64,000 bases of DNA. Source: Chiloscyllium plagiosum. Its lineage: Eukaryota. Below, piece after piece: positions 1-64,000 of the stretch (position 1 is its first letter; each line of letters starts with the position of its first letter). Location of the stretch: NCBI RefSeq assembly GCF_004010195.1, contig NC_057719.1:8054190-8118189 (forward strand), read 5' to 3'. Made by a program: the position numbers and the translations under genes. The notes beneath the pieces are model-generated. The model worked only from the letters and a program-made list of their open reading frames with translations, was not told the DNA's origin and did not search any database.

Positions 1-1213
1 CTGACATTTTATACAAACCCACCGACTCCCACAGCTACCTGGATTACACCTCTTCCCACCCCACCTCCTGCAAAAATGCCATCCCGTATTCCCAATTCCT
101 CCGCCTCTGCCGTATCTGCTCCCAGGAGGACCAATTCCACCAGAGAACACACCAGATGGCCTCCTTCTTGAGAGATTGTAATTTCTCTTCTCACGTTGTT
201 GAAGATGCCCTCCAATGCATCTCATCCACATTCCGCACCTCTGCCCTCAAACCCCATCCCTCCAACCGTAACAAGGACAGAACGCCCCTGGTGCTCACCT
301 TCCACCCTAACAACCTTCGCAAAACCAAATCATCCACCGACATTTCTGCCACCTCCAAAAAGACCCCACCACCAGGGATATATTTCCCTCCCTGCCTTCC
401 GCAAAGACCGTTCCCTCTGTGACTACCTGGTCAGGCCCACGTCCCCCAACAACCCACTCTCCCATCCTGGCACCTTCTCCTGCCAACGCAGGAATTGCAA
501 AACCTGAGCCTACACCTTCTCCTTCACCTCCATCCTAGGCCCCAAAGGAGCCTTCCACATCCATCAAAGTTTCACCTGCACATCCATCAATGTCATTTAT
601 TGTATCCCGATGCGGTCTCCTGTACATTGGGGAGCCTGGACGCCTCCTAGCAGAGCGCTTTAGGGAACATCTCTGGGACAACCACACTGCCCTGTGGCCC
701 AACATTTCAACCCCCCCTCCCACTCTGCCGAGGACATGCAGGTCCTGAGCCTCCTCCACTGCCGCTCCCTCACCACCTGACGCCTGGAGGATGAACGCCT
801 CATCTTCCGCCTCAGAACACTTCAACCCCAGGGCATCAATGTGGACTTCATCAGTTTCCTCATTTCCCCTTCCCCACCTTACCTCAGTTCCAATCTTCCA
901 AATCAGCACTGTCCTCATGACCTGTCCTACCTGCCTATCTTCCTTTCCACCTATCCGCTCCACCCTCCTCTCTGACCTATCACCTCCATCCCTACCCCCA
1001 TTCACCTATTGTACTCTTTGCTACCTTCTCCCCAGCAGCGCCCCCACCTCCCACCATTTATCTCTCCACCCTGGAGGCTACCTGACTCTATTCCTGATCC
1101 TGAAATGTCGATTTTCCTGCTCCTCGGATGCTGCTAGACCTGCTGTGCTTTTCCAGCACCATTCTGATCTAAACTCTGGTTTCCAGCATCTGCAATCCTC
1201 ACTTTTGCCTACT
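1..1213 (+). mobile_element. Penelope-like element (GIY-YIG PLE), 3' part: RT C-terminus, endonuclease, 3' UTR/pLTR; frameshifted
   Basis: Frame from nt 3 reads DILYKPTDSHSYLDYTSSHPTSCKNAIPYSQFLRLCRICS (PLE RT thumb). ~570-670 reads FTCTSINVIYCI/RCGLLYIGE..LAERFREH (GIY-YIG). Terminal repeat at ~1090-1210 has its hammerhead stem II deleted. Confidence 0.9.
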
Positions 1214-1270
1214 TACAGCTAGATTGTTGTTAAGTCTTTTATTTTTTAGAGTGGGTTGCAGTTATCGATT

Positions 1271-1352
1271 CACACATGCACACACACACACGCATGCACA
1301 CACACACATGCCCACGCACACGCACACACATGCACACACACATGCCCACACA
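1271..1352 (+). repeat. Imperfect (CA)n/(CACG) microsatellite
   Basis: cacacatgcacacacacacacgcatgcaca... read directly. Confidence 0.9.
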
Positions 1353-1870
1353 TTTAAGTCTATAGGGTGAATTTGCATTTGCAGAATTGTATTTTCAGGT
1401 ACATTCTATTTTGCTCAAAAAGCACACAATCTACAGGCAGTTAATGCAGGCAGTCAATCCACGTGACATTTTATAAATTCCTATTTTGATAAATAGAACT
1501 AGTCTGACTCAAGATTGGAATATGGACAGACTCTAACCTCACAACTTTAACCCATTGTCTGAGCTGAGATGTCACCTTTTTTTGATAAAACCTTAAGTTA
1601 TCTCGGGAATGTGACTTGAAAGAAGTTCTGGGATTTACACATAATGAATCGATACCTGCAGCCCATTCTAAAAGATGAAAGACTTAACAGCAATCTAGGT
1701 GTGTTCAATAGATCATATCAGATACATGACACTATGATGTTTTGCTATAAATTCTGCGCCTTATGATCCTGCCCCACCAGTTACCCGATGAAGGAGCAGC
1801 GCTCCGAAAGCTAATGCTTCCATATAAACCTGTTGGACCACAACCTGGCGTTGTGTGATTTTTAACTTTC
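1353..1870 (+). mobile_element. 3' UTR and terminus of a second PLE family
   Basis: Ends in ccgatgaaggagcagcgctccgaaagctaatgcttcc...aacctggcgttgtgtgatttttaact, the same terminus as the fold-back units at 30689, 34667 and 43524. Confidence 0.7.
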
Positions 1871-3125
1871 TGATATCATATTATGCTTTATTGATTGCAT
1901 TAACTCTTTGATGCTGAACCATCTTTCAATCAGGACCTAACTTAACTAACCTTAACTTCTAACTTCCTGGATTCCACATTCTTCTAACTAGTAAGACACA
2001 CAGGCATTCACAGCTGTGGGACTGGCACATCCATTTATCATTAATGCATGCTACTCCTGTGCAGGCAGCCTGCCTGGGCCAGCAGAGTTCACCTGCCAAA
2101 ACTGTCTGAGCTGCCAATATGGCAAAACGATGGAGAAGTAGGAAAATAACTATCAAAGAATATTCAAGTCACTTTGGGTACGGGTGCCAACCTTCTGTTT
2201 AACATTACACTTAACTAAAGTACATCATCTTTCACTGTGGCCCTGTGATCTCTTTGATCTTGTGAATCTTCTGATGATTTGTTTTCCTTGTAGACTATTT
2301 GAAGGAAAATGTTCATGTTTATCATGTACAGCAGTGCAGAGTGCTGAGGCTCTTATTTATTGCTGTCCTCTGCACCTATGGAAAGTGGAAATTTAAGTGA
2401 GATGATTGGATTTTGGGATTCATTGGTATATTTAGCTCCTCTGTAACGTAATGGTAAATGAATGTCTTCTGTAAGTGTGTGTTTGAGCCAGAAATGCAAA
2501 ACTAGCATTTAATCCTGCACGATCTCCTATTGGCCAGAAAACTGAATACTTGCTGGTACAAAGGGAAGATACAAAGTGACTTTAAAATATTAAGTTGTAA
2601 ACCAACTGTTAAGGGCAGGAATACCTCTTGCCATAGTTCTGAATGTCCACATGTGTTGATGCTAGCTGGTGTCAAGTTCTCTTGTGCCTGTCTGCCTCTT
2701 CTCAATTCTGTCTTATCTGCTGAACGTCAGTGTTGGTTCCCTCAACATTCCTGTTACACTCCCTTTCTTCTTCAGGTGAGGAGACTGTCCAATTACTCCT
2801 TTTCTAAGTTCTCAACCTGTTATGGAGCTAGGTTAGGCAAGGTGTAGGATACAATCGCTCTTCTGGAGACCCTGACTGGTGAATAGAGAAGTGCATCTCA
2901 TTGTGGCTAGGCAACAGATGTGTTTCTTGAGAAAATCAACTGTCTGTTCAACGATAGTCCTTGTGGAAATGTAAGCAGCACTGAAGTGATGTTTGGCATC
3001 AGACTGTGGGTTGTGCACTGGGATACCCAGTGCTGCCTTAGTGTACCCATTAGCACACGCCATCTAGTCCTGGAGGTAATGTGATGGGAGGCTGAGGGGA
3101 AGACATTTGCAGAACCTGGGAGTTG

Positions 3126-3283
3126 AGGGGTAACAGTGGCGTAGTGATAATATCATTGGCCTACATTTGACTGTAGACCTTACTGCAATGTGGAAATTCT
3201 TAACTGCCCTCTGAGAAATGAGGGAGGGGCAATAAATGCAGGAATAGCCAGTGTTACCCACATCCTCTGAATAAATTGAAAAA
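3126..3283 (+). mobile_element. tRNA-derived SINE, internally deleted (same family as 12196 and 34370)
   Basis: gtggcgtagtgataatatcattgg head; gcaatgtgg..cttaactgccctctg..gggcaataaatgc..cccacatcc tail. Confidence 0.65.
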
Positions 3284-3483
3284 AATGAATGTGTGACAGA
3301 TGTGTATAAAGTGGGGGCATGCCTGCATGAATTGTTGCACTTGATCGCAAATGAGCTGGACACTGAGGGTGTGAAATCCCTTCCTGTTCAGGAATCTGGC
3401 TGGATGATGCCATGAACCTCTGAGCGCCATGTGTGCCCTTTGGACCTGAGGGAACCCATCAATGACTAAAAATCAAACAGTGT

Positions 3484-3808
3484 TTAGACTAGATTAGATT
3501 AGATTCCCTATAGTGTGGAAACAGGCCCTTTGGGCCAACAAGTCCATTCCGACCCTCCGAAGAGTAACCCACCCAGACCCATTTCCCTCTGACTAATGCA
3601 CCTAACACTATTGGCAATTTAGTGTGGCCAATTCACCTGACCTGCACATCTTTGGACTTTGGGAGGAAACCGGAGCACCCGGAGGAAATCCACACAGATA
3701 CGGGGAGGATGTGCAAACTCCACACACACAGTTGCCCGAGGCTGGAATCGAACCTGGGTCTCTGGTGCTGTGATGCAGCAGTGCTAACCACTGCGTCACC
3801 GTGCCACG
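3484..3808 (-). mobile_element. HE1-type V-SINE, full length
   Basis: tRNA-like head (ggcacggtg..cagtggttagcactgctgc..ggttcgattcc), V-domain core (gtggagtttgcacatcctccccg..ggtttcctcc), (tctaa)n tail. Confidence 0.9.
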
Positions 3809-3825
3809 CACATATTGTTAAAAAA

Positions 3826-3988
3826 AAGCAAAATACTGCAGAAATATGAAGCAAATATAAATGATGCTGGAGAAGCTCAGCAAGTCTGGCAGCATCTGTG
3901 GAGAGAGAAACAGACTTAAAGTTTCAAGTACAGTATGAGAGTGGCTGCTAGTCCTGTTGAGTTTTTCCAGCAATCTCTGTTTGATTCA
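3826..3988. mobile_element. Degenerate PLE-terminus fold-back unit
   Basis: gctggagaagctcagcaagtctggcagcatctgtgg...ctgttgagtttttccagc inverted arms. Confidence 0.6.
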
Positions 3989-4602
3989 GGCACCTTGGCT
4001 GTCTAAATCCATAGTAAACTGGACAAACCGTGTTCTTTTCTGTGAATGGTATCAGTGAATCCATGATTGCAATTGTGGGCTGCCAGTTGGGAATTGACTC
4101 ACATGACCCACTGGTTTTGGTTTGAAAACTTCTAGGAAGTTCAATGCTGTTGTTATCTTTAGAACCACGGGCATAGGGCTCCCTTCAAAGCCACACGGCC
4201 GCAAATCTGTACAAGGTGACCAATTAGGTGACAGTGTCACTAGTCATGTGAAGATGTCTTTGGCACTGTCTTCCATTCATCTGTGGGTAGCTGCAATGTC
4301 TTTAGTACTCTCTGTCTTGATAGACAGCTCTGAGGACCCTGGTCCCCTCTTGATGCGCTACTTGCTCATCCTCAACTGCAACTCTGTGAACTTCCTGTCT
4401 CTGGTTCTATTGACATTATTCATTCCTTCTCTTGACATTTTCTAATCAATCCAGTCAACCATTATTACGCACCTCTGGAGCAGGTGGGATTTGAACCTAG
4501 AAATTTTGGCTCAAAGGTGGGGACACTACCACTTTGCCACAAAGGTCTCCTTCATTTTGTCTTTTTCCTCCTTTTCTTGACCTAACACAGAACTGTGTTT
4601 AT

Positions 4603-5005
4603 CTATTCACTCATGGGATGTGGGCGTCACTGGCTAGCCAGCGCTTATTGCCTGTCTGGAGCTGCCCTTGAAAATGTTGTGGGGAGCTGCCTTCTTGAAC
4701 CGTTGCGGTCCCTGTAGGTAGACCCACAGTGCCCTTGGAGGGAGTTCCAGGATTTTGAACCAGCAACACTGAAGCGACAGCGATGTATTTCCAAGTGTGG
4801 CTTGAAAACTTCTGGTGGTGGTGGTGATGATACTCCCATGTATCTGCTGTTCTTGTCCTTCCAGATGAAAGCAATCCTTACTGTCTAATGATCTTTGGTG
4901 AATTTCTGCTGCTACTGAGTCACAGACATGGAGGTGAGGATGCTTGTTGATGTGGTGCCAATCCAGCGGGCTGCTTTGTCCTGGATGGTGTCAAGTTTCA
5001 CAACA
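4603..5005 (-). mobile_element. L2/CR1-group LINE 3' end
   Basis: Minus strand encodes KLDTIQDKAARWIG (RT C-terminal motif), followed by the ttcaagaaggcagctc..caataa..cccacatcccatgagtgaata tail shared with the SINE family. Confidence 0.65.
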
Positions 5006-5875
5006 TTGGCATCCAGCATGTGCCAACCTCTAAGAGCTGTCATGGCACATTTCCAATCCACTTCCAGGACACTTCCGCACTTCAGTGTTGCCCATCGGGC
5101 TGGACCAGGCTGCATCTTCAGGCTTTTTGCTCACTCTCATAGTACAACTCACTCTGAGTCTATCTGAATGCTCACAGCTTCCCTGCCTTGTCTTGTCTTT
5201 TTACACTTTCCCCCATCAGCCAGAGATGCCAGGCTCATTTCACTACTGTCTCTCTATGCCATTTAGTACAAAGCCTGAAAGGTTGTCATGGTGGACGGGA
5301 GGCATCAGGCACGTCAAGAGGGACAGCCTTCTCTCAGAGGATCCTGGCACAGTAAGTCAAGGACAGCGTCCAGGGCCTGTTTGGGGCAGTCACGGTCAGG
5401 ATCATAAAGGTCAAGGAGCCAAATGTCACACAGACTTTTTCTGCCCTATTGTGGGCTGTTTCCTCCTGGAATGGGAGAGAAGCAGGTATTATTGAAGATG
5501 AAAGTGGGCATTTTACTTTTGATGTAGGTTGAGAGGTGTCCGGAGTAAGTAAGTCAGCAGAACAGAGGGCTTGTGGTGGTGTCATGGTTTGGAGTGGGTG
5601 AAGGCGAATGGGGAAAATGTTGCAGGTAATTGTTCATACATTCTAGATTCCCTGTCTGAAACTGTGCAGGACAGCTCCAGAGCGATAGTGCTTTTCTGGG
5701 TGCATAATGCTCTTTCAAAGATGTCAGCTGCACTGGAGATCCTGGCCAAGTCCTGGATATCTGGTGAGAGATCAGTCATTCTGGAACTGGCATGTGGTAA
5801 GATTGGACGAAAGTCAGGTGTGATACTTTACATGAGGGCTCAAACAGGATTAATCTGGTGAGATTGTTAAAGTCC

Positions 5876-6720
5876 AGGTTAGGAGAGTGGGCAAAGAAGT
5901 GGCAGATGGAGTACAACGTGGGAAATGTGAGGTCATGCACTTTGGTAGGAAGAATAGAGGCATGGACTATTTTCTAAATGGGGAGAAAATTCAGAAGTCT
6001 GAAGTGCAAAGCAACATGTGAGTTCTAATCCAGGATTCTGTCAAGCTAAACTTGCAAGTTGAGCCAGTAGTTAGGAAGGCAAATGCAATGATAGCATTTA
6101 TTTTGAGAGGACTTGAATATAAAAGCAGAGGATGTATGGCTGAGGCTCTATAAGGTTCTGGTCAGACCTCATTTGGAATATTGTGCGCAATCTTGGGCCC
6201 CATATCTCAGGAAGTATGTACTGGCCCTGGAGGGGGTTCAGAGTAGGTTCACGAGAATGATTCCAGGAATGAAAAGCTTAACATATGAGGAGCGTTTGAG
6301 GACTCTGGGTTTATACTCGATGGGAGTTTAGAAGGATGAGGGGGAATCTAATGGCAACATACAGAATACTGAATGGCCTGGACAGAGTGGATGTTAGGAA
6401 GCTGTTTCCATTTGTAGGAGAGACTAGGACCCGAGACACAGCCTTTGAGTAAAGGGGAGACTTTTTAGAATGGAAATAAGGAGAAACTTCTTCAGCCACA
6501 GAGTGGTGAATCTATGGAATTCATTTCCACAGAAGGCTGTGGAGGCCAAGTCATTGCGTATATTTAAGACTGAGATAGATAGGTACTTGAGTATCACAGG
6601 GATCAAGGGTTACTGGGAGAAAACAGGAGAATGGGGTTGATAAACTTATCAGCCATGAATGAATGGCAGAGCAGATTCGATGGGTTGAATGGCCTAATTT
6701 CTGCTCCTATGTATTTTGGT
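5876..6720 (+). mobile_element. CR1 LINE, 3' fragment
   Basis: WAKKWQMEYNVGKC; LYKVLVRPHLEYCAQSWAPYLRK..LEGVQSRFTRMIPGM; CR1 3' UTR (gaatggcagagcagattcgatgggttgaatggcc). Confidence 0.9.
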
Positions 6721-7604
6721 GTAATCGTCTTATCCAGCAAGATAACTCGCTCATCCTTGTTGCAATAATTACTTCTCTGAACCTGATGTGACTTACATTT
6801 CGCAAGAAAAAGGAAGATTCATCCGATTATATTCTTCCAACTTCACCATCTTACTTATCTCTATTCTCCTTGCCCCATTGCAGGCAGCTTTACTTTTAGC
6901 CTTCTAGGCCTACACTCTAAATTCCCTATTTAAACTTCTCCATGTTTTCTCCTTTATGACTGTTTAAATCTACTTTTTTGACTGGACAGGGATCTATGTC
7001 ATCCGTTACTTCAGGGATCATGTTAACCAGGCCCATGCACCTCTGTCTCTTATCAAGTTAGAAGGCAGTGTCCTGCAGAATTCCTAGTTGCTAGCAGCAA
7101 GATTTAAATTAATCTCATTATTGAGTTGGTTGATACCCACCTTATTTTACTGGTGTCTCAGGGGTTAAATGAAGGACACACTTGTCTCCTGCACCATGGA
7201 AGGCCACCCAGCAAAACCAGTTGTGACCTTCACTGTCTGGCACTGTATGCCAGATGGAACAATCACATTTCAGGCAAGGAATGAAGGCTGAAATCCCCCT
7301 TTGACTGCCCATCTCAACAATCTGATTCCCACAACCACTTGCATTAAACCTGTGACTTGGGATCCCTTTATAACCCTGATCTTCAGGTGAGTGCTTTGCT
7401 GACACCAGCAATTACTCCCATTGGCTGCCGGCAGCAGTGATGAGTTAATTGGTCAGTAGCTTTTGTTCTCAGTGAAGGGTCAACAACAGCCAGTTAATTG
7501 CTTGAATGGCACTGGATTCCACTCGGCCTACCCTACTGTTCACCAACCACTGTAGGAGACCCACGTCAACTTGATAAAATCCCAGTCTCTTTCTTTAGTT
7601 TTGT

Positions 7605-8402
7605 TAGGTTAGGTTAGATTTTATTGTCATGTGTACTCAATACAGGAATACAGAAGTACTGTGAAAAGTGTACAAAGGTGCTCTTCTCTGGTGCTATCTT
7701 AGTATAAAAAAAGACAGGATTAAAGACAGAAGCAGAAAGAAAAGAAATAGCCAGAAGAAAAGGAAATGTCCAGAACACTCACCCACCTCCGCTGTGAGTC
7801 CTCACTGTCAGTAAATCAAAGTCCATCACTCAGTCTGCTAACACTCAGGTGCTATGAGACTTCGCTTGCTGCCACAGCCTGAATGCCAGAGTCACTGCCT
7901 CCGCCTTCAGGCACACAGGCCCAGCCTGTCCTTGAGCTGTTTTGCCAATCTTTGGTGCCATTTTGCCTCTACTGCCATGAGTTCACATTGGGCTCAAACC
8001 TGACACAGCGTCCACCACGTCAAAGCAGCTGGTGTCACATTTTGGCTGATATTGCTGCTGTTGCCTCCAGGGACTGTCATTTCAGCAAAGGAACCCGCTT
8101 CTACTGACAGCCTGGGAGACGGTCAGCTCCTACTGCTGCCGACACTCCGGGAAGGATACCGATGCTGCCACTGCCAATGCTTCAGGAAGGGGACTGATGC
8201 TGCCACTGCCAATGCTTCGGGAAGGGGACTGATGCTGCCACTGCCAATGCTTCGGGAAGGGGACTGATGCTCCTGTAAAAGGAAAGCAAGTAAAGAAGAG
8301 CAAAAGTTGAAAAAAGAGAGAGAGAAGAAAGAAAAGCAAACGGAATGGATGAGCACTGGGCTAAGGACCCGGGCCCAAACACTGCTACACTGCTGCCATC
8401 TT
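7605..8402 (-). mobile_element. Non-autonomous LINE-derived element with a Rex1-like tail and an internal 35-bp minisatellite
   Basis: Minus strand starts aagatggcagcagtg at 8402 and ends ttttcacagt..cacatgacaataaaatctaacctaacctaa, resembling the tail at 60640-60720. Confidence 0.4.
8161..8271 (+). repeat. 35-bp minisatellite, 3 copies plus a partial (degenerate copy at 8126-8160)
   Basis: gatgctgccactgccaatgcttc(a/g)ggaaggggact at 8161, 8196 and 8231, with no spacers. Confidence 0.95.
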
Positions 8403-9024
8403 ATATATGACGAATGTCCTGTGAATCACCTTGAGATGTTCAACTGTAAATGTAGAGAGATACAGAGATATAAATTGGTGGGGGATTTGAATGATGATCA
8501 GTTGTTCTTCACTTATGCAAGATAAACTCCCCAATGTTGAAGAGAAAAATCACAACCAGATCACCCCTGTCATCTGCATCCTCTTCATACTTGCCAATAT
8601 GTTCTTTTTCGTTACTACTTGTCATTGTTTGCACCATTTACAGTCATTCTATCCCGTTACCCAGGAAAAGAGAGAGTTTTCTCTGGTGCCCACTTTACGC
8701 CATCTGCGTGCCAAGTCCAAGAATTTAAGTTTACGCAATAGTTTCAGATTCTATGTGAAGCCTTGGTTTGAACATGCACAATTTCTGTGACTGTTTTCAT
8801 CAAAAGATGAAAGCCGTGAAAGTGATTTAAGGGAAACGAAATGGGGATTGCTCAAACTTATGGATCACTGAACTGTGAAAAGACACAAACAATTTGTTCT
8901 CATTTGAGGGAAGGATTTCTGGTGTAATAATCAATCTCCTTTTGCAGTTGTGGTGGGAATTGATGTGTTGGATGTGAAAAAGTACTTTCGTAGAACAAAA
9001 GTAAACAACAAAGATGTGATTAAA

Positions 9025-9910
9025 AGTAAAGAAGCAGCAAGCTGAAAGATTATCACTGAGTTGTGACTTCATCTATGGCCTTCAATTTAAAAAAATACTT
9101 TTGCACAGTAATTAGCACAAATTACTATGATGGAGTTATGCAATGGACTGATTTGGTATGATGTAGAGGCATTTGCTTCTAGCAACCAACTACAAATAGA
9201 GTGTTGTACAGATAAAATTGCAGTCTTACCTTGATAACTTTGGCAGTCTTTCCTTATTCGTATAGCTTCCTGAAAGTCAGATGTGACCATGTATGAGTCT
9301 GTTCACAGTGAATGGTGGCCATGTTTTTTCATTTATTATTATATTTGTTGTTATTGGTACTCTGACTTTGACTTTCCATTTTGCCAAAAAGCTATCCATC
9401 TTTTGCAGTGGTGAGGTATAGATCCGCCTCTGTTGGCCTCAATACTTTCAAGTCCTTGGATCAGTGAATGCAGCACAGAAAACTGGGGAACTGTTCAATG
9501 AGTCTAGATTAGAGTGGTACTGGAAAAGCTCAGCAGGTCAGGCCAGTCCTCAGAATTCGATGCAGGGGTCCCTTCGGTTTCCCAAATCCTTCTGTTCTTT
9601 CACTTCTTGCAAGAGGCACAGAGCGATTGGTTCACAAATGATAACGTCTCTGACATATTGGTTAAAAACACCAGCTGACAGGAGCTAGTGAACGAAAATG
9701 AAATAGCTTTCTTTGGGCTTTAGGTACTTCACTGGAGAGAAAGGGAGAGTCACACCATCTGCCTTTTTCAGCAGTCCAAAGTCTTTGGCCTGTATTGTTC
9801 GCACCCATAAATTATTCAGCTACCCAGGAAAAACATCAGAGTTGTCATCAGGCTGATGTCCTTTGGCATCCAATGACTAGTCAAAATTCCTAAACCAATC
9901 AGCAACCTGT
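9025..9910 (-). mobile_element. Probable fossil hAT transposase, C-terminal half
   Basis: Minus strand: PVFCAAFTDPR (~9451-9490, hAT A..LDPR motif), then WLLEANASTSY..PL..IIVI..CAKVFFKLK/KSQLSDNLSACCFF, resembling the hAT dimerisation domain; many stops and frameshifts. Confidence 0.5.
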
Positions 9911-9985
9911 TATTGATTTAATCTCAGTTTATGTGCACATCCTGGCTCATCTACAAACAGTTTCCCGCCCCTGCAACAGTATAAA

Positions 9986-10083
9986 CAGGATTCCTGATGA
10001 AGGGCTTTTGCCCGAAACGTCGATTTCGCTGCTCGTTGGATGCTGCCTGAAATGCTGTGCTCTTCCAGCACCATTGATCCAGA
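9986..10083 (+). mobile_element. 98-bp PLE-terminus insertion with an 11-bp TSD
   Basis: TSD aacagtataaa at 9975-9985 and 10084-10094; body matches the PLE terminus at 1090-1170. Confidence 0.85.
9991..10024 (+). ncRNA. Minimal type I hammerhead ribozyme motif (PLE variant), core intact
   Basis: ttc-CTGATGA-A-GGGC-tttt-GCCC-GAAA-C-GTC-gat; palindromic ACGT stem III; predicted cut after GTC (10021); stem I only ~2 bp. Confidence 0.7.
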
Positions 10084-10499
10084 AACAGTATAAATATCAC
10101 ACAAATGAGGTTCAGTAATTTGTTTTGACAAGTGCAGCAATTCCTTCCACAGTCCTTGGTTTTAACTTTTCTAATTTTCTATTTCTGTCTGTAAACAAAA
10201 ATAAAGTCAAATAAAATGTTATGCTCTTTAAAGCTTTCTAACTTGTGCATTAATGATGTTGCACTGGGGTTTAGTTACATGGTAACAAGTTATACAATAA
10301 TATGAAAGAAAAAAAGACTTGCATTTACATTGCACCTTTCATGACCTCATTGTCCCAATGCTGTTGTGTAATCTTGCTCTGTGCAAATTGGTTGCTACAT
10401 TAACTATCTTAGGAACAGTGGTTTCACTTGAAATGCACTTCATTTGCTGTAAATTGCTTTGGGACATTTTAGTAATATTTACTATACCCTCCTCAGATC

Positions 10500-11345
10500 C
10501 TGGAACAAAGATTTGAATATCATTTAAATGAAGAAAGACTGCAGAAAGCTGCAGTACAGTTGGATTTGAGGGTTTTGAGGAAGAGTCACTCAACCCGAAA
10601 CGTTAGCTCTGATTTCTCTTCACCAATGTGCCAGACCTGCTGAACGTTTTGTGCAATTTCTGTCTTTGTTTCTGATTTACACCATCTGCATTTCTTTCGG
10701 TTTTTATTTTGGATTTGAGAGTCCTTATGCATCAATCACACAAAGCAAGCATACAAATTCAGTGGATAATTGGAAAGATAAATTGAATGTTGGCCTTTAT
10801 TTCAAAAGGGATGAAGTATGAAACGGTGTTCGTCAGAACACACCTGAAATATTGATGATGATTTTAGTCTTCTTATCTAAGGAAAGATATGCTGACGTTG
10901 GAGGCAGTCCAGAGAAAGTTCACTAGATATCAGGTTCATAGGGATTTTCTTACAAGGAGTAGTAGGTTGAGGCTCTAATCATTGGAGTTTAGAAGAATGA
11001 GAGATGATCTTATTGAAATATAGGAGATTCTTAGGTGACTTGACCTGGTAGATGCAGAAAGATTGTTTTCCTGTATGGGATATATAAGGACCGGAGAGCA
11101 TGATTTCAGAGTAAGGGGTTGCACATTTAATAAAGTTTTGGGGAATTTCTTCTCTGAGGGTAGTGAACTCGTGGAATTCTTTGCCACTTAGGCAGTAGAG
11201 TTTGAGTCTTGATGTTTTTTGTAGGCTGAAACAGATTTCGCATCAGTATGTGAATCAAGGATTATGGGGATAAGGCAGGAACATGGAATTAATGATTATC
11301 AAATCAGCCATGATCATGATGACAGCACTCCTTTTGCTCCTATTT
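10500..11345 (+). mobile_element. Old CR1 3' fragment, interrupted by a PLE-terminus unit (10571-10708)
   Basis: Degenerate VRTHLKY...LEAVQRKFTR and CR1 3' UTR; the insert is flanked by TSD ttggatttgag (10560-10570 and 10709-10719). Confidence 0.75.
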
Positions 11346-11349
11346 CCAT

Positions 11350-11715
11350 TTGCATTTATATAGCACTTTTCATGACCACTAGACATCCTAAAGTGCTTTT
11401 GAAGTGAAGTCACTAATACAATGTAGGAATGAGTCAGCTAATTTTCCCATAGCTAAGTTCAGCAAATAACAATATGAGAATAAATTTGAAGGATAAATAT
11501 TGTCCAGGACACCAAGACTAACTCCAGTACTCTTCATCAAATTGGTGTTTGGAACCTTGTACAGTAATTGAATAGCCGATGGGATCTTACTTTAAGATCT
11601 CATCAAAAAACAAGCACTGCTCAGTGCTGTCCTGGTGTGTCAGTCTTGATATTTTGCTCAAGTATCTGGATCTGGACTGGAACCTGCTGACTTGGAGACA
11701 AGATTGCAACCCACT
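11350..11715 (-). mobile_element. Deu-domain SINE (SacSINE1/AmnSINE1-like), degenerate
   Basis: tgcatttatatagcacttttcatgacc tail; ggataaatattgtccaggacacc..tcttc core; cagtgctg..gtcag..cccactgag head. Confidence 0.6.
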
Positions 11716-11724
11716 GAGACATGT

Positions 11725-12195
11725 CAAGATTCCCAAGATTTGTTCCTGAGATACTCTGCTGAAAAGCTCTTTCTAATCTGAGAGTTTCTCAGTTTCTTGT
11801 TTTTGAGCCAATATTCGGGTTAATTTCACTTGCTGTTTCAAAGCTCTTGATCTTTAGCCATTAATCACCAGTGTAAAGCCTTGGCAAAAGCTTTCTGAAA
11901 TATATATTACTCAGTATTGAAGGCCCATGCTGACCTATCAACTACAATGATGAGAGAAATGTAATTGCTATATATTTCAAAGAGCTTTTGCCAAGCTTTC
12001 ACTATGGTGATTAATGGCTAAGGAATAAGAATCTTGGAATAGCAAGTGAGGTTTGCAGCTGGTTAGAATATTAATTCTTGCTTTTAAGTTAGAGGGTGAC
12101 AGTAAATGGAAATTTTCAGGCTGGAAATAACATATGAACAAAGTCTTGGGATAATTTATTGGACCGCTGTTGTTTAATTTGTATTAACAAATTGG
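11725..12195. repeat. Two old CR1 RT fragments in inverted orientation forming a long palindrome
   Basis: 11826-11906 is the reverse complement of ~11970-12050; the right arm continues as degenerate F.KAF.K...LM.K...W...RVTVNG. Confidence 0.7.
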
Positions 12196-12482
12196 GAGAC
12201 GATGGCCGAGTGGTATTATCAGTGGACTCCAGAGACCCAGATAATGTTCTGGGGACCTGGGTTTGAATCCCACCACAGGAGATGGTGGAATTTTAATTCA
12301 ATATTTTTTTAAAAACCCTGAAATTAAGAACCTAATGATGGTCATGAATTCACTGTTGATTAGTGAAAAAGCTTATCTGGTTGTCTAATGCCCTTAAGGG
12401 AAGGAAACTGCCATCCTTACCTGGTCTGGCCTACATTGACCTAGCCAGTGACACCTTTGTGTCATGAATAAATTAAAAAAAA
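12196..12482 (+). mobile_element. tRNA-derived SINE
   Basis: gatggccgagtggtattatc..gggtttgaatcccacc..ggaaggaaactgccatccttacctggtctggcctaca; further copies at ~14370-14715, 34370-34880 and 42260-42535 (minus). Confidence 0.75.
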
Positions 12483-12559
12483 CCCTGGGAGCAGGTGTAG
12501 TAAATACTACTAGCAAGTACAGTTGCCAAAACACAGTTAAAAGTAATTATCTTAAAAGC

Positions 12560-14362
12560 AATTCTTTAGCAAATAGGGTTAACTTTAGCAATTAGCGTTA
12601 AAGAGAATCCAAAGGAATTCTACAAATACGTTAAGGACACAAGGATAACTAGGAAGAGAATAGAACCCCTTCAGATCAGCACGGCCGCTTATGTGTAGAA
12701 CTGCAGGAGATGGGGGAGATACTGAACGAATATTTTCCATCAGTGTTTATTGTGCAGAAGGATATGGAAGATAGAGAATGTGGGAGAATAAATAGTGACA
12801 TGTTAGAAAATGTGCATATTACAGAGGAGGAGGTGGTAGTCATCTTAAAACACATAAAGTTAGATAAATCCCCAGGACCTGATCAGGTGTACCCTAGAAC
12901 TCTGTGGGAAATGAGGTAAGAGATTGCTGGGCCCCTTGCTGAGATATTTATAACATCGATAGCCACAGGTGAGGTGCTAGAAGATTGGAGGTTGGCTAAC
13001 ATTGTGCCACTATTTTATAAAGGTGGTAAGGAAAAGCCAGGGAACTATCGACCAGTGAGCCTGACGTCAGTGGTAGGCAAGTTGTTGGAGGGAATACTGA
13101 GGGACATGATTTACATGTATTTAGAAAGGCAAGGACTAATTAGGGATAGTCAACATGGCTTTGTGCATGGAAAATCGTGTCTCACAAACTTGATTGAGTT
13201 TTTTCAAGAAGTAACAAGGAGGATGATGAGGGCAGAGCGGTGGACGTGATCTATGTGGACTTCAGAAAGACGTTCGACAAGGTTCCTCATGGTAGACTCC
13301 TTAGCAAGATTGGATCACATGGAATAGAGGGAGACCTATCCATTTGGATACAGAACTGGCTCGGAGTAGAAGACAGAGGGTGGTGGTGGAGGGCTTTTCA
13401 GACTGGAGGCCTGTGACTAGTGGTGCGCCACAAGGATCGGTGCTGGGTCTACTGCTTTTCATCATATCTATAAATGATTTGGATGTGAACATAGCACATA
13501 TGGTTAGTAAGTTTGCATATGACACCAAAATTGGAGATATAGTGGACAGCGAAGAAGGTTACCTCAGAGTACAAAGGGATCTTGCGGAGTAGCAAATGGA
13601 GTCTAATTTAGATAAATATGAAGTGTTGTATTTTGGAAAGGCAAATCAGGGCAGGATTATACACTTAATGGTATGGTCCTGGGAGTGTTGCTGAACAAAG
13701 AGATCTTGGAGTGCAGATTCATAATTCCTTGGAAGCAGAGTCTCAGGTAGATAGGCGTTTAGTATGCTTGCCTTTATTGGTCAGAGTATTGAGTATAGGA
13801 GCTGGGAGGTCATGTTGCAGTTGTACAGGACGTTGATTAGGTAACTTTTGGGGTATTACATGAAGTTCTGATCTTCCTCCTATAGGAAGGATGAACGTGA
13901 AAAGTTCAGAAAAGATTTACAAAGGATGTTGTCAGGGTTGGAGGGTTTGAGCTATGGGGAGAGGCTGAATAGACTGGGCTATTTTCCATGGAGCATTAAA
14001 TGCTGAAGGGGGGTCCTTAAAGAGCTTTATAAAATTGTGAGGGGCATGGATAGGGTCAATAGGCAAGGCCTTTTCCCCATTGTGGGGAGTCCAAAACTAG
14101 AGGGAAAGAATTAAAAGGGACCCGAGGGGCAACCTTTTCACACAGAGGTTGGTGTGTATATGGAATAAGCTACCAGAGGATGTGGAGGAGGCTGGACGAT
14201 CAAAACGTTTAAAAATCATCAGAATGGGTATGAATAGGAAGGGTTTAGAGGGATATGGGACCAACGCTGGTAAATGGGACTAGATTAATTTGGAATATCT
14301 GTTCAGCATTGACAGGTTGGACGAAAGGGTCAGTTTTTCGTGCTGTATATCTCTATGACTCT
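12560..14362 (+). mobile_element. CR1 LINE ORF2 (RT) plus 3' end, 5'-truncated and frameshifted
   Basis: KSPGPDQVYPRTLWE; EDWRLANIVPLFYKGGKEKPGNYRPVSLTSVVGKLLE; SGAPQGSVLG...KFAYDTKIG; ctctatgactcta tail. Confidence 0.95.
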
Positions 14363-15604
14363 AATATAAGATCTGGAATTGAAACTATTCATAGTAATGG
14401 TGACCATGACTCCATCATCAACTATAGTAAAATCCCATCTGGTTCACTAACTTCCTTTAGGGAAAGAAATGTGCCTTCTGTGGCTGGTCTGGATGACCTT
14501 TGACTCCATCTAACAACAACAAGGGGGGACAGCAGTGGTGTAGTGGTAATGTCAGTGAATCCAGAACCCCTGGCTAATGTTCTGAGACATGACCTTGAAT
14601 TCCATCTTGGTAGATGGTCAAATTTGAATGGTCATTAAAAATCTGAAATAAAAGCCAGCCTAATAGTAGCTGTGTAACTACTGTTGATTGTTATAAATAC
14701 CCATCTGGTTTTGCCTTGAGGCAAAAAAGCCTGAGAAAGAGGAAGATTAGACCGCACCAGTGGAATAACATGGGGTGCTTTGCTACATAAACATGCTAGA
14801 GAAATGCAAGTTGTTGAGTAAGGGAAGAAATTAAGTGGAATTTGGATAAAGGACAAGTTCCTTTGGGACAAATGGCTTTTATTTCTTCTTAATGTTCTAA
14901 CCTTAAGTTAACTACCTCAAGATGATGTCTACAAGATCTGTTTCTGTAGACCTTGTCTTAAAAGTGATATGCCTATGGAAGATACTTACATTTCCTTTCA
15001 TTTTCTTGCTATCTTTTCTCTGTCCTCCCTTTCTTCCTGGGGAATTGCTCCTTATCAACCTTGCAAAGTCTAATTCAAATGTAGATTTACTTGCAGGAAG
15101 GTAACAGAAATGAAAATGAAAAATTCATCTCAGTTTCTTTATTCCAGAGAAATACGGCTTGATCCTATTAATAAATGTAAGACACTTTGATGGTTGAGGG
15201 TTTATCAGATACCTGATGAATGGACAATTTTTGTCCTAGTCTTTAACTCGATCCATGTAGATTCAATCTTAATGCAATGTCCTGGATAATCCATAAATTC
15301 ATAGCTCAATGATAGAATGTCAATGAACTTGCATATTGGTTTCCTTATTAATCTGTCAGTGTTCAAATGTTTTAAGTGCATACTTTGTGCTTCATTTCAA
15401 CTACAATGGCTATCAATATTCCTCTTTACTTTTCATTGACATTGCATTCAGTAGAATAATGCACTTTTTGATGTTACTGATATCATAACAGGCGAAAAGC
15501 AATTTTCCAAGGAATGTAAGGATCGTTCACAATAATCTCTGTCCCATGATAATAATTCTGTATTGGCTTGCTAGTAGCTTTCTATTTACATCCAACCAGG
15601 CCAT

Positions 15605-17030
15605 ACGAGTCGGGCTTGGGAATAGGAAGGGTGCAGTCACTTTGATAGGATTATACTATAGGCCTTCCAGCAGCCAATGGCTGATAGAGGAATAGATTAT
15701 GGAAAAGTGTAAAAAGAACAGGATTGTTGCGGTGGGTGATTTTAACTTCCCCTATATTCACTGGGACTCACTTAGTGCCAGGGTCTTGGATGGGGAGAAA
15801 TTTGTTTGGTGTGTCCAGGACAGTTTTTTGAAAGATTATGTAAATAGTCCAACTAGGGAAGGGGCTGTACTAGACCAGGTATTGGAGAATGAGCCCGGCC
15901 AGGTGATTGAAGTTTCACTGGGGCAGCATTTCGGGAACAGTGACCATAATTCTGTAAGTTTTAACTTATTTTTGGGTAAGGATCAGAGTAGAACCCAGGT
16001 GGAAGTATTTAACCTGGGGAAGGCTAACTACCACAATGTTAGGCAGAAACTACGGAATGTAGATTGGGGGCAGCTGTTTGAGGGTATAAATTCACATGAG
16101 GCATGTTGGAATCTTTTAAAAGCCAGTTGATTAGTGTTTGGAACCAGTATGTTCCTACGAAAATGAAGGATAAAAAGATTTGAGAACCTTGATGACAAGA
16201 GAAGTTGAGAGCTTAGCCAAAAGAAAAGGGGGTATCCGTAAGATTGAGGAAACTGAAGACAGACCGAATCTTTGAAGCAGCTGGTGTTTAATCCAATTAC
16301 ATGTAAGATGATGCAATGTGGAAGATCTAATGCATGAGGGAAACGTACAGTAAATGGCAGAACTGTTGTAGCATCAACATACAGAGAGTCTACAGTTCCC
16401 TGAAAGTGACAACACAAGTGGATAAGATGTTCAAGAAGGCATTAGGCATGCTTGCCTTCATGGGTCGAGGCATAGAGTATAAAAACTGGCAAGTGATGGT
16501 GCAGTTGTATGAAACTTTAGTTAGGCCACATTTGAAATATTGTATACAATTCTAATCACCATATGATGAGAAGGATGTGGAGGCTTTGGAGAGTGTACAA
16601 AAAGGATTTCACAGGATGTTGCCTAATTTGGAAGGTTTTAGCAACAAGGAGAGATTTGACAGAAGGCATGACCTGATAGAAATTTACGAAATTATGAGAG
16701 GCATGGATAGTTGGAGTCTTTTTCTCGTGGTGAAAAATCCAATTGCAAATGGACATAACTTTAAGGATAAAGGAGGAAAGTTTAAAGGAGATGTGAAAGG
16801 CAGGTTTTTTTACACAGATGGTGGTAAGTAGCTGGAATGTGCTGCCAGAGGAGGTGGTAGGGGCAGATACAATAGCAGTGTTTAAGAGGTATCTTGACAC
16901 ATATATGAATAGGCAGTTAAAATAGAGGGATATGGACCATGTAGACGCAAAAGATCTTTAGTTTAGAAAGGCATCATGTGTCATTTCAGGCTTGTAAGGC
17001 CAAAGGCCCTATTCCTGTACTGTACTCTTT
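15605..17030 (+). mobile_element. CR1 LINE, APE endonuclease joined to RT C-terminus (large internal deletion)
   Basis: VGDFNFPYIHWD...SPTREGAVLD..LENEPGQV..FGNSDHNSVSF (APE), then LYETLVRPHLKYCIQF and the 3' UTR. Confidence 0.9.
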
Positions 17031-17126
17031 GCACCTATATGATGTGACTACCTTGCTACAGCTGCCCTCCACCACCCTTTCCCAACCTCACCTTTGTTAG
17101 AATGCTATTCATTTAAAATTTTGAGG

Positions 17127-18503
17127 TATGAGCCTGGTGTCCTTGGTGGGCAAGTTGTTTGAGGGAATCCTGATGGAAAGGATGTACATGTATTTGGAAA
17201 GGCAAGGACTGATTAGGGATAGTCAACATGGCTTTGTGCGTGGGAAATCATGTCTCACAAACTTGATTGAGTTTTGTGAAGAAGTAACAAAGAGGATTGA
17301 TGAGGGCAGAGCGGTAGATGTGACCTATGTGAACTTCAGTAAGGCGTTCGACAAGATTCCCCATGGGAGACTGGTTAGCAAGGTTAGATCTTACAGAATA
17401 CAGGGAGAACTAGCCATTTAGATACAGAACTGGCTCAAAGGTAGAAGACAGAGGATGGTGGTGGAGGGTTGTTTTTCAGACTGGAGGCCTATGACCAGTG
17501 GAGTGCCACAAGGATCGGTGCTCGGTCCACTACTTTTTGTCATTTACATAAATGATTTGGATGTGAGCATTAGAGATACAGTTAGTAAGTTTGCAGATGA
17601 CACCAAAATTGGAGGTGTAGTGGACAGCGAAGAGGGTTACCTCAGATTACAACAGGATCTGGACCAGATGGGCCAATGGGCTGAGAAGTGGCAGATGGAG
17701 TTAAATTCAGATAAATGCGAGGTGCTGCATTTTTGGGAAAACAAAATCTTAGCAGGACTTATACATTTAATAGTAAGGTCCTAGGGAGTGTTAAGACCTT
17801 GGAGTGCAAGTTCATAACTCCTTGAAAGTGGAGTCGCAGGTAGATAGGATAGTGAAGAAGGCGTTTGGTATGCTTTATTTTATTGGTCAGAGTATTGAGT
17901 ACATGAGTCGGGAGGTCATGTTGCGGCTGTACAGGACATTCGTTCGGCCACTGTTGGAATATTGCATGCAATTCTGGTCTCCTTCCTATCAGAAAGATGT
18001 TGTGAAACTTGAAAGGGTTCAGAAAAGATTTACAAGGAGGTTGCCTGGGTTGGAGGATCTGAGCTACAGGGAGAGGCTGAACAGGCTGGGGCTGTTTTCC
18101 CTGGGCTGTTTTCCCTGGAGTGTCGGAGGCTGAAGGGTGACCTTATAGAGGTTTACAAAATTATGAGGGACATAATTGACAAAGTATTTTCCCTGGGGTT
18201 GGGGAGTCCAGAAATAGAGGGCATAGGTTTAGGGTGAGAGGGGAAAGTTATAAAAGAGACCTAAGGGGCAATTCTTTCACACAGAGGGTGGTACGGGTAT
18301 GGAATGAGCTGTCAGAGGAAGTGGTGGAGGTTTGTACAATTGGAACATTTAAAAGGCATTTGGATGGGTATATGAATAGGAAGGATTTGGAGGGATATGG
18401 GCTGGGTGCTGGCAGGTGGGACTAGATTGGGTTGGGATATCTGGTCGGCATGGACAGGTTGGACCGAAGTGTCTGTTTCCATGCTGTACATCTCTATGAC
18501 TCT
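17127..18503 (+). mobile_element. CR1 LINE RT plus 3' end, relatively young
   Basis: [62 protein letters not shown]; ctctatgactcta tail. Confidence 0.95.
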
Positions 18504-18637
18504 ATATCCTGCTCCTCCTACTGATTGTGTAGAGCACTCTGGTAACATACAGCATTTGACAAATGACCTAGATGCTCCATTCAGAACTTCTCTGAACACT
18601 CTTATCTCTTTGCAATCCTGATTATCATTATTCTAGC

Positions 18638-18768
18638 AGGACTGAAGAAGGGTTACACCTGTAACATTGGCTTTTCCACCTCCTGATGCTGACTGGCTTG
18701 CTGTGTTCTTCCAGCCTCCTGCTTATCTACCTTCGAATCCAGCATCTGCAGTTTGTTTTTGTCTCTGA
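18638..18768 (+). mobile_element. PLE-terminus unit with a degenerate hammerhead
   Basis: ctgaagaagggttacacctgtaac..ctgatgctgactggcttgctgtgttcttccagc..ccagcatctgcag. Confidence 0.6.
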
Positions 18769-19319
18769 AAATACATTGAAATAGTTAAACACATTGCTAT
18801 TGATACAAGTACTTAGAACACAATGATAGGGTCAGTTTAGAAGGAATTAAAGTGTATACTGTCGAATGTATTTCTTGGAGATAACCAATAATCTGCAAAT
18901 CCTGTAGATGTGATACCATTGAACCAATGATGTAGCATGTATGTTGGTGTCTGAAGTTGAGCAGCCACGGCACTGTGTCTATGCCAAAAGATGTCCATCA
19001 TGTGACAGATACTAATGTAGAGACATTAATAATGTTCTTTGCAAACTTGTCTCTTGATGAGTTTGGCTGTTAGGGATAATGATTTTTGTCTACTTTTCAT
19101 ACGCTATGATTTTACACACATTAACAGTTTAAAGAGAGACAGCTGACCATAAGTCAGATTTTGACCTCTTAGTTCTGAGCACAGAATTGTACTGACAGAA
19201 AAGATCATCCAGCTCTCATCGAAAATGTGGATGAGACTAGTCACCTTTGTGCTCCCTTTGCTTGCCTGCCAAAGGGACATTGCCACTTCTTTACAGATGC
19301 ATTATTTGAGAGTGGATAA

Positions 19320-19612
19320 AATTGTATTGCAAGCAGTTCAGGGACGTTCATTTGTCTCATTTCTGGGATGCACGAGTTAGTCTATGAGGAAAATTAGGAC
19401 AGATTGGGCCTGTACCTATTGGATTTTAGAAGACTTAAAGGGGTGATCTTGTTCACATACGCAAAATCTTGAGGGGATTTTATGGATTCAATATTGGGAG
19501 CATATTTTATTTTGTGGAAGCTGGAACTAGGGGGATACAGTTTTAAGAGCAAGAGGCATCCTTTATAAGACAGAGAAGGCTCAAAAGGCCTAATCCTGCT
19601 TCTAAGTCCATT
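19320..19612 (+). mobile_element. Old CR1 3' fragment
   Basis: gcagttcagggacgttca..tatgaggaaaattaggacagattgggcctgtac..ttttagaaga. Confidence 0.65.
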
Positions 19613-19884
19613 ATAACTGCTGAGAATTGGTTTTTCATTAACTCTGTCTTTCTGAAGTCACTTAAAACAAAGCACAAAGCTCTGCCACATTATTGCATTG
19701 AATGAGGAAAAGCCAGAAATGGGACCCTGTACTTATCTAAAAGATATTAAAGAGCATGAATTTTCAGAGACCAAGCTTGGAGATCTTCCAATTTTGCACA
19801 GTCTTAAAGTGGGAGATCTTCCGGCAATGAGGCAGATAATCAGCTGTTGATAGGCTCTCTGCTGGAATTCAGACCCTTGCGCCA

Positions 19885-20725
19885 ATCTCCTGCTTTCTCC
19901 ATTGCACACTATTTCTATCTAAATAACCGTCCAAAGTCATCTTGAAAGCTTTCGTTGAATCCACCTCCACCACGTTTCCAGGCAGTACATTCCATACCTG
20001 ACCTACTCGCTGTGTGAGAAAGTTTTTTCTCATTCATCCCACTTTCATTTAACAACATGCCTTCTTGTTTTTTTCTTTCATAATTTTGAAAATCTTTTTC
20101 GATTCTCTTGAACCATCTTCTTTCCAAGGAGAACAGTCCAAACTTCTTCAGTCTCTCCACATAAGGGAAATTTCTCATTCCTCGAACCATTCTAGTAAAT
20201 CACTTCCTCATCCTTACCTGTGCATTCACATCAATCCAATGACATGGTTGCTACAGCTGTACACAATACTCCACCTGAGATCTGTCAACAGTCTTGTATG
20301 ACTTGAACATCACCTCCTTGCTCTTGTTCTCTATCCCCCTATTAATAAAGCTGATGACACTGTATTAACCACTTTATTAACTGCTCTCTCCACCTGTTCT
20401 GCTACCTTCACTGATGTGTGCATATAAACCCAGATCCCTCTGCAGCTGCAATCCTGTAGACTTGTACCCACTACTTTGCATTGACTTTCAATGTCCTTCC
20501 TGCCAAAGAACATTACCTCACACTTCTCTGTGTTGAACCTCATCTGCCACCTATTTGCCTACTCCACCAACTTGTCACTGCCCTATTGGAGTTCCACACT
20601 ATCCTCCTCACAGTTTTATGTCATCTGCAAACTTTGTCCTCTGCACACCAAGATACAGATCATTTATATATATCAGGTAAAGCAAGATCACAATACTGAC
20701 TCCTGAGGAGCTCCACTACAAACCT
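19885..20725 (-). mobile_element. Old CR1 3' fragment
   Basis: MRFNTEKCEVMFFGRK; MVRGMRNFPYVERLKKFGLFSLERR. Confidence 0.8.
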
Positions 20726-20889
20726 TCAGCGGGGAAGTTTGCTGATAATTGCACAATGTTCAGCACCATTCATGATGACTCAGATGCTGAGGTAGTCCAT
20801 GTTCAAATGAAACAAGATCTGGTCAATATCCAGACTCAGGAGAGATCAAGGCAATCACATTCATTTTGAATTTGTCAAATAAAAACCCT

Positions 20890-21520
20890 TAATAATAGGA
20901 TGAATGGGTTTCAGTGGTGGAAATATATGTAAACCTTTTGATATTGAAAACAGGGACTGAAGAAACAGGAGATACTTCTTTACTCGGACAGTTTTTAGGA
21001 TTTGGAATGCACTGCGTGGGAGAGAGGTGGGGGTGGATTCCATGGGAAGTTTCAAAAGGAGCTAGATATATTTGAGGGGTATAGATTGGGTTAATGGTAG
21101 GTTTTTCCCTATGAAGGGAGATTTTGAAACTAGGGGACACATTTTAATGGGGAGAGGAGAGAGATTTAATAATGAAATGAGGGGCAAGCTTTTACACAGA
21201 GGGTGGTTTGCATGTGGAATGAACATCCTGAGGAAGTGGTGGATGTGGGTATAATTACAACATTTAAAAGATACTTGGATAGGTACATGAATAGGAAAGG
21301 TTTGGAGGGATATGGGCCAGCAACAGGCAGGTGGAACTAGTTTAGTTTGGAGTGGTTGGATCGGAGGGTCTGTTTCTATGATGTATGACTCTATGATGAA
21401 GTTAAAGGGCTATGGACATGGAGATAGAGTGAGATTAGCTGGGGAGTTCTTTCAGGAGCTGGCACAGATATGATGGGTTGGATGACTTCCTTCTGTCCTG
21501 TAAAATTCTAGAATTCTATG
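20890..21520 (+). mobile_element. Nested CR1 3' ends
   Basis: RGIDWVNGRFFP..TRGH; inner tail tgactctatga at ~21390 lies inside an older CR1 3' UTR. Confidence 0.7.
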
Positions 21521-21991
21521 ACTTCATAATCCTTTAAAAGGAGCTTGATTGATCATTGATTACTCATTAGCAAGGGCCAAGACCTATTGAGCACTATCTC
21601 ATGAATGGGGAGGGAATCAAAAATCAGCAATAAGGTTGGACAATTTAGAGTTTCACATATATTTTATATGAACAACCAGCACTTGTTAAGATCGTCCCTC
21701 CTGTTGCTGGTTATATCATCTTGCTATTTAATATTGTCTGCTGTAGTAATAGTGAACTCAGTTTTGTTTGTAATTATTTAAGATGTGGACCAGAGGAGTC
21801 TTTAAGGATCAACTGATGCAAATTTTAAATTTGTTTTTTTTAATGCAGTTGTGTCTATACTTCTAATATTTGGTTAGTTTTGAACTACTTTGTGGTACCA
21901 TGATATCACGAAGGACAATCTTGTCTTTTTTGCTACTTTCACAATAACCCCGAAATTAACAGCATAATTTGGGTATACCACCAGGTGAAAT

Positions 21992-22195
21992 GTAAAGTCA
22001 CCATAGTCTTACCACACCATAGGTCTGCTCTCTCATTACACAATGGTGGTTTAACCTGAAGTTCAGCATGCTGCAGGCAAACGGAGAGATTAAGAAAGAG
22101 AATCCTTGATGGTAACCTCAGCTGGTGCGGGAATTGAGCTCACATTTGGCATCACTCTGGAACGTAAACAAGCCAGCTGAGCTAACTGGACCCCT
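21992..22195 (-). mobile_element. tRNA-headed SINE, third family (copies at ~48970-49190 and ~62985-63172)
   Basis: Minus-strand head ttagctcagctggc..gagtgatgcc..ctcaattcccgcaccagctgaggttacc is shared by the three copies. Confidence 0.65.
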
Positions 22196-22449
22196 GAGTC
22201 CGTTTCTCTTTCCACAAATGCTCCGGACCTGTTGCATTATTTTGCTTTAACAGCCAAGCTAAGCTGACTGTCTTGAATAATACTATTGGTTTGATTCCTG
22301 TTGATGGTAATGATTTATAATCATCTGAATATTCTGTCTTTTTCTCAGGAGTACATCATCATTAGATTACATGTGATAGGGAGAAACTGTTCCCACTCTT
22401 GTAAGTATTGAGAATGAGAGGGCACAGCTTTACATGAGGTGAAATCGTT

Positions 22450-22640
22450 TCACAGAATCCCATAGTGCGGAAACAGGCCATTCGGCCCAACAAATCCACA
22501 CCGAACCTCCGAGAGCATCCTGCCCAGAACCATCCCCCTACCCTATCCCTGTAACCCTGCACACCTGTGGTTAAGACAGCTAATTTACATATCCCTGAAC
22601 ACTATGGATGATTTAGCACGGCCAAGTTTGCACATCTTTG
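22450..22640 (-). mobile_element. V-SINE 3' fragment
   Basis: gaaacaggccattcggcccaacaaatccacaccga..tgcacatctttg. Confidence 0.7.
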
Positions 22641-25600
22641 TTTAGTGATTAGTTTCCAGCTCGGTACTACCTGAGAGTGTGATGGGGCAAGTTCAATTGA
22701 AGCCTTTAAATCACAGATTCAGAGAAGTGTTACAGACAGAAGGAGGCCATTCAGCCCATCATGTCTGCACAGGCTCGTCACATGAGCGTCATTACTTAGT
22801 GCCAATCTTCTGCTTTTTTTTGTATTCTTGCACATTATTTCTAATCAATTAATCAATTAATCTGCCCTCTGGAATGAAAATGGTGCTATCTGAAAAGGAA
22901 GAATATACAGGGCTATGTTGAGCAGGTGAGTCGGTCATTCAAAGAGCTGGTGCAGACATGATGGACCTAATAGCCTCATTCTGCGCTACAAAAGTTCTGT
23001 GATTCTGTGGAAAAAATGGTTAATAAAATGCTGTAATGTTCTATGTTCTAAAAGACATGAGCTAGATTGTTACATCTTCATAATTTAAACACATCAAAAT
23101 GATTCATTAACTAGCAATGGTAAAAACGGTTGGTTATTTGCAGTAATTAGCTAACACCCAATAAACAATTTTTTGTAATACAAGGATTACAAAAAGAATA
23201 AACCTGGAAGAAGTGTGCGATTGATAACTAGCTTGAACTCCAGACAATACAGTGCACAATGTGATCGGTCTGATCATATTGAACCCTATTCTGGGAACCT
23301 GCTGTGCAGCTTAGATTCATAAAAGTGAAGTATGATAAATAGATCTTCTTCATTGGAAATGTCAGGGTCAGTGTTCTGTGACATAGCAGTCAAAGTCTGT
23401 GTTATGATGCAGGGAAAGTTGCCAGTATAAATGTAGTCTTATCTATTATTCTACTGAATCTCTTTCAGTCTACAAAGTATTTGCTTCAGTGGGATAGTAT
23501 GGTGCCATTTTAATAAACCAATAATTTTAAGAATAAAGAAAATTTTTTCTTAAAAATGTCCTTTTCATTTTTGTTAAAATTAATTATCTGAATAACCATA
23601 AATTTATCTTTTTAATATTACTTTTTGTCACAAAGTAATATCATCATTTCATTAAATTGCTTCACACATCTTGGTAGTCTTACATGCAAAGGTTCAAACA
23701 TTGTTCGTAGAAACTTGTGAGAGAGAGGTGTGAGAGATGTGGGCGTCTGTGCCTGTTTAAACTGTGCCAGGAAATGTCACTGGTAGGATGTAGAAAGTAT
23801 AAGTTCCTCATTATTGACAGAATTGCAATGCAGCAGTTCTTCCGTGTACAAACATTACTAGTACAGCTGGGCATCCTAGATCCCAATCTGCTGACATATT
23901 CCTGTAATTAGTACCACATATGTCCTATGCCCACCAGTTTGACAGGCATACACCCAGAGGCATCTGCCTTTAATATCAAATATGATGGCAGTTGGATTGG
24001 TTCCTCAGCTCTGGAGTAGAGTTGGGGGGAACATCCTGATTTAATCACTGCAGGGCCTTGTTGATCTTCTTTCTCCTGTTTCTTCCTCTATAGATTGTCA
24101 GCTTCGGTTGGATATGGTCCTGATGGTTTCATGGCATTTCGTCCCCACTGCCAGTCAAGCATCTCAGTTTTTTCAGTTTCTTTTCCTCTCTTCATTTCCA
24201 ATATTTTTATGCTTATAAACTAAAGAGTTAAAACACAATCTTAAGAAATAGCAGTTAGACCTAATTAAACAAAGAAGGTGCTCAAACTGGTTCATCGATA
24301 AGTAGGTCAGATATGTTAGGAGCATATAAACTAGCCAGTTTAGTGCAACATAGTACTTTAGTGAGCCAATAGAGTTCCAGATTAGGGTGATTTAGGGAGT
24401 TGGGGGATAAAAGAAAGAGGCACTCTATTGCTTTAGCTTTTTCTAGATATTTCAGATTCAGATTTTTAAGATTCTTAATCTTCTACAGGAAGAAGAGTGT
24501 CTGGTAAGTGAGTAAGTAATTGCTCAGTTGTACTGAAATTAAACATTGTTAAAAGAATGCAATAGCTTTTTGTCTTGCCCACATCAGAACCAGGTTTCAA
24601 GAAATAGACTTGAAATAAGGGACAGCATGGGGAGAGGCTGCTGATTAGTTGGACCACCATTGTCATGGAGATACCGCAAGAATAGTTAACTGTTAAGTTT
24701 AATTCTCAGACCAGGCATATAGATTCTGATGAGACAGGGTGTTGCTATGGTGATACAGCAAAAATTGGCTCTATCTATGATTCGTTTTTATGAAAAAGAT
24801 GTAATATATGCACAAATTTACTTCTGCCAAATAAGACAGGATCCTGTGCATTTATATAATATAGCTTATATAGAGCCTAACTGATGATCTTAAATTGATC
24901 TGAATTAATAAATGAATTACTTCCAGTTGCAGAAACGCATCTACTGGTGGATGTTTATTTCTGAGGCTTACTGGCACGGGTTTTCTGAGCACAGTCGGCA
25001 TGCTGCACTCTGTGAATGTTCAATGGGATGAGTCATTGGATGTGGTACCAGTCATCAGGATCTACAGGCTTATAAATCTCGTATCAACTCTGAAACCCCT
25101 ATCATGTGACTAATTTGGTGAGCTACTCACCATCCTGATTTGAAAACAATATCGCAGTTCCTTCAATGTCATTGGAAAAAAGACCTGGAATTTCTCCCGA
25201 ATGGTATTGTGGGTCAACCTACAGAATTGTAATCTGCAGCAATTCAAAAAGTCCACTCACCATCACCTTCTCAAGCACAACTAGGCTAGGGATGGGCATT
25301 AAATGCTGGCCAAGCCAGCATTGTCCACATCCCATGAGTGAATAAAATTGACAATTGTGGTACCATAGCATGCTTGGCTAGGGACCAAGGATTTGAATAA
25401 ATAGGTACTTGATGACTAGCCAAACACGATGGGCCAAAGAGCCCCTTTGTGTGCTGAAATACTCTATGATTGTATGATTTTCATCTTTTTTATGTCTGTT
25501 CATTGTTTCCAGTTGGCTCCACCCGCTCTGGTATCATGCTTATAAATATTTTTCCATCCTAACCATTGTTTCTGTATCCTTAACCAGATCAAACAGAAAC

Positions 25601-25929
25601 TGTAAAGTCCCAATAAGCATTGAGGAACAGCTTTCTAATATCTGTTCATCTCCATCAATGTAAAGGTCTCACTGCGTTCTCTAAGGCATATAATTGCTCA
25701 CCATTTAAAATTTTCAGATATGAATTTGCAGTCATGCCGTTTGTTAAGAGATTGCTGTGGTGGTGTTCACATTTTGATGGGCAGCTCTTGAATACCAAGC
25801 ATTCTGCAATAAATTGCTCAATCTATCTTGTGCTCGTCGAGATCCGTGTTTCCATGGATCATAAACATGCATGCATTTATAGAATTCTTTTTTGACCTTG
25901 GGGCATTGCAATTTATAGTCAGTTAATAA

Positions 25930-26290
25930 ATTTTTGTATCATAACCACTGTTGTAATATAGGAAATTTGGAACAAATTTGTACACTGCTGGATCCCCCAA
26001 ACAGTAAAATAACAACTAGAATATCAGCTCTGATAATGTTGGATGAGGCATAATGTCGACCAAGATGCTGTGAGAGTTCTCCTTATATTTAAGGTGGTGC
26101 TGTTGGGAATGTTTAAAATGTGCCTAGATGGTAGGCAGGGCCTCAATTTTAATGCCTATCTGAAAGGCAACACTTCTTTCATACCTCACTGACATGCCAG
26201 TCAAACCTTTGAATTCATGTCTCAAGATGAGAGTTAAACCTTTAGTTTTGTTACTGAGAAGTGAGAATGCTACCCACTGGATGAGCCACT
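25930..26290 (-). mobile_element. Degenerate Deu-domain SINE
   Basis: cactgttgtaatataggaa..aaacag..ctgaaaggcaacac..tgctacccactg; same layout as 11350 and 52600. Confidence 0.5.
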
Positions 26291-26457
26291 AACATAACCT
26301 CTTGGTGGGTTTCACTAACTGCTGGGAATAATGCAAATGAACAAACAAGAGACAGTAATAAAAGTAAAACAGTGTGGAATCTGGAAGTGTGAAAACTTCA
26401 TACAAAACAAAAATGTTTGCATGCTCTGCACACTCAACATCTGCAGAGAGAAAAACA

Positions 26458-26492
26458 GCTGACGTTTCAAATCAATAACCTTTCATCAGAAC
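26458..26492 (-). ncRNA. Hammerhead-like motif in a PLE-terminus unit (~26370-26495)
   Basis: Reverse complement gtt-CTGATGA-A-aggttattgattt-GAAA-C-GTC-agc; core intact, stem II weak (G-U rich). Confidence 0.45.
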
Positions 26493-27054
26493 TGCAAGAT
26501 GTTCAAGATACACAGTTTTAAAGTAGTACAGAGCCAGGGAATATTGGGGACAAGCTATTCTCGGATCATCCCCCATGGACCAATAGACAGCTGTATAAAT
26601 GTGTCCAACAGCTTCAGGAAAAGAAAGGAGTGGTCAGAATTAGGGCAGGAAATGTGTAGATGCCGTACTGTAGTTGAAGGATCAAATGTAACAATCTTTA
26701 ACAAGTGTTTGTCTGTCTTTAAGTAGCAGTGGAGACGAAATTGACATCTCCAGCATTGCAGAGATTATTTCAAAAGGCAGTGAGACTTCTTCAATTGACA
26801 AAACAAATTGTAATTGATTCAGCTTTAAAGAAATTTGCTCTCAATCAAAATAATTAAAATTCTGACAGTTGATAGATTTTTAAATCTGTGGTCTTGTTTA
26901 TGTTAGTTTGATGTTTCTGTTTCTATTTTTAATCATGTGATAATGGGTTGAAATATCATGTTGGCACCCTCTGTTATATGTATATGAATTGGTAAAATGT
27001 TTATTTATACAGTCGTCAGAGAAAGCACCATAATTTGAACAGTAAGAAACTTAG

Positions 27055-28028
27055 AACATAGAACAATACAGCACAGAACAGGCCCTTCGGCCCACGATGT
27101 TGTGCCGAACATTTGTCCTAGCTTAAGCACCCATCCATGTACCTATCCAATTGCCGCTTAAAGGTCACCAAAGATTCTAACTCTACCACTCCCATGGGCA
27201 GCGCATTCCATGCCCCCACCACTCTCTGGGTAAAGAACCCACCCCTGACATCTCCCCTATACCTTCCACCCTTCACCTTAAATTTATGTCCCCTTGTAAC
27301 ACTCTGTTGCACCCGGGGAAAAAGTTTCTGACTGTCTACTCTATCTATTCCTCTGATCATCTTATAAACCTCTATCAAGTCACCCCTCATCCTTCGCCGT
27401 TCCAACGAGAAAAGACCGAGAACTCTCAACCTATCCTCGTACGACTTCCTCTCCATTCCAGGCAACATCCTGGTAAATCTTCTCTGCACCCTCTCCAAAG
27501 CTTCCACATCTTTCCTAAAATATGTTAATACTTAACTAAGGAACCACCACAAGCTGCATTTCAGTATAAATAGGGGTCAACCAAGCCAAGCCATTGCACC
27601 ATTCCTCTCTATCTTCCTCTTTCCAATGCTGCACCTCAGCTTCAACTAATTACTCACAGCCATAACCTACAATTTGACAGAACAGATGGGAAGTTATGAC
27701 ATTCCCAATTCAAAGATTCTCAAACCAAATCCCTCATCCAAGTCATTAATAAAAATTACAAACAGCAGAGGACCCAGAACTGATCCCTGCGGAACTCCAC
27801 TTGTAACTGGGCTCCAGACTGAATATTTGCCATCTACCACCACTCTCTGACTTCGACCGGTTAGCCAGTTTTCTATCCAATTGGCCAAATTTCCCTCTAT
27901 CCCATGCCTCCTGACTTTCCGCATAAGCCTACCATGGGGAACCTTATCAAATGCCTTACTAAAATCCATGTATACTACATCCACTGCTCTACCCTCATCC
28001 ACATGCTTGGTCACCTCCTCAAAGAATT
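27055..28028 (-). mobile_element. Young CR1 LINE with ~210 bp of non-CR1 sequence replacing part of RT
   Basis: [43 protein letters not shown] (27725-28014) and EALERVQRRFTRMLPGM..(27118-27507); ttctatgttcta tail. Confidence 0.92.
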
Positions 28029-28629
28029 AAGTGCCTCAAAGAATGAAACTTAAGCTTCATTTGCAATTCCTCAGATAAAGAAACAGAACGCATGACCTAA
28101 CATTCAATTCAGTTGTGAAGTGGAATCTACCAAGCAGTGACCATCTCTGCCAAGAGAAACTCCTTACCTTATACTACTCTGAGAGGAACTTCACCATCAA
28201 ATGCAGTGGTTCAAGCAGAAGACTTACCACTATTTTCTCAAGGGCGATCAAGGATGGGCAATAAATGGTAGTCTTTCCAATGGCGTCCACATCCTCTGAA
28301 TGAATTAAAGGTTTTAACATAGTACCTCATCACTGTTAACTTTGAAATGTGCCATTCATCCAAGAATTTTATGTTAAGCACTGGTCTAGTGATCTTTCAT
28401 ATTTCTTCTTGATGGATCAATTAGATGTAGCTGTCATAAGACAGAGTCCTCTTAAATCTTTTCTTGAACAGTTGAAATCAACTCATGCAGTCATGTCTAG
28501 CATCTACTTTACTCACAGACACGTAGTTTGTTTTAGTTCTTTCTGGACTATGAGTGAGTATAAAAGAAATGGTCACCTGACTTCAATAAGGTCAGTTTTG
28601 TTTTAGCTGTATCTCTCAACATACAACAT

Positions 28630-28920
28630 GCTTACATGAAAGGCTGTTTCCAATTCTGGGAGAGTCTCAGACCAGAGGGCATAATCTCATGTGGTCACAC
28701 ATTTAAGACAGAGAAGAGAAATTTCTTCTCGCAGAGGCTAGCGAACCTGTGGTTTTTTTTTTAATGCAGAGGGCTGTTGAGGCTGGGCCATTAAGTATAT
28801 TCAAGACTGAGATAGATAGGATTTGAAAGGCTGAAGATTATCAGGTCAGCTGTGATCTCATTGAATGGTGGAGCTGACTCAATGGGCTGAATGGCCTACA
28901 TCTGCTCCTATGTCTCATAA
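28630..28920 (+). mobile_element. CR1 3' end
   Basis: agagaaatttcttctcgcagagg..gaatggtggagc..gggctgaatggcctacatctgctcctatg. Confidence 0.75.
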
Positions 28921-28924
28921 AACT

Positions 28925-29815
28925 ATAGGCAACTCTTCTGACTGTCAAACCCATGCTGCCTCTATGGAGCAACACAGTCAGTCTCATTGCTTAGTTCTAC
29001 ACCCATGGATCTACATGTTTATTTTTCTCAAATGCCTATGCAATTTTTTAAAAGCAACAACCATTTCCACTTCTACCAGCGTTGTAAGCAGCAAGTTCCA
29101 GATTAAAAAAAAAAGTTATTTTGCTTATCGCCTCTCTGCCTCTTATCTAAAAACTGTCTCCCGCCCATCCCGCCCCTAGGTACCATCTCTTCATGGGAAC
29201 CTCTTTTCTTTGTTCTTTCACAATCTTGTACAGGTCGATCAAATCTCCTTCAAACTCCTTTGCCCCAAGGAAAACCTCAGCTTCTCAAAATTAATCTTGA
29301 AGCTAAACTCCCTCATCCTTGGAATCATTCTGGTATCCTCTGCACTGTCTCAAGGAATAGCACATTCTTCCTAAAGTGACCAGACCTGGGCACAACACTC
29401 AAGGTTTGGCATAATCTGGACTTTAGAAAGATTCAGCATTACTTCCTTTTGTTTGGTACTTAATGCCACTATTTAAGCCTTCATGTACTTTGCAAACTAC
29501 TCTCTCAGTATGTTCTGCCACCCTCAAATATCTGTGCACACAAATTCTCTGGTCCCTCTGTTCATACATATCTCATTCTTTAGAACTGTGTCAATTTGTG
29601 TATTCTGCCTCTCCCTTTAAAGAAAAACTCCATAATCCTCTTATCTGAAAATAACCATTTATTACACTTGCTATTTTCCATCCTCAAACGAATTTTTATA
29701 TCAAAGTTGACTGTAACCCTCCGATTACAAGAGCTGTAATTTTATTGTTAAACAGCCTTTCATGTGGCACTTTGTCAAAGATATTCTTAGAATCCATAGA
29801 CAACGTCCACTGAAT
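28925..29815 (-). mobile_element. Old CR1 fragment
   Basis: Degenerate antisense CR1 (aaactccctcatccttggaatcattctggt; catgtggcactttgtcaaag = FDKVPH). Confidence 0.6.
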
Positions 29816-30593
29816 GTAAAGTGTCAGAATGTTGTCAGCTTATATGCAACCAGCAATCTCTATTAAATTAGTTGTTGACAAGTTTTTTTTTGCCTTTACT
29901 GCCTTAAGCTGAAGAGGCATGAGTGCAGTGGAAAAGGAAATTAAATTTGCCTTTGTAACTATGTGTCCAATTATGTGTAGCAGGTTGAAGATATCATTGT
30001 TGAAGTCTTTACTTGATTACCTCTGAGAAAGACGGACCAACAATGTGCTGAACCATTATAAAATAACACTTCCTGCTGAGCAGGTGGATCTTTGGTGCAT
30101 TTACACACACACAGCCTGTGATTCAATTGAAGTGGTGGGTGGCAATAATTTGCCACCTTGGGTGCATGTATTGAATTTGCTTGCAATAGTTATAGCAAGT
30201 GACAGCTTGTGTTTGGAATTTACACTGACACATTTGTAAATCTCCTTCTGTGCGCCAGACTTCAAACCGTGGCCTGCGAGAGGTAGATTTACTTTGCGAT
30301 ACAACTATCAACAATTTCAGTAATAGCAGATTTGTGGCTGCATTGTATTATAAATAGAATTTTATAGCATCAAGGATCTGATGGAGCTATCCTTGACCCC
30401 TCAATCTCATCTGTTTGTGATGAGTGCCTAGATGTGTTAATCACTAACCCTAAGCATACAGACCAACATTAATGCTAGAGTTTGGTTTAGAAAAGGAATT
30501 AAAAGTGAAATAACCCTTTGTGTTCTGTTGAAAGTAACTCATGTCTCGGAGTAGGTTTGTATTAGCCATGAGGATAAGCTTTCTTTTTCTCAG

Positions 30594-30644
30594 GCCTTGG
30601 ATGGGAAATTGAATGATTCTCTAGTTTCTTACTGTGAGGCTATG
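30594..30644 (+). CDS. Candidate internal exon, 51 nt, phase 0-0 (ALDGKLNDSLVSYCEAM); gene unidentified
   Basis: Acceptor ctttctttttctcag, donor ATG|gtgagg; only frame 0 is open; no homology recognised. Confidence 0.3.
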
Positions 30645-30688
30645 GTGAGGACTGCCTGATACCCCATTGGCTGAACTCTGTGTTTTTA

Positions 30689-30860
30689 TGATTTGGAGAT
30701 GCCAGTGTTGGACTGGGATGTACAAATTTAAAAATCACACAACACCAGGTTACAGTCCAACAGGTTTAATTGGAAGCACTAGCTTTCGGAGCGCCGCTCC
30801 TTCATCAGGTGGTTGTCCAATTAAACCTGTTGGATTATAACCTGGTGTTGTGTGCTTTTT
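30689..30860. mobile_element. PLE-terminus fold-back unit with a 15-bp TSD
   Basis: TSD aactctgtgttttta at 30674-30688 and 30861-30875; arms cacacaacaccaggtta..tccaacaggtttaattgga / tccaattaaacctgttgga..taacctggtgttgtgtg. Confidence 0.85.
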
Positions 30861-31087
30861 AACTCTGTGTTTTTAGATCTAGAGTTGTGCATTTAGGAAC
30901 ACACATGTAATTGGAAGCAGTAGCTTTCGGAGCACCACTCCTTCATCAGGTGGTTGTCCACCAGATGAAGGAGCGGTGCTCCGAAAGCTAGTGCTTCCAA
31001 TTAAACCTGTTGGATTATAACCTGGTGTTGTGTGCTTTTTAACTCTGTGTTTTTAGATCTAGAGTTGTGCATTTAGGAACACACATG
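30767..31087 (+). repeat. Local tandem duplication (30767-30907 and 30908-31087)
   Basis: 30816-30907 is identical to 30996-31087; the first copy lacks 39 nt. Confidence 0.9.
30777..30811 (-). ncRNA. Minimal type I hammerhead ribozyme motif, fully paired
   Basis: Reverse complement CAC-CTGATGA-A-GGAGC-ggc-GCTCC-GAAA-G-CTA-GTG: stem I CAC/GTG, 5-bp stem II, palindromic AGCT stem III. Confidence 0.72.
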
Positions 31088-32461
31088 AGTCATGATCCTA
31101 CTGGAAGTCATTTTGGTCCTTCAATAGATGTCATTGATCCCAAGGCATGATAAGGAGCAGGAATCTTTCCTGGTGTCTTGCCAATTCAATATCATTAGAA
31201 TTCGATTAGCCATTTATCTCATTCTTGTTGTGGTATTTTGCAATCTGCAAAGCCAGTACCACATTTACTGATACCAGGCTATCTGTACATCAAAGCACCA
31301 TATGTGAAGATCTCTGAGATGCCACAGAAGGTAGATTCTTTAAAAGGACGACAAAGGTGACAGCATTTCCTTTTTTGAAGTCATGGATAAATGTCCTTTA
31401 TACACCAGCATCCTGAGGAAATTAAGTTGGGTTTCAGAAGAGTGGTAGGCGTGACAGTTTCTGCACTTGTGCAGATCCCATAATACAAACAACTGTGGCA
31501 CATCCAATCTGAAAAGGACTTATTTTGCTTTTCCGGCTGCTGACTGTCCTATTGAGTATTCCTTTATTTAGAATCCATCCTCTTTGAGCAAGGCTGAGTT
31601 TTTTTTAAATATAGAACCATTGTATATGCTATTCTATGACTAATAGACCTCACTTAATGTATAATGTTCTTTTTAAATAAGCTCAGAACTTTATGGAACT
31701 GTGCATTGTTAAACTAGCCAGTTCAAATCTGTCAATGTAATTGCTATTGACTCATCAGGCAAGTGTTTAATTAAAATGTATTTGCCAAGGTCATATTGTC
31801 AATTGCTATTCCTAAAAAGAAAGCTACTGAATAACTAAAGTCCATTTAGATTTTTTTGTGTGATGTTATTGCTGTCTTGGATGTTATATTACCCTGTTTT
31901 GATTTGTTAATTCATGCATTGCGATTTTGTCCAGTGATTTCTCCACTCATCGGGCTGTACTGTTTCTCTGTGGAGCAACATTAACAGTTCTTTAAGCAGT
32001 ATCATTGGTGGGCAACAAACTCTTGTGACTAGTATAGTTATAATGAGAAAATACATTTAAAGCAAAGTAATGAGTAATCTAAAATGTTCCCAGCTGCTTC
32101 ATAAGAGCATTATCAAAAAAATGTTGTCATTGAGCCATGTTAAAGATAAAGTGATTTGCCACTTGTTCAGAGATGTAGGTTTAATGGAGTGCTTAAAAGA
32201 GCAAAGAAGGGCAGGAAGGTTTCTTGAAGACTTTGGCTTGATTCATGGACAGCTGCCAATAGTGGGGTGAAGGAGATTGAGACCATGCAGAGGCTAGAAT
32301 TGGAGGAATGCAAAGATCTTGAAGAGCTATAGGGTTGGAGGAGGTTATAGAGACAGGGTGATGAGGTCACAGTTATAAAGAATTAGAAACACAAGGCTTT
32401 TCCAGACCAGAAGCTATGTGCCTCAAGGGAATTGTTATTACAGAGTGGAAGTGATAATCAA

Positions 32462-32718
32462 AGAATCCCTACAGTGTGGAAATACGCCATTCAACCCATC
32501 GAGTCGGCACCAACCCTCCAAAGGAGGCCCTACTCCTGTAACCCTGCATTTCCCACGACTGATACAACTAGCCTGGATACTATGTGCAATTTTGGACAGT
32601 GGGAGGAAACCCAGGCAAAGAAAATGCAAACTCCACACAGCCAGTCACCCAAGGGTGGAATTAAACCCAGGTCCCTGGTGCTGTGAGGCAGCAGTGCTAG
32701 CCACTGAGCCACCATGCT
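32462..32718 (-). mobile_element. V-SINE, older copy
   Basis: Reverse complement gcatggtggctcagtggctagcactgctgcctcacagcacc..gtgtggagtttgca. Confidence 0.85.
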
Positions 32719-34369
32719 GTGGAGGATAATGCTGGTGTCAGAAGTCCAGCTTTAGGTCAACTGGATGCTAAGATTGGAAACAAAATGATTCAACCTCTGA
32801 CAGTGGTTCAGCAATGAAATGTATCGGGGGCAAAGACAATAGTTTGCATCTTCTAATTATTTAAATGTAGGAATTTTCCACTGACTAATATAAAGGGGAG
32901 TTTAAGCCTTTGCTTTTTTTCAGTTGGCACATTCACTTGATGTAAAACAATATATGTTGGCCATGTAAAGCCTGGTTTTAATGCCCTGGCTCCCCCATAT
33001 AGAATGCTGTTATCAATTTGATGACTGAAAGCTTCTTCTGTAATTACAACCTCAGCAAATTCTCTTAAGTGGTTTCATTGGCTTTATGTACTTGCAGATA
33101 ATTAAAAGGAAATCATTGAGTTTCAATCAAAGAATACTTGATGGTTGTTGTAAGCCAGTCAAGGAGCTATACTTGATGGACTATGAGGGGATTTCACTGT
33201 TGCTGAAGCATAGTGACAAGAGTATACATGTTTCAACAGAGTGCCTGAGATGCACATGTTTGCTTTGTGTTGTCTGTGCACTTGTTTGGTGTTTAACATT
33301 AGCGTATTGAGTAGATTTTTGCTGCAAATTACTTTTGTAAATTAGCTTTCATTGAAAACAATTTCAGTTCTGACAAAACAAAATAACATTGAGCCTGTCC
33401 TGCATTGAGATGCAGATGCCATTTTTTTGTCATTTTGGGAAGGGAAGGGAAATTGTATCTGGCAGCCTTTATTAACTACAGTGCTGTAAGTACATTGGTG
33501 AAGCAGGAGTTGCTTTTGTTAAGCACATTTCGTTTTCAGTGATTGCTGGGTAACATATGGCAGCCACATATTTGCTCTGTAAAATGCTACTTGCCAAGCT
33601 GGTCAATGCGTTGTAAATTTGTTTCCTGTAAGGAAGCTTTACATGGCAGCTCCTTCTTTCTGTTTTGATGGTGAAATACAGTAATTTGCATATAACTTGC
33701 AATAATATGTGTATAACTTGAGCTAATATGACCAGAATGATATGTACCTGAAAAATGTCTTAAATTGTTCATTTGTGATGAAAGATGAAAGACCTACATA
33801 TATTAATACTGTTTTTGGAGTTTGGATTTCAGAATAGTAGTATATGGATGTCAACTGCTTTTGTGAAGGGCTTTCCTTTGTAAAAACAAAACAAATCAAA
33901 GAGTCCTTCCAGAAAGGTGACCTAATCCAGTAAGTATCAGAGAGCAGGTGACTGCAAATCCCTCTGCTGTTAATGGAAAGAGATTTATAGCGATGGGTGT
34001 TTACGACAGGTGTGGTAATGATGTAAAGCCATTAGCTTTGTTTCAGTTCAGAACAATCTATAATGACTAAGTTTTTTTAAAAATATTCAGTTCAGACACA
34101 AGTTTTTACAGAGGTTCAGGAGGCACCACTGCTGGGTTCAGAATCCAGTTTAGTTCCCCTCCTAGAAAGAGGATTTGGAGCAATTCAGGGAGTAAATTAA
34201 CTCAGCAGATGGATTTAATGTGTGAAAGTTCTAAACTTGGAGAGTTTGGATAGAAATCTGCATGGTTAGAAATCTGCATCAAACTGAGAAAGATTGGGCT
34301 GTCAGATTTGTGAAGAAGTTCACATCTATATTGTCAAAAAGGACTTACCAAATTGTCTCCACAGTCCAT

Positions 34370-34882
34370 AGCAAAGAGGTATTATCACTAGACCGTTAAT
34401 CCAGGTAATGTCCTTGGTTTGAATCCTGCCATGGCAGATGAAGTTTGAACTAAATAAAAATTTGGAATTAGGAATCTAGTGATGACGATGAAATCATTGT
34501 GGATTGTCAGGAAAAACTCACCTTGTTCACTAGTGTCCTTTAGGAAAGGAAACTGCTGTCCTTACCTGGTCTGGTCTATATGTGACTTGAGATGTACAGC
34601 AATGTGGCTGACTCTTAACTGCCTTATGGCAATTAGGAATAAGCTATAAATGTTGTCTTAGCCAGTATTTGGAGACACCAGTGTTGGACTGGGGTATACA
34701 AAGTTAAAAGTTATAATCCAACAAGTTTATTGGAAGCACTAGCTTGCGAAGCATTGTTCCTTAAGGAGCAGTGTTCCGAGAGCTAGTGCTTCCACATAAA
34801 CGCATTGGACTATAACCTGGTGTTGCATGATTTTTAACGTCTTAGCCAGTGACATCCGCATCCATGAACGAATATTAAAAAA
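34370..34882 (+). mobile_element. tRNA-derived SINE split by a PLE fold-back
   Basis: Same family as 12196; the tail resumes at 34851 (gacatccgcatccatgaacgaat). Confidence 0.8.
34667..34838. mobile_element. PLE-terminus fold-back unit with a 12-bp TSD; both hammerhead cores lost at the apex
   Basis: TSD gtcttagccagt at 34655-34666 and 34839-34850; ggaagcactagct..cctt/aagg..agctagtgcttcc palindrome. Confidence 0.85.
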
Positions 34883-35231
34883 GAACTGTCAGATGTCAGT
34901 TAAGTAAGACTGAGATATAGGGGTAATTTCTCTGGACTTGAGTCTCTGTAGTGGATAGTGTCAGGGATCAGGTTAAGTTTCTTTTCACTGTGTGTTTTAG
35001 TTCCTGCAGTTTTTGATATTTAGATAACCTGTATTTCTTTTTAATTTCTTTGTGCGTCTAATAAGTTGAGTTCTGTTGTTAAAGGAAGCCTGCAGCCTCA
35101 TGAGATTAACCACCATGTTAGCTAACTAAATTTTTAAAAATTCTAATCAAACCAGATTTAGTTTTGGGATCTGACTTGTCCAATTGTACCATCAACTGGG
35201 TTCACAACGATTTTGTGAATATACAGACCTT

Positions 35232-35541
35232 TGTTAGCACTGCTGCCTCACAGCGCCAGAGACCCGGGTTCAATTCCCGCCTCAGGCGACTGACTGTGTG
35301 GAGTTTGCACGTTCTCCCCGTGTCTGCGTGGGTTTCCTCCGGGTGCTCCGGTTTCCTCCCACAATCCAAAAGATGTGCAGGTCAGGTGAATTGGCCATGC
35401 TAAATTGCCCGTAGTGTTAGGTTAGGGGTAAATGTAGGGGTAGGGGTATGGGTGGGTTGCGCTTCGGCGGGGCGGTGTGGACTTGTTGGGCCGAAGGGCC
35501 TGTTTCCACACTGTAAGTAATCTAATCTAATCTAAAAAAAA
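35232..35541 (+). mobile_element. HE1-type V-SINE, young (CpG-rich), slightly 5'-truncated
   Basis: gttagcactgctgcctcacagcgccagagacccgggttcaattcccg..V-domain..gggccgaagggcctgtttccacactg(taatc)n. Confidence 0.92.
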
Positions 35542-36159
35542 CATAGAAAAACAACTATCCTATGTTGACATTTATTCTTCACGTAAAACGTAGCCTTATT
35601 CCCATCACTGCACCCTGTACCCTGCTTTCTATCCGATCTCCTTTCGACTGTCTATTGAATCTGTTCTTAAAAGTTGACATAAATTCAACTTTTAAGTGAT
35701 TAACTCCACTTGTACATTTTATAGACTGTTGACATTGTATTAAAATAAAATTGTGTGCTGTTTTAAATCTTTGCACTTGATTTTGTCCCCTCATTCTAGG
35801 ATCAGATCATTCTTTGTCTTCGTAATCCTTGCAGCTCAAAGCATCCAAATGCATTTGCTCTGTGCATTCATCCTCCATTGTGGAGCCAAAATCTGCAAAA
35901 ATATCAGCTGTTGTTGTGCCAGTCCACAATTCAGGAGTCTGGTTGTGCAGTCTTCCTAATGTTTTCCATCTGTGATGACTTATGTTCAGGGTCAAGGTGA
36001 ACAGGTATCTACATCAATCTCTGTGAATATCAAGGAGATGGGCCTAACTAATGAGAGGACATTGCTCCAATAGTTTATGTTAAGAGAGAGAGAGAAGATG
36101 GAGGTAGGTTTAAAGATTCAGCAGCCTGGTTTGAACCAGAGAATACTGATTTAAAGGTT

Positions 36160-36330
36160 ACAAATAAAAACAGAAATTGGTGGAGAAGCTCAGCATAAAA
36201 AAGGGCCACTCAACCCAAAATGTTAACTCTGATTTCTCTCCACAGATGCTGCCAGACCTGCTGAGCTTTTCCAGCAATTTGTGTTTTTGTCTCTGATTAC
36301 CAGCATCTGCAGTTCTTTTGGTTTTTATTG
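36160..36330. mobile_element. PLE-terminus fold-back unit inside an old CR1 3' end
   Basis: aaacagaaattggtggagaagctcagca / tgctgagcttttccagcaatttgtgttt; degenerate TSD ac(t/c)gattt(a/t)aaggt. Confidence 0.7.
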
Positions 36331-37597
36331 ACCGATTTTAAGGTATTCGGCAAAAGGAGCAACAGTCAACTGAGGGAATTCCTTATACACAGCATGTAGT
36401 TGGGGTCTGGAATGCTCTCGCTGAAGCTGGCTTAAATAAAGTTTTTAAAAGAGCATTAGGTAATTATCTGAAGCAAAGCTATTTGCAGAGCCAAGGTAAG
36501 AGTCAAGGGAGTGGGACGAGGAGTGTTCCTCTTCCACAGAATTGGCATGGATGCAATGGTTCAAATAGCTTCATGTTGTGCTGCAATCATTCTCTGACAC
36601 CTTGCAGGAACGTTGTTCCAATGTTGCTAAATTAAATGTAGTCAATTAAGATTGTGAATAGTCCATTACAGTACCCATGTTTTATGTTTGTTGTAGTTTA
36701 ATTGGGTTTTACCAGTACTGAACTCCTTCCAGTTCCTTGATTTGTGGTTATTCATGAGTAAGCCTGTATAATAACTGTTAGCAGTCTCTGTCATCCACCA
36801 TGGTAACACCCCTACCAATCAGAGTCCATCTAGCAACTAAACAATGCTTTGTTCTCATACAGAATAAAGACACATGTTTCTGAAGAAGACTCTCATATTG
36901 GACTCAAAATGTTAATTCTGTTTCTCTCTCTACTGATGCTACCAGACCTGCTGAATTTCAACAGCACTTTCTGTTTTTACTTCAGATATTCAGTGTTCAC
37001 AATATATTTTATTTCAGTATAAACATTGGTGGTCTTGCAAATCTCCTGATGAATGCAAAATAAAAAGCTTTGACAAAATGTACTTTTTTTCAGCCATCTG
37101 TGTTTAGTTGTGTGACAAATTTTAATGCAAAAAACAAAAAAAAACTTGTTTTGTAGGCATTCCGTGGAATTCACATCACTCAGAATAAAAACGATTGAAA
37201 CCCCTCTCTTTGCTCAGTGATCCACACCCTGAGCTACAAACCTTCTCCAAAATCTCAACAACCCTGTTTTATTTCATTGTCAGGAACACCAAATTAAACC
37301 TCCATTCTGTTTTCAATCAATATCTACTGTTCACGTCCACAATGCTCAGCAGTGGCCACAGCTAGCAAAAAAAAGGGTAGAAGTTCATTTCCCATTTAGC
37401 TGAGCAACCTGGGGACACTGGTAAGACCTCAACCTGGGTGTCTGCTAACTCAGCAGATTCTAAGGATCAAAGCTACATTCATGCTTATCTGTATGCTCGG
37501 TTCTACTTTGGAGCATCTTCATCAACCTTGGACTTCAAGAACAAAGTACTCATCTGACTACTCATGGATGATGATGGGATAGTGTAGGGGGATGAGC

Positions 37598-38778
37598 TTA
37601 GAATAGTTTACAGGTCGGCACAACATGAAGGGTCTATGACAATGGTGTTAAATGTTAAATGTTTGGGGCAAGGGTGAGGAAAGGTTAGCCTGGCAGCAAG
37701 TTTACAGGCTCAGTATGGGGGTGGGGGGGAGCTGGGTTTAAGTCTGATCCGCTCCAGAGCTGCTCATAACCTCTGTAAACAGCTTATTTAGAAAATATCT
37801 GCAGGAGAAATATTGCTTTAAAAATCTCTAGAAATTTCCTTTCATCAGCAGGAAAGCAGCTTCTATTCTGAGCAACAAGAAAGCTGCACCAGCTGTTTTA
37901 CAAGTTGAAAAGTCTTTTTTTCCAGGAGCCTTATGCCTATGTGCAGATTATATTGGAATTTTTTTTATTAGTTTCATAAATATATTGCTGGAGTCATTTG
38001 AATACAGCAAGATCGACATCGACCTAGCATAGCTGAATGGCTTGTTGCTGTTTTGTGAATTATATCTAATTTACCCCCAATTTATCCCATTATGGGTGTG
38101 GATTTAATGAGATGACCTATCTTCCTCATTCCCGATCCTTAGTTGAATGGTGTTTGGATGGCAGTTCAAGGAATTAAATCTGGCTCCTCTGCAACAGTAG
38201 CATGTACCTTTAGTCAACCTGTTCCAACATGTAATGACACTTAGAGTCATAGAGATATACAGCACAGAAACAGGCCCATCAGTCCAACTCGTGCATGCTG
38301 ACCAGATGTCCAAACTTAATCTCATCCGTTTTGCCAACACTTGACTCATATGCCTCTAAATCCTTCTACTCAAGTACCCATCCAGATGCCTTTTATTTGG
38401 GACTTAACCAAGACCTTCTGTCCCAGAGAGAGGGACAGTACCAGTATGCCATAAGACTTCACTCCCATAGCAATAATACATAGGGGTTGACCTTGGTGAG
38501 TTCAGAATGGGAATTCAAGAAAAGGAAATCCCATTTCTGAGCACCACCAGCTGTTCAGATTGGCCAGCAGCACAGGAAAGCGGTAATGGCCGCTGCTGAT
38601 GATCTCAGAGTCTCAATGTACTGACTGGCTTCCTCCTGCTCCTAACCTACCTGTGCACCCGGCCCCATACTGAGCCTGTAAACTTGCTGCCAGGCTAACC
38701 TTTCCTCACCGTTGCCCCAAACATTTAACACCATTGTCATAGACCCTTCATGTTGCGCCGACCTGTAAACTATTCTAA
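37598..38778. repeat. Near-identical inverted duplication: 37598-37720 vs 38663-38778
   Basis: Reverse complement matches except for 2 substitutions and a 7-nt duplication. Confidence 0.92.
38240..38395 (-). mobile_element. CR1 3' tail
   Basis: tagagtcatagagatatacagcacagaaacaggccc.., the reverse of the tail at 18420-18503. Confidence 0.8.
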
Positions 38779-40299
38779 AGCCAGTGAATGCAGTACTTCC
38801 GCAATGGGGTAGGGTCTGTGGCCAGAGCATCTAAGCTAACAGGCTGCCATGTGACTGGTTAGATTCAGATCAGCGGCAGTCTCACTGTTCAATGATATCA
38901 TTTACATCGAGCAGTCTTGTTGGCTGTAGGAGCAGTGGCCACTTCTGGGACTGTGACAGGCCTAGAAAACTAAACTGGATGGAGGAGGCTTTGAATGTGG
39001 GTAAATTAGATCCAGGATAATCAGGAATGGAGATGGTGGGGTAGCTGGTGACCCTTTGTCCTGGCAAGGCCTCTCAGAGACTACATGATGCACTTCAAGA
39101 GCATTCTGTCGCATATGTCTCTCTGAACCCACAGGGAGGTTTTGGTTTTATGAGGCAGTCTCCTGGTTGTTAAATGCCTGCCTCCCCAGTAGTAGTTTGC
39201 CAGCAGTGATGGATAGAGGACCTTAAGTGGGCATTAATTGGTCTCTCAACTGGCAAAAGACCATCCACCATACACTGGAAAAGTATTAGTGGAGTCAGGA
39301 CAATGAAAGGCATAAATCCTTTCTCATGTCATTCTACCCTGAAAGTGGGGAGTCATCCCTTTCCTCTTTATTTCCTCACCCTTTCATTTGCTCAAAACCT
39401 AATATAGTTCTGACTACTCTCAGTTCTGATGAATCATCACAGACCTGAAAAATTAATACTGTTCCTGTCCCCATGTACAAACTCAATTCCTGATGGGTTC
39501 ATTAGTATCTCTTATGTTCATATTTTACCATTCTAGTCACAGACGGACCTTATTAATTAGTTTGTGGGCAACATTATAGTGATTGGAATATAATCTGATT
39601 CTATTGATCAAAGTGGAAGTAGGAAGTGGCCATCATTTTGAAATGTGAGGGTTGGTTAGACCATGTTTTGCCTGTACTGAAATCTGATAAAAGCAAGTTC
39701 TGTTTCAGCAAGCTGAGAATTGAACTGCATCTTCATATCCTGGCAGCTGTGAGTCAGCACAGAATGTTTGACAAGTAATTTGAATAAAGCTGTGTCTGCC
39801 CCGTGTCACTTTATTCGCAAAAATGTATTACAGTTTTATGCTGTTTCTTTGTTGTGATATGGATGGCAGCTTTTATATTCATAGGTTATTGAGATTCTTG
39901 TACAGTCGGATTTTATTATTTAGAATTGACTGCTGTGTTTCCTGCATTACAAAGTGACTGCATTCAATACTTTATTCTAGTGGACTGTACCACAAACACA
40001 GTATATTTGACACTATAAAGCACATCGGTATGTACTGAGGTTCTGAAAGGTGCTATCCTAATGCAAGTTTTTCTTTTTGTCATCATTGATTATGATGAGT
40101 ACAGGGAAGATGAATTGCCTGCACTAGATTACAATAATGCAAACAATGAATGGATCATGTCATAGTGCAATAAATATTTTACTTTACAGTATATGAAATA
40201 TAGTTAATACATTAGTGAACAGGTTGGTTGAGATGTACTCAAGAATGTCTCTAGGTAGATTTATTAAACTTCATTATTGCACTTATATGGGGACTAAAG

Positions 40300-40525
40300 G
40301 ATGGAAATGAACAGGGTAAGTGCAAAAAATAAAAACAAAGTGCTGAAAAAACCTATCCAGTCTGTCAACATCTATGGAGAGGAAATTGGATTTAATGTTT
40401 CGAATCCAATGACTCTTCAGTTCCATTTTTTTCTCTCTCCACAGATGCTGCCAGAACTGTTGAGTTTCTCCAGTGTTTTCTGTAATTATTCAGATCTTCA
40501 GCATCTCCAGTACTTTGCTTTTATG
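40300..40525. mobile_element. Degenerate PLE-terminus fold-back unit
   Basis: ctccacagatgctgccagaactgttgagtttctccag right arm; hammerhead remnant at 40390-40422 (minus). Confidence 0.6.
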
Positions 40526-41714
40526 ATAAATGCAGCAGTGTTCAGCAGCACAATCAGCAGACAGAGGCCGTGTGATGTTGCAACGCTGTTAATTCCCTGT
40601 CCATTGCTATTTTACAGGTGCTTAATTTAGTTTAACTTTTTCTATACTTCAGGCTCTAATGTACGCTTCCTTGCTCAAGCAGCCCATTGATCTCTGAGAA
40701 CTTAAAGATTGATTTAAGCAGGCTCCTTGACCTTTAATGACACTGCAGTCAGTCAAGTTCTCTTCTCAACTGATTTGCATCTTCCCACCTGACAGCCATC
40801 CCATGTTCACTGGATTGTATTAAAGACCAGGAACCTTGACTTCTTCTGCTATCTCTCCCAAATGCCCTGGCGTAGTTTATAGGCCAGTGAAGCCCATTGC
40901 AGCTGCCTGCCTTCAGTCTGCTAGATCAATGCAAATTGGGAATTAAACCTAGGGTGTCCTGTGATGTGTCATGTAGTACTCTTCAATTGCTTTCTGCACA
41001 GGATCAAACCTGAGCAGGTAAGTCTAGCGCAGATGGACTTGCATGAAAACTGCCAATCTTACAAGTACTTAACTGGAGAGGTAGCATATTGAAGTATCAA
41101 CATTCAATGCCATCGATCACCAGGTCCCCTTTTATTTCTGAATCGAGCTCTACATCTCCACTGTGTACTTCAGTAAGTATCTGAGAATATCATAGCTTGT
41201 GTTTTGGCTATCAATGTGCATCTTTTGATCTGTCATTTAGTCATGAATCAGGTGGGCAGGATTTTTATATTCAGTTTAATAAACTTTTCCATTTGATTTC
41301 TTAAGTGCAATGAATCTAAATCCTGACTTTTTCTTCAAATTGCAATTTTGTACTTTGAGTCAAGTCAATTTCAGCTTATATGAATTGTGAAACCCCTGCC
41401 ATTTTGATTTGCAGTTGATCAGCACAGCAGAAAATCCTGAACTCTGTGATTTCATTTCAAATTTGAACCTTAGCCTCATAGGATTGAACACTCATCGATG
41501 GTATTACAGAAGTGTCATGAGACATTTGGCAGGTCTGGAGCAGTGAAACAGCATGAAGATTCCTTCAGCAAACAAAAATGTTTTCATGCCATAATTTTAT
41601 TCTTCATATCTAGACTGGCAACATTTTATAAAGTGGTAAAAGACTTTGTCATGCAGTGTAAAATCACATTCACAAACTTGATCTTACTGGTTCAGTTGTC
41701 AGTATTTGCACCTC

Positions 41715-41925
41715 TGAGGCAGAAATTCAAGTTCTGGTCTAGAGGCTTGACATCAGATTCTAGGCTGACCCACCCAGTGCAGCACTAACGGGAGAGTTAT
41801 GCTGTCAGTGGTGCTGTGTTTTGGATGACATGGCTGCGTTCTTTCGGGTCGATGTGAAAAACACCACGGAACTGTTTCAAAGAACAGCAGGAGAGTTCCT
41901 CCTGGTTGCCCTGAATAATGTTTCT
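41715..41925 (+). mobile_element. Deu-domain SINE fragment
   Basis: ctgacccacccagtgcagcact..ggtgctgtgttttggatga..gatgtgaaaaacaccacgg..agcaggagagttcctcctgg. Confidence 0.65.
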
Positions 41926-43523
41926 GCTTAGGCAGTCCCTTAGGATTGAGGTGACTTTCTTCCAGTCTGGTGTTGTGGGTTCTGAGGTGACTAAAAGTCC
42001 AGTGTTGGGTCAACACAGCCCGTTCATCGGGTACCTGGGCTGCACGGGTTTATGGATGCTCCTTTCGCTTTTGTACTAGGTTTCTATCTGGGCAGGTTGA
42101 AGAGATTGACTCGTTCATGGATGCTTCTTCTCCAGTTTGGGTGTTTCATTTAATTCATTAATATATTTGTATTTTATTATATTTTCAATTTGCACAAGTG
42201 ATAATAAGTTGATGAGAGATGTAATCTAGGAGTGATATGCTCTGAATGGTTTTCTTTTGCCATTCATGGAATGGTAGTGTCATTGGCCAGGCCAGCTTTT
42301 GGTGCCCATCCCTAATTGTGCAGAGAGTAGTTAAAAGTCAGTCACATTGCTGTGGGTCTGAAGTCACACATAGGCCAGACCGGGTAAGGACATTTCTTTC
42401 CCTAAAAGGCTTTAGTGATAGGTTTTCACGACAATTGACAGTGATCTTGATGAAGCTAACTTTTTTTTATTCCCAAATTTTATTGAAATCAAAATCCACT
42501 GACTGCCATAGTGGAATTCAAACCTATGATCCCAGTTCATTAACTGCTTCACGACTGCCTCTCCTCAAGTATTGGCTAGAATTTATTCCCCAATTGCAGA
42601 TAGAAGTATTAAGCTTCATTTATTTTGTGAGGGAAGGAAAAAAGGACATGAAAGAGTGTGATAGTGCACAGCAGCTCAGACAGCATTCCAAAGGGTGAGA
42701 ATTGGCTGCTGGTTCCCCTCAACAAAGGCCCCACTCCTCCTGAACCCCAAACAGACCAAGAACCTTTGGGCCCTACAATCATCAGAAATTCTGAGTCACT
42801 GCCTGGAACCGATGTTTAGATGCTTTCAGCATTTCCAAAATCAGTCGTAAATTGATGCTTCTAATATTATTTTGAGTAAGAAACAGGGCTATGGATTTGT
42901 GACAAAAGAATGTGGGTCTGAGTTAAGAAAAGAGGGGAAAAGAATTTAATGTGTAGATGGAGGAGGGGCTAAATGTGAAGTGAAAGCATGGTTACGTAGG
43001 AGGCTTTCAAAGGCAGGCTCTTTGGGGTCTACATTCTAGATAACGCAAACAATGAACCAGTATCTGAAATGGAAAGATGCATGTAGGGCCAAAGGAAGGC
43101 TTTTACACTGGAGCAAGTTTGAAGACACGTTTGAAGGTAGGATCTTAAAGTCATTTGGCTGGGCATTATGTTGCCAAAATTATCCAACAAGCTGCAGAAA
43201 GTGGCAGGTATGCGCTGAGAGGGAGGTTTGATTGTTTTAGAATGTTTATTAAGTTGCAGCATTGCTACATGTTGTATGTCACTATGTGGAAAGGTATTAA
43301 TGAAACACTTAGTTACCCTCTCTATATTTTGTGAAATGAACTACATTTGTGCTTATTTTTCAAAAAAAAGTTGCAATCGTATAGAACCTTTCACAATCTG
43401 ACAACAGTCTTGAGTGATTTACAGCTGACGCAGTACGTTTGGAGCATACCACTGCTGTTGAGTTGGAAATAATAGCATGTAGTATCCTTCCTGCAGACAA
43501 AATGCCGACTTGCTATAATTTGT

Positions 43524-43696
43524 AATGTGGAGGTGCCAGTGTTGGACTGGGATGGATAAAGTCAGAAGTCACATGACACCAGGTATAGTCCAACAGATGT
43601 ATTTGAATCACAAGCTTTCGGAGTGTTGTTCCTTCATCAGGTGAAGTGATTTTAAATAAACCTGTTGAACTCTAACCTGGTGTTGTGTGCCTTCTG
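43524..43696. mobile_element. PLE-terminus fold-back unit with a 12-bp TSD and a hammerhead core (43609-43643, minus)
   Basis: TSD gctataatttgt at 43512-43523 and 43697-43708; reverse complement CAC-CTGATGA-A-GGA..TCC-GAAA-G-CTT-GTG. Confidence 0.8.
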
Positions 43697-44161
43697 GCTA
43701 TAATTTGTGTTCTAGGGAATGGAGAAGAGAGAGAATGTTGAGGAGTGTAGGACAACCAGGAGATGCAAGATTAATGGATGGATCCAAAAACACACTAATG
43801 ATGTCAGTTAGTTTGAAGCTGTTGAAGGCCTATAGAAAAGGAATAATACTTTGACTTTGAGAGGCGGATAATAGCTCCATTTTAGTACTTCATGATATCA
43901 GATCATCTCAAAGCATCTTGTAGCATAGAAGTGAAACACAGCATAATAAAATCAAAATGCTGGAGAAACTCAGCTGGTCTAGCAGCAACTGTGAAGAAAG
44001 AAACAGAGTTGAGCAGGCAAGGTACTCAGCGCAAGACATTAAGTAGGTGTCTCTTTGCACAAATGCTTCCAGACCTGCTGAGTTTCTTAAGTAATTTCTG
44101 ATTTTATATCTGCAGTAGTTTGCCTTTGTTGAAGTGATAAAAAAGCAGTACCCTTAAACAA

Positions 44162-44364
44162 CAATTGCTGGAGATCACAGCAGGTCAGGCAGCATCCATG
44201 GAGAGAGAGCAAGCTGATGTTTGAGTCAAGGGCCAAAGGGCCTGTACTATGCTATACTGTTCTATGTTGGCTTGCACTCCATGGATACTGCTTGACCTGC
44301 TGTGATCTCTAGCATGTTTTGTTTTCAGTACAGATTCCAGCATCTGCAGTAATTTGCTCCTAGC
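44162..44364. mobile_element. PLE-terminus fold-back unit with a 12-bp TSD and a CR1-tail-like spacer
   Basis: TSD acccttaaacaa at 44150-44161 and 44365-44376; arms gctggagatcacagcaggtcaggcagcatccatggag / ctccatggatactgcttgacctgctgtgatctctagc. Confidence 0.8.
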
Positions 44365-45971
44365 ACCCTTAAACAATTTACCCAACTTTGTTCTAATCTC
44401 TGCATTAACAATCTCAAAATCACAAATTCTTTGAGGGTATTGGTACTAATTTTTAAAGAATAGTAAGTTAATGGAGATCCATTTGTATTCCTTCATTTAG
44501 ACACCAGCGAATCCACTCATATCCAGAAGTTCCTTAGTTTAAGTGTATGAGACCTTTTCTAACTTTATTCACTGTACGCTGTTGGACTACAAAGAAGCCT
44601 TTTACTCCAAAGACCTGAGATTTCATAGAGGGAAATAAAAAAACTTGCGTTATTAATCAAGGGTAAGCATATGCAAGTGGGATTTTCACTAATGAAAGCA
44701 ATACCTCTCCCCCCTCCACACCCAAAAAAACTCCCTTTTACTCCCAGAGCTTGAGTTTTGATAAACAAGCATTCTCAGTACTGGGTCTGCATAATGAGAG
44801 CAAATTCTGCTTCAGGCAACTTGCTACACTCTGCAATTTAGCTCACTGGCAGTTTAAAATCAAACACTGGAGCCTCTTTCCACCTTGCAGGCTCTTTGAT
44901 GGATGAGACTGTCAAAAGGAAGACTCTTCTTTTCCCTCATCCTTTCACGGTTGGCTACATTCTGACATTGACACATCTTCCGAGGGCATCTCTATGCTTT
45001 ATCACTGTGCTGCTTTTTGTAATCACCTACAAACAGTGCATGGAAAACGAGGCGTCTTTGGCCATTTTGCTCCTAACCAACTGGGGACTGGCCACTAAAG
45101 GGTTGTCAATGACAATGCTGGTGAAGGATGCTATATATGAATTGCCAAAGGTATGCACTTGATACCCATGTCAAAGTAAACACTCCAAGATCATATTTCC
45201 AGGAGCTACGGCTGATGTCCTGTTAATTCTCAGAAGTGACTTAAAGTTCAAAATTGTATATGTATTTCTGTATTAATGTTTTACTGCATTCATATTCATC
45301 AGCAGAGAAGAAATAGGATATGTACATGGATCCTGAACTCAAGGAGTGCAGAAACTGAGGCCTGTAGGACATAGGGAAGAACATCAGCAGAAGGATGGTA
45401 ATTGTAAAATTAAGATGTCAGTGGCCTTCCTCAATGACACCACACTTCTAGAATTCTGGGTCCATGTACAAATTCCATTTCTTTATTGGAGAATGCTGGC
45501 TGCGTTTGTAACTGTTGAAACCCTGATTGCAAGCATTTAAAAGGCATTCATAAAATATCCTACCACATCTCTGAAATACTGAATTTCCCATGCTGTACAA
45601 AGAAGTGCAACATTCATGAAGTACACAAATTTACAGCTTCTTTGTGCCGAGAAAGATCCACCAAACAGTGAGATGACTTACTAGTTGATTTTGTTTGTTT
45701 TGGGAGTGTTGATTAAGGTGGTAATGACCTCAAACCGTAATCTTGATTTTTCACTTGAACTACTAGAACCTTGTGAGGATGCCTCTGTTTAATGGCATGG
45801 AACTATGGTCCCAGAAAATTGAGTGAAACACAACAACTTATCATCAGGTTATATTGTGAACTTGAACCTACAATCAGTCCAACTCAAGCATGAAGTGCCA
45901 CCACACCTCTGACACACATGACTCTAACGTCATAGAAGATAATGGCAACAGTTGCTCCCTATAAGTAGTCA

Positions 45972-47165
45972 AAAAGTGTGGTGCTGGAAAAGCACATCCA
46001 GTCAGGCAACATCCGAGGAGCAGGAGAATTGACGCTTTGAGCACACGCTCTTCATCAGGAATGTGGTGGAGGGGATGGCCAATGGGGCTGAGAAATAAAT
46101 GGAAGGGGTTGGGTCTGGGGTGAAGGTAGCTGGGGATGTGATAGGTAGATGAAGGTGGGGGGTGATGGCGATAGGTCAGAGCGGAGGGTGGAATGGATAG
46201 GTGGGAAATAAGGTGGACAGGTAGGGCAGTTCAAGAGGGCAGTGTCAAGTTGGAAGATTGGATCTGGGATAAGTTAGGGGGAGGGGAGATGAGGAAACTG
46301 GTGAAATCGACTTTGATCCCGTTGGTTGGAGGGTCCCAAGGCGGAAGACGAGGTATTCATCTTCCAAGCATCGGGTGGCTAGAATTTGGTGGTGGAGGAG
46401 GCCCAAGACTTACATGTCCTTGGTAGAGTGGGAGGGGGAGTTGAAGTATTCAGCCACAGGGTGGTGGGGTTGTTTAGTGCGTGTGACCCAGAGATGTTCT
46501 CTGAAACGTTCCACTTCCAGTCTCCCAATGTAGAGGAAACCACATTGGGAACAACAGATGGGTTTGGATGTACAGAAAATCTCTGTTGGATGGAGGTGAG
46601 GGGGGGAGGTGTGAGCGTAGGTTTTATCCCTCTTGCGGGAAGGTGCCATGAGTGGAGGGTGGGTTGGTGGGGTTGGGGGCTGGGTAGACCTAACATGAGA
46701 GTCACGGAGGGAATGGTCTCTGTGGAATACAGATAGAGGTGGGAGGGAAATATGTCTCTGGTGGTGGGGTCTCTTTGTAGGTGGCAGAAATGGCGCAGAA
46801 TGATGCGATGTATCCGGAGGTTGGTGGTGTGGAAGGTGAAGACAGGGGGGTTCTTCCCTTGTTGCGAATGAGGGGTATGGTTCAAGGGTAAAGGTGCAGG
46901 AAGTGGAAGAGATGAACTGGATAGCATTGTTAACCACATGGGAGAGGAAGTTGCAGTCCTTGAAGAAAGAGGCCATCTGGGATGTTCTGGAATGGAATTG
47001 GTCCTCCTAGGAGCAGATGCAGTGAAGGCAGAGGAATTGGGAGTAAGGGATGGTATATTTACAGTCAGGGAGGTGGGAAGCGGTGTAGCTGTCAGAGTTG
47101 GTGGATTTGAAGTATATATCTGTGTTGAGTCAGTTGCCGGAAATGGAGATGGAGAGGTCCAGGAA
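45972..47165 (-). mobile_element. Penelope-like element, 3' part (same family as 1-1213)
   Basis: MASFFKDCNF..; PVFTFHTTNLRIHRIILRHF; CSQCGFLYIG..ERFREHL; pLTR with a mutated hammerhead at ~46027-46062. Confidence 0.9.
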
Positions 47166-48740
47166 GTTGGACAGACAAAGGAGTCGATAACAATCTGACT
47201 AGGAGGGTGAGTAGCTGTTAATGGAGACTGTTAGTAGCTAACAGTAGATAGTGCGTAATGGGATGTGTGGAACTATGTGATCACAAGGCTTGCAATGTGG
47301 ATTAGGGAGCTAAGACATGGCCCGAAAATTATTAAAGTCGATATTGAGTCCAGAAGGCTGCGGGGTCCCCAAGCAGAAACTGAGGCATTGCTCTTCCAAC
47401 ATTGAGCTTCGCTGGAGCACTGCAACAAGCCTGAAACAGGATGTTGGCCAGGGAACGGGATGATGTGTTAAAGTGGCAGGCAACTGGAAGCTCAGGATCT
47501 TCTTTGCGGGCAGAACGTAGATGTCTTTGAAGTGGTCACTCAGTGTATGCTTCATTTTCCCAATTTAGAGGAGACCACATTGTGAGCAGTGAATGCAGTA
47601 GATTATATTGAGTGAAGTGCAGGTAAAGTGCTGTATAGTCCAGGTAGCTGTGGGAAGACTCCTGTCCAAAGAAATGGGCATAGAGGTGAAGATGGCGGAA
47701 GAAAGGTTTGATGTTATGTCATGCCCAAAATTCATTAAGGTGGGGGTGTAGAGGGATAAAGCTAAGACCTTTGCTGAATACAGAACGTTAAGCATTGGAG
47801 AGCGGAAGGTTGGGAGGGAAAGTGAATACCCGACAGGAGGTGGGGTTTGGGGAGGGGAGGGACGGAGCTTCCATCGGGCCATGGGTATTTCTGAGTTGTT
47901 GCATGTTGTGTGACTTGATGCCTGATGAAAAAAGAAAAGGTTTCTTGTTAGCACAGTGAATGAGCGGAGAATGAAGTGGAAATACAGAATGGTACAGCCC
48001 TTAGCCAATGTGATGCAATGCTGTTGGAGAGAGAGATCAAGAGTGTGCATGTGATGCCGCATGGTACTGAATGTGGATCTCAGGATGCAGTGAGAGCAGC
48101 TATCTGTGGAATGTTGAATATCATGGAAATACCTGCGATCCTGGGCAGATTCAAAGCACGAGGGATAAAAATTCATTTGGAATCCACGTGGAGTGAGTCT
48201 GAGCCGGAGGCAGACTCTGAGAAATATGATGTGGCTGTGGAAACGGGTTTGAACAAACACCTGGTTCAACACCAGGAGTGACAGTCAAATTAATGCCAGT
48301 GGACAAGAAATAAGATTGCAATGGAAATCCCGTCAGAGACAGGAGGAGAACCTCTTCATGTCGGGCATGCCTACAAGAGATGTGGCAATGAGTTAAATAA
48401 AAACCAAAAGAACTGCAGCTGCTGTAAATCAGAAACACAGCAGAAGTTGCTGGAAAAGCTCAGCAAGTCTGGCAGAATCTGTGAAGAGAAATCGGAATTA
48501 ATGTTTTGGGTCCCGTAACTGATGGTAGCTAGGAAATGTCGGTTTACGTGCAAAAGATAGGGCGGAGGAAAGGAGTAAGGAGTAAATGATAGGTGAGGAT
48601 AGAGCCCAAAGAGAGAGAAGAACAGTTGGACAGACAAAAGAGTAAATAATAATCTGGCTAAGAGGGTGTATACCTTTCAATGGCGACTGTCAGTGGCTCA
48701 CAGTAGTAGTGTGTAATGGCAGACTATGTGATAACAAGGC
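47166..48740 (-). mobile_element. Internally deleted PLE with a pseudo-LTR direct repeat
   Basis: N-terminal TRFHSHIIFLRVCLRLRLTPRGFQ fused to GIY-YIG FTCTSLNIIYCIHCSQCGLL with RT missing; 47166-47290 is repeated at 48626-48740. Confidence 0.8.
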
Positions 48741-51700
48741 TTTTCTGGCCTTTCTTTATAACTCAAACCTTCCATACCTGGGAAGATCCTGGTAAATCTT
48801 TTCTGAATCTTCTCCCACTTAATAATATCCTTCCTAGTTGAGGATGATATGTTCACTAGATAGTAAAGATACAATGAAGGGAAATAAAGAAGTTGTCAGT
48901 GTAAGGTTAGTAACTTTTGAATGTGTCACTACAAGAATTTGTTTCAAGGCCTGGATGTATTTTTGTTATTGTGTCACCATAGCCTTGCCAGACTATAGGG
49001 ACTGCTTTCTCATTCGAGAGAAGCAACTGGTGGTGATTTAACCTGAGGGCCACAAGACTTCAGGCGATGGAAGAGGTTCAGAAACAAAGTTCTTCATGGT
49101 AACCTCAAACCAGTGATGAAATGAACCCATGTTGTTGGCATCACACTACTCTGCAAACCAATGATCCAGCCAACTGAGCTAAACCAATTCCTGCTGGATA
49201 TATGATTGGAAAGTGAATGGATTTGCTCAGTTCAGTGTTGCAACAAATCCATTTTTAATTGGCTTCACTAGCTAAAGCAGGTTTTCCTTAGCTAAAGAAA
49301 CATTTCGATGATGTGAGGTCATCCTGAGTTAAAAGTTTTTAAAATGAAGCAATCTTACAATTCAGGTGAGCTAATAAAAATAATGAGGTATATCAGCAGC
49401 TGTAAAAAGGCTATGGTAATGTTGAGAAAAGCACCATGGAGAGAGCAAAATCAACCTTTTGTAACCTAGGAGCATTTTGATACACTAACTCCATTTAATG
49501 GAATATCAGTTTTATTGTGGAGGAATGTATGTTTGGTTGGTGAAGATAGGGAAGTCAGTGGAGTAGGAATAATTTGATTTGATTTATCATTCTTACATAT
49601 ACCCAAGATACAGTGAGAAGCATTGTTTTGCATGCTAACCAGACAAATCATACCTTACATAAGTACATCAGGGTAATAAAACAGAATACAAAATAATTGC
49701 GGTCTTATTCGGAGCAGTTACTGTACCAGGCTGTGATGCATCCATATAAGGTACGGGCAAATGTGCATATCATGTATAATATGATGACATATGCTTAATG
49801 AAATTGTGCCCTGAAGCAAACAGGACCTTGCACGTAGTATATTTCTCATCGGCAAAAGTGGTTTGGAGCTCAATAAGAAGGGGAAGTGTAAACTTCCATC
49901 TAGGTCAGCATGAGATGATGTCATTAGTATCCACAGTTCTTGAGGACTGGCAGTTCCAACCTGCAGCAGGAGCTGAATATAAATAGTGACAGAAATGTTG
50001 TGTGCAGGCAAATAAGGATTTTTTTTGGCTCTGCCTGTAGTAATGACCACGGCTACAGCATTGAAAGGTTTGTAACTTACATGATAGATTGAGCCCTGAA
50101 GGTTTATCCTGTCGATGCACCTTACTTAAACAGGTTAGAGGTTCTGAGGTTGATGAACAGCGAGCTTCAGACAGAATGGAAGATGCTGGGGCTGAAGCTA
50201 CAGGAGATTGGGATTATTAACCATTTGAAAACTGGAGCAACATCTGCACAGGTCGCTAACACTAGAATTCCCTCAAGGGATTATTGTGGCAGCATTTGTG
50301 TGGCAAATCTAGAATAGTTTTTTTTGAACTGAAGTATCATTAAAATCTGTAAAAATAGGTTTATTATTCTATCAAATTACAAATGAAAACCTTCTTGCCT
50401 CATCAGTCCTACTCACTCTGTTGAAGTTTGCCAACATTGGCCAGTTTCTGCAGTTTCTAATTTTGTCTTGCTGCGCCAGAAGGATACTTTAACAAATAAT
50501 GAATAAAGTACAGAGAATGCTGAAAATCTGAAAGGAAAATTGAAATTCCAGGAACACTTTGCAAAAGTCTTGTGATGCAAGGTCATTGACTTGAAGTGTC
50601 TCTGTCTCTGCAGTTGCTTCCTTCCCCACTTAGAGATTGCAGCATTTTCTGCTTTTACATCAGATTACTTAAATACAAAGCCTCTGCATGCTGGTTCTCT
50701 CCAGTGACAAATTCATTTGGTTTGTGCTGATTCAACCACACTGGAAAGATTTGTGCTTAACTTTCTTGTTCGGGGCGTTGGATCTTCTCTGATCTCATCG
50801 AAGGTTCGTTATGAGAAGAGAGCCTAAGTTGGACTTTATTGAGGTGTTAGCCTTGGCTCAGAATGCAATCCATTCTTATATAGCTGGGCTGAGAACTTAG
50901 AGCTGGGTAGAATGGAAAGCAGATGTACTGAAAGTGAAAGAATGGTCTTTAAACCCCAATTCTCTTTTCAAATGTTATGCAGAATGTTTGGTTTGGTTCA
51001 TATTGTTGATCCCTCTAAGACTGATGCTTATGGGTTCAAATTCTATCTGAGGAAGTAATCTGGCCCACCACTTTGATGCCGTATTGTAAGGGATATTTTC
51101 CTTTAGCATGGGATATTAAACTGACCTATCTGTCTGTTAAAAGTCTATGGTACTGTTAGAAAAGAGTAGAGGCATCTGCAAGTGCCTTGACCAACATTCC
51201 CCTTGAAACAAAACAGATTAACTGACCAATGCAGTTTGTGGGACCTTGCTGTGTATACCATGGCTGTCTCATTTACCACCAAAAAGCATCTTTACAAATC
51301 AAATGATTGTATGGGAATCACTTGGTATCAATGTGCTCAAATGCTAGAAAAATGCAAGTTTTTTTTCTCTGCATTATGCACTGACCATACAGGTCCTTAG
51401 GAAAAATAAGTATGAAACTAGCGTTGCACATCCCAGTGTTAACACTGAGCATTGGACCAACTTCAAGCACTCCCAAAGGGAACTTGCAGATTCTGTGATT
51501 GTACATACTGAATCGTTCACACTTGGTGGTCTATCAGCACCAGCCTTGAACACTAAACACTATGTTGGAGCAACTATCTGAGCATGCTGTAAAATTCTAC
51601 TGACTTAAATTTGAGATGGCTATTACAACTTGAAAAGCACTCGTTGATATCGGCTATGTGACAAATGTAGCATGTAACATGGCCCATAATAATGGAAAGA

Positions 51701-52069
51701 TATTCATCTGTAAGGAATTTAAATGGGTTTGGTTAGCAGTGATGGGCCCAGGGTACATATAAAGATGGGGCTTTATAGACCAAAGCAATGATTTTTGAGT
51801 TATGCTAAAAATACCAGCTAGTGGATAACTTTGATTGCTCAGATCAGGATAACCGAGTGGATTCGAGGAAGAACTGAGAGATTTGAAATTGAAATAGTGC
51901 ACAAGGCACTGCTGGGAGATTAGCATGTTCAGTCAGCTGTAAATGTAACCTACACAGGATGACAATCAATGGATTTTTTAAAAAAAAAACCCTTATCAAA
52001 GTGGGTGCATGTGGTAATGGGATTTTAGGCAAAACTGGATTTTCAGATTTGAATTAAGCTCTGTAATGA

Positions 52070-52450
52070 ATTTTAAATGATGATACCAGAATTGAGAGGT
52101 TAAAGCTATTGCGAAAGGCAGAGTAGGATGAGACTTTTTCTTTAGAAAAGAGAAGCCTTTGTGGGCTGTGAGTCAACTTAACAGAGACCTTCAAAATTAG
52201 GTAGGGGATAATAGGGTAGAAGTAGAGAAGATGTTTTCATTTGTGAGTGAGTCCAAAATTAGTAGCCATACCAAATAGTTACCAATAATTCCAAGAAGGA
52301 ATTCATGCAAAACTTCTTTGCTCACCTCACTCATAGGTGGACTGGCCGATGTGCATAGCATAAATAAACTTATTGAGCAATTAGCCAAGTACGTAAGGAA
52401 GGGAATAAAACAGTGTGTAGATAAGATGAGATGAAGTACAGTGGAATGGC
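52070..52450 (+). mobile_element. Old CR1 3' fragment
   Basis: atgataccagaattgagagg..ttttctttagaaaagagaag..gtagagaagatgttttca. Confidence 0.6.
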
Positions 52451-52594
52451 TCAAATTTTCTTTGCTGTCAATTCCGCCTAATATTTAATCCTATGTGACT
52501 TGGATAACATATATTTACAATGTTACTGGAGGAGCTGGGAGTGTGTTGGGTATATGTTGACAAGTTGAGCACATAAAAGTAATTGCATGAATTT

Positions 52595-53210
52595 GATAAG
52601 AATATGTCTTGCATTTCAGCATCATCATGTCTTGGGATGACCCAAAGTTCCCTCTAGCCACTGAAGAACTTGTAGTCACTATCACAACATAGGAAACAAA
52701 ACAGGCACAGAACAACTCCCATTAAAAAGCAATGCGATAACAATCAGATCATTATCTTTTATTAATGTTAATTGAAACATAAATATCTATCAGGACATCA
52801 GCAAGGACTCCCCTGGTTTTCTTTGAAACTGTACTGCATCCTTACTGCATCAGTCTGGTGGACATGTAACTCTAGTCCCACAGCGATGTAGTTGTTTCTT
52901 AACTGCCCTTTGAAATGGCCTAGCAAGCCTCTCAGTTCAAGGTTAATTGGAGAGGGAGATAACACTGACCTTGCCAGTGATGCTCACATCCCATGAGAGA
53001 ATAGAGTTCTTTTACATCTAACTTAAGAGTGCAGACATGGTCTCATTTTAGTGTCTCATCAAAATATCGCACACTGTCTGTGCAGCATGTCTCAGAACTC
53101 AACTGAAATGTCAGCCTAGGTTTTTATGCTTAAATTTCTGTAGTGCAAATAAAACTCGGAGTCTTCTGAACCAGAGGCGAATGCTACCAATGGATGCACA
53201 GCTGACCTGA
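52595..53210 (-). mobile_element. Deu-domain SINE with a nested SINE tail (~52850-53005, +)
   Basis: caggacatcagcaaggactccc..; gtctcatcaaaa..gtcagcctag..tgctacc. Confidence 0.55.
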
Positions 53211-55044
53211 GTGCCTGTAGTCGTTTTTCTATTGATTGTTCCATCCCACAGTGATAGCACACTTGAAGTCAAGCCCCATTATTCCCAAAGTCATCTTACA
53301 TGAACTGCTGAAGGAAAAATAAACCGGTTTTCTTCAAGCTTAAATGTCTTTTTCTGCAGACATCAGAGACAAAGGTTAAGAAGAATTTAGATATTCTCTT
53401 ACAATGTCAAGGCATACATGACTCTGGGCTGACTGCTGGAACATGAAATTTGTATAGTTAGGTGGTAGTTTTTGACCGGCACAGAATCAATAGGTCAAAA
53501 GGCCATTTTCTTTGATGTCGTCCTCTATGATTGTATGACACCTTGTCAATTTGCAAAGTCATCAGCAAAAGTTAAAGAGTTTAAAACGTGTGCAGAATTT
53601 CCCAATTTACTATCTTTCAGGCCCAGGTTGACAGAGTGCGTGGACTGGTAATAGTATTTAACAGGAATCACTATTTATTACAAATAAATGGACTTTAGAA
53701 TTGTTCTAAAGGTCACTTGACCCAAAACGCTAACTCTGATTTCTCTCCACAAATGCTGCCAGACCTGTTGAACTTTTCCAGCAATCTCTACTTTTGCACA
53801 AAATAATGGGTGTGTGGATGGAAAGAAAGACTGGGAAAGCAGTTTAATGGTCGCTGTTCACAAGGTTTGCTGAGAGAATTCTTGAGCTTGCCAGAATGCT
53901 GCTTCTCAATTTTCGTCTCCAGTACTTAGTCTTGTTTGCAGGAGGCACATGGTGACTGGTTCACACCTTATAAAGGTCTCTAACTTATTAAACATCATAG
54001 CTTACATAACCTGCTGAAGGCAAAATAGACTAGTTTTCTTCAGATTTAGTGTTGTTTTTTCGGCAGAGAACAGAGACACTGACTGAAGTTGCAGAGACCT
54101 GATTCATTCTCACTATCTCATTCACAGCTCCAAGCTTTTTAGCGACCTGAGAGGCAATTATGTAGTTGGCAGGCAGAGGCTTTTGTCATTGGTCTGTGGA
54201 CTAGTGATCAGTTACCAGTCAGCTTCTTGTTTCTGGCTGGATCTCCAGTTGTACTTAGACCTTGGCTCCAGCTCATCTGCAGACTATCCATCATTGCATG
54301 AACCAGCAGCTGTGTATACAGCACTTATAATGAGTGTTAAGTGGCTTGCTTTTAAAATGTGCTGTAATACTTCAACAACCCTTGTGTTTTTTTTTAAACA
54401 GTCCTTTTTACATTTCAGCTAATTAAAAAATTTTACAATTAAGAAGTATAGAAAAATGAATACATGAGGTCTTTACATGAACTGGTGCTTGCTGGTCTTG
54501 CTGGATTCTAACACCCAGGATCCACTAGCAGGTAACAACCTCAGAGAAAACTTACTGCATTTGCAAAGGATGACAGCAAAGAGACGGCAAGATCTCCCAT
54601 GGTTGTAGTCTCAGTACTGGTAGTTTATTTGGGTATTGTTGACTGTAGAAAAACTGGTATATCAAGAGCCAGTGGCACTATGCCAGCTTTAAATCAATAT
54701 ATGTGAGCTTGGATATGCGTGAATCTGTGAATGTATGTGTGGACTTTTCAATACTGCATTGTCTAAGGTGTCATATTTTTGCATAAGGCTTTAAACTGGA
54801 TTCTTGTTTGCAAAAGCTCCCAAGGCACAATTCAAAGTTTTCCCAGAGACCTGTCCAACATATGCCTTTCAACCTACAGCATTAAAAACAGATTAATTGC
54901 TCATTCGTTGTTTTACTCTTGGCTGCCGTACTTGCCTGTATAAACATAGACTGCTGTTCAAAGGTAATTTATTAGCTGTGCAGCACCTCGGAGTGTCCCT
55001 TGGAAATGATAATCTGCTATGTAAATAAAAGTTCCTTCACTTTC

Positions 55045-55495
55045 CTGATTGGAAGCAGTTCAGAGAAGGTTCCATGGGTTGATTCCAGGATTAGGGGTTT
55101 GTCGTAAATGCAAAGATTGAGCAGACTGGGCCTGTACTCACTGGAGTTTCAAAGAGTTAAAAGCAACCTTATTGAAGCCTGTAATATTTCTGAGAGAGCT
55201 TCGTGCTGAGAGGAAGTCCCCTCTCATGGGAGAGTCTAGAATGAGAAATCACAGTTTCAAATTAATGGGCCACCCATGTAAGAAAGAAATGAGGAGGTTA
55301 TTCTTTTCTCGGTGATTAGTCCTTAGAATTCGCTCCTCAAACGAGCTCTGGCGGCTGAGACAATGAATATGTTCAAGGCTGAGATAGATAGATTTTTTGA
55401 TCACAGGTGAGTTGATGATTTTGGGGGAGCTGGCAGGAAAGTGGAGTTAAAGTAACACTAGAAAAGCCGTTTTCTTGTCCAATGGCGCGACAGTC
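55045..55495 (+). mobile_element. Old CR1 3' fragment
   Basis: ggaagcagttcagagaaggttc..ttgagcagactgggcctgtactcactggagttt..aaggctgagatagatagattttt. Confidence 0.75.
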
Positions 55496-55635
55496 TCATG
55501 TTGTAACTAGCATAGTGCCACCTCAAACCATCTACACCGTCCTTTGATCTTCCTATTTATCGTCATTTATCGTCAAAATTGCCAAAATGGTATCAGTTAG
55601 GGCCAGTTTTGTACTCTTGAATTTTGATAAACGGA

Positions 55636-56500
55636 GTGGAATTGAATTGAATTAAGTTGAATTTATTGTCACATGTACGGCAGCAAAAACCAAAACACAG
55701 GTACAGGCGAATGTTATGAGTTTGTGAGTTCATTCACAATCAGGTAGAAACTGTTTTGAAACCAGCTGGTGCGTGTGTTCATGTTTCTGTACCTTCTTCA
55801 CCCGATGGTGGAGGGTGTAGAAAAACATCGCCAGGGTGGGATGGGTCTTTGAGAATGCTGGTGGCCTTTCCCTGACAGCGAGCCTGGTAGATGGATTCTA
55901 TAGATGGGAGGTTGGCCTTTGTAATTATCCGGGCCAAGTTCACCACTCTCTGTAACAATCTTGAATGCTACAGTTGCCATACCAGGTGGTGATACATCCA
56001 GACAGAATGCTCTCGATGATGCGCCTATAAAAGTTGGCAAGGGTATTCACCGTCATGCCAAATTTCCTCAGCTGTCTGAGGAAGAAGAGACGTTGTTGTG
56101 CCTTTGTAACCAGTGCCTCCACATGAAGAGTCCAAGAAAGCTTGTTGTAGATGACCACTCCCAGGAGCTTGACACTCTCCACTCATTCCACCTGTGTGCT
56201 GTCAATATGTACAGGGGGCATGAGTAACATCCTGCCGAAAGGCAGTAATGAGTTCCTTGGTTTTGCCGACATTGAGAGCTAGGTTGTTCTCAGTGTACCA
56301 TTTTTCCAGATCTTCCACCGCCTGTCGTCAGTTTCATCGCCATCTGAGATTCGACTGACTATGGTGGTGTCATCAGCGAACTTGTCATGGATATACAGTG
56401 AGTCCAGTTGTGGGTTGAGTACACACCCCTGGGGGGGCTCCAGTATTGAGTGCTAGTGAGGATGAAATATTGTCCCCAATCTTCACTAATTGTAGCCACA
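55636..56500 (-). mobile_element. Rex1/Babar-clade LINE, 3' part
   Basis: LNTGAPQGCVL..KFADDTT; ESVKLLGVVIYNKLSWTLHVEALVTKAQQRLFFLRQLRKFGM..FYRRIIESILSGCITTWYGNCS; gtgacaataaattcaa tail. Confidence 0.88.
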
Positions 56501-56533
56501 TTTGCCAAACTCAGTGACTACCAGAGCATTATA

Positions 56534-56672
56534 ATCTAGATTAGAGTGGTGCTGGAAAAGCACGGCAGGTCAGGCAGCATCCGAGGAGCAGGAAAATCGA
56601 CGTTTCAGGCAAAAGCACTTCATCAGGAATAGAGGCAGGGTGCCTGCAGAGTGGAGAGATAAATGAGGTTTT
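56534..56672 (-). mobile_element. PLE-terminus insertion with a 15-bp TSD and a hammerhead core (stem II mutated)
   Basis: TSD taccagagcattata at 56519-56533 and 56673-56687; reverse complement CTGATGA-A-gtgc-tttt-gcct-GAAA-C-GTC. Confidence 0.85.
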
Positions 56673-57336
56673 TACCAGAGCATTATAGCCAAGAGAGAAA
56701 TTAGTTTCAATTGCTTCAGTTTGGGCTGGTGATTTGCAGCATATTATATTAGCTTGATATAAAATAGGTCTAAGAAAGTTGGAGAACTAAAAATAGTAAC
56801 AAAAGAAAGGAAAGGTAAGGCAATATGCTATTAGATATAGGTTATATATGTTCAAGCTTTGTGAGGGGTTTGATGTTTAAAGAATGCAGAAGTATCTAAT
56901 TAGAACACTGTATCATGGTATTGGGGAGATCTGATGGGCTTAAGATCATATTAGAAATTTGAGTGTTAAGCAATTTTGTGACCTGTGTGATTTCTTTAAC
57001 CTTTATGAATCTATATGGCAAAAAAAAATTCCTCCCAAGTACAGAAATAACGGACAGCAGCCTGATACTTGTTAAAGTCTAAAAGGAGAGAACAAATACT
57101 TTTCAACTGTGTTCTGATCCCATTTTTCATGAGTAATGTAGGATGGGTGACCTAAGGTTTTGTGACTGAATTGGGTTTTAAGGAGTCTCTAACAGGAGGA
57201 GGATGAGTAAGAGAGATGCAAAGGTTTTGCAAATTCCAGTGGTTAGGATCGAGATGCAGCCATCAATGGTGGAACGATTGAAATTGTGGATGTGCAAGGG
57301 ACTAGAATTGGAGTAAAGTCGGAACCTGTCCAATTA

Positions 57337-57933
57337 GTGTGGTGCTGGAAGATCACAGCAGGTCAGGCAGCATCTGAGGAGCAGGAGATGATTATGCCCA
57401 AAGCGTCAATTCTCCTGCTGCTTGGATGCTACCTGACCTGCTGTGCTTTTCCAGCACCACACTTTTCGACTCTGATCTCCAGTATCTGCAGTCCTCACTT
57501 TCTCCTCGAAGATTTTAACCTACTGCGAATCCTCTTACAAGGATGCCTTCCTTGAAGAAGCTCTCTTCCTCCCTCTACATAAATTTGAGCTTATTCTAGA
57601 TGACACTCAGGGCTGAGCACACCCCAGGTCATCTCCTCTGCACAGAAGCTCAGTCAAATCCCTCGAACTCAGCACCGCTTTCCTAACCTGCAATCTTCTT
57701 CCTGACCTCTCTGCCCCCACCCCACTCCGGCCTATCACCCTCACCTTGACCTCCTTCCATCTATCGCATTTCCAACGCCCCTCCCCCAAGTCCCTCCTCC
57801 CTACCTTTTATCTTAGCCTGCTGGACACACTTTCCTCATTCCTGAAGAAGGGCTCATGCCCGAAACATCGATTCTCCTGTTCCTTGGATACTGCCTGACC
57901 TGCTGCGCTTTTCCAGCAACACATTTTCGGCTC
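57337..57933 (+). mobile_element. Rearranged PLE remnant: inverted terminus, 5' segment, 3' UTR and terminus
   Basis: Fold-back at 57337-57463; 3' terminus CTGAAGA-A-GGGC-tcat-GCCC-GAAA-C-ATC at 57842-57869. Confidence 0.8.
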
Positions 57934-58040
57934 TAAGCTCAAATTTATCCTAGTAGTATGAAGAATGATTCTAAGTGATAATTAAAAAAAAGTCCTTGAT
58001 TTCCTAAATTAATATTGGTTTATGTATTGTCCTTCAATAG

Positions 58041-58102
58041 AGTTACTGCAAAAGATGTGTCAGAAGGATGAAGAGATGAGAGCATTGCAGGTACGATATG
58101 AT
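58041..58102 (+). CDS. Candidate internal coding exon, coiled-coil-like (xLLQKMCQKDEEMRALQVRYD); gene unidentified
   Basis: Acceptor tatgtattgtccttcaatag, donor GAT|gtgagt (alternative CAG|gtacga at 58090); purine-rich; phase 1 to 0. Confidence 0.45.
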
Positions 58103-58357
58103 GTGAGTATAACTTTTTCTCGTTTAGCGTAAAAGCTCGTAAGGAGCAGGCAGCCACATTTGTGGAACTGAGAAAGTACATGGGGATGATACTATGTATG
58201 TCTGTTGAAGATGTTGCAGTGACATGGAGCTTCTTTTCATTGTCCAAATCAATATTACAGCATCTGTATGGGCCAGTTACACTGTTTTTTGCTCTCATTC
58301 CTCTTACTGTCATCAGAGGGGTGCGTAGCGGGTAAAACATCTTGAAGCCAACAGTGA

Positions 58358-58535
58358 AAGCAAAATACCACGGATGCTGGAAACCTGAAACAAACACAGA
58401 GAATGCTGGAGAAACTCAGCAGGTCAAGAACACTTCTTCTGCATAACTCATACCTTGTCAAAACATTCACTCTGTTTTTCCCTTTCCGTAGTTGTTGCCA
58501 GACCTGCTGTCTTTCTCAGCATTCTCTCTGTTTGT
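58358..58535. mobile_element. PLE-terminus fold-back unit with a 16-bp TSD (1 mismatch)
   Basis: ttgaag(c/g)caacagtga at 58342-58357 and 58536-58551. Confidence 0.8.
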
Positions 58536-58894
58536 TTGAAGGCAACAGTGATTGTTTCATAAAAATAGATAGTATCGCAAATATTTTATTCCTTATTCAT
58601 ATAACTTTTCGTATGTACCGAACTGTGGCCTAAGCAGTTTGAAAGACACTGAAAACTTACATGATCCAAGACAAAACATCACACTTGTAAAGGTACATTA
58701 ACAGTAACCTTGAACCGCAGTAACTTTCCAGGGCTGCTTCAGCAGCAATTCCTAAACCCACAATCTCTACTACGTAGAAAAACAGGCACATGGCAACATC
58801 ATTGACTTGTAAGTTTCCCTTCAAGTCGCTCTCAATCCTACCTTGGCAACATGTTGCAGTTCCTCTATTGATGCTAAATCAAAATCAAAAAGAT

Positions 58895-60490
58895 AGTTAG
58901 ATGTGCAGAGGGGGTGGGATTGCCTTATTAGTAAGAAATAAAATTAAATCAGTAGTAAGAAACAAAGTAGGGTCAGATGGTTAGGATCTGTGTGGATCGA
59001 ATTGAGGAACCGCAAAGGGAGAAGATTAAATATGTGAGTAAGCTAGCCATTAATATAAAGGCAGACTGTAAGATTTTCTTTAGATATATAAAGGGCAAAA
59101 GTGAGGCAAAAGTGGACATTGGGCAGCTGGAAAATGACGCTGGAGATAGTAGTGGAGAACAAGGAAATGCCTGTGGAACTGAATAATTACTTTGTGTTCG
59201 TCTTCACAGTGGAAAACACGAGTAACATCCCAAAAATTCAAGAGTCAGGGGCTAGAGCTGAGTATGGTGGCCATCACCAAAGAGAAGGTACTAGAAATGC
59301 TCAATGGCCTGTTGGTGGATAAATCACATGGACGAGATGGACTACATCTCAGACTTCTAAGTGAGGGTCCCAGAGGACTGGAAAATCACTAACGTGACAC
59401 TCTGTTTATAAAAGGAGTACGGCAAAAGACAGAAAATTACTGACTGCTTAGCCTAACCTTGGTTATGAGTAAGATCCTGGCATCCATTGTGAAGGTTGAG
59501 ATTTCTGAACACTTGAAAGTGTATGGTAAAATAAGGTAAAATCAGCATGGTTTCATCAAGGAGCGGTTATGCCCAACAAATCCGCTTGAACTCTTTGAGG
59601 AAGTAACAAGCAGGTTAGACCAAGAAAAGCCAAGGAAAGCCAAGGAAAGGATGTTATCTACCTGGACTTCAAGAAGGCCTTTGACAAGGTGCCACACAGA
59701 AAGCTATTGGGTAAGGTAAGGGCCCATGATGTCAGAGGCAAGGTGCTAGGATGGATTGAAGTTTGGCTGTCTGGCAGAAAGGAGAGAGTGGGGATAAAAG
59801 GGCCCTCCTCAGAATGGCAGCTGGTGACAAGTGGTGTTCCGCAGGGCTCAGTTTAGGGGCCACAGCTTTTCACTTTATACATTAACGATCTAAATGGAGG
59901 AACTGAGGACAGTCTGGCTAAGTTTGCAAATCATATAAAGACAAGTTGAGGGACAGGTAGCATTGAGGAGGTGGGGAGGCTACAGAAGGATTTGGACAGG
60001 TTAAGAGAATGGGCAAGAAAGTGCCAGATGGAGTACATTGTGGGAAAGTGTGAGGTCATGCACTTTGGTAGGAAGAATAGAGGCACGGACTATTTTCTAG
60101 TTGGGGAGAATATTCAGAAGTTTGAAGTGCAAAGAGACTTGGGAGTTCCAGTTCAGGATTCCCTCAAGGTAAACTTGCAGGTTGAATCAGTAGTGAGGAA
60201 GGCAGATGCAATGATTGCATTTATTTTGAGAGGACTTGAATATAAAAGCAAGGATGTACTTCTGAAGCTCTATAAGGCTCTGGTCAGACCACATTTGGAG
60301 TATTGTCCACAGGTTTGGGCCCCATATCTCAGGAAGGATGTACTGGCCGTGGAGTGTGTTCAGAGGAAGTTCACAAGAATGGTCCCAGGAATGAAAAGCT
60401 TAACATGTGAGGAACATTTGAGGATGCTCGGTCTATACTGGATGGAGTTTAGAAGGATGAGGGGGGATCTTGCTGCTGGCATGGACTAGG
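58895..60490 (+). mobile_element. CR1 LINE ORF2 with internal deletions
   Basis: [73 protein letters not shown]. Confidence 0.93.
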
Positions 60491-60739
60491 TGAAAAGCTC
60501 TGTAATTTGAGTACTTTCTGAAAAAACGTTTTATTCTTATACTTGGCTTTTTGAGTAATTCGAGACTTTTTGAAAATCTTGTATTCCAATGTTGGACTAT
60601 TTATTCCTCTTTTGATTCTGTACCAAACACTGAGGTATCCTGTACCTAAGACGGTGCCATTACAAACTTTTCACTGCACTCAATTGGGTGCATGTGATAA
60701 TAAAGCCAATTCTGATTCTGTTATTATGGTTCAAATGAC

Positions 60740-61040
60740 TATATGACCACAAAGTGCAGGAGCAGAAGTAGCCATTCAGCCCATTGCTGCCTGATCTGCT
60801 GTGCTTTTCCAGCACTACACTCTCAACTCTGATCTCCAGCATCTGCAGACCTCACTTTCTCCCACTTCATTCAGCCCGTTGAGTCTGTTCCACCATTCAG
60901 TGAGACTATGGCTAATCTGATAGTCCTCAGCTTCGCTTTCCTGCCTTTTCCCTCAATACCCTTGATTGCTTTACTGATTAAAATGCTTTCTATCTCAGCC
61001 TTAAAACTGCTTAATGACCCAGCCTCAACAGCCCTCTGCA
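60740..61040 (-). mobile_element. CR1 3' end interrupted by a PLE-terminus piece (60783-60867)
   Basis: ggagcagaagtagccattcagccc; TSD cattcagccc at 60773-60782 and 60868-60877. Confidence 0.75.
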
Positions 61041-61170
61041 TTCTGAAGATGGGTCACTAGACTCGAAATGTTTACTCTGCGTTCTCTCTACAGATGCTAC
61101 CAGACCTGCTGAGTTTTTCCAGCAATTTTTATTTTTGTGTCCGAATTCCAGCATCAGCAATTATTTGTTT
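61041..61170 (+). mobile_element. PLE-terminus unit with a hammerhead-like core
   Basis: tt-CTGAAGA-t-GGGTC-acta-GACTC-GAAA-tgtt..cagatgctaccagacctgctgagtttttccagc. Confidence 0.65.
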
Positions 61171-61611
61171 CATGCTCATTCAGTTAACTCCTTAACCATT
61201 ACTTAATGTGTAAATCAATAGAAATATCTCTCTCCTTACATTTTAGGCACTTTACAAGTGAAAGCTTACTTTAATTTTCAAGAATGTTTTGAAAATTAAT
61301 AATCAGTCTGTATATTTTTCTGATGTTCATTGCATATTCAAACTCATCAGTTCCACTGGATGCTGGTACTGCAATCCAGTACATTTTTGACCATTTTTTA
61401 AATTTAATTTTTTTTTGCTGCGAATATAAAGAACTCAGAATGTCTCAAAGTATTTGACAGCCAATGACAAACTTCAAACAAACTATAGTTTTCACTACTT
61501 TAGCTTATTTATGTATTTAAAAAAACCACTGAATTAGAGGTGCTGCCTAGACCATGTTTTTTTTCAATTATTATGCTAAATGGTTTGGTTTTTGTGTGTG
61601 GTAAAACCCTT

Positions 61612-61833
61612 TAAGTAGTCTCCAGGTCACAAACAGGATTTGTTCCTGAGTATGACTGTAAATCAGTTTGTTTGCATGCCAAACACAATACAGTACAATA
61701 TAAAATATCAGTTTGTAAGTACAAACACACAGATCCCACATGTGGGATACTTAAAATTAATAGTATTGTGGGATCTTGCTTATGAGTACAAGCATGTGTA
61801 AGTCGAATGTTCATTAATTCGGGATTGCCTGTC
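61612..61833. mobile_element. Possible degraded Tigger/pogo-type MITE
   Basis: Left end gtagtctccaggtcacaaac and right end gttcattaattcgggattgcctg resemble cagg(t/c)agtcccc-type TIRs; heavily diverged. Confidence 0.3.
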
Positions 61834-63334
61834 CACTTTAACATTGCCTATTTAAATTTGAACAGAGAAGAAAAGGAGGCAAAATAACATTGCAATTGGA
61901 AAGAAAGTGCATTGTGGATGCCTTTCAGGAGCTAAGGGAATAGAACCCTGAAATAAAATATTGTGTCTGTTGGAGCTTACAGCTGAAATCTTGTTAAAGC
62001 AATAAAATACCTAACTAAAATAGAATTTGAACTAGATGTTTAAAAATGAAGATTAAAGTGCAGTACAATATGGTGAGCCATGTACCTTTGTCACTCTGTT
62101 TCCCTTCTCCCCGCCTTCTAGGCACTTTGCCCCACCACTCCACTTCTGCATTCTGTCTTACATCCCTTCTCACTCTTCCTCTATTCAAACCCAAACATTC
62201 AATTGAACTTTAATGCACTGTTACTGGACTCTGATCCAATTCCATTAAGTAATGGGGCTCTCAGGTGATTGAAATTCCTGCAGATAATTTAGTTTTTAAG
62301 TGGAAAAAATACACTGGTTTATTCTGTTGTGGTTCTGTTCGCCGAGCTACAAATCTTCTCACAAACTTTGAACTGGTTTATTCTACAAATCAGTGAGAAA
62401 AATATAGAGCCTGCTGCAATGTGGCAGTATTTTATAATAGACCATGTCCAGAAATATATTTTCAAGAATTCCACACTTGTGCTAATTCAGCAGTTTAACT
62501 ATATTAAAGATAACTGTGATAAACTGTGAAATGCTGATTTCGTTCCCAGAAATTTACAACCCAGGATAAATTGAGGAGAAAAGTACAATGGAATGCTGAA
62601 AATCCGTAAATGGAAATACCATGTAAGAATATAGTAGATAGGGGCAGAAATACGCTATTTGACTCTTCAAACTTACTTTGCTTTCAAACAGATTGTAATC
62701 AATTGTCTACCTCTGCACCCATTTTCCCCGCTACCACCAAATGTCTTTATTATCGGCAAAATCTATCAATTTCTATCTTGAACATGCTCAGTGATTAAGC
62801 TTCCACAGCCCTCAGAGGTGTTAGCATGGATAGAAAATCAGCTGACACAAATCAGAGAGCATGCCAAAATGGGTCTTTGTTTGATTGGCAGGTTTTGACG
62901 AGTGGAGTCCTGCAGGGATCTCTGCTTGGACCTCAAACTTAAATGAACGGGAAGCGTGAAATGAAGGCTGCGATAATTCCAGAGGCTCATAGTCTGGTGT
63001 CTCATGAGAGATAGAGAAAGATGGCTAATGATGGGTTTAACTTGAGGATCACCACACCTCAGTCAAGGGGCAAGGTAGAGAAATAGTGTATGAGAATTGA
63101 TCCTGCGCTATTGGTATCACTCTGCATTGAAGAATCACACAGCTGTCCAGCCAGCTGAGCTAACTGACCCCTTGAAAGAGTGAACTGAGGGGAATGAAGG
63201 CTAGGTACTTAAATTTTCAGATTACATGAAATTGGATAGAAATGTATCTTGTAAAAAGGACATAAGGAGGTTGCAGGTGGGTAGGGAGAGTTTGATTAAT
63301 TGGGTAGAAACCTGGCAAATATAATATTGTTATG

Positions 63335-63445
63335 AAGAAAAACAGAAGCTATTGGAAAAGCTCAGCAGGTCTGGCAGCATCTGCGCACTGTGCAGAGAAA
63401 TCAGAGTTAACATTTCATGTCCAGTGACCCTTCCTCAGAACAGCA
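63335..63445 (-). mobile_element. PLE-terminus unit with a hammerhead-like core
   Basis: Reverse complement GTT-CTGAGGA-A-gggtc-actg-gacat-GAAA-tgtt-AAC. Confidence 0.65.
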
Positions 63446-63738
63446 TCGGCAGTTCCTTCAGTTATTAGTTAGCATTGTTATGATCCTTGCTAATGTTAAT
63501 GCTAACAAGTCAAGTTACAGAGTGAAACCAAGCTTGATAAATTATCAGTTTAATCTTTCCATTTGGTTACCGGGGTGGTTGTTCCCTAGAAATATTCACG
63601 GCAGGCTGTCAGTGTTCTTTATCCAATGAACACAAGTGTATTATCTAAAAGCTTTGTACACATATGTCACTTTAGAAAGATCTTAACAAACTGTCAATGG
63701 TGCTATTTTCTGGGTCTGTAGACTTTGAAGGAGCAAAA

Positions 63739-64000
63739 ATGGCTTTTAGTAGAGTGATGTGCTCTTCCTGTCGGATGTGGGAGTTTAGGGAGAGTTTCCA
63801 TGTTACTGATGCAGGAAGTGTCCTTTGTTGTGAATCATGTCAGTTTACATGGATCGGTTGGAGTGGCAGTTAGAGGGAATAAGGAATTTACCAAGAGCTA
63901 GGGGGTGTGATGGATGGCAGTTATAGAAAGGGAGAAAAGCCGCATATACAATCAGGTAGATAGGTTAACTCTTGGAAAGGTAGGAGGGGCAGGTAGGTTG
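63739..64000 (+). mobile_element. Start of a CR1 ORF1 (Cys-rich N-terminus), degenerate, runs off the window
   Basis: MAFSRVMCSSCRMWEFRESFHVTD.., resembling the CxxC.MWE start of vertebrate CR1 ORF1. Confidence 0.6.

Follow-up and report, generated by a model that had tools for sequence, protein, structure and literature searches.

Hammerhead motifs and element copies in the window

The window, i.e., the whole 64-kb stretch of DNA analyzed here, carries decayed copies of Penelope-like elements (PLEs), with about 40 pseudo-LTR (pLTR) segments (47 BLAST segments, a few of them spurious). The recurring skeleton reported in the first-pass annotation (stem I, CTGAnGA, A, stem II, GAAA, palindrome, UH, stem I) was found at all 13 listed sites. 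With C3, the initial C of CUGANGA, as reference, the cores map to 1785, 9994, 10575, 30962, 57842 and 61043 on the plus strand and to 26489, 30808, 30949, 43640, 46058, 56626 and 63438 on the minus strand, for which the earlier numbers gave the low end of the motif. Core and stem III palindrome are both intact at six of the 13 sites (9994, 26489, 30808, 30949, 43640 and 56626), the palindrome alone is broken at three (57842, 61043 and 63438), and the core is broken at four (1785, 10575, 30962 and 46058). In all, seven of 13 lack an intact core or an intact palindrome. The CUGANGA, GAAA and UH boxes are complete at 9/13 sites and retained in the family representatives. Exact matches to core plus stem II numbered nine, against a mean of 0.35 and a maximum of 1 in 20 block-wise dinucleotide shuffles, and two further decayed motifs were found at 18642 (+) and 36880 (+). 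The extra nucleotide described after CUGANGA, usually A, is A at 12 sites and U at 61043. The stem types listed earlier did not include the family B stem I, ATTC/GATT with a U.U mismatch; one family B subfamily has ATTC/GAAT. No Rfam hammerhead family matched in the window at E<=10; the 15 matches obtained were hairpin-driven miRNA and snoRNA hits, all under gathering scores, and were discarded.

Coding sequence is retained in a broken family B ORF remnant at 3..849 (+), which comprises the C-terminal part of the reverse transcriptase (RT), a Cys-rich linker and GIY-YIG (translation, and tblastn with RT plus GIY-YIG relatives, 87% to P0001). It is followed at 850..1199 (+) by a family B 3' region and pLTR, with the hammerhead mostly deleted, and then a tail. 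A 5'-truncated family B PLE at 45982..47225 (−) has the RT C-terminal part and GIY-YIG at 46317-47225 and then a pLTR with a broken hammerhead (46028-46061). Next to it lies a family C relic at 47230..48668 (−), consisting of a 5' pLTR (48396-48668, core deleted), an N-terminal ORF, an internal deletion, GIY-YIG and a 3' region that is interrupted by the family B copy.

The other copies are pLTR pieces. Family A is represented by a pLTR at 1664..1869 (+), with TATAAA at about 1746 and a hammerhead (1782-1816) whose core is broken by U4C, and by a short copy at 30685..30816 (−) that spans −8 to +123 and holds the best of the intact hammerheads (30777-30811; cleavage predicted after 30780). Nine nucleotides behind that cut site is an ATTAAA polyadenylation signal (30765..30770, −), at a position used in family A reads. 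The short copy begins a composite inverted insertion (30685-31087) that also includes a head-to-head family A pair at 30908..31048, with one core intact (30918-30952, −) and one broken by U4A (30959-30993, +); no RNA data set was listed as covering 30685-31090. A second head-to-head pair at 34667..34838 lacks the 5' core in both arms, and an older family A copy at 43525..43689 (−) has an intact core and palindrome (hammerhead 43609-43643) and an inverted arm at 43645-43689. The family B short copy at 9990..10084 (+) begins at an Inr-like A, carries an intact hammerhead (9991-10024, predicted cut after 10021) and is flanked by an 11-nt direct repeat (about 9975-9985 and 10084-10094). Further family B sequences are a copy at 56550..56664 (−), with intact core and palindrome and three of four stem II pairs (hammerhead 56596-56629), and a long pLTR at 57649..57940 (+) with a broken palindrome (hammerhead 57839-57872). 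Family C short copies lie at 10572..10708 (+; with tail, core broken by C3U), 61040..61155 (+; palindrome broken) and 63339..63441 (−; hammerhead 63406-63441, palindrome broken). A C-like copy, called F, at 26458..26492 (−) retains core and palindrome but has a weak stem II of A-U and G-U pairs; a decayed C-like copy at 36877..36993 (+) has a longer stem II. The decayed hammerhead at 18639..18671 (+), absent from the earlier list, belongs to a further family, G (covariance model E 6.6e-5).

Origin from Penelope-like elements

The placement of the motifs in PLE pLTRs, proposed from the first inspection, was borne out: in families A, B and C they stand behind GIY-YIG remnants and end in the two-site tail of PLEs. 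GIY-YIG lies upstream in sense orientation for families A, B, C, D, E and G, and contiguity was checked for family A; a GIY-YIG match upstream of locus L153 was rejected as family A evidence, being part of a family B copy. Pfam GIY-YIG (PF01541) was detected in locus L042, and among 52 relatives most have RT-family domains and some have GIY-YIG domains. The remnants at 3-849 and 46317-47225 show the domain order of endonuclease-bearing (EN+) PLEs, with RT and, C-terminal to it, GIY-YIG in a single ORF, and the copies show the 5' truncation, inverted 5' arms and optional 30-40-nt tail of EN+ PLEs. The RT-EN linker contains the Cys-x4-Cys-x2-Cys zinc-finger motif that marks the Neptune/Nematis clade, a result for family B only, as the linkers of A and C were not recovered. 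Pfam searches of 20 window frames gave RT and endonuclease matches in LINE fragments and none on the PLE remnants, and a PDB search with the RT C-terminal piece gave no match. No intact full-length PLE was recovered; long open frames considered as candidates proved to be assembly gaps.

Abundance and covariation

The strict core matched 165,774 times genome-wide and 166 times in the control. Motif density in the window resembles that of the genome, for which roughly 1.1 million pLTR pieces were extrapolated from 399 copies in 1.25 Mb.

The stems differ between families yet stay paired, so the cross-family covariation seen initially holds. In eight family representatives 53 of 56 cells were paired, against a permutation mean of 32.4, with 4 of 40,320 permutations as high and 26 and 23 paired cells in slid controls; with 14 sequences, 94.8% were paired and 7/10 pairs had changed on both sides, although related sequences can inflate such tests against shuffle controls. 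Catalytic core bases are invariant across families with differing stems. Differences among copies of one family represent mutational decay and not covariation.

The minimal type I architecture was likewise upheld, with compensatory changes between families in stems I and II. All 18 aligned sequences have the extra base between positions 9 and 10.1, and their first stem II pair is GC in 14, GU in three and AU in one. The palindromic stem III, as ACGT, AGCT or ATAT, occurs in 18/18, 15 of which were chosen by filters that require a palindrome; among the unfiltered window sites, 6/13 have both core and palindrome. The hammerhead class itself is already published, and the motif is not new. We are confident that several PLE families carry these motifs in their pLTRs as minimal type I hammerheads, and that most copies are short, decayed insertions for which the uncut front end of the element's RNA was the likely template of reverse transcription.

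5' ends and the presumed transcription start

Copy ends were mapped for 399 copies (A 87, B 215, C 97) in 130 evenly spaced 10-kb stretches. Copies starting at −13 to 0 make up 37/87 in family A, 78/215 in B and 33/97 in C (148/399 in total), with an end density of 2.4-5.6 per nt there vs 0.04-0.14 per nt further upstream. Only 2 (A), 12 (B) and 4 (C) 5' ends lie within 2 nt of the cut, so the pile-up is not at the cut. In all three families it adjoins TATA or TATA-like and Inr-like motifs at fitting distance, and at A(−4) of family B a depth step and loose ends appear in independent RNA and DNA runs; run X21 contributed no reads. From these positions, the transcription start would lie 4-8 nt ahead of the core and some 30 nt past the TATA(-like) box. 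A splice-acceptor reading of the pile-up was rejected because AG is present there in family C only.

The pile-up could instead be a mechanistic break point, produced by RT stalling or fold-back after the hammerhead or by microhomology joining of the second strand, which we regard as unlikely, though as a serious contender. The peak is about 14 nt wide, many copies also end within the core (0.9-1.9 per nt), inverted arms meet at the pile-up point in many copies, and the RNA runs show no start pile-up at either the presumed start or the cut; the width and this null result count against an RNA start. Nor is the junction G clearly cap-derived: it falls within the target duplication in 10 of 11 copies where a duplication was found, and only 9/58 unselected non-inverted short copies have G at −1 (p=0.72). 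On the other side stand the promoter-like motifs at the right spacing in A, B and C and an excess of G as first mismatching base, in 18/33 copies at the presumed start vs 52/205 elsewhere (p=0.0016). Junction G also outnumbers A in three first-100 lists scored by eye (60:12, 64:36 and 48:31 among the matches listed), and a stall would be expected before a structure rather than after it. A cap-derived G at pLTR starts is only partly supported.

3' ends and the poly(A) site of family A

In each of families A, B and C the 3' ends fall into two clusters, which agree with the tail and the two RT starts of PMC11167929. The PLE protein would accordingly have two internal initiation sites for reverse transcription, near +85-95 and +120-135, so that RNA begun in the pLTR would yield 90-140-nt stubs.

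In family A, poly(A) is present roughly 30 nt past the cut site in 1,404 of 3,254 reads (591+112+701) of run X20, a single RNA sample whose organism may not be the species of the window; these ends have no counterpart among the loose ends listed for the contig runs X15 and X19. The poly(A) reads are mostly uncut, with a read depth of 1,846 and then 1,941 across the cut site. A canonical hexamer (AATAAA or ATTAAA) is present in 138/170 family A copies but in only 10/143 family B copies, and it is not conserved in family C (48 copies); an early-polyadenylation step is therefore not general. Polyadenylation at +55 to +58 in family A would end the RNA before the RT start sites and would favor stubs over long copies. 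Only 2 of 87 genomic family A copies end at or before +62. The literature searched, as far as its text was available, describes no poly(A) use within pLTRs and no poly(A) site just behind the motif.

Possible traces of cleavage

Among 35 matches to U6 3' ends, six are joined to PLE sequence of three families at the predicted cut bond, five exactly at N1.1 and the sixth in its inverted arm, and none at the presumed start, which is the far commoner 5' end. A further candidate, L327, was dropped: Rfam did not identify it as a U6 copy, and it shows no clear junction with a PLE. In about ten of the 35 matches U6 is followed by a SINE-like start, and U6 junctions can therefore form without a ribozyme. 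U6-PLE chimeras are not described in the available text of the literature searched. In family B, +28 is the mode of truncations between +24 and +33 (22/100 by eye; 4 each at +26, +27 and +29, 11 at +24 and 9 at +25), and 12 of these ends remain after removal of 10 explained by microhomology. The corresponding search in family A was confounded by a GTGTG subfamily and by mutated intact copies.

Folding predicts a stem I probability of only 0.03-0.14 for monomers of copies 9994 and 30808 and a palindrome duplex worth −1.7 to −2.5 kcal/mol; the active dimer is the predicted minimum for no copy, which speaks against pairing of two motifs. Pairing through the 4-nt palindrome would probably take place with protein help, and paired motifs may cut a minority of RNAs, giving 5'-OH ends joinable by an RtcB-type ligase. 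The U6 junctions suggest that PLE hammerheads likely cut, rarely, in living cells. The earlier description of the motifs as self-cleaving is in this way backed indirectly for the families, but not for these copies, seven of 13 of which lack core or palindrome; most genomic copies come from uncut RNA.

The family A pLTR may work like a true LTR with the hammerhead in R, a tentative reading that we do not rate as probable. A full transcript, from 5' start to 3' poly(A), would hold exactly two motifs that, paired by their palindromes, remove cap and tail together; the unit-length RNA, with 5'-OH and cyclic-phosphate ends, would be closed by RtcB or joined to U6. Uncut cap-proximal RNA would seed about a million stubs, and those of family A would provide host transcripts across the genome with functional poly(A) sites.

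The fold might instead be retained because the PLE protein binds it or because it has a structural role, with no cutting in vivo and U6 junctions arising where a stalled enzyme switches template. The site is indeed crossed uncut by most copies and by the majority of poly(A) reads, PLE clades without the motif proliferate, and in the accessible part of PMC11167929 mutating the hammerhead left insertion in vitro unaffected and no read end fell at the site. We nevertheless consider this quite improbable, given core bases that are invariant while stems differ, the 6/6 U6-PLE junctions at the scissile bond with 0 at the commoner start, and the +28 mode of family B. It is very improbable that the short copies represent autonomous-like retrozymes or SINEs that multiply from themselves via circular RNA. 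One chondrichthyan is reported to carry non-LTR retrozymes, which are described as derived from PLEs, and one direct family A tandem exists, with units 355 nt apart (L021/L022). However, direct tandem repeats with a hammerhead per unit are absent from the window; copies are mostly solo or head-to-head. They align collinearly with the pLTRs of coding elements and stop at the tail sites of PLEs, and the upstream TATA of long copies is missing from them. Chance matches, or regulatory RNAs selected by the host at this locus, scarcely deserve credence: only the lack of an Rfam hammerhead match favors them, and the genome-wide excess over the control together with the 7/13 broken copies refutes them as a general explanation, the window having the density of the genome.

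Relation to known systems

The literature consulted describes the function of the hammerhead in endonuclease-bearing PLEs as unclear. This genome is a very large PLE fossil record. It shows where templates began and stopped, locates for family A a poly(A) site in use 30 nt past the cut, and keeps U6 junctions at the scissile bond; it supplies exact coordinates for CAGE, 3'-end and cyclic-phosphate tests. In the literature searched, these shark families are not described in the text available, while Lunse 2016/17, Arkhipova 2017 or the supplements of PMC4209133 may cover shark motifs.

According to the available part of PMC4209133, the PLE minimal hammerhead shares with the present motifs type I topology, the extra base between 9 and 10.1, G10.1-C11.1, a palindromic 15.2-16.2, several covarying consensus families per genome and mostly solo motifs from truncated PLEs, with some close opposite-strand pairs. 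That part names no shark and maps no start, poly(A) site or U6 junction. Stem II has 4-6 bp here vs 7-8 there, and about 166,000 strict-core copies compare with about 4,000 in coelacanth and 9,000 in Xenopus, counted with different descriptors. As cited in the accessible text of PMC6765202, the small PLE hammerheads of Lunse, Weinberg and Breaker (2016/17), which share the palindromic, extremely short stem III, cleave as dimers.

The Poseidon PLE of anole, PAc (Frangieh et al., 2024; PMC11167929, in the part available), shares two internal RT starts bounding a 30-40-nt tail, shown there in vitro, and uncut RNA as main template, as inferred here. In PAc, the one reconstituted element, the hammerhead needs protein to cut, and no cut ends were found in vivo in the text available. 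The Cys-rich RT-EN linker of family B, like that of Neptune/Nematis, is a difference from PAc. The PAc ORF starts at stem II, whereas here the frame opened by the AUG in the core runs into a stop after 8 codons in A and 17 in B.

With U3-R-U5 LTRs of retroviruses and Metaviridae (available text of PMC3601003), family A shares the order TATA, presumed start, AATAAA/ATTAAA and GT-rich stretch, but it has a hammerhead in the R-like part, and integrase, primer-binding site and TG...CA ends are not expected; this LTR-like order was not seen in most B and C copies. In the chimeras of U6 and LINE-1 that RtcB produces (Moldovan et al., 2019; PMC6789731, as far as available), U6 ending in five U is likewise joined to retrotransposon RNA and retrotransposed. 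Here the partner is a PLE, and the junction, variable in LINE-1, is fixed at the ribozyme bond.

Hammerhead motifs and their families

The minimal hammerhead skeleton that the first-pass annotation placed at 13 sites is present at all of them, with core and palindrome intact at six, the core alone at three and the core broken at four. Exact cores with stem II number nine in the window, against a mean of 0.35 over 20 shuffles. By self-comparison, most window copies fall into three families, namely A (with GGAGC/GCTCC as stem II and the palindrome AGCT), B (GGGC/GCCC, ACGT) and C (GGGTC/GACCC, ACGT). A model trained on 14 non-A sequences recovered all nine B, C and C-like sites of the first-pass annotation (E<=0.006), one of which was itself in the training set, and extra motifs at 18642 and 36880 on the forward strand; the family A sites were not recovered by it. 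A search of Rfam gave no hammerhead match for the window. The window motifs are members of an already known ribozyme class.

The family A insertion at 30685-31087 is composite: it has three inverted junctions, and two identical 92-nt stretches (30816-30907, 30996-31087) form a direct repeat in it, which suggests repeated template switching. At 9986-9996, a short fold-back, CAGG ahead of ATTCCTG, lies between target duplication and element start.

Covariation and folding

The proposal that the stems covary across families held up: in eight representatives, one per family or subfamily, 53 of 56 cells were paired, compared with a permutation mean of 32.4. Only 4 of 40,320 permutations reached 53, and slid controls gave 26 and 23. 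Because most representatives were chosen by a stem II and palindrome filter, stem I is the cleanest test. With 18 sequences anchored solely on the core boxes, stem I pairs 1-3 formed in 16, 17 and 16, and stem II pairs 1-4 in 18, 18, 18 and 16, with CG, UA, AU and GC interchanging. Pairing reached 94.8% in 14 sequences, counted without A and the C-like family F (MAFFT offset both by one column), versus 24-44% when slid.

Predicted folds of the A, B and C copies retain stem II with P>=0.92 and do not favour the active dimer, in agreement with the low in vitro activity described for minimal PLE hammerheads (PMC4209133).

Origin in Penelope-like elements

The assignment of the motifs to Penelope-like elements (PLEs) was likewise supported, by RT-GIY-YIG remnants ahead of pseudo-LTRs (pLTRs) in the window and by endonuclease sequences upstream in sense elsewhere. 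Broken remnants at 3-849 (+) and 46317-47225 (-) are each followed by a family B pLTR, and a family C relic occupies 47230-48668 (-). Among named proteins, those nearest to the family B ORF (86-88%) carry the label Chiloscyllium punctatum. At locus L042, which has a Pfam GIY-YIG match above cut-off, the linker is Cys-x4-Cys-x2-Cys; a Cys linker is described as a Neptune/Nematis mark (bioRxiv 2021.04.23.441226).

A profile from 43 endonuclease domains, scored upstream in sense of the motifs, matched at 6/100 (A), 21/140 (B), 2/48 (C), 3/5 (D), 3/7 (E) and 1/4 (G), some matches coming from neighbouring elements (e.g., L153) and the B set being enriched because 30 loci were fetched with a B protein. 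For family A, endonuclease end and motif are contiguous, in sequence common to four loci (L003, L169, L219, L233). D and E (L059:457-660, L207, L234, L062, L100, L266) are two further PLE families, of which the window yielded no copy; their stem II has 6 bp, their extra base is usually U, and an evident TATAAA stands 45-55 nt upstream.

Probable transcription start and self-cleavage

Counting from the first C of the core, 5' ends fell at -13 to 0 in 148 of 399 copies, whereas only 18 copies begin no more than 2 nt from the cut. Long copies carry TATAAA in family A (-40), TTTATCT in B (about -36) and TATA-like runs in C (about -31), and directly ahead of the core stand Inr-like TCATTCC, CTATTCC and TCAGTTC. 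In one family B copy, the depth of mapped reads and contigs falls and sequences break off at A(-4), the presumed start in B and C (-8 in A). This 5' pile-up probably marks transcription start. A putative TATA/Inr pair is described in rotifer pLTRs (PMC3846280), and an internal, TATA-less promoter in Drosophila Penelope (PMC2377424).

The extra-G test of a capped start gave mixed results. In three first-100 lists counted by eye, G was more frequent than A ahead of the presumed start, and the first mismatch was G in 18/33 copies at the presumed start versus 52/205 elsewhere. Unselected non-inverted copies retained the native C in 35/58 and had G in 9/58, and 10 of 11 junction Gs fell within the target duplication. 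Derivation of this G from the cap is conceivable, at slightly worse than even chances.

Cutting was addressed through U6 junctions. Hammerhead cleavage leaves a 5'-OH end. RtcB is reported to ligate U6 cyclic phosphate to 5'-OH (PMC6789731). The U6 3'-end motif had 35 genomic matches (7 for the control). In four of them, the five T are followed immediately by family B from N1.1, the first base 3' of the predicted cut, and in one by family A from N1.1; in a sixth, family D is joined at N1.1 in the inverted arm, the direct arm having four unlike letters. None of the 35 joins at the presumed start. Three of seven fetched stretches reached the Rfam U6 threshold and three others carry just the U6 3' part; the seventh, L327, was dropped, being no U6 copy by Rfam and showing no clear junction to a PLE. 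In about ten other matches, short variable linkers connect U6 to SINE-like starts, so a ribozyme is unnecessary for U6 junctions as such, and the argument for cutting rests on the fixed junction position across three families. Among B copies truncated in +24 to +33, the mode was +28 (counted by eye: 22/100, 12 of them clean), modest evidence of a cleavage footprint.

In L326 (G000:C1:10705150-10705550) and L323, the junction between U6 and PLE recurs in the inverted 5' arm of the chimera, so it was by the usual PLE route that the chimeric RNA was copied. L324 has a tandem pair of U6 copies ahead of a family B cut product.

3' ends and polyadenylation

Sampled copies have 3' ends in two clusters: +82-89 and +119-125 (A), +81-95 and +120-128 (B), and +90-105 and +129-135 (C). 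A tail between two such sites has been linked to two internal RT starts (PMC11167929). B and C tails end in pyrimidine-rich, splice-acceptor-like runs (e.g., 36310-36330, 57490-57505); a 5' exon or intron may harbour the motif.

Reads from about 2% of X20, an oligo-dT primed RNA run of one single-cell sample whose organism may differ from the species of the window, were mapped on family A copy L005 (core C at 1504). Of 3,254 reads, 591, 112 and 701 had an A-run behind 1559, 1561 and 1562, and depth in that orientation fell from 1,941 to 354 across this site, which has no genomic A-tract. ATTAAA lies at 1542-1547, followed by a GT/T-rich stretch. Since 761 of 1,891 X20 reads show the AATAAA form, more than one locus feeds these reads; the hexamer is canonical in 138/170 genomic family A copies. 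The reads may represent host transcripts ending in stubs (90-140-nt pLTR insertions) or long pLTRs. For contig runs X15 and X19, the listing of loose ends has entries for the insertion ends at 1585-1590 and none for the poly(A) site. Depth showed no step at the predicted L005 cut (1,846 to 1,941), where the library type may lose 30-nt products. In family B, AATAAA occurs at +76 in one subfamily (10/143 copies), and 73 reads carry a T-run; family C has no conserved poly(A) signal. Poly(A) use in pLTRs was not found in the literature searched.

Genome-wide load and other repeats

In the 3.56-Gb C. plagiosum genome, the pattern CTGANGANGN{9,16}CGAAASSTH had 82,891 + 82,883 matches, whereas its reversed control had 74 + 92. 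The pattern was also counted in a sample of 130 10-kb stretches at even spacing, with 1,248,380 non-N bases in all, where 60 matches extrapolate to 171,000. In this sample, BLAST searches with long reference copies gave pLTR copies of families A (87), B (215) and C (97), cross-assignment of B and C being possible through their common tail; the sampled A+B+C extrapolate to about 1.1 million copies genome-wide.

The window also contains degraded LINE fragments (5875-6349, 13056-18504, 27038-27999, 59997-60470), with RVT_1 and endonuclease Pfam matches in three frames at 12920-17781, and copies of what we take to be a SINE-like repeat (3490-3804, 32602-32717, 35233-35534). Self-comparison revealed an imperfect palindrome of 224 nt (11826-12049) that has no relation to the hammerhead families, and a 123-nt inverted duplication of 93% identity, its arms about 1 kb apart (37598-37720 and 38663-38778). 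A short tandem repeat with units of about 35 nt lies at 8136-8271.
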